64,000 nt of DNA from the NCBI GenBank assembly GCA_964016885.1, contig OZ024752.1:33976001-34040000 (forward strand), written 5' to 3'. Both the position numbers and the translations under genes were made by a program. Below, piece by piece: positions 1 to 64,000 of the stretch. Origin of the DNA: Eledone cirrhosa (Eukaryota). How positions within the stretch are numbered: position 1 is the stretch's first letter; every line of letters begins with the position of its first letter. Under the pieces are notes generated by a model that saw only the letters and a program-made list of their open reading frames with translations, had not been told where the DNA came from and did no database searches.

Positions 1-1369
1 TCTAATGAAAGACACTGTTTATGTGTTTAATCCTTTCATTACTGTATGTCTAATGAAAGACACTGTCTATGTCTTTAACCCTTTCATTACTGTATGTCTA
101 ATAAAAGGGACTGTCTATGTGTTTAACCCTTTCATTACTGTATGTCTAATGAAAGACACTGTCTATGTGTTTAACCCTTTCATTACTGTATGTCTAATGA
201 AAGACACTGTCTATGTATTTAATCCTTTCATTACTGTATGTCTAATGAAAGACACTGTCTATGTGTTTAACCCTTTCATTACTGTATGTCTAATGAAAGA
301 CACTGTCTATGTCTTTAACCCTTTCATTACTGTATGTCTAATGAAAGACACTGTCTGTGTTTAACCCTTTCATTACTGTATGTCTAATGAAAGACACTGT
401 CTATGTATTTAATCCTTTCATTACTGTATGTCTAATGAAAGACACTGTCTATGTCTTTAACCCTTTCATTACTGTATGTCTAATGAAAGACACTGTCTGT
501 GTTTAACCCTTTCATTACTGTATGTCTAATGAAAGACACAGTCTATGTGTTTAATCCTTTCATTACTGTATGTCTAATGAAAGACACTGTCTATGTGTTT
601 AACCCTTTCATTACTGTATGTCTATTGAAAGACACTGTCTATGTTGAATCCTTTCATTACTGTATGTCTAATGAAAGACACTGTTTATGTGTTTAATCCT
701 TTCATTACTGTATGTCTAATAAAAGGGACTGTCTATGTGTTTAACCCTTTCATTACTGTATGTCTAATGAAAGACACTGTCTATGTATTTAATCCTTTCA
801 TTACTGTATGTCTAATAAAAGGGACTGTCTATGTGTTTAACCCTTTCATTACTGTATGTCTAATGAAAGACACTGTCTATGTCTTTAACCCTTTCATTAC
901 TGTATGTCTAATGAAAGACACTGTCTGTGTGTTTAATCCTTTCATTAGTGTATGTCTAATGAAAGACACTGTCTATGTCTTTAACCCTTTCATTACTGTA
1001 TGTCTAATGAAAGACACTGTCTGTGTTAAACCCTTTCATTACTGTATGTCTAATGAAAGACACTGTCTATGTGTTTAACCCTTTCATTACTGTATTTCTA
1101 ATGAAAGACACTGTCTATGTGTTTAATCCTTTCATTACTGTATGTCTAATGAAAGACACTGTCTATGTGTTTAACCCTTTCATTACTGTATATCTAATGA
1201 AAGACACTGTCTATGTGTTTAACCCTTTCATTATTGTATGTCTAATGAAAGACACTGTCTATGTGTTTAACCCTTTCATTACTGTATGTCTAATGAAAGA
1301 CACTGTCTATGTGTTTTACCATTTCATTACTGTATGTCTAATGAAAGACACTGTCTATGTGTTTAACCC

Positions 1370-1800
1370 TTTCATTACTGTATGTCTAATGAAAGAAACT
1401 GTCTATGTCTTTAACCCTTTCATTACTGTATGTCTAATGAAAGACACTGTCTATGTGTTTAACCCTTTCATTACTGTATGTCTAATGAAAGACACTGTCT
1501 ATGTCTTTAACCCTTTATTTACTGTATTTGTAATGAAAGACACTGTCTATGTGTTTAATCCTTTCATTACTGTATGTCTAATGAAAGACACTGTCTATGT
1601 GTTTAACCCTTTCATTACTGTATGTCTAATGAAAGAAACTGTCTATGTCTTTAACCCTTTCATTACTGTATGTCTAATGAAAGACACTGTCTATGTCTTT
1701 AACCCTTTCATTACTGTATGTCTAATGAAAGACACTGTCTATGTCTTTAACCCTTTATTTACTGTATTTGTAATGAAAGACACTGTCTATGTGTTTAATT
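1370..1800. repeat. 5-monomer (240-bp) sub-duplication, recurring in many higher-order blocks
   Basis: Variants GAAAGAAACT (near 1391 and 1631) and CTTTATTTACTGTATTTGTAATG (near 1513 and 1753) each recur 240 bp apart. Boundaries are approximate. Confidence 0.85.
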
Positions 1801-3999
1801 CTTTCATTACTGTATGTCTATTGAAAGACACTGTCTATGTTTAATACTTTCATTACTGTATGTCTAATGAAAGACACTGTTTATGTGTTTAATCCTTTCA
1901 TTACTGTATGTCTAATGAAAGACACTGTTTATGTGTTTATTCCTTTCATTACTGTATGTCTAATAAAAGGGACTGTCTATGTGTTTAACTCTTTCATTAC
2001 TGTAGGTCTAATGAAAGACACTGTCTATGTGTTTAACCCTTTCATTACTGTATGTCTAATGAAAGACACTGTCTATGTATTTAATCCTTTCATTACTGTA
2101 TGTCTAATGAAAGACACTGTCTATGTGTTTAGCCCTTTCATTACTGTATGTCTAATGAAAGACACTGTCTATGTATTTAATCCTTTCATTACTGTAAGTC
2201 TAATGAAAGACACTGTCTGTGTTTAACCCTTTCATTACTGTATGTCTAATGAAAGACACAGTCTATGTGTTTAATCCTTTCATTACTGTATGTCTAATGA
2301 AAGACACAGTCTATGTGTTTAATCCTTTCATTACTGTATGTCTAATGAAAGACACAGTCTGTGTTTAACCCTTTCATTACTGTATGTCTAATGAAAGACA
2401 CTGTCTGTGTGTTTAACCCTTTCATTACTGTATGTCGAATGAAAGACACAGTCTATGTGTTTAATCCTTTCATTACTGTATGTCTAATAAAAGACACAGT
2501 CTATGTGTTTAACCGTTTCATTACTGTATGTCTAATGAAAGACACAGTCTATGTGTTTAACCCTTTCATTACTGTATGTCTTATGAAAGACACTGTCTAT
2601 GTTGAATCCTTTCATTACTGTATGTCTAATGAAAGACACTGTTTATGTGTTTAATCCTTTCATTACTGTATGTCTAATGAAAGACACTGTCTATGTCTTT
2701 AACCCTTTCATTACTGTATGTCTAATAAAAGGGACTGTCTATGTGTTTAACCCTTTCATTACTGTATGTCTAATGAAAGACACTGTCTATGTGTTTAACC
2801 CTTTCATTACTGTATGTCTAATGAAAGACACTGTCTATGTATTTAATCCTTTCATTACTGTATGTCTAATGAAAGACACTGTCTATGTGTTTAACCCTTT
2901 CATTACTGTATGTCTAATGAAAGACACTGTCTATGTCTTTAACCCTTTCATTACTGTATGTCTAATGAAAGACACTGTCTGTGTTTAACCCTTTCATTAC
3001 TGTATGTCTAATGAAAGACACTGTCTATGTATTTAATCCTTTCATTACTGTATGTCTAATGAAAGACACTGTCTATGTCTTTAACCCTTTCATTACTGTA
3101 TGTCTAATGAAAGACACTGTCTGTGTTTAACCCTTTCATTACTGTATGTCTAATGAAAGACACAGTCTATGTGTTTAATCCTTTCATTACTGTATGTCTA
3201 ATGAAAGACACTGTCTATGTGTTTAACCCTTTCATTACTGTATGTCTATTGAAAGACACTGTCTATGTTGAATCCTTTCATTACTGTATGTCTAATGAAA
3301 GACACTGTTTATGTGTTTAATCCTTTCATTACTGTATGTCTAATAAAAGGGACTGTCTATGTGTTTAACCCTTTCATTACTGTATGTCTAATGAAAGACA
3401 CTGTCTATGTATTTAATCCTTTCATTACTGTATGTCTAATAAAAGGGACTGTCTATGTGTTTAACCCTTTCATTACTGTATGTCTAATGAAAGACACTGT
3501 CTATGTCTTTAACCCTTTCATTACTGTATGTCTAATGAAAGACACTGTCTGTGTGTTTAATCCTTTCATTAGTGTATGTCTAATGAAAGACACTGTCTAT
3601 GTCTTTAACCCTTTCATTACTGTATGTCTAATGAAAGACACTGTCTGTGTTAAACCCTTTCATTACTGTATGTCTAATGAAAGACACTGTCTATGTGTTT
3701 AACCCTTTCATTACTGTATTTCTAATGAAAGACACTGTCTGTGTTAAACCCTTTCATTACTGTATGTCTAATGAAAGACACTGTCTATGTGTTTAACCCT
3801 TTCATTACTGTATGTCTAATGAAAGACACTGTCTATGTGTTTAACCCTTTCATTACTGTATGTCTATTGAAAGACACAGTCTATGTGTTTAATCCTTTCA
3901 TTACTGTATGTCTAATGAAAGACACTGTCTATGTGTTTAACCCTTTCATTACTGTATGTCTAATGAAAGCCCTTTCATTACTGTATTTCTAATGAAAGA

Positions 4000-6900
4000 C
4001 ACTGTCTATGTGTTTAATCCTTTCATTACTGTATGTCTAATGAAAGACACTGTCTATGTGTTTAACCCTTTCATTACTGTATGTCTATTGAAAGACACTG
4101 TCTATGTTGAATCATTTCATTACTGTATGTCTAATGAAAGACACTGTTTATGTGTTTAATCCTTTCATTACTGTATGTCTAATAAAAGGGACTGTCTATG
4201 TGTTTAACCCTTTCATTACTGTATGTCTAATGAAAGACACTGTCTATGTGTTTAACCCTTTCATTACTGTATGTCTAATGAAAGACACTGTCTATGTATT
4301 TAATCCTTTCATTACTGTATGTCTAATGAAAGACACTGTCTATGTGTTTAACCCTTTCATTACTGTATATCTAATGAAAGACACTGTCTATGTGTTTAAC
4401 CCTTTCATTACTGTATGTCTAATGAAAGACAGTGTCTATGTGTTTAACCCTTTCATTACTGTATGTCTAATGAAAGACACTGTCTATGTGTTTTACCATT
4501 TCATTACTGTATGTCTAATGAAAGACACTGTCTATGTGTTTAACCCTTTCATTACTGTATGTCTAATGAAATAAACTGTCTATGTCTTTAATCCTTTCAT
4601 TACTGTATGTCTAATGAAAGACACTGTCTATGTCTTTAACCCTTTCATTACTGTATGTCTAATGAAAGACACTGTCTATGTCTTTAACCCTTTATTTACT
4701 GTATTTGTAATGAAAGACACTGTCTATGTGTTTAATCCTTTCATTACTGTATGTCTAATGAAAGACACTGTCTATGTGTTTAACCCTTTCATTACTGTAT
4801 GTCTAATGAAAGAAACTGTCTATGTCTTTAACCCTTTCATTACTGTATGTCTAATGAAAGACACTGTCTATGTCTTTAACCCTTTCATTACTGTATGTCT
4901 AATGAAAGACACTGTCTATGTCTTTAACCCTTTATTTACTGTATTTGTAATGAAAGACACTGTCTATGTGTTTAATTCTTTCATTACTGTATGTCTATTG
5001 AAAGACACTGTCTATGTTTAATACTTTCATTACTGTATGTCTAATGAAAGACACTGTTTATGTGTTTAATCCTTTCATTACTGTATGTCTAATGAAAGAC
5101 ACTGTTATGTGTTTAATCCTTTCATTACTGTATGTCTAATAAAAGGGACTGTCTATGTGTTTAACTCTTTCATTACTGTAGGTCTAATGAAAGACACTGT
5201 CTATGTGTTTAACCCTTTCATTACTGTATGTCTAATGAAAGACACTGTCTATGTATTTAATCCTTTCATTACTGTATGTCTAATGAAAGACACTGTCTAT
5301 GTCTTTAACCCTTTCATTACTGTATGTCTAATGAAAGACACTGTCTGTGTTTAACCCTTTCATTACTGTATGTCTAATGAAAGACATTGTCTGTGTGTTT
5401 AACCCTTTCATTACTGTATGTCTAATGAAAGACACTGTCTATGTATTTAATCCTTTCATTACTGTATGTCTAATGAAAGACACTGTCTATGTATTTAATC
5501 CTTTCATTACTGTAAGTCTAATGAAAGACACTGTCTGTGTTTAACCCTTTCATTACTGTATGTCTAATGAAAGACACAGTCTATGTGTTTAATCCTTTCA
5601 TTACTGTATGTCTAATGAAAGACACAGTCTATGTGTTTAATCCTTTCATTACTGTATGTCTAATGAAAGACACAGTCTGTGTTTAACACTTTCATTACTG
5701 TATGTCTAATGAAAGACACTGTCTGTGTGTTTAATCCTTTCATTAGTGTATGTCTAATGAAAGACACTGTCTATGTCTTTAACCCTTTCATTACTGTATG
5801 TCTAATGAAAGACACTGTTTGTGTTAAACCCTTTCATTACTGTATGTCTAATGAAAGACACTGTCTATGTGTTTAACCCTTTCATTACTGTATTTCTAAT
5901 GAAAGACACTGTCTGTGTTAAACCCTTTCATTACTGTATGTCTAATGAAAGACACTGTCTATGTGTTTAACCCTTTCATTACTGTATGTCTAATGAAAGA
6001 CACTGTCTATGTGTTTAACCCTTTCATTACTGTATGTCTATTGAAAGACACAGTCTATGTGTTTAATCCTTTCATTACTGTATGTCTAATGAAAGACACT
6101 GTCTATGTGTTTAACCCTTTCATTACTGTATGTCTATTGAAAGACACTGTCTATGTTGAATCCTTTCATTACTGTATGTCTAATGAAAGACACTGTTTAT
6201 GTGTTTAATCCTTTCATTACTGTATGTCTAATAAAAGGGACTGTCTATGTGTTTAACCCTTTCATTACTGTATGTCTAATGAAAGACACTGTCTATGTGT
6301 TTAACCCTTTCATTACTGTATGTCTAATGAAAGACACTGTCTATGTATTTAATCCTTTCATTACTGTATGTCTAATGAAAGACACTGTCTATGTGTTTAA
6401 CCCTTTCATTACTGTATATCTAATGAAAGACACTGTCTATGTGTTTAACCCTTTCATTACTGTATGTCTAATGAAAGACAGTGTCTATGTGTTTAACCCT
6501 TTCATTACTGTATGTCTAATGAAAGACACTGTCTATGTGTTTTACCATTTCATTACTGTATGTCTAATGAAAGACACTGTCTATGTGTTTAACCCTTTCA
6601 TTACTGTATGTCTAATGAAATAAACTGTCTATGTCTTTAATCCTTTCATTACTGTATGTCTAATGAAAGACACTGTCTATGTCTTTAACCCTTTCATTAC
6701 TGTATGTCTAATGAAAGACACTGTCTATGTCTTTAACCCTTTATTTACTGTATTTGTAATGAAAGACACTGTCTATGTGTTTAATCCTTTCATTACTGTA
6801 TGTCTAATGAAAGACACTGTCTATGTGTTTAACCCTTTCATTACTGTATGTCTAATGAAAGAAACTGTCTATGTCTTTAACCCTTTCATTACTGTATGTC

Positions 6901-7730
6901 TAATGAAAGACACTGTCTATGTCTTTAACCCTTTCATTACTGTATGTCTAATGAAAGACACTGTCTATGTCTTTAACCCTTTATTTACTGTATTTGTAAT
7001 GAAAGACACTGTCTATGTGTTTAATTCTTTCATTACTGTATGTCTATTGAAAGACACTGTCTATGTTTAATACTTTCATTACTGTATGTCTAATGAAAGA
7101 CACTGTTTATGTGTTTAATCCTTTCATTACTGTATGTCTAATGAAAGACACTGTTATGTGTTTAATCCTTTCATTACTGTATGTCTAATAAAAGGGACTG
7201 TCTATGTGTTTAACTCTTTCATTACTGTAGGTCTAATGAAAGACACTGTCTATGTGTTTAACCCTTTCATTACTGTATGTCTAATGAAAGACACTGTCTA
7301 TGTATTTAATCCTTTCATTACTGTATGTCTAATGAAAGACACTGTCTATGTCTTTAACCCTTTCATTACTGTATGTCTAATGAAAGACACTGTCTGTGTT
7401 TAACCCTTTCATTACTGTATGTCTAATGAAAGACATTGTCTGTGTGTTTAACCCTTTCATTACTGTATGTCTAATGAAAGACACTGTCTATGTATTTAAT
7501 CCTTTCATTACTGTATGTCTAATGAAAGACACTGTCTATGTATTTAATCCTTTCATTACTGTAAGTCTAATGAAAGACACTGTCTGTGTTTAACCCTTTC
7601 ATTACTGTATGTCTAATGAAAGACACAGTCTATGTGTTTAATCCTTTCATTACTGTATGTCTAATGAAAGACACAGTCTATGTGTTTAATCCTTTCATTA
7701 CTGTATGTCTAATGAAAGACACAGTCTGTG
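4000..7730. repeat. Higher-order tandem duplication, period 2,049 bp
   Basis: Matching ORF-track patterns at 4104/6153, 4614/6663, 5085/7134 and 5347/7396. The rare variant GAAATAAACT occurs near 4570 and 6619. Boundaries are approximate. Confidence 0.85.
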
Positions 7731-8201
7731 TTTAACCCTTTCATTACTGTATGTCTAATGAAAGACACTGTCTGTGTGTTTAACCCTTTCATTACTGTAT
7801 GTCTAATGAAAGACACAGTCTATGTATTTAATCCTTTCATTACTGTATGTCTAATGAAAGACACTGTCTATGTCTTTAATCCTTTCATTACTGTATGTCT
7901 AATAAAAGGGACTGTCTATGTGTTTAACTCTTTCATTACTGTAGGTCTAATGAAAGACACTGTCTATGTGTTTAACCCTTTCATTACTGTATGTCTAATG
8001 AAAGACACTGTCTATGTTGAATCCTTTCATTACTGTATGTCTAATGAAAGACACTGTCTGTGTTTAACCCTTTCATTACTGTATGTCTAATGAAAGACAC
8101 AGTCTATGTGTTTAATCCTTTCATTACTGTATGTCTAATGAAAGACACAGTCTATGTGTTTAATCCTTTCATTACTGTATGTCTAATGAAAGACACAGTC
8201 T

Positions 8202-11200
8202 GTGTTTAACCCTTTCATTACTGTATGTCTAATGAAAGACACTGTCTGTGTGTTTAACCCTTTCATTACTGTATGTCGAATGAAAGACACAGTCTATGTG
8301 TTTAATCCTTTCATTACTGTATGTCTAATAAAAGACACAGTCTATGTGTTTAACCGTTTCATTACTGTATGTCTAATGAAAGACACAGTCTATGTGTTTA
8401 ACCCTTTCATTACTGTATGTCTTATGAAAGACACTGTCTATGTTGAATCCTTTCATTACTGTATGTCTAATGAAAGACACTGTTTATGTGTTTAATCCTT
8501 TCATTACTGTATGTCTAATGAAAGACACTGTCTATGTCTTTAACCCTTTCATTACTGTATGTCTAATAAAAGGGACTGTCTATGTGTTTAACCCTTTCAT
8601 TACTGTATGTCTAATGAAAGACACTGTCTATGTGTTTAACCCTTTCATTACTGTATGTCTAATGAAAGACACTGTCTATGTATTTAATCCTTTCATTACT
8701 GTATGTCTAATGAAAGACACTGTCTATGTCTTTAACCCTTTCATTACTGTATGTCTAATGAAAGACACTGTCTGTGTTTAACCCTTTCATTACTGTATGT
8801 CTAATGAAAGACATTGTCTGTGTGTTTAACCCTTTCATTACTGTATGTCTAATGAAAGACACTGTCTATGTATTTAATCCTTTCATTACTGTATGTCTAA
8901 TGAAAGACACTGTCTGTGTTTAACCCTTTCATTACTGTATGTCTAATGAAAGACACAGTCTATGTGTTTAATCCTTTCATTACTGTATGTCTAATGAAAG
9001 ACACTGTCTATGTATTTAATCCTTTCATTACTGTAAGTCTAATGAAAGACACTGTCTGTGTTTAACCCTTTCATTACTGTATGTCTAATGAAAGACACAG
9101 TCTATGTGTTTAATCCTTTCATTACTGTATGTCTAATGAAAGACACAGTCTATGTGTTTAATCCTTTCATTACTGTATGTCTAATGAAAGACACAGTCTG
9201 TGTTTAACCCTTTCATTACTGTATGTCTAATGAAAGACACTGTCTGTGTGTTTAACCCTTTCATTACTGTATGTCTAATGAAAGACACAGTCTATGTATT
9301 TAATCCTTTCATTACTGTATGTCTAATGAAAGACACTGTCTATGTCTTTAATCCTTTCATTACTGTATGTCTAGTAAAAGGGACTGTCTATGTGTTTAAC
9401 TCTTTCATTACTGTAGGTCTAATGAAAGACACTGTCTATGTCTTTAATCCTTTCATTACTGTATGTCTAGTAAAAGGGACTGTCTATGTGTTTAACTCTT
9501 TCATTACTGTAGGTCTAATGAAAGACACTGTCTATGTGTTTAACCCTTTCATTACTGTATGTCTAATGAAAGACACTGTCTATGTCTTTAACCCTTTCAT
9601 TACTGTATGTCTAATGAAAGACACAGTCTATGTGTTTAATCCTTTCATTACTGTATGTCTAATAAAAGACACAGTCTATGTGTTTAACCGTTTCATTACT
9701 GTATGTCTAATGAAAGACACAGTCTATGTGTTTAACCCTTTCATTACTGTATGTCTTATGAAAGACACTGTCTATGTTGAATCCTTTCATTACTGTATGT
9801 CTAATGAAAGACACTGTTTATGTGTTTAATCCTTTCATTACTGTATGTCTAATGAAAGACACTGTCTATGTCTTTAACCCTTTCATTACTGTATGTCTAA
9901 TAAAAGACACTGTCTATGTGTTTAACCCTTTCATTACTGTATGTCTAATGAAAGACACTGTCTATGTATTTAATCCTTTCATTACTGTATGTCTAATGAA
10001 AGACACTGTCTATGTGTTTAACCCTTTCATTACTGTATGTCTAATGAAAGACACTGTCTATGTCTTTAACCCTTTCATTACTGTATGTCTAATGAAAGAC
10101 ACTGTCTGTGTTTAACCCTTTCATTACTGTATGTCTAATGAAAGACACTGTCTATGTATTTAATCCTTTCATTACTGTATGTCTAATGAAAGACACTGTC
10201 TATGTCTTTAACCCTTTCATTACTGTATGTCTAATGAAAGACACTGTCTGTGTTTAACCCTTTCATTACTGTATGTCTAATGAAAGACACAGTCTATGTG
10301 TTTAATCCTTTCATTACTGTATGTCTAATGAAAGACACTGTCTATGTGTTTAACCCTTTCATTACTGTATGTCTATTGAAAGACACTGTCTATGTTGAAT
10401 CCTTTCATTACTGTATGTCTAATGAAAGACACTGTTTATGTGTTTAATCCTTTCATTACTGTATGTCTAATAAAAGGGACTGTCTATGTGTTTAACCCTT
10501 TCATTACTGTATGTCTAATGAAAGACACTGTCTATGTATTTAATCCTTTCATTACTGTATGTCTAATAAAAGGGACTGTCTATGTGTTTAACCCTTTCAT
10601 TACTGTATGTCTAATGAAAGACACTGTCTATGTCTTTAACCCTTTCATTACTGTATGTCTAATGAAAGACACTGTCTGTGTGTTTAATCCTTTCATTAGT
10701 GTATGTCTAATGAAAGACACTGTCTATGTCTTTAACCCTTTCATTACTGTATGTCTAATGAAAGACACTGTCTGTGTTAAACCCTTTCATTACTGTATGT
10801 CTAATGAAAGACACTGTCTATGTGTTTAACCCTTTCATTACTGTATTTCTAATGAAAGACACTGTCTATGTGTTTAATCCTTTCATTACTGTATGTCTAA
10901 TGAAAGACACTGTCTATGTGTTTAACCCTTTCATTACTGTATATCTAATGAAAGACACTGTCTATGTGTTTAACCCTTTCATTATTGTATGTCTAATGAA
11001 AGACACTGTCTATGTGTTTAACCCTTTCATTACTGTATGTCTAATGAAAGACACTGTCTATGTGTTTTACCATTTCATTACTGTATGTCTAATGAAAGAC
11101 ACTGTCTATGTGTTTAACCCTTTCATTACTGTATGTCTAATGAAAGAAACTGTCTATGTCTTTAACCCTTTCATTACTGTATGTCTAATGAAAGACACTG

Positions 11201-14200
11201 TCTATGTCTTTAACCCTTTCATTACTGTATGTCTAATGAAAGACACTGTCTATGTCTTTAACCCTTTATTTACTGTATTTGTAATGAAAGACACTGTCTA
11301 TGTGTTTAATCCTTTCATTACTGTATGTCTAATGAAAGACACTGTCTATGTGTTTAACCCTTTCATTACTGTATGTCTAATGAAAGAAACTGTCTATGTC
11401 TTTAACCCTTTCATTACTGTATGTCTAATGAAAGACACTGTCTATGTCTTTAACCCTTTCATTACTGTATGTCTAATGAAAGACACTGTCTATGTCTTTA
11501 ACCCTTTATTTACTGTATTTGTAATGAAAGACACTGTCTATGTGTTTAATTCTTTCATTACTGTATGTCTATTGAAAGACACTGTCTATGTTTAATACTT
11601 TCATTACTGTATGTCTAATGAAAGAAACTGTTTATGTGTTTAATCCTTTCATTACTGTATGTCTAATGAAAGACACTGTTTATGTGTTTATTCCTTTCAT
11701 TACTGTATGTCTAATAAAAGGGACTGTCTATGTGTTTAACTCTTTCATTACTGTAGGTCTAATGAAAGACACTGTCTATGTGTTTAACCCTTTCATTACT
11801 GTATGTCTAATGAAAGACACAGTCTATGTGTTTAATCCTTTCATTACTGTATGTCTAATGAAAGACACAGTCTGTGTTTAACCCTTTCATTACTGTATGT
11901 CTAATGAAAGACACTGTCTGTGTGTTTAACCCTTTCATTACTGTATGTCGAATGAAAGACACAGTCTATGTGTTTAATCCTTTCATTACTGTATGTCTAA
12001 TAAAAGACACAGTCTATGTGTTTAACCGTTTCATTACTGTATGTCTAATGAAAGACACAGTCTATGTGTTTAACCCTTTCATTACTGTATGTCTTATGAA
12101 AGACACTGTCTATGTTGAATCCTTTCATTACTGTATGTCTAATGAAAGACACTGTTTATGTGTTTAATCCTTTCATTACTGTATGTCTAATGAAAGACAC
12201 TGTCTATGTCTTTAACCCTTTCATTACTGTATGTCTAATAAAAGGGACTGTCTATGTGTTTAACCCTTTCATTACTGTATGTCTAATGAAAGACACTGTC
12301 TATGTGTTTAACCCTTTCATTACTGTATGTCTAATGAAAGACACTGTCTATGTATTTAATCCTTTCATTACTGTATGTCTAATGAAAGACACTGTCTATG
12401 TCTTTAACCCTTTCATTACTGTATGTCTAATGAAAGACACTGTCTGTGTTTAACCCTTTCATTACTGTATGTCTAATGAAAGACATTGTCTGTGTGTTTA
12501 ACCCTTTCATTACTGTATGTCTAATGAAAGACACTGTCTATGTATTTAATCCTTTCATTACTGTATGTCTAATGAAAGACACTGTCTGTGTTTAACCCTT
12601 TCATTACTGTATGTCTAATGAAAGACACAGTCTATGTGTTTAATCCTTTCATTACTGTATGTCTAATGAAAGACACTGTCTATGTATTTAATCCTTTCAT
12701 TACTGTAAGTCTAATGAAAGACACTGTCTGTGTTTAACCCTTTCATTACTGTATGTCTAATGAAAGACACAGTCTATGTGTTTAATCCTTTCATTACTGT
12801 ATGTCTAATGAAAGACACAGTCTATGTGTTTAATCCTTTCATTACTGTATGTCTAATGAAAGACACAGTCTGTGTTTAACCCTTTCATTACTGTATGTCT
12901 AATGAAAGACACTGTCTGTGTGTTTAACCCTTTCATTACTGTATGTCTAATGAAAGACACAGTCTATGTATTTAATCCTTTCATTACTGTATGTCTAATG
13001 AAAGACACTGTCTATGTCTTTAATCCTTTCATTACTGTATGTCTAGTAAAAGGGACTGTCTATGTGTTTAACTCTTTCATTACTGTAGGTCTAATGAAAG
13101 ACACTGTCTATGTCTTTAATCCTTTCATTACTGTATGTCTAGTAAAAGGGACTGTCTATGTGTTTAACTCTTTCATTACTGTAGGTCTAATGAAAGACAC
13201 TGTCTATGTGTTTAACCCTTTCATTACTGTATGTCTAATGAAAGACACTGTCTATGTCTTTAACCCTTTCATTACTGTATGTCTAATGAAAGACACAGTC
13301 TATGTGTTTAATCCTTTCATTACTGTATGTCTAATAAAAGACACAGTCTATGTGTTTAACCGTTTCATTACTGTATGTCTAATGAAAGACACAGTCTATG
13401 TGTTTAACCCTTTCATTACTGTATGTCTTATGAAAGACACTGTCTATGTTGAATCCTTTCATTACTGTATGTCTAATGAAAGACACTGTTTATGTGTTTA
13501 ATCCTTTCATTACTGTATGTCTAATGAAAGACACTGTCTATGTCTTTAACCCTTTCATTACTGTATGTCTAATAAAAGACACTGTCTATGTGTTTAACCC
13601 TTTCATTACTGTATGTCTAATGAAAGACACTGTCTATGTATTTAATCCTTTCATTACTGTATGTCTAATGAAAGACACTGTCTATGTGTTTAACCCTTTC
13701 ATTACTGTATGTCTAATGAAAGACACTGTCTATGTCTTTAACCCTTTCATTACTGTATGTCTAATGAAAGACACTGTCTGTGTTTAACCCTTTCATTACT
13801 GTATGTCTAATGAAAGACACTGTCTATGTATTTAATCCTTTCATTACTGTATGTCTAATGAAAGACACTGTCTATGTCTTTAACCCTTTCATTACTGTAT
13901 GTCTAATGAAAGACACTGTCTGTGTTTAACCCTTTCATTACTGTATGTCTAATGAAAGACACAGTCTATGTGTTTAATCCTTTCATTACTGTATGTCTAA
14001 TGAAAGACACTGTCTATGTGTTTAACCCTTTCATTACTGTATGTCTATTGAAAGACACTGTCTATGTTGAATCCTTTCATTACTGTATGTCTAATGAAAG
14101 ACACTGTTTATGTGTTTAATCCTTTCATTACTGTATGTCTAATAAAAGGGACTGTCTATGTGTTTAACCCTTTCATTACTGTATGTCTAATGAAAGACAC

Positions 14201-15500
14201 TGTCTATGTATTTAATCCTTTCATTACTGTATGTCTAATAAAAGGGACTGTCTATGTGTTTAACCCTTTCATTACTGTATGTCTAATGAAAGACACTGTC
14301 TATGTCTTTAACCCTTTCATTACTGTATGTCTAATGAAAGACACTGTCTGTGTGTTTAATCCTTTCATTAGTGTATGTCTAATGAAAGACACTGTCTATG
14401 TCTTTAACCCTTTCATTACTGTATGTCTAATGAAAGACACTGTCTGTGTTAAACCCTTTCATTACTGTATGTCTAATGAAAGACACTGTCTATGTGTTTA
14501 ACCCTTTCATTACTGTATTTCTAATGAAAGACACTGTCTATGTGTTTAATCCTTTCATTACTGTATGTCTAATGAAAGACACTGTCTATGTGTTTAACCC
14601 TTTCATTACTGTATATCTAATGAAAGACACTGTCTATGTGTTTAACCCTTTCATTATTGTATGTCTAATGAAAGACACTGTCTATGTGTTTAACCCTTTC
14701 ATTACTGTATGTCTAATGAAAGACACTGTCTATGTGTTTTACCATTTCATTACTGTATGTCTAATGAAAGACACTGTCTATGTGTTTAACCCTTTCATTA
14801 CTGTATGTCTAATGAAAGAAACTGTCTATGTCTTTAACCCTTTCATTACTGTATGTCTAATGAAAGACACTGTCTATGTCTTTAACCCTTTCATTACTGT
14901 ATGTCTAATGAAAGACACTGTCTATGTCTTTAACCCTTTATTTACTGTATTTGTAATGAAAGACACTGTCTATGTGTTTAATCCTTTCATTACTGTATGT
15001 CTAATGAAAGACACTGTCTATGTGTTTAACCCTTTCATTACTGTATGTCTAATGAAAGAAACTGTCTATGTCTTTAACCCTTTCATTACTGTATGTCTAA
15101 TGAAAGACACTGTCTATGTCTTTAACCCTTTCATTACTGTATGTCTAATGAAAGACACTGTCTATGTCTTTAACCCTTTATTTACTGTATTTGTAATGAA
15201 AGACACTGTCTATGTGTTTAATTCTTTCATTACTGTATGTCTATTGAAAGACACTGTCTATGTTTAATACTTTCATTACTGTATGTCTAATGAAAGAAAC
15301 TGTTTATGTGTTTAATCCTTTCATTACTGTATGTCTAATGAAAGACACTGTTTATGTGTTTATTCCTTTCATTACTGTATGTCTAATAAAAGGGACTGTC
15401 TATGTGTTTAACTCTTTCATTACTGTAGGTCTAATGAAAGACACTGTCTATGTGTTTAACCCTTTCATTACTGTATGTCTAATGAAAGACACTGTCTATG
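8202..15500. repeat. Higher-order tandem duplication, period 3,672 bp
   Basis: Matching patterns at 8202/11874, 8440/12112, 9200/12872, 10774/14446 and 11588/15260. Boundaries are approximate. Confidence 0.85.
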
Positions 15501-18500
15501 TATTTAATCCTTTCATTACTGTATGTCTAATGAAAGACACTGTCTATGTGTTTAGCCCTTTCATTACTGTATGTCTAATGAAAGACACTGTCTATGTATT
15601 TAATCCTTTCATTACTGTAAGTCTAATGAAAGACACTGTCTGTGTTTAACCCTTTCATTACTGTATGTCTAATGAAAGACACAGTCTATGTGTTTAATCC
15701 TTTCATTACTGTATGTCTAATGAAAGACACAGTCTATGTGTTTAATCCTTTCATTACTGTATGTCTAATGAAAGACACAGTCTGTGTTTAACACTTTCAT
15801 TACTGTATGTCTAATGAAAGACACTGTCTGTGTGTTTAATCCTTTCATTAGTGTATGTCTAATGAAAGACACTGTCTATGTCTTTAACCCTTTCATTACT
15901 GTATGTCTAATGAAAGACACTGTCTGTGTTAAACCCTTTCATTACTGTATGTCTAATGAAAGACACTGTCTATGTGTTTAACCCTTTCATTACTGTATTT
16001 CTAATGAAAGACACTGTCTGTGTTAAACCCTTTCATTACTGTATGTCTAATGAAAGACACTGTCTATGTGTTTAACCCTTTCATTACTGTATGTCTAATG
16101 AAAGACACTGTCTATGTGTTTAACCCTTTCATTACTGTATGTCTATTGAAAGACACAGTCTATGTGTTTAATCCTTTCATTACTGTATGTCTAATGAAAG
16201 ACACTGTCTATGTGTTTAACCCTTTCATTACTGTATGTCTATTGAAAGACACTGTCTATGTTGAATCCTTTCATTACTGTATGTCTAATGAAAGACACTG
16301 TTTATGTGTTTAATCCTTTCATTACTGTATGTCTAATAAAAGGGACTGTCTATGTGTTTAACCCTTTCATTACTGTATGTCTAATGAAAGACACTGTCTA
16401 TGTGTTTAACCCTTTCATTACTGTATGTCTAATGAAAGACACTGTCTATGTATTTAATCCTTTCATTACTGTATGTCTAATGAAAGACACTGTCTATGTG
16501 TTTAACCCTTTCATTACTGTATATCTAATGAAAGACACTGTCTATGTGTTTAACCCTTTCATTACTGTATGTCTAATGAAAGACAGTGTCTATGTGTTTA
16601 ACCCTTTCATTACTGTATGTCTAATGAAAGACACTGTCTATGTGTTTTACCATTTCATTACTGTATGTCTAATGAAAGACACTGTCTATGTGTTTAACCC
16701 TTTCATTACTGTATGTCTAATGAAAGACACTGTCTATGTCTTTAACCCTTTCATTACTGTATGTCTAATGAAAGACACTGTCTATGTCTTTAACCCTTTA
16801 TTTACTGTATTTGTAATGAAAGACACTGTCTATGTGTTTAATCCTTTCATTACTGTATGTCTAATGAAAGACACTGTCTATGTGTTTAACCCTTTCATTA
16901 CTGTATGTCTAATGAAAGAAACTGTCTATGTCTTTAACCCTTTCATTACTGTATGTCTAATGAAAGACACTGTCTATGTCTTTAACCCTTTCATTACTGT
17001 ATGTCTAATGAAAGACACTGTCTATGTCTTTAACCCTTTATTTACTGTATTTGTAATGAAAGACACTGTCTATGTGTTTAATTCTTTCATTACTGTATGT
17101 CTATTGAAAGACACTGTCTATGTTTAATACTTTCATTACTGTATGTCTAATGAAAGACACTGTTTATGTGTTTAATCCTTTCATTACTGTATGTCTAATG
17201 AAAGACACTGTTATGTGTTTAATCCTTTCATTACTGTATGTCTAATAAAAGGGACTGTCTATGTGTTTAACTCTTTCATTACTGTAGGTCTAATGAAAGA
17301 CACTGTCTATGTGTTTAACCCTTTCATTACTGTATGTCTAATGAAAGACACTGTCTATGTATTTAATCCTTTCATTACTGTATGTCTAATGAAAGACACT
17401 GTCTATGTCTTTAACCCTTTCATTACTGTATGTCTAATGAAAGACACTGTCTGTGTTTAACCCTTTCATTACTGTATGTCTAATGAAAGACATTGTCTGT
17501 GTGTTTAACCCTTTCATTACTGTATGTCTAATGAAAGACACTGTCTATGTATTTAATCCTTTCATTACTGTATGTCTAATGAAAGACACTGTCTATGTAT
17601 TTAATCCTTTCATTACTGTAAGTCTAATGAAAGACACTGTCTGTGTTTAACCCTTTCATTACTGTATGTCTAATGAAAGACACAGTCTATGTGTTTAATC
17701 CTTTCATTACTGTATGTCTAATGAAAGACACAGTCTATGTGTTTAATCCTTTCATTACTGTATGTCTAATGAAAGACACAGTCTGTGTTTAACCCTTTCA
17801 TTACTGTATGTCTAATGAAAGACACTGTCTGTGTGTTTAACCCTTTCATTACTGTATGTCTAATGAAAGACACAGTCTATGTATTTAATCCTTTCATTAC
17901 TGTATGTCTAATGAAAGACACTGTCTATGTCTTTAATCCTTTCATTACTGTATGTCTAATAAAAGGGACTGTCTATGTGTTTAACTCTTTCATTACTGTA
18001 GGTCTAATGAAAGACACTGTCTATGTGTTTAACCCTTTCATTACTGTATGTCTAATGAAAGACACTGTCTATGTTGAATCCTTTCATTACTGTATGTCTA
18101 ATGAAAGACACTGTCTGTGTTTAACCCTTTCATTACTGTATGTCTAATGAAAGACACAGTCTATGTGTTTAATCCTTTCATTACTGTATGTCTAATGAAA
18201 GACACAGTCTATGTGTTTAATCCTTTCATTACTGTATGTCTAATGAAAGACACAGTCTGTGTTTAACCCTTTCATTACTGTATGTCTAATGAAAGACACT
18301 GTCTGTGTGTTTAACCCTTTCATTACTGTATGTCGAATGAAAGACACAGTCTATGTGTTTAATCCTTTCATTACTGTATGTCTAATAAAAGACACAGTCT
18401 ATGTGTTTAACCGTTTCATTACTGTATGTCTAATGAAAGACACAGTCTATGTGTTTAACCCTTTCATTACTGTATGTCTTATGAAAGACACTGTCTATGT

Positions 18501-18999
18501 TGAATCCTTTCATTACTGTATGTCTAATGAAAGACACTGTTTATGTGTTTAATCCTTTCATTACTGTATGTCTAATGAAAGACACTGTCTATGTCTTTAA
18601 CCCTTTCATTACTGTATGTCTAATAAAAGGGACTGTCTATGTGTTTAACCCTTTCATTACTGTATGTCTAATGAAAGACACTGTCTATGTGTTTAACCCT
18701 TTCATTACTGTATGTCTAATGAAAGACACTGTCTATGTATTTAATCCTTTCATTACTGTATGTCTAATGAAAGACACTGTCTATGTCTTTAACCCTTTCA
18801 TTACTGTATGTCTAATGAAAGACACTGTCTGTGTTTAACCCTTTCATTACTGTATGTCTAATGAAAGACATTGTCTGTGTGTTTAACCCTTTCATTACTG
18901 TATGTCTAATGAAAGACACTGTCTATGTATTTAATCCTTTCATTACTGTATGTCTAATGAAAGACACTGTCTGTGTTTAACCCTTTCATTACTGTATGT

Positions 19000-21900
19000 C
19001 TAATGAAAGACACAGTCTATGTGTTTAATCCTTTCATTACTGTATGTCTAATGAAAGACACTGTCTATGTATTTAATCCTTTCATTACTGTAAGTCTAAT
19101 GAAAGACACTGTCTGTGTTTAACCCTTTCATTACTGTATGTCTAATGAAAGACACAGTCTATGTGTTTAATCCTTTCATTACTGTATGTCTAATGAAAGA
19201 CACAGTCTATGTGTTTAATCCTTTCATTACTGTATGTCTAATGAAAGACACAGTCTGTGTTTAACCCTTTCATTACTGTATGTCTAATGAAAGACACTGT
19301 CTGTGTGTTTAACCCTTTCATTACTGTATGTCTAATGAAAGACACAGTCTATGTATTTAATCCTTTCATTACTGTATGTCTAATGAAAGACACTGTCTAT
19401 GTCTTTAATCCTTTCATTACTGTATGTCTAGTAAAAGGGACTGTCTATGTGTTTAACTCTTTCATTACTGTAGGTCTAATGAAAGACACTGTCTATGTCT
19501 TTAATCCTTTCATTACTGTATGTCTAGTAAAAGGGACTGTCTATGTGTTTAACTCTTTCATTACTGTAGGTCTAATGAAAGACACTGTCTATGTGTTTAA
19601 CCCTTTCATTACTGTATGTCTAATGAAAGACACTGTCTATGTCTTTAACCCTTTCATTACTGTATGTCTAATGAAAGACACAGTCTATGTGTTTAATCCT
19701 TTCATTACTGTATGTCTAATAAAAGACACAGTCTATGTGTTTAACCGTTTCATTACTGTATGTCTAATGAAAGACACAGTCTATGTGTTTAACCCTTTCA
19801 TTACTGTATGTCTTATGAAAGACACTGTCTATGTTGAATCCTTTCATTACTGTATGTCTAATGAAAGACACTGTTTATGTGTTTAATCCTTTCATTACTG
19901 TATGTCTAATGAAAGACACTGTCTATGTCTTTAACCCTTTCATTACTGTATGTCTAATAAAAGACACTGTCTATGTGTTTAACCCTTTCATTACTGTATG
20001 TCTAATGAAAGACACTGTCTATGTATTTAATCCTTTCATTACTGTATGTCTAATGAAAGACACTGTCTATGTGTTTAACCCTTTCATTACTGTATGTCTA
20101 ATGAAAGACACTGTCTATGTCTTTAACCCTTTCATTACTGTATGTCTAATGAAAGACACTGTCTGTGTTTAACCCTTTCATTACTGTATGTCTAATGAAA
20201 GACACTGTCTATGTATTTAATCCTTTCATTACTGTATGTCTAATGAAAGACACTGTCTATGTCTTTAACCCTTTCATTACTGTATGTCTAATGAAAGACA
20301 CTGTCTGTGTTTAACCCTTTCATTACTGTATGTCTAATGAAAGACACAGTCTATGTGTTTAATCCTTTCATTACTGTATGTCTAATGAAAGACACTGTCT
20401 ATGTGTTTAACCCTTTCATTACTGTATGTCTATTGAAAGACACTGTCTATGTTGAATCCTTTCATTACTGTATGTCTAATGAAAGACACTGTTTATGTGT
20501 TTAATCCTTTCATTACTGTATGTCTAATAAAAGGGACTGTCTATGTGTTTAACCCTTTCATTACTGTATGTCTAATGAAAGACACTGTCTATGTATTTAA
20601 TCCTTTCATTACTGTATGTCTAATAAAAGGGACTGTCTATGTGTTTAACCCTTTCATTACTGTATGTCTAATGAAAGACACTGTCTATGTCTTTAACCCT
20701 TTCATTACTGTATGTCTAATGAAAGACACTGTCTGTGTGTTTAATCCTTTCATTAGTGTATGTCTAATGAAAGACACTGTCTATGTCTTTAACCCTTTCA
20801 TTACTGTATGTCTAATGAAAGACACTGTCTGTGTTAAACCCTTTCATTACTGTATGTCTAATGAAAGACACTGTCTATGTGTTTAACCCTTTCATTACTG
20901 TATTTCTAATGAAAGACACTGTCTATGTGTTTAATCCTTTCATTACTGTATGTCTAATGAAAGACACTGTCTATGTGTTTAACCCTTTCATTACTGTATA
21001 TCTAATGAAAGACACTGTCTATGTGTTTAACCCTTTCATTATTGTATGTCTAATGAAAGACACTGTCTATGTGTTTAACCCTTTCATTACTGTATGTCTA
21101 ATGAAAGACACTGTCTATGTGTTTTACCATTTCATTACTGTATGTCTAATGAAAGACACTGTCTATGTGTTTAACCCTTTCATTACTGTATGTCTAATGA
21201 AAGAAACTGTCTATGTCTTTAACCCTTTCATTACTGTATGTCTAATGAAAGACACTGTCTATGTCTTTAACCCTTTCATTACTGTATGTCTAATGAAAGA
21301 CACTGTCTATGTCTTTAACCCTTTATTTACTGTATTTGTAATGAAAGACACTGTCTATGTGTTTAATCCTTTCATTACTGTATGTCTAATGAAAGACACT
21401 GTCTATGTGTTTAACCCTTTCATTACTGTATGTCTAATGAAAGAAACTGTCTATGTCTTTAACCCTTTCATTACTGTATGTCTAATGAAAGACACTGTCT
21501 ATGTCTTTAACCCTTTCATTACTGTATGTCTAATGAAAGACACTGTCTATGTCTTTAACCCTTTATTTACTGTATTTGTAATGAAAGACACTGTCTATGT
21601 GTTTAATTCTTTCATTACTGTATGTCTATTGAAAGACACTGTCTATGTTTAATACTTTCATTACTGTATGTCTAATGAAAGAAACTGTTTATGTGTTTAA
21701 TCCTTTCATTACTGTATGTCTAATGAAAGACACTGTTTATGTGTTTATTCCTTTCATTACTGTATGTCTAATAAAAGGGACTGTCTATGTGTTTAACTCT
21801 TTCATTACTGTAGGTCTAATGAAAGACACTGTCTATGTGTTTAACCCTTTCATTACTGTATGTCTAATGAAAGACACTGTCTATGTATTTAATCCTTTCA

Positions 21901-24900
21901 TTACTGTATGTCTAATGAAAGACACTGTCTATGTGTTTAGCCCTTTCATTACTGTATGTCTAATGAAAGACACTGTCTATGTATTTAATCCTTTCATTAC
22001 TGTAAGTCTAATGAAAGACACTGTCTGTGTTTAACCCTTTCATTACTGTATGTCTAATGAAAGACACAGTCTATGTGTTTAATCCTTTCATTACTGTATG
22101 TCTAATGAAAGACACAGTCTATGTGTTTAATCCTTTCATTACTGTATGTCTAATGAAAGACACAGTCTGTGTTTAACCCTTTCATTACTGTATGTCTAAT
22201 GAAAGACACTGTGTGTTTAACCCTTTCATTACTGTATGTCGAATGAAAGACACAGTCTATGTGTTTAATCCTTTCATTACTGTATGTCTAATGAAAGACA
22301 CTGTCTATGTGTTTAACCCTTTCATTACTGTATGTCTAATGAAAGACACAGTCACATGTGTTTAACCCTTTCATTACTGTATGTCTAATGAAAGACACAG
22401 TCTATGTGTTTAACTCTTTCATTACTGTATGTCTAATGAAAGACACAGTCTATGTGTTTAATCCTTTCATTACTGTATGTCTAATGAAAGACACTGTCTA
22501 TGTGTTTAACCCTTTCATTACTGTATGTCTAATGAAAGCCCTTTCATTACTGTATTTCTAATGAAAGACACTGTCTATGTGTTTACTCCTTTCATTACAG
22601 TATGTCTAATGAAAGACACTGTCTATGTGTTTAATCCTTTCATTGCTGTATGTCTAATGAAAGACACTGTCTATGTGTTTAACCCTTTCATTACTGTATG
22701 TCTATTGAAAGACACTGTCTATGTTGAATCCTTTCATTACTGTATGTCTAATGAAAGACACTGTTTATGTGTTTAATCCTTTCATTACTGTATGTCTAAT
22801 AAAAGGGACTGTCTATGTGTTTAACCCTTTCATTACTGTATGTCTAATGAAAGACACTGTCTATGTGTTTAACCCTTTCATTACTGTATGTCTAATGAAA
22901 GACACTGTCTATGTATTTAATCCTTTCATTACTGTATGTCTAATGAAAGACACTGTCTATGTGTTTAACCCTTTCATTACTGTATGTCTAATGAAAGACA
23001 CTGACTATGTCTTTAACCCTTTCATTACTGTATGTCTAATGAAAGACACTATCTGTGTTTAACCCTTTCATTACTGTATGTCTAATGAAAGACACTGTCT
23101 ATGTATTTAATCCTTTGATTACTGTATGTCTAATGAAAGACACTGTCTATGTCTTTAACCCTTTCATTACTGTATGTCTAATGAAAGACACTGTCTGTGT
23201 TTAACCCTTTCATTACTGTATGTCTAATGAAGGACACAGTCTATGTGTTTAATCCTTTCATTACTGTATGTCTAATGAAAGACACTGTCTATGTGTTTAA
23301 CCCTTTCATTACTGTATGTCTAATGAAAGACACAGTCACATGTGTTTAACCCTTTCATTACTGTATGTCTAATGAAAGACACAGTCTATGTGTTTAACCC
23401 TTTCATTACTGTATGTCTAATGAAAGACACAGTCTATGTGTTTAATCCTTTCATTACTGTATGTCTAATGAAAGACACTGTCTGTGTTTAACCCTTTCAT
23501 TACTGTATGTCTAATGAAAGACACAGTCTATGTGTTTAATCCTTTCATTACTGTATGTCTAATGAAAGACACTGTCTATGTATTTAATCCTTTCATTACT
23601 GTAAGTCTAATGAAAGACACTGTCTGTGTTTAACCCTTTCATTACTGTATGTCTAATGAAAGACACAGTCTATGTGTTTAATCCTTTCATTACTGTATGT
23701 CTAATGAAAGACACAGTCTATGTGTTTAATCCTTTCATTACTGTATGTCTAATGAAAGACACAGTCTGTGTTTAACCCTTTCATTACTGTATGTCTAATG
23801 AAAGACACTGTCTGTGTGTTTAACCCTTTCATTACTGTATGTCTAATGAAAGACACAGTCTATGTATTTAATCCTTTCATTACTGTATGTCTAATGAAAG
23901 ACACTGTCTATGTCTTTAATCCTTTCATTACTGTATGTCTAGAAAAAGGGACTGTCTATGTGTTTAACTCTTTCATTACTGTAGGTCTAATGAAAGACAC
24001 TGTCTATGTCTTTAATCCTTTCATTACTGTATGTCTAGTAAAAGGGACTGTCTATGTGTTTAACTCTTTCATTACTGTAGGTCTAATGAAAGACACTGTC
24101 TATGTGTTTAACCCTTTCATTACTGTATGTCTAATGAAAGACACTGTCTATGTCTTTAACCCTTTCATTACTGTATGTCTAATGAAAGACACAGTCTATG
24201 TGTTTAATCCTTTCATTACTGTATGTCTAATAAAAGACACAGTCTATGTGTTTAACCGTTTCATTACTGTATGTCTAATGAAAGACACAGTCTATGTGTT
24301 TAACCCTTTCATTACTGTATGTCTTATGAAAGACACTGTCTATGTTGAATCCTTTCATTACTGTATGTCTAATGAAAGACACTGTTTATGTGTTTAATCC
24401 TTTCATTACTGTATGTCTAATGAAAGACACTGTCTATGTCTTTAACCCTTTCATTACTGTATGTCTAATAAAAGACACTGTCTATGTGTTTAACCCTTTC
24501 ATTACTGTATGTCTAATGAAAGACACTGTCTATGTATTTAATCCTTTCATTACTGTATGTCTAATGAAAGACACTGTCTATGTGTTTAACCCTTTCATTA
24601 CTGTATGTCTAATGAAAGACACTGTCTATGTCTTTAACCCTTTCATTACTGTATGTCTAATGAAAGACACTGTCTGTGTTTAACCCTTTCATTACTGTAT
24701 GTCTAATGAAAGACACTGTCTATGTATTTAATCCTTTCATTACTGTATGTCTAATGAAAGACACTGTCTATGTCTTTAACCCTTTCATTACTGTATGTCT
24801 AATGAAAGACACTGTCTGTGTTTAACCCTTTCATTACTGTATGTCTAATGAAAGACACAGTCTATGTGTTTAATCCTTTCATTACTGTATGTCTAATGAA

Positions 24901-27900
24901 AGACACTGTCTATGTGTTTAACCCTTTCATTACTGTATGTCTATTGAAAGACACTGTCTATGTTGAATCCTTTCATTACTGTATGTCTAATGAAAGACAC
25001 TGTTTATGTGTTTAATCCTTTCATTACTGTATGTCTAATAAAAGGGACTGTCTATGTGTTTAACCCTTTCATTACTGTATGTCTAATGAAAGACACTGTC
25101 TATGTATTTAATCCTTTCATTACTGTATGTCTAATAAAAGGGACTGTCTATGTGTTTAACCCTTTCATTACTGTATGTCTAATGAAAGACACTGTCTATG
25201 TCTTTAACCCTTTCATTACTGTATGTCTAATGAAAGACACTGTCTGTGTGTTTAATCCTTTCATTAGTGTATGTCTAATGAAAGACACTGTCTATGTCTT
25301 TAACCCTTTCATTACTGTATGTCTAATGAAAGACACTGTCTGTGTTAAACCCTTTCATTACTGTATGTCTAATGAAAGACACTGTCTATGTGTTTAACCC
25401 TTTCATTACTGTATTTCTAATGAAAGACACTGTCTATGTGTTTAATCCTTTCATTACTGTATGTCTAATGAAAGACACTGTCTATGTGTTTAACCCTTTC
25501 ATTACTGTATATCTAATGAAAGACACTGTCTATGTGTTTAACCCTTTCATTATTGTATGTCTAATGAAAGACACTGTCTATGTGTTTAACCCTTTCATTA
25601 CTGTATGTCTAATGAAAGACACTGTCTATGTGTTTTACCATTTCATTACTGTATGTCTAATGAAAGACACTGTCTATGTGTTTAACCCTTTCATTACTGT
25701 ATGTCTAATGAAAGAAACTGTCTATGTCTTTAACCCTTTCATTACTGTATGTCTAATGAAAGACACTGTCTATGTCTTTAACCCTTTCATTACTGTATGT
25801 CTAATGAAAGACACTGTCTATGTCTTTAACCCTTTATTTACTGTATTTGTAATGAAAGACACTGTCTATGTGTTTAATCCTTTCATTACTGTATGTCTAA
25901 TGAAAGACACTGTCTATGTGTTTAACCCTTTCATTACTGTATGTCTAATGAAAGAAACTGTCTATGTCTTTAACCCTTTCATTACTGTATGTCTAATGAA
26001 AGACACTGTCTATGTCTTTAACCCTTTCATTACTGTATGTCTAATGAAAGACACTGTCTATGTCTTTAACCCTTTATTTACTGTATTTGTAATGAAAGAC
26101 ACTGTCTATGTGTTTAATTCTTTCATTACTGTATGTCTATTGAAAGACACTGTCTATGTTTAATACTTTCATTACTGTATGTCTAATGAAAGAAACTGTT
26201 TATGTGTTTAATCCTTTCATTACTGTATGTCTAATGAAAGACACTGTTTATGTGTTTATTCCTTTCATTACTGTATGTCTAATAAAAGGGACTGTCTATG
26301 TGTTTAACTCTTTCATTACTGTAGGTCTAATGAAAGACACTGTCTATGTGTTTAACCCTTTCATTACTGTATGTCTAATGAAAGACACTGTCTATGTATT
26401 TAATCCTTTCATTACTGTATGTCTAATGAAAGACACTGTCTATGTGTTTAGCCCTTTCATTACTGTATGTCTAATGAAAGACACTGTCTATGTATTTAAT
26501 CCTTTCATTACTGTAAGTCTAATGAAAGACACTGTCTGTGTTTAACCCTTTCATTACTGTATGTCTAATGAAAGACACAGTCTATGTGTTTAATCCTTTC
26601 ATTACTGTATGTCTAATGAAAGACACAGTCTATGTGTTTAATCCTTTCATTACTGTATGTCTAATGAAAGACACAGTCTGTGTTTAACCCTTTCATTACT
26701 GTATGTCTAATGAAAGACACTGTGTGTTTAACCCTTTCATTACTGTATGTCGAATGAAAGACACAGTCTATGTGTTTAATCCTTTCATTACTGTATGTCT
26801 AATGAAAGACACTGTCTATGTGTTTAACCCTTTCATTACTGTATGTCTAATGAAAGACACAGTCACATGTGTTTAACCCTTTCATTACTGTATGTCTAAT
26901 GAAAGACACAGTCTATGTGTTTAACTCTTTCATTACTGTATGTCTAATGAAAGACACAGTCTATGTGTTTAATCCTTTCATTACTGTATGTCTAATGAAA
27001 GACACTGTCTATGTGTTTAACCCTTTCATTACTGTATGTCTAATGAAAGCCCTTTCATTACTGTATTTCTAATGAAAGACACTGTCTATGTGTTTACTCC
27101 TTTCATTACAGTATGTCTAATGAAAGACACTGTCTATGTGTTTAATCCTTTCATTGCTGTATGTCTAATGAAAGACACTGTCTATGTGTTTAACCCTTTC
27201 ATTACTGTATGTCTATTGAAAGACACTGTCTATGTTGAATCCTTTCATTACTGTATGTCTAATGAAAGACACTGTTTATGTGTTTAATCCTTTCATTACT
27301 GTATGTCTAATAAAAGGGACTGTCTATGTGTTTAACCCTTTCATTACTGTATGTCTAATGAAAGACACTGTCTATGTGTTTAACCCTTTCATTACTGTAT
27401 GTCTAATGAAAGACACTGTCTATGTATTTAATCCTTTCATTACTGTATGTCTAATGAAAGACACTGTCTATGTGTTTAACCCTTTCATTACTGTATGTCT
27501 AATGAAAGACACTGACTATGTCTTTAACCCTTTCATTACTGTATGTCTAATGAAAGACACTATCTGTGTTTAACCCTTTCATTACTGTATGTCTAATGAA
27601 AGACACTGTCTATGTATTTAATCCTTTGATTACTGTATGTCTAATGAAAGACACTGTCTATGTCTTTAACCCTTTCATTACTGTATGTCTAATGAAAGAC
27701 ACTGTCTGTGTTTAACCCTTTCATTACTGTATGTCTAATGAAGGACACAGTCTATGTGTTTAATCCTTTCATTACTGTATGTCTAATGAAAGACACTGTC
27801 TATGTGTTTAACCCTTTCATTACTGTATGTCTAATGAAAGACACAGTCACATGTGTTTAACCCTTTCATTACTGTATGTCTAATGAAAGACACAGTCTAT

Positions 27901-27950
27901 GTGTTTAACCCTTTCATTACTGTATGTCTAATGAAAGACACAGTCTATGT
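19000..27950. repeat. Higher-order tandem duplication, period 4,511 bp
   Basis: Matching patterns at 19257/23768, 20831/25342, 22358/26869 and 22721/27232. Boundaries are approximate. Confidence 0.85.
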
Positions 27951-29451
27951 GTTTAATCCTTTCATTACTGTATGTCTAATGAAAGACACTGTCTATGTGT
28001 TTAACCCTTTCATTACTGTATGTCTAATGAAAGCCCTTTCATTACTGTATTTCTAATGAAAGACACTGTCTATGTGTTTACTCCTTTCATTACAGTATGT
28101 CTAATGAAAGACACTGTCTATGTGTTTAATCCTTTCATTGCTGTATGTCTAATGAAAGACACTGTCTATGTGTTTAACCCTTTCATTACTGTATGTCTAT
28201 TGAAATACACTGTCTATGTTGAATCCTTTCATTACTGTATGTCTAATGAAAGACACTGTTTATGTGTTTAATCCTTTCATTACTGTATGTCTAATAAAAG
28301 GGACTGTCTATGTGTTTAACCCTTTCATTACTGTATGTCTAATGAAAGACACTGTCTATGTGTTTAACCCTTTCATTACTGTATGTCTAATGAAAGACAC
28401 TGTCTATGTATTTAATCCTTTCATTACTGTATGTCTAATGAAAGACACTGTCTATGTGTTTAACCCTTTCATTACTGTATGTCTAATGAAAGACACTGAC
28501 TATGTCTTTAACCCTTTCATTACTGTATGTCTAATGAAAGACACTATCTGTGTTTAACCCTTTCATTACTGTATGTCTAATGAAAGACACTGTCTATGTA
28601 TTTAATCCTTTGATTACTGTATGTCTAATGAAAGACACTGTCTATGTCTTTAACCCTTTCATTACTGTATGTCTAATGAAAGACACTGTCTGTGTTTAAC
28701 CCTTTCATTACTGTATGTCTAATGAAAGACACAGTCTATGTGTTTAATCCTTTCATTACTGTATGTCTAATGAAAGACACAGTCTATGTGTTTAATCCTT
28801 TCATTACTGTATGTCTAATGAAAGACACAGTCTGTGTTTAACCCTTTCATTACTGTATGTCTAATGAAAGACACTGTTTATGTGTTTAATCCTTTCATTA
28901 CTGTATGTCTAATAAAAGGGACTGTCTATGTGTTTAACCCTTTCATTACTGTATGTCTAATGAAAGACACTGTCTATGTATTTAATCCTTTCATTACTGT
29001 ATGTCTAATGAAAGACACTGTCTATGTGTTTAACCCTTTCATTACTGTATGTCTAATGAAAGACACTCTCTATGTCTTTAACCCTTTCATTACTGTATGT
29101 CTAATGAAAGACACTGTCTGTGTTTAACCCTTTCATTACTGTATGTCTAATGAAAGACACTGTCTATGTGTTTAACCCTTTCATTACTGTATTTCTAATG
29201 AAAGACACTGTCTATGTGTTTAATCCTTTCATTACTGTATGTCTAAAGAAAGACACTGTCTATGTGTTTAACCCTTTCATTACTGTATATCTAATGAAAG
29301 ACACTGTCTATGTGTTTAACCCTTTCATTACTGTATGTCTAATGAAAGACACTGTCTATGTGTTTAACCCTTTCATTACTGTATGTCTAATGAAAGACAC
29401 TGTCTATGTGTTTTACCATTTCATTACTGTATGTCTAATAGGGCGGTGGAT

Positions 29452-29463
29452 TGGCAGTATCGG
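29452..29463 (+). promoter_or_regulatory. RNA Pol III type-2 internal promoter A box (SINE copy 1; same sequence in all 10 copies)
   Basis: TGGCAGTATCGG starts 12 nt from the element start and approximates TRGCNNARYGG. Confidence 0.7.
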
Positions 29464-29514
29464 TAGAGGGTCGGACGCCATGCTTTCCAGCATAGTTACG
29501 TCCCTTTACGATCT

Positions 29515-29526
29515 GAGTTCAAATCC
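29515..29526 (+). promoter_or_regulatory. RNA Pol III B box (SINE copy 1; same sequence in all 10 copies)
   Basis: GAGTTCAAATCC matches the GWTCRANNC / GTTCRAATCC consensus. Confidence 0.8.
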
Positions 29527-29805
29527 CGCCGAGGTTGACTTTGCCTTTCATCCTTACGGGGTCGATAAAATAAAGTACCAGTAATGTACTGGGTAATTGC
29601 TGGTCTTGTGCCAATAGTAGAAATAATTACTGTATGTCTAATGAAAGACACTGTCTATGTGTTTAACCCTTTCATTACTGTATATCTAATGAAAGACACT
29701 GTCTATGTGTTTAACCCTTTAATTACTGTATGTCTAATGAAAGACACTGTCTATGTGTTTAACCCTTTCATTACTGTATGTCTAATGAAAGACACTGTCT
29801 ATGTG

Positions 29806-29809
29806 TTTT
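29806..29809 (+). terminator. First TTTT run downstream of SINE copy 1 (candidate Pol III terminator) in variant monomer GTGTTTTACCAT
   Basis: The SINE body and the consensus monomer have at most T3 on the + strand, and this variant supplies T4. Function is inferred only. Confidence 0.3.
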
Positions 29810-32800
29810 ACCATTTCATTACTGTATGTCTAATGAAAGACACTGTCTATGTCTTTAACCCTTTATTTACTGTATTTGTAATGAAAGACACTGTCTATGT
29901 GTTTAATTCTTTCATTACTGTATGTCTATTGAAAGACACTGTCTATGTTTAATACTTTCATTATTGTATGTCTAATGAAAGACACTGTTTATGTGTTTAA
30001 TCCTTTCATTACTGTATGTCTAATGAAAGACACTGTCTATGTGTTTAACCCTTTCATTACTGTATGTCTAATAAAAGGGACTGTCTATGTGTTTAACCCT
30101 TTCATTACTGTAGGTCTAATGAAAGACACTGTCTATGTGTTTAACCCTTTCATTACTGTATGTCTAATGAAAGACACTGTCTATGTATTTAATCCTTTCA
30201 TTACTGTATGTCTAATGAAAGACACTGTCTATGTGTTTAACCCTTTCATTACTGTATGTCTAATGAAAGACACTGTCTATGTATTTAATCCTTTCATTAC
30301 TGTATGTCTAATGAAAGACACTGTCTATGTGTTTAACCCTTTCATTACTGTATGTCTAATGAAAGACACTGACTATGTCTTTAACCCTTTCATTACTGTA
30401 TGTCTAATGAAAGACACTATCTGTGTTTAACCCTTTCATTACTGTATGTCTAATGAAAGACACTGTCTATGTATTTAATCCTTTCATTACTGTATGTCTA
30501 ATGAAAGACACTGTCTATGTCTTTAACCCTTTCATTACTGTCTGTCTAATGAAAGACACTGTCTGTGTTTAACCCTTTCATTACTGTATGTCTAATGAAG
30601 GACACAGTCTATGTGTTTAATCCTTTCATTACTGTATGTCTAATGAAAGACACTGTCTATGTGTTTAACCCTTTCATTACTGTATGTCTATTGAAAGACA
30701 CTGTCTATGTTGAATCCTTTCATTACTGTATGTCTAATGAAAGACACTGTTTATGTGTTTAATCCTTTCATTACTGTATGTCTAATAAAAGGGACTGTCT
30801 ATGTGTTTAACCCTTTCATTACTGTATGTCTAATGAAAGACACTGTCTATGTATTTAATCCTTTCATTACTGTATGTCTAATGAAAGACACTGTCTATGT
30901 GTTTAACCCTTTCATTACTGTATGTCTAATGAAAGACACTCTCTATGTCTTTAACCCTTTCATTACTGTATGTCTAATGAAAGACACTGTCTGTGTTTAA
31001 CCCTTTCATTACTGTATGTCTAATGAAAGACACTGTCTATGTGTTTAACCCTTTCATTACTGTATTTCTAATGAAAGACACTGTCTATGTGTTTAACCCT
31101 TTCATTACTGTATGTCTAATGAAAGAAACTGTCTATGTCTTTAACCCTTTCATTACTGTATGTCTAATGAAAGACTGTCTATGTCTTTAACCCTTTCATT
31201 ACTGTATGTCTAATGAAAGACACTGTCTATGTCTTTAACCCTTTATTTACTGTATTTGTAATGAAAGACACTGTCTATGTGTTTAATCCTTTCATTACTG
31301 TATGTCTAATGAAAGACACTGTCTATGTGTTTAACCCTTTCATTACTGTATGTCTAATGAAAGAAACTGTCTATGTCTTTAACCCTTTCATTACTGTATG
31401 TCTAATGAAAGACACTGTCTATGTCTTTAACCCTTTCATTACTGTATGTCTAATGAAAGACACTGTCTATGTCTTTAACCCTTTATTTACTGTATTTGTA
31501 ATGAAAGACACTGTCTATGTGTTTAATTCTTTCATTACTGTATGTCTATTGAAAGACACTGTCTATGTTTAATACTTTCATTACTGTATGTCTAATGAAA
31601 GAAACTGTTTATGTGTTTAATCCTTTCATTACTGTATGTCTAATGAAAGACACTGTTTATGTGTTTATTCCTTTCATTACTGTATGTCTAATAAAAGGGA
31701 CTGTCTATGTGTTTAACTCTTTCATTACTGTAGGTCTAATGAAAGACACTGTCTATGTGTTTAACCCTTTCATTACTGTATGTCTAATGAAAGACACTGT
31801 CTATGTATTTAATCCTTTCATTACTGTATGTCTAATGAAAGACACTGTCTATGTGTTTAGCCCTTTCATTACTGTATGTCTAATGAAAGACACTGTCTAT
31901 GTATTTAATCCTTTCATTACTGTAAGTCTAATGAAAGACACTGTCTGTGTTTAACCCTTTCATTACTGTATGTCTAATGAAAGACACAGTCTATGTGTTT
32001 AATCCTTTCATTACTGTATGTCTAATGAAAGACACAGTCTATGTGTTTAATCCTTTCATTACTGTATGTCTAATGAAAGACACAGTCTGTGTTTAACCCT
32101 TTCATTACTGTATGTCTAATGAAAGACACTGTGTGTTTAACCCTTTCATTACTGTATGTCGAATGAAAGACACAGTCTATGTGTTTAATCCTTTCATTAC
32201 TGTATGTCTAATGAAAGACACTGTCTATGTGTTTAACCCTTTCATTACTGTATGTCTAATGAAAGACACAGTCACATGTGTTTAACCCTTTCATTACTGT
32301 ATGTCTAATGAAAGACACAGTCTATGTGTTTAACCCTTTCATTACTGTATGTCTAATGAAAGACACAGTGTATGTGTTTAATCCTTTCATTACTGTATGT
32401 CTAATGAAAGACACTGTCTATGTGTTTAACCCTTTCATTACTGTATGTCTAATGAAAGCCCTTTCATTACTGTATTTCTAATGAAAGACACTGTCTATGT
32501 GTTTACTCCTTTCATTACAGTATATCTAATGAAAGACACTGTCTATGTGTTTAATCCTTTCATTGCTGTATGTCTAATGAAAGACACTGTCTATGTGTTT
32601 AACCCTTTCATTACTGTATGTCTATTGAAAGACACTGTCTATGTTGAATCCTTTCATTACTGTATGTCTAATGAAAGACACTGTTTATGTGTTTAATCCT
32701 TTCATTACTGTATGTCTAATAAAAGGGACTGTCTATGTGTTTAACCCTTTCATTACTGTATTTCTAATGAAAGACACTGTCTATGTGTTTAATCCTTTCA

Positions 32801-35370
32801 TTACTGTATGTCTAAAGAAAGACACTGTCTATGTGTTTAACCCTTTCATTACTGTATATCTAATGAAAGACACTGTCTATGTGTTTAACCCTTTCATTAC
32901 TGTATGTCTAATGAAAGACACTGTCTATGTGTTTAACCCTTTCATTACTGTATGTCTAATGAAAGACACTGTCTATGTGTTTAACCCTTTCATTACTGTA
33001 GGTCTAATGAAAGACACTGTCTATGTGTTTAACCCTTTCATTACTGTATGTCTAATGAAAGACACTGTCTATGTATTTAATCCTTTCATTACTGTATGTC
33101 TAATGAAAGACACTGTCTATGTATTTAATCCTTTCATTACTGTATGTCTAATGAAAGACACTGTCTATGTTTAATACTTTCATTACTGTATGTCTAATGA
33201 AAGACACTGTTTATGTATTTAATCCTTTCATTACTGTAAGTCTAATGAAAGACACTGTCTGTGTTTAACCCTTTCATTACTGTATGTCTAATGAAAGACA
33301 CAGTCTATGTGTTTAATCCTTTCATTACTGTATGTCTAATGAAAGACACAGTCTATGTGTTTAATCCTTTCATTACTGTATGTCTAATGAAAGACACAGT
33401 CTGTGTTTAACCCTTTCATTACTGTATGTCTAATGAAAGACACTGTGTGTTTAACCCTTTCATTACTGTATGTCGAATGAAAGACACAGTCTATGTGTTT
33501 AATCCTTTCATTACTGTATGTCTAATGAAAGACACTGTCTATGTGTTTAACCCTTTCATTACTGTATGTCTAATGAAAGACACAGTCACATGTGTTTAAC
33601 CCTTTCATTACTGTATGTCTAATGAAAGACACAGTCTATGTGTTTAACCCTTTCATTACTGTATGTCTAATGAAAGACACAGTCTATGTGTTTAATCCTT
33701 TCATTACTGTATGTCTAATGAAAGACACTGTCTATGTGTTTAACCCTTTCATTACTGTATGTCTAATGAAAGCCCTTTCATTACTGTATTTCTAATGAAA
33801 GACACTGTCTATGTGTTTACTCCTTTCATTACAGTATATCTAATGAAAGACACTGTCTATGTGTTTAATCCTTTCATTGCTGTATGTCTAATGAAAGACA
33901 CTGTCTATGTATTTAATCCTTTCATTACTGTATGTCTAATGAAAGACACTGTCTATGTATTTAATCCTTTCATTACTGTATGTCTATTGAAAGACACTGT
34001 CTATGTTTAATACTTTCATTATTGTATGTCTAATGAAAGACACTGTTTATGTGTTTAATCCTTTCATTACTGTATGTCTAATGAAAGACACTGTCTATGT
34101 GTTTAACCCTTTCATTACTGTATGTCTAATAAAAGGGACTGTCTATGTGTTTAACCCTTTCATTACTGTAGGTCTAATGAAAGACACTGTCTATGTGTTT
34201 AACCCTTTCATTACTGTATGTCTAATGAAAGACACTGTCTATGTATTTAATCCTTTCATTACTGTATGTCTAATGAAAGACACTGTCTATGTGTTTAACC
34301 CTTTCATTACTGTATGTCTAATGAAAGACACTGTCTATGTATTTAATCCTTTCATTACTGTATGTCTAATGAAAGACACTGTCTATGTGTTTAACCCTTT
34401 CATTACTGTATGTCTAATGAAAGACACTGACTATGTCTTTAACCCTTTCATTACTGTATGTCTAATGAAAGACACTATCTGTGTTTAACCCTTTCATTAC
34501 TGTATGTCTAATGAAAGACACTGTCTATGTATTTAATCCTTTCATTACTGTATGTCTAATGAAAGACACTGTCTATGTCTTTAACCCTTTCATTACTGTC
34601 TGTCTAATGAAAGACACTGTCTGTGTTTAACCCTTTCATTACTGTATGTCTAATGAAGGACACAGTCTATGTGTTTAATCCTTTCATTACTGTATGTCTA
34701 ATGAAAGACACTGTCTATGTGTTTAACCCTTTCATTACTGTATGTCTATTGAAAGACACTGTCTATGTTGAATCCTTTCATTACTGTATGTCTAATGAAA
34801 GACACTGTTTATGTGTTTAATCCTTTCATTACTGTATGTCTAATAAAAGGGACTGTCTATGTGTTTAACCCTTTCATTACTGTATGTCTAATGAAAGACA
34901 CTGTCTATGTATTTAATCCTTTCATTACTGTATGTCTAATGAAAGACACTGTCTATGTGTTTAACCCTTTCATTACTGTATGTCTAATGAAAGACACTCT
35001 CTATGTCTTTAACCCTTTCATTACTGTATGTCTAATGAAAGACACTGTCTGTGTTTAACCCTTTCATTACTGTATGTCTAATGAAAGACACTGTCTATGT
35101 GTTTAACCCTTTCATTACTGTATTTCTAATGAAAGACACTGTCTATGTGTTTAATCCTTTCATTACTGTATGTCTAAAGAAAGACACTGTCTATGTGTTT
35201 AACCCTTTCATTACTGTATATCTAATGAAAGACACTGTCTATGTGTTTAACCCTTTCATTACTGTATGTCTAATGAAAGACACTGTCTATGTGTTTAACC
35301 CTTTCATTACTGTATGTCTAATGAAAGACACTGTCTATGTGTTTTACCATTTCATTACTGTATGTCTAAT

Positions 35371-35556
35371 AGGGCGGTGGATTGGCAGTATCGGTAGAGG
35401 GTCGGACGCCATGCTTTCCAGCATAGTTACGTCCCTTTACGATCTGAGTTCAAATCCCGCCGAGGTTGACTTTGCCTTTCATCCTTACGGGGTCGATAAA
35501 ATAAAGTACCAGTAATGTACTGGGTAATTGCTGGTCTTGTGCCAATAGTAGAAATA
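35371..35556 (+). mobile_element. SINE-like element copy 2
   Basis: Identical by eye to 29440-29625, with the same junctions. Confidence 0.88.
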
Positions 35557-38084
35557 ATTACTGTATGTCTAATGAAAGACACTGTCTATGTGTTTAACCC
35601 TTTCATTACTGTATATCTAATGAAAGACACTGTCTATGTGTTTAACCCTTTAATTACTGTATGTCTAATGAAAGACACTGTCTATGTGTTTAACCCTTTC
35701 ATTACTGTATGTCTAATGAAAGACACTGTCTATGTGTTTTACCATTTCATTACTGTATGTCTAATGAAAGACACTGTCTATGTCTTTAACCCTTTATTTA
35801 CTGTATTTGTAATGAAAGACACTGTCTATGTGTTTAATTCTTTCATTACTGTATGTCTATTGAAAGACACTGTCTATGTTTAATACTTTCATTATTGTAT
35901 GTCTAATGAAAGACACTGTTTATGTGTTTAATCCTTTCATTACTGTATGTCTAATGAAAGACACTGTCTATGTGTTTAACCCTTTCATTACTGTATGTCT
36001 AATAAAAGGGACTGTCTATGTGTTTAACCCTTTCATTACTGTAGGTCTAATGAAAGACACTGTCTATGTGTTTAACCCTTTCATTACTGTATGTCTAATG
36101 AAAGACACTGTCTATGTATTTAATCCTTTCATTACTGTATGTCTAATGAAAGACACTGTCTGTGTCTTTAACCCTTTCATTACTGTATGTCTAATGAAAG
36201 ACACTGTCTGTGTTTAACCCTTCCATTACTGTATGTCTAATGAAAGACACTGTCTGTGTGTTTAACCCTTTCATTACTGTATGTCTAATGAAAGACACAG
36301 TCTATGTGTTTAATCCTTTCATTACTGTATGTCTAATGAAAGACACAGTCTATGTGTTTAACCCTTTTATTACTGTATGTCTAATGAAAGACACAGTCTA
36401 TGTGTTTAACCCTTTCATTACTGTATGTCTAATGAAAGACACTGTCTATGTGTTTAACCCTTTCATTACTGTATGTCTAATGAAAGACACAGTCTATGTG
36501 TTTAACCCTTTCATTACTGTATGTCTAATGAAAGACACAGTCTATGTGTTTAATCCTTTCATTACTGTATGTCTAATGAAAGACACTGTCTATGTGTTTA
36601 ACCCTTTCATTACTGTATGTCTAATGAAAGACAGTCTATGTGTTTAACCCTTTCATTACTGTATGTCTAATGAAAGACACAGTCTATGTGTTTAATCCTT
36701 TCATTACTGTATGTCTAATGAAAGACACTGTCTATGTGTTTAACCCTTTCATTACTGTATGTCTAATGAAAGCCCCTTCATTACTGTATTTCTAATGAAA
36801 GACACTGTCTATGTGTTTAACCCTTTCATTACTGTATGTCTAATGAAAGACACTGTCTATGTATTTAATCCTTTCATTACTGTATGTCTAATGAAAGACA
36901 CTGTCTATGTCTTTAACCCTTTCATTACTGTATGTCTATTGAAAGACACTGTCTGTGTTTAACCCTTTCATTACTGTATGTCTAATGAAAGACATTGTCT
37001 GTGTGTTTAACCCTTTCATTACTGTATGTCTAATGAAAGACACTGTCTATGTGTTTAATCCTTTCATTACTGTATGTCTAATGATAGACACTGTTTATGT
37101 GTTTAATCCTTTCATTACTGTATGTCTAATGAAAGACACTGTTTATGTGTTTAATCCTTTCATTACTGTATGTCTAATAAAAGGGACTGTCTATGTGTTT
37201 AACCCTTTCATTACTGTATGTCTAATGAAAGACACTGTCTATGTGTTTAACCCTTTCATTACTGTATGTCTAATGAAAGACACTGTCTATGTATTTAATC
37301 CTTTCATTACTGTAAGTCTAATGAAAGACACTGTCTGTCTTTAACACTTTCATTACTCTATGTCTAATGAAAGACACAGTCTATGTGTTTAATCCTTTCA
37401 TTACTGTATGTCTAATGAAAGACACAGTCTATGTGTTTAATCCTTTCATTACTGTATGTCTAATGAAAGACACAGTCTGTGTTTAACCCTTTCATTACTG
37501 TATGTCTAATGAAAGACACTGTTTATGTGTTTAATCCTTTCATTACTGTATGTCTAATAAAAGGGACTGTCTATGTGTTTAACCCTTTCATTACTGTATG
37601 TCTAATGAAAGACACTGTCTATGTATTTAATCCTTTCATTACTGTATGTCTAATGAAAGACACTGTCTATGTGTTTAACCCTTTCATTACTGTATGTCTA
37701 ATGAAAGACACTCTCTATGTCTTTAACCCTTTCATTACTGTATGTCTAATGAAAGACACTGTCTGTGTTTAACCCTTTCATTACTGTATGTCTAATGAAA
37801 GACACTGTCTATGTGTTTAACCCTTTCATTACTGTATTTCTAATGAAAGACACTGTCTATGTGTTTAATCCTTTCATTACTGTATGTCTAAAGAAAGACA
37901 CTGTCTATGTGTTTAACCCTTTCATTACTGTATATCTAATGAAAGACACTGTCTATGTGTTTAACCCTTTCATTACTGTATGTCTAATGAAAGACACTGT
38001 CTATGTGTTTAACCCTTTCATTACTGTATGTCTAATGAAAGACACTGTCTATGTGTTTTACCATTTCATTACTGTATGTCTAAT

Positions 38085-38270
38085 AGGGCGGTGGATTGGC
38101 AGTATCGGTAGAGGGTCGGACGCCATGCTTTCCAGCATAGTTACGTCCCTTTACGATCTGAGTTCAAATCCCGCCGAGGTTGACTTTGCCTTTCATCCTT
38201 ACGGGGTCGATAAAATAAAGTACCAGTAATGTACTGGGTAATTGCTGGTCTTGTGCCAATAGTAGAAATA
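38085..38270 (+). mobile_element. SINE-like element copy 3
   Basis: Identical by eye to copy 1, with the same junctions. Confidence 0.88.
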
Positions 38271-40053
38271 ATTACTGTATGTCTAATGAAAGACACTGTC
38301 TATGTGTTTAACCCTTTCATTACTGTATATCTAATGAAAGACACTGTCTATGTGTTTAACCCTTTAATTACTGTATGTCTAATGAAAGACACTGTCTATG
38401 TGTTTAACCCTTTCATTACTGTATGTCTAATGAAAGACACTGTCTATGTGTTTTACCATTTCATTACTGTATGTCTAATGAAAGACACTGTCTATGTCTT
38501 TAACCCTTTATTTACTGTATTTGTAATGAAAGACACTGTCTATGTGTTTAATTCTTTCATTACTGTATGTCTATTGAAAGACACTGTCTATGTTTAATAC
38601 TTTCATTATTGTATGTCTAATGAAAGACACTGTTTATGTGTTTAATCCTTTCATTACTGTATGTCTAATGAAAGACACTGTCTATGTGTTTAACCCTTTC
38701 ATTACTGTATGTCTAATAAAAGGGACTGTCTATGTGTTTAACCCTTTCATTACTGTAGGTCTAATGTAAGACACTGTCTATGTGTTTAACCCTTTCATTA
38801 CTGTATGTCTAATGAAAGACACTGTCTATGTATTTAATCCTTTCATTACTGTATGTCTAATGAAAGACACTGTCTGTGTCTTTAACCCTTTCATTACTGT
38901 ATGTCTAATGAAAGACACTGTCTGTGTTTAACCCTTCCATTACTGTATGTCTAATGAAAGACACTGTCTGTGTGTTTAACCCTTTCATTACTGTATGTCT
39001 AATGAAAGACACAGTCTATGTGTTTAACCCTTTTATTACTGTATGTCTAATGAAAGACACAGTCTATGTGTTTAACCCTTTCATTACTGTATGTCTAATG
39101 AAAGACACTGTCTATGTGTTTAACCCTTTCATTACTGTATGTCTAATGAAAGACACAGTCTATGTGTTTAACCCTTTCATTACTGTATGTCTAATGAAAG
39201 ACACTGTCTATGTATTTAATCCTTTGATTACTGTATGTCTAATGAAAGACACTGTCTATGTCTTTAACCCTTTCATTACTGTATGTCTAATGAAAGACAC
39301 TGTCTGTGTTTAACCCTTTCATTACTGTATGTCTAATGAAGGACACAGTCTATGTGTTTAATCCTTTCATTACTGTATGTCTAATGAAAGACACTGTCTA
39401 TGTGTTTAACCCTTTCATTACTGTATGTCTATTGAAAGACACTGTCTATGTTGAATCCTTTCATTACTGTATGTCTAATGAAAGACACTGTTTATGTGTT
39501 TAATCCTTTCATTACTGTATGTCTAATAAAAGGGACTGTCTATGCGTTTAACCCTTTCATTACTGTATGTCTAATGAAAGACACTGTCTATGTATTTAAT
39601 CCTTTCATTACTGTATGTCTAATGAAAGACACTGTCTATGTGTTTAACCCTTTCATTACTGTATGTCTAATGAAAGACACTCTCTATGTCTTTAACCCTT
39701 TCATTACTGTATGTCTAATGAAAGACACTGTCTGTGTTTAACCCTTTCATTACTGTATGTCTAATGAAAGACACTGTCTATGTGTTTAACCCTTTCATTA
39801 CTGTATTTCTAATGAAAGACACTGTCTATGTGTTTAATCCTTTCATTACTGTATGTCTAAAGAAATACACTGTCTATGTGTTTAACCCTTTCATTACTGT
39901 ATATCTAATGAAAGACACTGTCTATGTGTTTAACCCTTTCATTACTGTATGTCTAATGAAAGACACTGTCTATGTGTTTAACCCTTTCATTACTGTATGT
40001 CTAATGAAAGACACTGTCTATGTGTTTTACCATTTCATTACTGTATGTCTAAT

Positions 40054-40239
40054 AGGGCGGTGGATTGGCAGTATCGGTAGATGGTCGGACGCCATGCTTT
40101 CCAGCATAGTTACGTCCCTTTACGATCTGAGTTCAAATCCCGCCGAGGTTGACTTTGCCTTTCATCCTTACGGGGTCGATAAAATAAAGTACCAGTAATG
40201 TACTGGGTAATTGCTGGTCTTGTGCCAATAGTAGAAATA
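40054..40239 (+). mobile_element. SINE-like element copy 4
   Basis: As copy 1 except G>T at 40082 (GTAGATGGTCGG). Confidence 0.88.
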
Positions 40240-42022
40240 ATTACTGTATGTCTAATGAAAGACACTGTCTATGTGTTTAACCCTTTCATTACTGTATATC
40301 TAATGAAAGACACTGTCTATGTGTTTAACCCTTTAATTACTGTATGTCTAATGAAAGACACTGTCTATGTGTTTAACCCTTTCATTACTGTATGTCTAAT
40401 GAAAGACACTGTCTATGTCTTTAACCCTTTATTTACTGTATTTGTAATGAAAGACACTGTCTATGTATTTAATCCTTTCATTACTGTATGTCTAATGAAA
40501 GACACTGTCTATGTGTTTAACCCTTTCATTACTGTATGTCTAATGAAAGACACTGTCTATGTCTTTAACCCTTTATTTACTGTATTTGTAATGAAAGACA
40601 CTGTCTATGTATTTAATCCTTTCATTACTGTATGTCTATTGAAAGACACTGTCTATGTTTAATACTTTCATTATTGTATGTCTAATGAAAGACACTGTTT
40701 ATGTGTTTAATCCTTTCATTACTGTATGTCTAATGAAAGACACTGTCTATGTGTTTAACCCTTTCATTACTGTATGTCTAATAAAAGGGACTGTCTATGT
40801 GTTTAACCCTTTCATTACTGTAGGTCTAATGAAAGACACTGTCTATGTGTTTAACCCTTTCATTACTGTATGTCTAATGAAAGACACTGTCTATGTATTT
40901 AATCCTTTCATTACTGTATGTCTAATGAAAGACACTGTCTATGTGTTTAACCCTTTCATTACTGTATGTCTAATGAAAGACACTGTCTATGTATTTAATC
41001 CTTTCATTACTGTATGTCTAATGAAAGACACTGTCTATGTGTTTAACCCTTTCATTACTGTATGTCTAATGAAAGACACTGACTATGTCTTTAACCCTTT
41101 CATTACTGTATGTCTAATGAAAGACACTATCTGTGTTTAACCCTTTCATTACTGTATGTCTAATGAAAGACACTGTCTATGTATTTAATCCTTTCATTAC
41201 TGTATGTCTAATGAAAGACACTGTCTATGTCTTTAACCCTTTCATTACTGTCTGTCTAATGAAAGACACTGTCTGTGTTTAACCCTTTCATTACTGTATG
41301 TCTAATGAAGGACACAGTCTATGTGTTTAATCCTTTCATTACTGTATGTCTAATGAAAGACACTGTCTATGTGTTTAACCCTTTCATTACTGTATGTCTA
41401 TTGAAAGACACTGTCTATGTTGAATCCTTTCATTACTGTATGTCTAATGAAAGACACTGTTTATGTGTTTAATCCTTTCATTACTGTATGTCTAATAAAA
41501 GGGACTGTCTATGTGTTTAACCCTTTCATTACTGTATGTCTAATGAAAGACACTGTCTATGTATTTAATCCTTTCATTACTGTATGTCTAATGAAAGACA
41601 CTGTCTATGTGTTTAACCCTTTCATTACTGTATGTCTAATGAAAGACACTCTCTATGTCTTTAACCCTTTCATTACTGTATGTCTAATGAAAGACACTGT
41701 CTGTGTTTAACCCTTTCATTACTGTATGTCTAATGAAAGACACTGTCTATGTGTTTAACCCTTTCATTACTGTATTTCTAATGAAAGACACTGTCTATGT
41801 GTTTAATCCTTTCATTACTGTATGTCTAAAGAAAGACACTGTCTATGTGTTTAACCCTTTCATTACTGTATATCTAATGAAAGACACTGTCTATGTGTTT
41901 AACCCTTTCATTACTGTATGTCTAATGAAAGACACTGTCTATGTGTTTAACCCTTTCATTACTGTATGTCTAATGAAAGACACTGTCTATGTGTTTTACC
42001 ATTTCATTACTGTATGTCTAAT

Positions 42023-42208
42023 AGGGCGGTGGATTGGCAGTATCGGTAGAGGGTCGGACGCCATGCTTTCCAGCATAGTTACGTCCCTTTACGATCTGAG
42101 TTCAAATCCCGCCGAGGTTGACTTTGCCTTTCATCCTTACGGGGTCGATAAAATAAAGTACCAGTAATGTACTGGGTAATTGCTGGTCTTGTGCCAATAG
42201 TAGAAATA
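42023..42208 (+). mobile_element. SINE-like element copy 5
   Basis: Identical by eye to copy 1, with the same junctions. Confidence 0.88.
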
Positions 42209-44736
42209 ATTACTGTATGTCTAATGAAAGACACTGTCTATGTGTTTAACCCTTTCATTACTGTATATCTAATGAAAGACACTGTCTATGTGTTTAACCC
42301 TTTAATTACTGTATGTCTAATGAAAGACACTGTCTATGTGTTTAACCCTTTCATTACTGTATGTCTAATGAAAGACACTGTCTATGTGTTTTACCATTTC
42401 ATTACTGTATGTCTAATGAAAGACACTGTCTATGTCTTTAACCCTTTATTTACTGTATTTGTAATGAAAGACACTGTCTATGTGTTTAATTCTTTCATTA
42501 CTGTATGTCTATTGAAAGACACTGTCTATGTTTAATACTTTCATTATTGTATGTCTAATGAAAGACACTGTTTATGTGTTTAATCCTTTCATTACTGTAT
42601 GTCTAATGAAAGACACTGTCTATGTGTTTAACCCTTTCATTACTGTATGTCTAATAAAAGGGACTGTCTATGTGTTTAACCCTTTCATTACTGTAGGTCT
42701 AATGAAAGACACTGTCTATGTGTTTAACCCTTTCATTACTGTATGTCTAATGAAAGACACTGTCTATGTATTTAATCCTTTCATTACTGTATGTCTAATG
42801 AAAGACACTGTCTGTGTCTTTAACCCTTTCATTACTGTATGTCTAATGAAAGACACTGTCTGTGTTTAACCCTTCCATTACTGTATGTCTAATGAAAGAC
42901 ACTGTCTGTGTGTTTAACCCTTTCATTACTGTATGTCTAATGAAAGACACAGTCTATGTGTTTAATCCTTTCATTACTGTATGTCTAATGAAAGACACAG
43001 TCTATGTGTTTAACCCTTTTATTACTGTATGTCTAATGAAAGACACAGTCTATGTGTTTAACCCTTTCATTACTGTATGTCTAATGAAAGACACTGTCTA
43101 TGTGTTTAACCCTTTCATTTCTGTATGTCTAATGAAAGACACAGTCTATGTGTTTAACCCTTTCATTACTGTATGTCTAATGAAAGACACAGTCTATGTG
43201 TTTAATCCTTTCATTACTGTATGTCTAATGAAAGACACTGTCTATGTGTTTAACCCTTTCATTACTGTATGTCTAATGAAAGACAGTCTATGTGTTTAAC
43301 CCTTTCATTACTGTATGTCTAATGAAAGACACAGTCTATGTGTTTAATCCTTTCATTACTGTATGTCTAATGAAAGACACTGTCTATGTGTTTAACCCTT
43401 TCATTACTGTATGTCTAATGAAAGCCCCTTCATTACTGTATTTCTAATGAAAGACACTGTCTATGTGTTTAACCCTTTCATTACTGTATGTCTAATGAAA
43501 GACACTGTCTATGTATTTAATCCTTTCATTACTGTATGTCTAATGAAAGACACTGTCTATGTCTTTAACCCTTTCATTACTGTATGTCTATTGAAAGACA
43601 CTGTCTGTGTTTAACCCTTTCATTACTGTATGTCTAATGAAAGACATTGTCTGTGTGTTTAACCCTTTCATTACTGTATGTCTAATGAAAGACACTGTCT
43701 ATGTGTTTAATCCTTTCATTACTGTATGTCTAATGATAGACACGGTTTATGTGTTTAATCCTTTCATTACTGTATGTCTAATGAAAGACACTGTTTATGT
43801 GTTTAATCCTTTCATTACTGTATGTCTAATAAAAGGGACTGTCTATGTGTTTAACCCTTTCATTACTGTATGTCTAATGAAAGACACTGTCTATGTGTTT
43901 AACCCTTTCATTACTGTATGTCTAATGAAAGACACTGTCTATGTATTTAATCCTTTCATTACTGTAAGTCTAATGAAAGACACTGTCTGTGTTTAACCCT
44001 TTCATTACTGTATGTCTAATGAAAGACACAGTCTATGTGTTTAATCCTTTCATTACTGTATGTCTAATGAAAGACACAGTCTATGTGTTTAATCCTTTCA
44101 TTACTGTATGTCTAATGAAAGACACAGTCTGTGTTTAACCCTTTCATTACTGTATGTCTAATGAAAGACACTGTTTATGTGTTTAATCCTTTCATTACTG
44201 TATGTCTAATAAAAGGGACTGTCTATGTGTTTAACCCTTTCATTACTGTATGTCTAATGAAAGACACTGTCTATGTATTTAATCCTTTCATTACTGTATG
44301 TCTAATGAAAGACACTGTCTATGTGTTTAACCCTTTCATTACTGTATGTCTAATGAAAGACACTCTCTATGTCTTTAACCCTTTCATTACTGTATGTCTA
44401 ATGAAAGACACTGTCTGTGTTTAACCCTTTCATTACTGTATGTCTAATGAAAGACACTGTCTATGTGTTTAACCCTTTCATTACTGTATTTCTAATGAAA
44501 GACACTGTCTATGTGTTTAATCCTTTCATTACTGTATGTCTAAAGAAAGACACTGTCTATGTGTTTAACCCTTTCATTACTGTATATCTAATGAAAGACA
44601 CTGTCTATGTGTTTAACCCTTTCATTACTGTATGTCTAATGAAAGACACTGTCTATGTGTTTAACCCTTTCATTACTGTATGTCTAATGAAAGACACTGT
44701 CTATGTGTTTTACCATTTCATTACTGTATGTCTAAT

Positions 44737-44922
44737 AGGGCGGTGGATTGGCAGTATCGGTAGAGGGTCGGACGCCATGCTTTCCAGCATAGTTACGTCC
44801 CTTTACGATCTGAGTTCAAATCCCGCCGAGGTTGACTTTGCCTTTCATCCTTACGGGGTCGATAAAATAAAGTACCAGTAATGTACTGGGTAATTGCTGG
44901 TCTTGTGCCAATAGTAGAAATA
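44737..44922 (+). mobile_element. SINE-like element copy 6
   Basis: Identical by eye to copy 1, with the same junctions. Confidence 0.88.
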
Positions 44923-47900
44923 ATTACTGTATGTCTAATGAAAGACACTGTCTATGTGTTTAACCCTTTCATTACTGTATATCTAATGAAAGACACTGTC
45001 TATGTGTTTAACCCTTTAATTACTGTATGTCTAATGAAAGACACTGTCTATGTGTTTAACCCTTTCATTACTGTATGTCTAATGAAAGACACTGTCTATG
45101 TGTTTTACCATTTCATTACTGTATGTCTAATGAAAGACACTGTCTATGTCTTTAACCCTTTATTTACTGTATTTGTAATGAAAGACACTGTCTATGTGTT
45201 TAATTCTTTCATTACTGTATGTCTATTGAAAGACACTGTCTATGTTTAATACTTTCATTATTGTATGTCTAATGAAAGACACTGTTTATGTGTTTAATCC
45301 TTTCATTACTGTATGTCTAATGAAAGACACTGTCTATGTGTTTAACCCTTTCATTACTGTATGTCTAATAAAAGGGACTGTCTATGTGTTTAACCCTTTC
45401 ATTACTGTAGGTCTAATGAAAGACACTGTCTATGTGTTTAACCCTTTCATTACTGTATGTCTAATGAAAGACACTGTCTATGTATTTAATCCTTTCATTA
45501 CTGTATGTCTAATGAAAGACACTGTCTGTGTCTTTAACCCTTTCATTACTGTATGTCTAATGAAAGACACTGTCTGTGTTTAACCCTTCCATTACTGTAT
45601 GTCTAATGAAAGACACTGTCTGTGTGTTTAACCCTTTCATTACTGTATGTCTAATGAAAGACACAGTCTATGTGTTTAATCCTTTCATTACTGTATGTCT
45701 AATGAAAGACACAGTCTATGTGTTTAACCCTTTTATTACTGTATGTCTAATGAAAGACACAGTCTATGTGTTTAACCCTTTCATTACTGTATGTCTAATG
45801 AAAGACACTGTCTATGTGTTTAACCCTTTCATTACTGTATGTCTAATGAAAGACACAGTCTATGTGTTTAACCCTTTCATTACTGTATGTCTAATGAAAG
45901 ACACAGTCTATGTGTTTAATCCTTTCATTACTGTATGTCTAATGAAAGACACTGTCTATGTGTTTAACCCTTTCATTACTGTATGTCTAATGAAAGACAG
46001 TCTATGTGTTTAACCCTTTCATTACTGTATGTCTAATGAAAGACACAGTCGATGTGTTTAATCCTTTCATTACTGTATGTCTAATGAAAGACACTGTCTA
46101 TGTGTTTAACCCTTTCATTACTGTATGTCTAATGAAAGCCCCTTCATTACTGTATTTCTAATGAAAGACACTGTCTATGTGTTTAACCCTTTCATTACTG
46201 TATGTCTAATGAAAGACACTGTCTATGTATTTAATCCTTTCATTACTGTATGTCTAATGAAAGACACTGTCTATGTCTTTAACCCTTTCATTACTGTATG
46301 TCTATTGAAAGACACTGTCTGTGTTTAACCCTTTCATTACTGTATGTCTAATGAAAGACATTGTCTGTGTGTTTAACCCTTTCATTACTGTATGTCTAAT
46401 GAAAGACACTGTCTATGTGTTTAATCCTTTCATTACTGTATGTCTAATGATAGACACTGTTTATGTGTTTAATCCTTTCATTACTGTATGTCTAATGAAA
46501 GACACTGTTTATGTGTTTAATCCTTTCATTACTGTATGTCTAATAAAAGGGACTGTCTATGTGTTTAACCCTTTCATTACTGTATGTCTAATGAAAGACA
46601 CTGTCTATGTGTTTAACCCTTTCATTACTGTATGTCTAATGAAAGACACTGTCTATGTATTTAATCCTTTCATTACTGTAAGTCTAATGAAAGACACTGT
46701 CTGTGTTTAACCCTTTCATTACTGTATGTCTAATGAAAGACACAGTCTATGTGTTTAATCCTTTCATTACTGTATGTCTAATGAAAGACACAGTCTATGT
46801 GTTTAATCCTTTCATTACTGTATGTCTAATGAAAGACACAGTCTGTGTTTAACCCTTTCATTACTGTATGTCTAATGAAAGACACTGTCTGTGTTTTTAA
46901 CCCTTTCATTACTGTATGTCTAATGAAAGACACAGTCTATGTGTTTAATCCTTTCATTACTGTATGTCTAATAAAAGACACAGTCTATGTGTTTAACCGT
47001 TTCATTACTGTATGTCTAATGAAAGACACAGTCTATGTGTTTAACCCTTTCATTACTGTATGTCTTATGAAAGACACTGTCTATGTATTTAATCCTTTCA
47101 TTACTGTATGTCTAATGAAAGACACTGTCTATGTGTTTAACCCTTTCATTACTGTATGTCTAATGAAAGACACTGACTATGTCTTTAACCCTTTCATTAC
47201 TGTATGTCTAATGAAAGACACTATCTGTGTTTAACCCTTTCATTACTGTATGTCTAATGAAAGACACTGTCTATGTATTTAATCCTTTCATTACTGTATG
47301 TCTAATGAAAGACACTGTCTATGTCTTTAACCCTTTCATTACTGTATGTCTAATGAAAGACACTGTCTGTGTTTAACCCTTTCATTACTGTATGTCTAAT
47401 GAAGGACACAGTCTATGTGTTTAATCCTTTCATTACTGTATGTCTAATGAAAGACACTGTCTATGTGTTTAACCCTTTCATTACTGTATGTCTATTGAAA
47501 GACACTGTCTATGTTGAATCCTTTCATTACTGTATGTCTAATGAAAGACACTGTTTATGTGTTTAATCCTTTCATTACTGTATGTCTAATAAAAGGGACT
47601 GTCTATGTGTTTAACCCTTTCATTACTGTATGTCTAATGAAAGACACTGTCTATGTATTTAATCCTTTCATTACTGTATGTCTAATGAAAGACACTGTCT
47701 ATGTGTTTAACCCTTTCATTACTGTATGTCTAATGAAAGACACTCTCTATGTCTTTAACCCTTTCATTACTGTATGTCTAATGAAAGACACTGTCTGTGT
47801 TTAACCCTTTCATTACTGTATGTCTAATGAAAGACACTGTCTATGTGTTTAACCCTTTCATTACTGTATTTCTAATGAAAGACACTGTCTATGTGTTTAA

Positions 47901-48116
47901 TCCTTTCATTACTGTATGTCTAAAGAAAGACACTGTCTATGTGTTTAACCCTTTCATTACTGTATATCTAATGAAAGACACTGTCTATGTGTTTAACCCT
48001 TTCATTACTGTATGTCTAATGAAAGACACTGTCTATGTGTTTAACCCTTTCATTACTGTATGTCTAATGAAAGACACTGTCTATGTGTTTTACCATTTCA
48101 TTACTGTATGTCTAAT

Positions 48117-48302
48117 AGGGCGGTGGATTGGCAGTATCGGTAGAGGGTCGGACGCCATGCTTTCCAGCATAGTTACGTCCCTTTACGATCTGAGTTCAAA
48201 TCCCGCCGAGGTTGACTTTGCCTTTCATCCTTACGGGGTCGATAAAATAAAGTACCAGTAATGTACTGGGTAATTGCTGGTCTTGTGCCAATAGTAGAAA
48301 TA
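48117..48302 (+). mobile_element. SINE-like element copy 7
   Basis: Identical by eye to copy 1, with the same junctions. Confidence 0.88.
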
Positions 48303-48749
48303 ATTACTGTATGTCTAATGAAAGACACTGTCTATGTGTTTAACCCTTTCATTACTGTATATCTAATGAAAGACACTGTCTATGTGTTTAACCCTTTAAT
48401 TACTGTATGTCTAATGAAAGACACTGTCTATGTGTTTAACCCTTTCATTACTGTATGTCTAATGAAAGACACTGTCTATGTGTTTTACCATTTCATTACT
48501 GTATGTCTAATGAAAGACACTGTCTATGTCTTTAACCCTTTATTTACTGTATTTGTAATGAAAGACACTGTCTATGTGTTTAATTCTTTCATTACTGTAT
48601 GTCTATTGAAAGACACTGTCTATGTTTAATACTTTCATTATTGTATGTCTAATGAAAGACACTGTTTATGTGTTTAATCCTTTCATTACTGTATGTCTAA
48701 TGAAAGACACTGTCTATGTGTTTAACCCTTTCATTACTGTATGTCTAAT

Positions 48750-51700
48750 AAAAGACACTGTCTATGTGTTTAACCCTTTCATTACTGTAGGTCTAATGAA
48801 AGACACTGTCTATGTGTTTAACCCTTTCATTACTGTATGTCTAATGAAAGACACTGTCTATGTATTTAATCCTTTCATTACTGTATGTCTAATGAAAGAC
48901 ACTGTCTATGTATTTAATCCTTTCATTACTGTATGTCTAATGAAAGACACTGTCTATGTGTTTAACCCTTTCATTACTGTATGTCTAATGAAAGACACTG
49001 ACTATGTCTTTAACCCTTTCATTACTGTATGTCTAATGAAAGACACTATCTGTGTTTAACCCTTTCATTACTGTATGTCTAATGAAAGACACTGTCTATG
49101 TATTTAATCCTTTCATTACTGTATGTCTAATGAAAGACACTGTCTATGTCTTTAACCCTTTCATTACTGTATGTCTAATGAAAGACACTGTCTGTGTTTA
49201 ACCCTTTCATTACTGTATGTCTAATGAAAGACACTGTCTATGTGTTTTACCATTTCATTACTGTATGTCTAATGAAAGACACTGTCTATGTGTTTAACCC
49301 TTTCATTACTGTATGTCTAATGAAAGAAACTGTCTATGTCTTTAACCCTTTCATTACTGTATGTCTAATGAAAGACACTGTCTATGTCTTTAACCCTTTC
49401 ATTACTGTATGTCTAATGAAAGACACTGTCTATGTCTTTAACCCTTTATTTACTGTATTTGTAATGAAAGACACTGTCTATGTGTTTAATCCTTTCATTA
49501 CTGTATGTCTAATGAAAGACACTGTCTATGTGTTTAACCCTTTCATTACTGTATGTCTAATGAAAGAAACTGTCTATGTCTTTAACCCTTTCATTACTGT
49601 ATGTCTAATGAAAGACACTGTCTATGTCTTTAACCCTTTCATTACTGTATGTCTATTGAAAGACACATTCTATGTCTTTAACCCTTTATTTACTGTATTT
49701 GTAATGAAAGACACTGTCTATGTGTTTAATTCTTTCATTACTGTATGTCTATTGAAAGACACTGTCTATGTTTAATACTTTCATTACTGTATGTCTATTG
49801 AAAGACACTGTTTATGTGTTTAATCCTTTCATTACTGTATGTCTAATGAAAGACACTGTTTATGTGTTTATTCCTTTCATTACTGTATGTCTAATAAAAG
49901 GGACTGTCTATGTGTTTAACTCTTTCATTACTGTAGGTCTAATGAAAGACACTGTCTATGTGTTTAACCCTTTCATTACTGTATGTCTAATGAAAGACAC
50001 TGTCTATGTATTTAATCCTTTCATTACTGTATGTCTAATGAAAGACACTGTCTATGTGTTTAGCCTTTTCATTACTGTATGTCTAATGAAAGACACTGTC
50101 TATGTATTTAATCCTTTCATTACTGTAAGTCTAATGAAAGACACTGTCTGTGTTTAACCCTTTCATTACTGTATGTCTAATGAAAGACACAGTCTATGTG
50201 TTTAATCCTTTCATTACTGTATGTCTAATGAAAGACACAGTCTATGTGTTTAATCCTTTCATTACTGTATGTCTAATGAAAGACACAGTCTGTGTTTAAC
50301 CCTTTCATTACTGTATGTCTAATGAAAGACACTGTGTGTTTAACCCTTTCATTACTGTATGTCGAATGAAAGACACAGTCTATGTGTTTAATCCTTTCAT
50401 TACTGTATGTCTAATGAAAGACACTGTCTATGTGTTTAACCCTTTCATTACTGTATGTCTAATGAAAGACACAGTCACATGTGTTTAACCCTTTCATTAC
50501 TGTATGTCTAATGAAAGACACAGTCTATGTGTTTAACCCTTTCATTACTGTATGTCTAATGAAAGACACAGTCTATGTGTTTAATCCTTTCATTACTGTA
50601 CGTCTAATGAAAGACACTGTCTATGTGTTTAACCCTTTCATTACTGTATGTCTAATGAAAGCCCTTTCATTACTGTATTTCTAATGAAAGACACTGTCTA
50701 TGTGTTTGCTCCTTTCATTACAGTATGTTTAATGAAAGACACTGTCTATGTGTTTAATCCTTTCATTGCTGTATGTCTAATGAAAGACACTGTCTATGTG
50801 TTTAACCCTTTCATTACTGTATGTCTATTGAAAGACACTGTCTATGTTGAATCCTTTCATTACTGTATGTCTAATGAAAGACACTGTTTATGTGTTTAAT
50901 CCTTTCATTACTGTATGTCTAATAAAAGGGACTGTCTATGTGTTTAACCCTTTCATTACTGTATGTCTAATGAAAGACACTGTCTATGTGTTTAACCCTT
51001 TCATTACTGTATGTCTAATGAAAGACACTGTCTATGTATTTAATCCTTTCATTACTGTATGTCTAATGAAAGACACTGTCTATGTGTTTAACCCTTTCAT
51101 TACTGTATGTCTAATGAAAGACACTGACTATGTCTTTAACCCTTTCATTACTGTATGTCTAATGAAAGACACTATCTGTGTTTAACCCTTTCATTACTGT
51201 ATGTCTAATGAAAGACACTGTCTATGTATTTAATCCTTTCATTACTGTATGTCTAATGAAAGACACTGTCTATGTCTTTAACCCTTTCATTACTGTATGT
51301 CTAATGAAAGACACTGTCTGTGTTTAACCCTTTCATTACTGTATGTCTAATGAAGGACACAGTCTATGTGTTTAATCCTTTCATTACTGTATGTCTAATG
51401 AAAGACACTGTCTATGTGTTTAACCCTTTCATTACTGTATGTCTATTGAAAGACACTGTCTATGTTGAATCCTTTCATTACTGTATGTCTAATGAAAGAC
51501 ACTGTTTATGTGTTTAATCCTTTCATTACTGTATGTCTAATAAAAGGGACTGTCTATGTGTTTAACCCTTTCATTACTGTATGTCTAATGAAAGACACTG
51601 TCTGTGTGTTTAACCCTTTCATTACTGTATGTCTAATGAAAGACACAGTCTATGTATTTAATCCTTTCATTACTGTATGTCTAATGAAAGACACTGTCTA

Positions 51701-54700
51701 TGTCTTTAATCCTTTCATTACTGTATGTCTAGTAAAAGGGACTGTCTATGTGTTTAACTCTTTCATTACTGTAGGTCTAATGAAAGACACTGTCTATGTG
51801 TTTAACCCTTTCATTACTGTATGTCTAATGAAAGACACTGTCTATGTATTTAATCCTTTCATTACTGTATGTCTAATGAAAGACACTGTCTGTGTTTAAC
51901 CCTTTCATTACTGTATGTCTAATGAAAGACACAGTGTATGTGTTTAATCCTTTCATTACTGTATGTCTAATGAAAGACACAGTCTATGTGTTTAATCCTT
52001 TCATTACTGTATGTCTAATGAAAGACACAGTCTGTGTTTAACCCTTTCATTACTGTATGTCTAATGAAAGACACTGTCTGTGTGTTTAACCCTTTCATTA
52101 CTGTATGTCGAATGAAAGACACAGTCTATGTGTTTAATCCTTTCATTACTGTATGTCTAATAAAAGACACTGTCTATGTGTTTAACCCTTTCATTACTGT
52201 AGGTCTAATGAAAGACACTGTCTATGTGTTTAACCCTTTCATTACTGTATGTCTAATGAAAGACACTGTCTATGTATTTAATCCTTTCATTACTGTATGT
52301 CTAATGAAAGACACTGTCTATGTATTTAATCCTTTCATTACTGTATGTCTAATGAAAGACACTGTCTATGTGTTTAACCCTTTCATTACTGTATGTCTAA
52401 TGAAAGACACTGACTATGTCTTTAACCCTTTCATTACTGTATGTCTAATGAAAGACACTATCTGTGTTTAACCCTTTCATTACTGTATGTCTAATGAAAG
52501 ACACTGTCTATGTATTTAATCCTTTCATTACTGTATGTCTAATGAAAGACACTGTCTATGTCTTTAACCCTTTCATTACTGTATGTCTAATGAAAGACAC
52601 TGTCTGTGTTTAACCCTTTCATTACTGTATGTCTAATGAAAGACACTGTCTATGTGTTTTACCATTTCATTACTGTATGTCTAATGAAAGACACTGTCTA
52701 TGTGTTTAACCCTTTCATTACTGTATGTCTAATGAAAGAAACTGTCTATGTCTTTAACCCTTTCATTACTGTATGTCTAATGAAAGACACTGTCTATGTC
52801 TTTAACCCTTTCATTACTGTATGTCTAATGAAAGACACTGTCTATGTCTTTAACCCTTTATTTACTGTATTTGTAATGAAAGACACTGTCTATGTGTTTA
52901 ATCCTTTCATTACTGTATGTCTAATGAAAGACACTGTCTATGTGTTTAACCCTTTCATTACTGTATGTCTAATGAAAGAAACTGTCTATGTCTTTAACCC
53001 TTTCATTACTGTATGTCTAATGAAAGACACTGTCTATGTCTTTAACCCTTTCATTACTGTATGTCTATTGAAAGACACATTCTATGTCTTTAACCCTTTA
53101 TTTACTGTATTTGTAATGAAAGACACTGTCTATGTGTTTAATTCTTTCATTACTGTATGTCTATTGAAAGACACTGTCTATGTTTAATACTTTCATTACT
53201 GTATGTCTATTGAAAGACACTGTTTATGTGTTTAATCCTTTCATTACTGTATGTCTAATGAAAGACACTGTTTATGTGTTTATTCCTTTCATTACTGTAT
53301 GTCTAATAAAAGGGACTGTCTATGTGTTTAACTCTTTCATTACTGTAGGTCTAATGAAAGACACTGTCTATGTGTTTAACCCTTTCATTACTGTATGTCT
53401 AATGAAAGACACTGTCTATGTATTTAATCCTTTCATTACTGTATGTCTAATGAAAGACACTGTCTATGTGTTTAGCCTTTTCATTACTGTATGTCTAATG
53501 AAAGACACTGTCTATGTATTTAATCCTTTCATTACTGTAAGTCTAATGAAAGACACTGTCTGTGTTTAACCCTTTCATTACTGTATGTCTAATGAAAGAC
53601 ACAGTCTATGTGTTTAATCCTTTCATTACTGTATGTCTAATGAAAGACACAGTCTATGTGTTTAATCCTTTCATTACTGTATGTCTAATGAAAGACACAG
53701 TCTGTGTTTAACCCTTTCATTACTGTATGTCTAATGAAAGACACTGTGTGTTTAACCCTTTCATTACTGTATGTCGAATGAAAGACACAGTCTATGTGTT
53801 TAATCCTTTCATTACTGTATGTCTAATGAAAGACACTGTCTATGTGTTTAACCCTTTCATTACTGTATGTCTAATGAAAGACACAGTCACATGTGTTTAA
53901 CCCTTTCATTACTGTATGTCTAATGAAAGACACAGTCTATGTGTTTAACCCTTTCATTACTGTATGTCTAATGAAAGACACAGTCTATGTGTTTAATCCT
54001 TTCATTACTGTACGTCTAATGAAAGACACTGTCTATGTGTTTAACCCTTTCATTACTGTATGTCTAATGAAAGCCCTTTCATTACTGTATTTCTAATGAA
54101 AGACACTGTCTATGTGTTTACTCCTTTCATTACAGTATGTTTAATGAAAGACACTGTCTATGTGTTTAATCCTTTCATTGCTGTATGTCTAATGAAAGAC
54201 ACTGTCTATGTGTTTAACCCTTTCATTACTGTATGTCTATTGAAAGACACTGTCTATGTTGAATCCTTTCATTACTGTATGTCTAATGAAAGACACTGTT
54301 TATGTGTTTAATCCTTTCATTACTGTATGTCTAATAAAAGGGACTGTCTATGTGTTTAACCCTTTCATTACTGTATGTCTAATGAAAGACACTGTCTATG
54401 TGTTTAACCCTTTCATTACTGTATGTCTAATGAAAGACACTGTCTATGTATTTAATCCTTTCATTACTGTATGTCTAATGAAAGACACTGTCTATGTGTT
54501 TAACCCTTTCATTACTGTATGTCTAATGAAAGACACTGACTATGTCTTTAACCCTTTCATTACTGTATGTCTAATGAAAGACACTATCTGTGTTTAACCC
54601 TTTCATTACTGTATGTCTAATGAAAGACACTGTCTATGTATTTAATCCTTTCATTACTGTATGTCTAATGAAAGACACTGTCTATGTCTTTAACCCTTTC

Positions 54701-55570
54701 ATTACTGTATGTCTAATGAAAGACACTGTCTGTGTTTAACCCTTTCATTACTGTATGTCTAATGAAGGACACAGTCTATGTGTTTAATCCTTTCATTACT
54801 GTATGTCTAATGAAAGACACTGTCTATGTGTTTAACCCTTTCATTACTGTATGTCTATTGAAAGACACTGTCTATGTTGAATCCTTTCATTACTGTATGT
54901 CTAATGAAAGACACTGTTTATGTGTTTAATCCTTTCATTACTGTATGTCTAATAAAAGGGACTGTCTATGTGTTTAACCCTTTCATTACTGTATGTCTAA
55001 TGAAAGACACTGTCTGTGTGTTTAACCCTTTCATTACTGTATGTCTAATGAAAGACACAGTCTATGTATTTAATCCTTTCATTACTGTATGTCTAATGAA
55101 AGACACTGTCTATGTCTTTAATCCTTTCATTACTGTATGTCTAGTAAAAGGGACTGTCTATGTGTTTAACTCTTTCATTACTGTAGGTCTAATGAAAGAC
55201 ACTGTCTATGTGTTTAACCCTTTCATTACTGTATGTCTAATGAAAGACACTGTCTATGTATTTAATCCTTTCATTACTGTATGTCTAATGAAAGACACTG
55301 TCTGTGTTTAACCCTTTCATTACTGTATGTCTAATGAAAGACACAGTCTATGTGTTTAATCCTTTCATTACTGTATGTCTAATGAAAGACACAGTCTATG
55401 TGTTTAATCCTTTCATTACTGTATGTCTAATGAAAGACACAGTCTGTGTTTAACCCTTTCATTACTGTATGTCTAATGAAAGACACTGTCTGTGTGTTTA
55501 ACCCTTTCATTACTGTATGTCGAATGAAAGACACAGTCTATGTGTTTAATCCTTTCATTACTGTATGTCT
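48750..55570. repeat. Higher-order tandem duplication, period 3,412 bp, SINE-free
   Basis: Matching patterns at 49194/52606, 49768/53180, 50481/53893, 51462/54874 and 52034/55446. Private variants GACACATTC, TAGCCTTTT and GTACGTCT each occur twice. Confidence 0.85.
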
Positions 55571-58500
55571 AATAAAAGACACAGTCTATGTGTTTAACCG
55601 TTTCATTACTGTATGTCTAATGAAAGACACAGTCTATGTGTTTAACCCTTTCATTACTGTATGTCTTATGAAAGACACTGTCTATGTTGAATCCTTTCAT
55701 TACTGTATATCTAATGAAAGACACTGTTTATGTGTTTAATCCTTTCATTACTGTATGTCTAATGAAAGACACTGTCTATGTCTTTAACCCTTTCATTACT
55801 GTATGTCTAATAAAAGGGACTGTCTGTGTTTAACCCTTTCATTACTGTATGTCTAATGAAAGACACTGTCTATGTGTTTAACCCTTTCATTACTGTATGT
55901 CTAATGAAAGACACTGTCTATGTCTTTAACCCTTTCATTACTGTATGTCTAATGAAAGACACTGTCTGTGTTTAACCCTTTCATTACTGTATGTCTAATG
56001 AAAGACACTGTCTATGTATTTAATCCTTTCATTACTGTATGTCTAATGAAAGACACTGTCTATGTCTTTAACCCTTTCATTACTGTATGTCTAATGAAAG
56101 ACACTGTCTGTGTTTAACCCTTTCATTACTGTATGTCTAATGAAAGACACAGTCTATGTGTTTAATCCTTTCATTACTGTATGTCTAATGAAAGACACTG
56201 TCTATGTGTTTAACCCTTTCATTACTGTATGTCTATTGAAAGACACTGTCTATGTTGAATCCATTCATTACTGTATGTCTAATGAAAGACACTGTTTATG
56301 TGTTTAATCCTTTCATTACTGTATGTCTAATAAAAGGGACTGTCTATGTGTTTAACCCTTTCATTACTGTATGTCTAATGAAAGACACTGTCTATGTATT
56401 TAATCCTTTCATTACTGTATGTCTAATAAAAGGGACTGTCTATGTGTTTAACCCTTTCATTACTGTATGTCTAATGAAAGACACTGTCTATGTCTTTAAC
56501 CCTTTCATTACTGTATGTCTAATGAAAGACACTGTCTGTGTGTTTAATCATTTCATTAGTGTATGTCTAATGAAAGACACTGTCTATGTCTTTAACCCTT
56601 TCATTACTGTATGTCTAATGAAAGACACTGTCTGTGTTAAACCCTTTCATTACTGTATGTCTAATGAAAGACACTGTCTATGTGTTTAACCCTTTCATTA
56701 CTGTATTTCTAATGAAAGACACTGTCTATGTGTTTAATCCTTTCATTACTGTATGTCTAATGAAAGACACTGTCTATGTGTTTAACCCTTTCATTACTGT
56801 ATATCTAATGAAAGACACTGTCTATGTGTTTAACCCTTTCATTATTGTATGTCTAATGAAAGACACTGTCTATGTGTTTAACCCTTTCATTACTGTATGT
56901 CTAATGAAAGACACTGTCTATGTGTTTTACCATTTCATTACTGTATGTCTAATGAAAGACACTGTCTATGTGTTTAACCCTTTCATTACTGTATGTCTAA
57001 TGAAAGAAACTGTCTATGTCTTTAACCCTTTCATTACTGTATGTCTAATGAAAGACACTGTCTATGTCTTTAACCCTTTCATTACTGTATGTCTAATGAA
57101 AGACACTGTCTATGTCTTTAACCCTTTATTTACTGTATTTGTAATGAAAGACACTGTCTATGTGTTTAATCCTTTCATTACTGTATGTCTAATGAAAGAC
57201 ACTGTCTATGTGTTTAACCCTTTCATTACTGTATGTCTAATGAAAGAAACTGTCTATGTCTTTAACCCTTTCATTACTGTATGTCTAATGAAAGACACTG
57301 TCTATGTCTTTAACCCTTTCATTACTGTATGTCTAATGAAAGACACTGTCTATGTCTTTAACCCTTTATTTACTGTATTTGTAATGAAAGACACTGTCTA
57401 TGTGTTTAATTCTTTCATTACTGTATGTCTATTGAAAGACACTGTCTATGTTTAATACTTTCATTACTGTATGTCTAATGAAAGAAACTGTTTATGTGTT
57501 TAATCCTTTCATTACTGTATGTCTAATGAAAGACACTGTTTATGTGTTTATTCCTTTCATTACTGTATGTCTAATAAAAGGGACTGTCTATGTGTTTAAC
57601 TCTTTCATTACTGTAGGTCTAATGAAAGACACTGTCTATGTGTTTAACCCTTTCATTACTGTATGTCTAATGAAAGACACTGTCTATGTATTTAATCCTT
57701 TCATTACTGTATGTCTAATGAAAGACACTGTCTATGTGTTTAGCCCTTTCATTACTGTATGTCTAATGAAAGACACTGTCTATGTATTTAATCCTTTCAT
57801 TACTGTAAGTCTAATGAAAGACACTGTCTGTGTTTAACCCTTTCATTACTGTATGTCTAATGAAAGACACAGTCTATGTGTTTAATCCTTTCATTACTGT
57901 ATGTCTAATGAAAGACACAGTCTATGTGTTTAATCCTTTCATTACTGTATGTCTAATGAAAGACACAGTCTGTGTTTAACCCTTTCATTACTGTATGTCT
58001 AATGAAAGACACTGTGTGTTTAACCCTTTCATTACTGTATGTCGAATGAAAGACACAGTCTATGTGTTTAATCCTTTCATTACTGTATGTCTAATGAAAG
58101 ACACTGTCTATGTGTTTAACCCTTTCATTACTGTATGTCTAATGAAAGACACAGTCTATGTGTTTAACCCTTTCATTACTGTATGTCTAATGAAAGACAC
58201 AGTCTATGTGTTTAATCCTTTCATTACTGTATGTCTAATGAAAGACACTGTCTATGTGTTTAACCCTTTCATTACTGTATGTCTAATGAAAGCCCTTTCA
58301 TTACTGTATTTCTAATGAAAGACACTGTCTATGTGTTTACTCCTTTCATTACAGTATGTCTAATGAAAGACACTGTCTATGTGGTTAATCCTTTCATTGC
58401 TGTATGTCTAATGAAAGACACTGTCTATGTGTTTAACCCTTTCATTACTGTATGTCTATTGAAAGACACTGTCTATGTTGAATCCTTTCATTACTGTATG

Positions 58501-59364
58501 TCTAATGAAAGACACTGTTTATGTGTTTAATCCTTTCATTACTGTATGTCTAATAAAAGGGACTGTCTATGTGTTTAACCCTTTCATTACTGTATGTCTA
58601 ATGAAAGACACTGTCTATGTGTTTAACCCTTTCATTACTGTATGTCTAATGAAAGACACTGTCTATGTATTTAATCCTTTCATTACTGTATGTCTAATGA
58701 AAGACACTGTCTATGTGTTTAACCCTTTCATTACTGTATGTCTAATGAAAGACACTGACTATGTCTTTAACCCTTTCATTACTGTATGTCTAATGAAAGA
58801 CACTATCTGTGTTTAACCCTTTCATTACTGTATGTCTAATGAAAGACACTGTCTATGTATTTAATCCTTTGATTAGTGTATGTCTAATGAAAGACACTGT
58901 CTATGTCTTTAACCCTTTCATTACTGTATGTCTAATGAAAGACACTGTCTGTGTTTAACCCTTTCATTACTGTATGTCTAATGAAGGACACAGTCTATGT
59001 GTTTAATCCTTTCATTACTGTATGTCTAATGAAAGACACTGTCTATGTGTTTAACCCTTTCATTACTGTATGTCTATTGAAAGACACTGTCTATGTTGCA
59101 TCCTTTCATTACTGTATGTCTAATGAAAGACACTGTTTATGTGTTTAATCCTTTCATTACTGTATGTCTAATAAAAGGGACTGTCTATACGTTTAACCCT
59201 TTCATTACTGTATGTCTAATGAAAGACACTGTCTATGTATTTAATCCTTTCATTACTGTATGTCTAATGAAAGACACTGTCTATGTGTTTAACCCTTTCA
59301 TTACTGTATGTCTAATGAAAGACACTGTCTATGTGTTTTACCATTTCATTACTGTATGTCTAAT

Positions 59365-59550
59365 AGGGCGTTGGATTGGCAGTATCGGTAGAGGGTCGGA
59401 CGCCATGCTTTCCAGCATAGTTACGTCCCTTTACGATCTGAGTTCAAATCCCGCCGAGGTTGACTTTGCCTTTCATCCTTACGGGGTCGATAAAATAAAG
59501 TACCAGTAATGTACTGGGTAATTGCTGGTCTTGTGCCAATAGTAGAAATA
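59365..59550 (+). mobile_element. SINE-like element copy 8
   Basis: As copy 1 except G>T at 59371 (GGGCGTTGG), shared with copy 9. Confidence 0.88.
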
Positions 59551-61047
59551 ATTACTGTATGTCTAATGAAAGACACTGTCTATGTGTTTAACCCTTTGAT
59601 TACTGTATATCTAATGAAAGACACTGTCTATGTGTTTAACCCTTTAATTACTGTATGTCTAATGAAAGACACTGTCTATGTGTTTAACCCTTTCATTACT
59701 GTATGTCTAATAAAAGGGACTGTCTATGTGTTTAACCCTTTCATTACTGTAGGTCTAATGAAAGACACTGTCTATGTGTTTAACCCTTTCATTACTGTAT
59801 GTCTAATGAAAGACACTGTCTATGTATTTAATCCTTTCATTACTGTATGTCTAATGAAAGACACTGTCTATGTGTTTAACCCTTTCATTACTGTATGTCT
59901 AATGAAAGACACTGTCTATGTATTTAATCCTTTCATTACTGTATGTCTAATGAAAGACACTGTCTATGTGTTTAACCCTTTCATTACTGTATGTCTAATG
60001 AAAGACACTGACTATGTCTTTAACCCTTTCATTACTGTATGTCTAATGAAAGACACTATCTGTGTTTAACCCTTTCATTACTGTATGTCTAATGAAAGAC
60101 ACTGTCTATGTATTTAATCCTTTCATTACTGTATGTCTAATGAAAGACACTGTCTATGTCTTTAACCCTTTCATTACTGTCTGTCTAATGAAAGACACTG
60201 TCTATGTATTTAATCCTTTGATTACTGTATGTCTAATGAAAGACACTGTCTATGTCTTTAACCCTTTCATTACTGTATGTCTAATGAAAGACACTGTCTG
60301 TGTTTAACCCTTTCATTACTGTATGTCTAATGAAGGACACAGTCTATGTGTTTAATCCTTTCATTACTGTATGTCTAATGAAAGACACTGTCTATGTGTT
60401 TAACCCTTTCATTACTGTATGTCTATTGAAAGACACTGTCTATGTTGAATCCTTTCATTACTGTATGTCTAATGAAAGACACTGTTTATGTGTTTAATCC
60501 TTTCATTACTGTATGTCTAATAAAAGGGACTGTCTATGCGTTTAACCATTTCATTACTGTATGTCTAATGAAAGACACTGTCTATGTATTTAATCCTTTC
60601 ATTACTGTATGTCTAATGAAAGACACTGTCTATGTGTTTAACCCTTTCATTACTGTATGTCTAATGAAAGACACTCTCTATGTCTTTAACCCTTTCATTA
60701 CTTTATGTCTAATGAAAGACACTGTCTGTGTTTAACCCTTTCATTACTGTATGTCTAATGAAAGACACTGTCTATGTGTTTAACCCTTTCATTACTGTAT
60801 TTCTAATGAAAGACACTGTCTATGTGTTTAATCCTTTCATTACTGTATGTCTAAAGAAATACACTGTCTATGTGTTTAACCCTTTCATTACTGTATATCT
60901 AATGAAAGACACTGTCTATGTGTTTAACCCTTTCATTACTGTATGTCTAATGAAAGACACTGTCTATGTGTTTAACCCTTTCATTACTGTATGTCTAATG
61001 AAAGACACTGTCTATGTGTTTTACCATTTCATTACTGTATGTCTAAT

Positions 61048-61233
61048 AGGGCGTTGGATTGGCAGTATCGGTAGAGGGTCGGACGCCATGCTTTCCAGCA
61101 TAGTTACGTCCCTTTACGATCTGAGTTCAAATCCCGCCGAGGTTGACTTTGCCTTTCATCCTTACGGGGTCGATAAAATAAAGTACCAGTAATGTACTGG
61201 GTAATTGCTGGTCTTGTGCCAATAGTAGAAATA
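61048..61233 (+). mobile_element. SINE-like element copy 9
   Basis: As copy 1 except G>T at 61054, shared with copy 8. Confidence 0.88.
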
Positions 61234-62634
61234 ATTACTGTATGTCTAATGAAAGACACTGTCTATGTGTTTAACCCTTTGATTACTGTATATCTAATGA
61301 AAGACACTGTCTATGTGTTTAAACCTTTAATTACTGTATGTCTAATGAAAGACAGTGTCTATGTGTTTAACCCTTTCATTACTGTATGTCTAATAAAAGG
61401 GACTGTCTATGTGTTTAACCCTTTCATTACTGTAGGTCTAATGAAAGACACTGTCTATGTGTTTAACCCTTTCATTACTGTATGTCTAATGAAAGACACT
61501 GTCTATGTATTTAATCCTTTCATTACTGTATGTCTAATGAAAGACACTGTCTATGTGTTTAACCCTTTCATTACTGTATGTCTAATGAAAGACACTGTCT
61601 ATGTATTTAATCCTTTCATTACTGTATGTCTAATGAAAGACACTGTCTATGTGTTTAACCCTTTCATTACTGTATGTCTAATGAAAGACACTGACTATGT
61701 CTTTAACCCTTTCATTACTGTATGTCTAATGAAAGACACTATCTGTGTTTAACCCTTTCATTACTGTATGTCTAATGAAAGACACTGTCTATGTATTTAA
61801 TCCTTTCATTACTGTATGTCTAATGAAAGACACTGTCTATGTCTTTAACCCTTTCATTACTGTATGTCTAATGAAAGACACTGTCTGTGTTTAACCCTTT
61901 CATTACTGTATGTCTAATGAAGGACACAGTCTATGTGTTTAATCCTTTCATTACTGTATGTGTAATGAAAGACACTGTCTATGTGTTTAACCCTTTCATT
62001 ACTGTATGTCTATTGAAAGACACTGTCTATGTTGAATCCTTTCATTACTGTATGTCTAATGAAAGACACTGTTTATGTGTTTAATCCTTTCATTACTGTA
62101 TGTCTAATAAAAGGGACTGTCTATGTGTTTAACCCTTTCATTACTGTATGTCTAATGAAAGACACTGTCTATGTATTTAATCCTTTCATTACTGTATGTC
62201 TAATGAATGACACTGTCTATGTGTTTAACCCTTTCATTACTGTATGTCTAATGAAAGACACTCTCTATGTCTTTAACCCTTTCATTACTGTATGTCTAAT
62301 GAAAGACACTGTCTGTGTTTAACCCTTTCATTACTGTATGTCTAATGAAAGACACTGTCTATGTGTTTAACCCTTTCATTACTGTATTTCTAATGAAAGA
62401 CACTGTCTATGTGTTTAATCCTTTCATTACTGTATGTCTAAAGAAAGACACTGTCTATGTGTTTAACCCTTTCATTACTGTATATCTAATGAAAGACACT
62501 GTCTATGTGTTTAACCCTTTCATTACTGTATGTCTAATGAAAGACACTGTCTATGTGTTTAACCCTTTCATTACTGTATGTCTAATGAAAGACACTGTCT
62601 ATGTGTTTTACCATTTCATTACTGTATGTCTAAT

Positions 62635-62820
62635 AGGGCGGTGGATTGGCAGTATCGGTAGAGGGTCGGACGCCATGCTTTCCAGCATAGTTACGTCCCT
62701 TTACGATCTGAGTTCAAATCCCGCCGAGGTTGACTTTGCCTTTCATCCTTACGGGGTCGATAAAATAAAGTACCAGTAATGTACTGGGTAATTGCTGGTC
62801 TTGTGCCAATAGTAGAAATA
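62635..62820 (+). mobile_element. SINE-like element copy 10
   Basis: Identical by eye to copy 1, with the same junctions. Confidence 0.88.
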
Positions 62821-64000
62821 ATTACTGTATGTCTAATGAAAGACACTGTCTATGTGTTTAACCCTTTCATTACTGTATATCTAATGAAAGACACTGTCTA
62901 TGTGTTTAACCCTTTAATTACTGAATGTCTAATGAAAGACACTGTCTATGTGTTTAACCCTTTCATTACTGTATGTCTAATGAAAGACACTGTCTATGTG
63001 TTTTACCATTTCATTACTGTATGTCTAATGAAAGACACTGTCTATGTCTTTAACCCTTTATTTACTGTATTTGTAATGAAAGACACTGTCTATGTGTTTA
63101 ATTCTTTCATTACTGTATGTCTATTGAAAGACACTGTCTATGTTTAATACTTTCATTATTGTATGTCTAATGAAAGACACTGTTTATGTGTTTAATCCTT
63201 TCATTACTGTATGTCTAATGAAAGACACTGTCTATGTGTTTAACCCTTTCATTACTGTATGTCTAATAAAAGGGACTGTCTATGTGTTTAACCCTTTCAT
63301 TACTGTAGGTCTAATGAAAGACACTGTCTATGTGTTTAACCCTTTCATTACTGTATGTCTAATGAAAGACACTGTCTATGTATTTAATCCTTTCATTACT
63401 GTATGTCTAATGAAAGACACTGTCTATGTGTTTAACCCTTTCATTACTGTATGTCTAATGAAAGACACTGTCTATGTATTTAATCCTTTCATTACTGTAT
63501 GTCTAATGAAAGACACTGTCTATGTGTTTAACCCTTTCATTACTGTATGTCTAATGAAAGACACTGACTATGTCTTTAACCCTTTCATTACTGTATGTCT
63601 AATGAAAGACACTATCTGTGTTTAACCCTTTCATTACTGTATGTCTAATGAAAGACACTGTCTATGTATTTAATCCTTTCATTACTGTATGTCTAATGAA
63701 AGACACTGTCTATGTCTTTAACCCTTTCATTACTGTATGTCTAATGAAAGACACTGTCTGTGTTTAACCCTTTCATTACTGTATGTCAAATGAAAGACAC
63801 TGTCTATGTGTTTTACCATTTCATTACTGTATGTCTAATGAAAGACACTGTCTATGTGTTTAACCCTTTCATTACTGTATGTCTAATGAAAGAAACTGTC
63901 TATGTCTTTAACCCTTTCATTACTGTATGTCTAATGAAAGACACTGTCTATGTCTTTAACCCTTTCATTACTGTATGTCTAATGAAAGACACTGTCTATG

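What the first reader, a model, noticed from the sequence alone, without database searches (positions are those of the whole stretch)
29440..62820. A single SINE insertion captured and amplified ten-fold as part of the satellite
Seen: 10 copies of a 186-bp element share orientation, both junctions, the 17-bp TSD and the rare host monomer (GTGTTTTACCAT). Only two variants were seen: G>T in copy 4 and a G>T shared by copies 8 and 9. Spacings are 5931, 2714, 1969, 1969, 2714, 3380, 11248, 1683 and 1587 bp. Inference: one retrotransposition event was then propagated by array duplication without reverse transcriptase, creating a composite SINE-satellite higher-order unit. It places intact-looking Pol III promoters roughly every 2 kb in presumed heterochromatin. 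TFIIIC-bound B boxes act as chromatin barriers in other systems.
Basis: partly seen in the sequence, partly recalled or inferred. Interest (0 to 1): 0.72.

Follow-up and report, generated by a model that had tools for sequence, protein, structure and literature searches.

The report
One SINE copied along a satellite
A short jumping element sits in 16 nearly identical copies inside one 379-kb tandem repeat, likely because it inserted once and was carried along as a passenger when the repeat duplicated itself, a process already described in human and plant genomes.

Summary
Confirmed and extended. The ten 186-bp copies, junctions, 17-bp TSD, variants and spacings are exact. Six more lie just beyond the window: 16 in 47.7 kb. 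All 16 carry T165, found in 1 of 116 dispersed copies with the same tail, and the junction occurs nowhere else: one insertion, then DNA-level duplication. The rest of the reading fails. There is no fixed higher-order unit: spacings run 539-11,248 bp and shared flanks 47-5,260 bp. Amplification is not special: sequence multiplicity is the same inside and outside the SINE block, and nine point-variant monomers wholly outside it reach 16 or more copies. The host is a single-locus 378.6-kb array, built from the first 48 bp of a MITE-like repeat, starting 5 kb upstream of a twisted gastrulation start codon. A barrier role is untested. Precedents: Alu insertions expanded with human Yq12 repeats; ATHILA copies in Arabidopsis centromeres. 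The scan noted a like case in another genome (e1-9989035). Useful as a dated lineage tracer of array turnover; otherwise ordinary.

The parts
1..64000 (+). 48-bp satellite (monomer with an internal 9-bp inverted repeat), part of one 378.6-kb array at G000:C12:33827044-34205640
   Evidence: TRF; array ends and 7,902 monomers; all 4,979 genome matches of a 27-mer lie in it
29423..29439 (+). 5' copy of the 17-bp target-site duplication (copy 1; same in all copies)
29440..29625 (+). SINE copy 1 (186 bp, founder allele)
   Evidence: dispersed relatives 95-99% identical
29452..29463 (+). A-box-like motif TGGCAGTATCGG; departs from my strict (recalled) A-box pattern but matches the young dispersed copies
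   Evidence: strict pattern missed; positions 13-24 matched in 17 of 20 top dispersed hits
29517..29525 (+). B box GTTCAAATC
   Evidence: matches the recalled GWTCRANNC pattern
29604..29604 (+). T165, private diagnostic base of the array lineage
   Evidence: 16 of 16 array copies; 1 of 116 dispersed same-tail copies
29626..29642 (+). 3' copy of the 17-bp TSD
29806..29809 (+). first T4 run downstream (predicted Pol III stop, about 370 nt from the SINE start; same offset in 10 of 16 copies)
   Evidence: function inferred
35371..35556 (+). SINE copy 2
38085..38270 (+). SINE copy 3
40054..40239 (+). SINE copy 4 (G29T)
42023..42208 (+). SINE copy 5 (block 5-6 duplicates block 2-3: 5 mismatches in 2,714 bp)
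44737..44922 (+). SINE copy 6
48117..48302 (+). SINE copy 7
59365..59550 (+). SINE copy 8 (G7T)
   Evidence: shares 630 bp of right flank with copy 9
61048..61233 (+). SINE copy 9 (G7T)
62635..62820 (+). SINE copy 10; copies 11-16 follow outside the window at window-equivalent 66444, 66983, 68856, 71950, 73823 and 76917

Best explanation
Sixteen near-identical copies of a 186-bp tRNA-type SINE share one insertion site in a 48-bp tandem array, likely because one young copy inserted once and was then carried along as a likely neutral passenger by the array's own local duplications. Steps: (1) Shown: the element belongs to a dispersed, recently active subfamily, and it has a 17-bp TSD starting ATTA like most of its dispersed sisters. 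Inferred: target-primed reverse transcription by an unidentified LINE; both strand nicks would fall at 5'-TAAT/GAAAG-3', the two arms of the monomer's inverted repeat. (2) Shown: all 16 copies carry T165 and lie in one flank haplotype. Inferred: T165 arose in the founder before the first duplication. (3) Shown: blocks of tens of bases to about 5 kb were duplicated in a nested, overlapping way with shifting breakpoints. Inferred: unequal sister-chromatid exchange, break-induced replication or gene conversion; these cannot be told apart here. (4) Shown: SINE-free parts of the array were amplified to the same degree, so no selection or drive on the SINE is needed.
For: T165 is in 16 of 16 array copies and 1 of 116 dispersed copies with the same 27-nt tail; that one is a diverged fragment with G98A. 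The chance for 16 independent insertions is about 1e-31, or 2e-24 with the looser 53-of-2,027 rate. The right junction occurs 16 times in the assembly, all here; the opposite-orientation junction 0 times. The SINE is the only insert over 110 bp in 378.6 kb. The +-100-bp host haplotype occurs 13 times, always with the SINE. Variants track flanks: copies 14 and 16 share T116C and 5,182 bp of left flank; copies 8 and 9 share G7T and 630 bp of right flank. Blocks 12-14 and 14-16 differ at 2 of 4,967 bp. Neutrality: mean exact k-mer multiplicity inside vs outside the SINE block is 9.6/9.4 (200-mers), 3.7/3.8 (400) and 1.9/2.1 (800). The site's +-100-bp family has 10 members against an array mean of 10.0, and 35.5% of monomer positions have 10 or more. 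Nine point-variant monomers wholly outside the block have 16 or more copies within 100 kb. 18 of 25 TSD calls among 60 dispersed copies start ATTA. In run X1 a zero-mismatch 60-nt junction contig has depth 98, against 5.7, 7.6 and 9.4 for the three long unique contigs listed near Tsg: roughly 10-17 copies.
Against: Only 13 of 385 locally confined monomer variants reach 16 copies, so the SINE lineage is in the successful tail. Several co-located variants rose with it, so hitchhiking of that block on the SINE is not formally excluded. Its density (0.36 per kb) is above the median of 81 local variants (0.21; 15% are denser), though typical for variants with 12-25 copies (0.19-0.71). The junction contig has 32 and 28 letters on its two sides, under the tool's 31-letter bridging rule. 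Contig depth is a rough measure, and X1 may be the assembly's own sample. No second individual was shown to carry the cluster. The recombination mechanism and the partner LINE were not identified.
Confidence: 0.86

Rival explanations
1. The copies were kept or favoured because TFIIIC/Pol III bound to their B boxes acts as a chromatin barrier or makes a SINE-satellite RNA, or because transcription of the SINE locally stimulates duplication.
For: The B box is intact in all 16 copies, and the head equals that of a recently mobile subfamily. 10 of 16 copies have a T4 stop about 370 nt from the start. The array abuts Tsg. The lineage is among the 13 of 385 local variants with 16 or more copies.
Against: No excess amplification over SINE-free blocks. 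The copies are too young (0.39% pairwise) for conservation to mean anything, and copy 11 has T13G at the first base of the A-box-like motif. The cluster lies 183-231 kb from the Tsg start codon, in the middle of the array and not at its border. No chromatin or expression data were available.
Confidence: 0.07
2. The 16 copies are largely an assembly artefact: one or two real copies expanded in a hard repeat.
For: Repeat arrays are error-prone, and some blocks are near-identical (2 mismatches in 4,967 bp).
Against: Copies carry four distinct post-insertion variants and mosaic, non-identical flanks. The junction contig depth is about 10-17 times single-copy depth in X1.
Confidence: 0.04
3. Site-specific retrotransposition: the LINE machinery repeatedly targets this position of the monomer.
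For: The site fits the family's C|ATTA preference and is dyad-symmetric in the monomer hairpin.
Against: T165 is private to all 16; they share one orientation and one flank haplotype; no other insertion occurs in 7,902 monomers; 0 of 60 dispersed copies examined lie in this satellite.
Confidence: 0.01

Closest known systems
Alu insertions in human Yq12 DYZ1/DYZ2 repeat units (Hallast et al., bioRxiv 10.1101/2022.12.01.518658; passages read)
   Same: A SINE checked for TPRT hallmarks inserts into a tandem repeat unit, and the insertion-bearing units then expand and contract by slippage, NAHR or conversion. The insertion marks related units.
   Different: Here the monomer is 48 bp, not 2.4-3.5 kb; the duplicated blocks have no fixed size; the array is one 379-kb locus beside a gene, in what is likely an octopod genome (label from recall and earlier scan notes, not tested).
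ATHILA copies duplicated after integration in Arabidopsis CEN180 arrays (Naish et al., bioRxiv 10.1101/2021.05.30.446350; passages read)
   Same: [quoted passage not shown]
   Different: LTR elements, five duplication cases, in centromeres; here a SINE with 16 copies in an array found on one chromosome only.
Human composite arrays such as 5SRNA_Comp with AluY (Hoyt et al., bioRxiv 10.1101/2021.07.12.451456; passages read)
   Same: An Alu insertion in one unit preceded expansion of the array.
   Different: There the Alu is part of a fixed unit throughout the array; here the SINE marks 12.6% of the array with no fixed unit.
SINE-derived satellites (sSat1-3) of squamates (PMC10702118; abstract and outline only)
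   Same: SINE sequence in tandem context.
   Different: There the monomer itself is a piece of SINE; here an intact SINE rides in a satellite derived from another repeat.

Membership tests
tRNA-derived SINE | Short, non-coding, dispersed in many copies | tested here: met
   186 bp; 1,974 + 53 dispersed exact matches to a 30-nt tail motif; 390 candidates, 40 scored, at 95-100% identity
tRNA-derived SINE | Internal Pol III B box | tested here: met
   GTTCAAATC at element positions 78-86 (consensus recalled)
tRNA-derived SINE | Internal A box and tRNA ancestry | tested here: inconclusive
   A-box-like motif misses the strict pattern; no tRNA by ARAGORN; no tRNA hit in Rfam at E<=1
tRNA-derived SINE | TPRT hallmarks: variable-length TSD, simple-repeat tail, 5' truncations | tested here: met
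   17-bp TSD here; 25 of 60 dispersed copies gave TSD calls of 10-24 bp and many are 5'-truncated. Some calls overrun into the element or lie in AT microsatellites.
tRNA-derived SINE | 3' end shared with a partner LINE | not tested
   LINE fragments lie in both flanks, but their 3' ends were not compared
MetaSINE superfamily (PMC4824008) | 66-bp Meta domain after the tRNA head | not testable with these tools
   The resemblance is recalled only. The consensus is in a figure; section 9 was read; the supplement search gave no hit and one of two files was not searched
Higher-order repeat (alpha-satellite sense) | Fixed multi-monomer unit repeated in tandem | tested here: not met
   Spacings 539-11,248 bp; shared flanks 71-5,182 bp (left) and 47-5,260 bp (right)
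Higher-order repeat (alpha-satellite sense) | Multi-monomer blocks more alike than neighbouring monomers | tested here: met
   Shared flank blocks differ by 0.21%; monomers differ by 3.6% from the commonest one
Site-specific non-LTR retroelement | Independent insertions at the same target position | tested here: not met
   One allele, one orientation, one haplotype
tDNA/B-box chromatin barrier | TFIIIC occupancy and barrier activity | not testable with these tools
   No ChIP or accessibility data
Centromeric satellite | Present on all or most chromosomes / CENP-A bound | tested here: not met
   All 4,979 exact 27-mer matches lie in one array on C12; CENP-A binding not testable

The most novel reading that the evidence does not exclude
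The 16 copies form an active Pol III/TFIIIC island inside a 379-kb array that abuts, or fills the 5'-UTR intron of, twisted gastrulation. They would make a ~370-nt SINE-satellite RNA or a chromatin boundary whose dose changes with array turnover and tunes this BMP regulator.
Probability: 0.06. Interest if true: 0.6.

Novelty: new member of a known kind. Interest (0 to 1): 0.22.

Why it matters
As biology it is ordinary: retroelements copied after insertion into tandem arrays are in print for human Yq12 and Arabidopsis centromeres. Its value is as a clean natural tracer. A datable insertion shows that a 48-kb stretch (12.6% of the array) was populated with 16 descendants of one site while the copies diverged by only 0.2-0.4%. 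It also gives breakpoints and block sizes for tandem-array turnover in a cephalopod-type genome. If the copies proved to bind TFIIIC or to affect Tsg, it would show how neutral array dynamics can set the dose of a regulatory element.

Tried and rejected
Rfam: only a chance snR11 hit, E 0.22. ARAGORN: no tRNA. Expression: no RNA holder listed. Run X4 (kind not on record) has a contig that stops at the Tsg splice donor like a spliced read and a 78-nt satellite contig; neither is used as evidence, and no junction contig was among those listed for it. RAD-seq run X24 (another sample) and run X5 (another organism) gave no listed junction piece: uninformative, not absence. Array copies as source genes: 20 of the 53 dispersed T165 places were fetched; none lies in the satellite and all lack the array's T185 tail (in 4 of 20 the best alignment fell on a neighbouring copy). 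The single T165+T185 copy elsewhere is a diverged fragment. No SINE-plus-satellite transduction was found. So there is no sign of daughters. CpG decay as a methylation signal: 0 of 4 post-insertion changes are CpG transitions against 6 of 43 in young dispersed copies; too few. A T-stretch 10 nt upstream of TSDs (RTE-type signature, PMC13295347, passages): not clear above the AT-rich background in 24 copies. Right-hand neighbour gene: 60 of 207 candidate ORFs in 200 kb were scanned and gave only LINE domains; short exons would be missed. The shuffled-phase control fell out of register and was not used. Literature: seven searches, listings only, showed no paper on this array or on a cephalopod case; (six terms together) found 0 papers. 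PMC4795812 was not held. Supplements of the bioRxiv preprints could not be seen and may hold copy numbers for the Yq12 Alu expansions.
Full report
Observation. The whole window is a 48-bp satellite. Ten copies of a 186-bp element lie at the stated places, with the stated spacings, junctions, 17-bp TSD and two variants. The window is G000:C12:33976001-34040000 of a 3.0-Gb assembly. Six more copies follow to the right, making 16 in 47,663 bp. The right junction occurs exactly 16 times in the assembly.

The element. It is a dispersed repeat: a 30-nt tail motif has 1,974 exact matches with C and 69 with T at position 165. The closest dispersed copies differ from the array copy only at T165C. It has a B box at 78-86 and an A-box-like motif that misses my strict, recalled pattern. 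ARAGORN and Rfam see no tRNA. Of 60 dispersed copies examined (20 top hits and 40 of the 115), 25 gave TSD calls of 10-24 bp, 18 of them starting ATTA, with C just before in 12 of 24. So the C|ATTA site and 17-bp TSD here are typical of the family. Thirty young copies average 0.78% from their consensus, a figure biased low by choosing top hits. I read it as a young tRNA-type SINE. The octopod label and a MetaSINE-like core are recalled or taken from earlier scan notes and were not tested.

One insertion. All 16 array copies have T165. With the same 27-nt tail, 115 dispersed copies have C and one has T, and that one is a diverged fragment. Independent insertion would have a chance of about 1e-31. 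No junction exists in the opposite orientation, although the target is dyad-symmetric: the TSD spans the loop of the monomer's 9-bp inverted repeat, so both nicks would be at TAAT/GAAAG (inference from TPRT geometry). The +-100-bp host haplotype occurs 13 times, always with the SINE. Later variants follow the flanks: T116C in copies 14 and 16, which share 5,182 bp on the left; G7T in copies 8 and 9, which share 630 bp on the right.

No fixed higher-order unit. Written as monomer symbols, the array shows layered local duplications of changing size. Spacings run 539-11,248 bp, mean 3.2 kb. Blocks 2-3 and 5-6 are true duplicates (5 mismatches in 2,714 bp), as are 12-14 and 14-16 (2 in 4,967), while the two 1,969-bp spacings are unrelated in content (254 mismatches). 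Shared flanks range from 47 to 5,260 bp, and left and right flanks often point to different relatives. One left-flank haplotype at C12:34054789 has no SINE behind it, which looks like a crossover that left the SINE out (inference).

Passenger, not driver. The array spans C12:33827044-34205640 (378.6 kb, 7,902 monomers), and the SINE is its only insert. Mean exact k-mer multiplicity is the same inside and outside the SINE block at 200, 400 and 800 bp. The site's +-100-bp family has 10 members against an array mean of 10.0. Nine point-variant monomers wholly outside the block have 16 or more copies within 100 kb. Against this, only 13 of 385 local variants reach 16 copies, and the SINE's density is in the upper 15% of 81 variants. 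It is a successful lineage but not an outlier, and hitchhiking is not formally excluded.

Reads. In run X1 a 60-nt contig matches the T165 junction without mismatch at depth 98. Three long unique contigs near Tsg have depths 5.7, 7.6 and 9.4 in the same run; the other four X1 records listed there are short repeats. The ratio, about 10-17, fits the assembly and not one or two copies. Caveats: only 28 letters lie on the satellite side (the tool asks for 31), depth is per contig, and X1 may be the assembly's own sample.

Context. All 4,979 exact matches of a monomer 27-mer in the genome fall in this one array, so it is not a genome-wide centromeric satellite. Its last monomer runs on into the body of a dispersed ~250-bp repeat (1,732 candidates; the 39 scored copies elsewhere are 74-84% identical). 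That repeat begins TTAACCCTT, and ends in the complementary motif in 2 of 4 dispersed copies printed and in two flank copies. A second copy 38 kb to the left has its own four-unit 48-bp tandem. So the monomer likely arose from the first 48 bp of a MITE-like element. The left edge is 5.0 kb upstream of a twisted gastrulation start codon (Pfam Tsg_N and Tsg). A strong splice acceptor just before the ATG implies an upstream 5'-UTR exon, so the array may be intronic; this is unresolved. Heterochromatin is not shown.

Function. The promoter boxes equal those of a recently mobile subfamily, and 10 of 16 copies have a first T4 about 370 nt from the start, so a SINE-satellite Pol III transcript is possible. 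Nothing here shows binding, transcription or barrier activity, and no daughter insertions were found.

Known cases. Alu insertions in human Yq12 repeat units were followed by lineage-specific expansions (10.1101/2022.12.01.518658, passages). Five ATHILA duplications in Arabidopsis centromeres appear to be post-integration copies (10.1101/2021.05.30.446350, passages). An AluY insertion preceded expansion of the human 5S composite array (10.1101/2021.07.12.451456, passages). The scan noted a similar LTR case in another genome. My searches listed no paper on this locus.

Verdict. Real, well resolved and ordinary: a new member of a known kind. Best explanation 0.86; interest 0.22.

Noticed in passing
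G000:C12:34205630-34205880 (L109:5630-5880) and array start C12:33827044: The 48-bp monomer is the first 48 bp of a dispersed ~250-bp repeat with TTAACCCTT...AAGGGTTAA ends. The array's last monomer continues into that element's body, so the 379-kb array likely grew in place from one MITE-like copy.
   Followed up: partly
G000:C12:33788759-33788951 (L094): An independent four-copy 48-bp tandem at the same end of another copy of the MITE-like repeat, opposite strand: the same seed expanded twice within 40 kb.
   Followed up: partly
L097:5816-6056 (-) and L095:1095-1661 (-): Twisted gastrulation gene (Pfam Tsg_N, Tsg); start codon 5.0 kb from the array edge, with a splice acceptor 18 nt before the ATG, so the array may lie in its 5'-UTR intron.
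   Followed up: partly
window 29423-29439 / 29626-29642: The TSD is symmetric about the monomer's 9-bp inverted repeat, so both strand nicks would be at the same sequence, TAAT/GAAAG.
   Followed up: partly
L097:8547-9999 (-); L170-L171 (-); L162; L173: LINE reverse-transcriptase and endonuclease reading frames in both flanks, including two tandem LINE copies in L170-L171.
   Followed up: no
G000:C12:34219273-34227978 and neighbours: The right flank holds many other tandem arrays (52-bp x 169, 82-bp x 31, 58-bp x 20, 135-bp x 8).
   Followed up: no
L038, L040, L113, L128 and other dispersed loci: Young SINE copies often sit directly against the head of another SINE copy.
   Followed up: no
L144 (C3:260677188) and L159 (C5:12501373): Two dispersed SINE copies on different chromosomes share the same right flank and divergence, likely a duplicated segment.
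   Followed up: no
whole array: SINE-family fragments are dense in the flanks (33 hits in about 85 kb), but only one insertion event lies in the 379-kb array, which fits a young or fast-turning array.
   Followed up: partly
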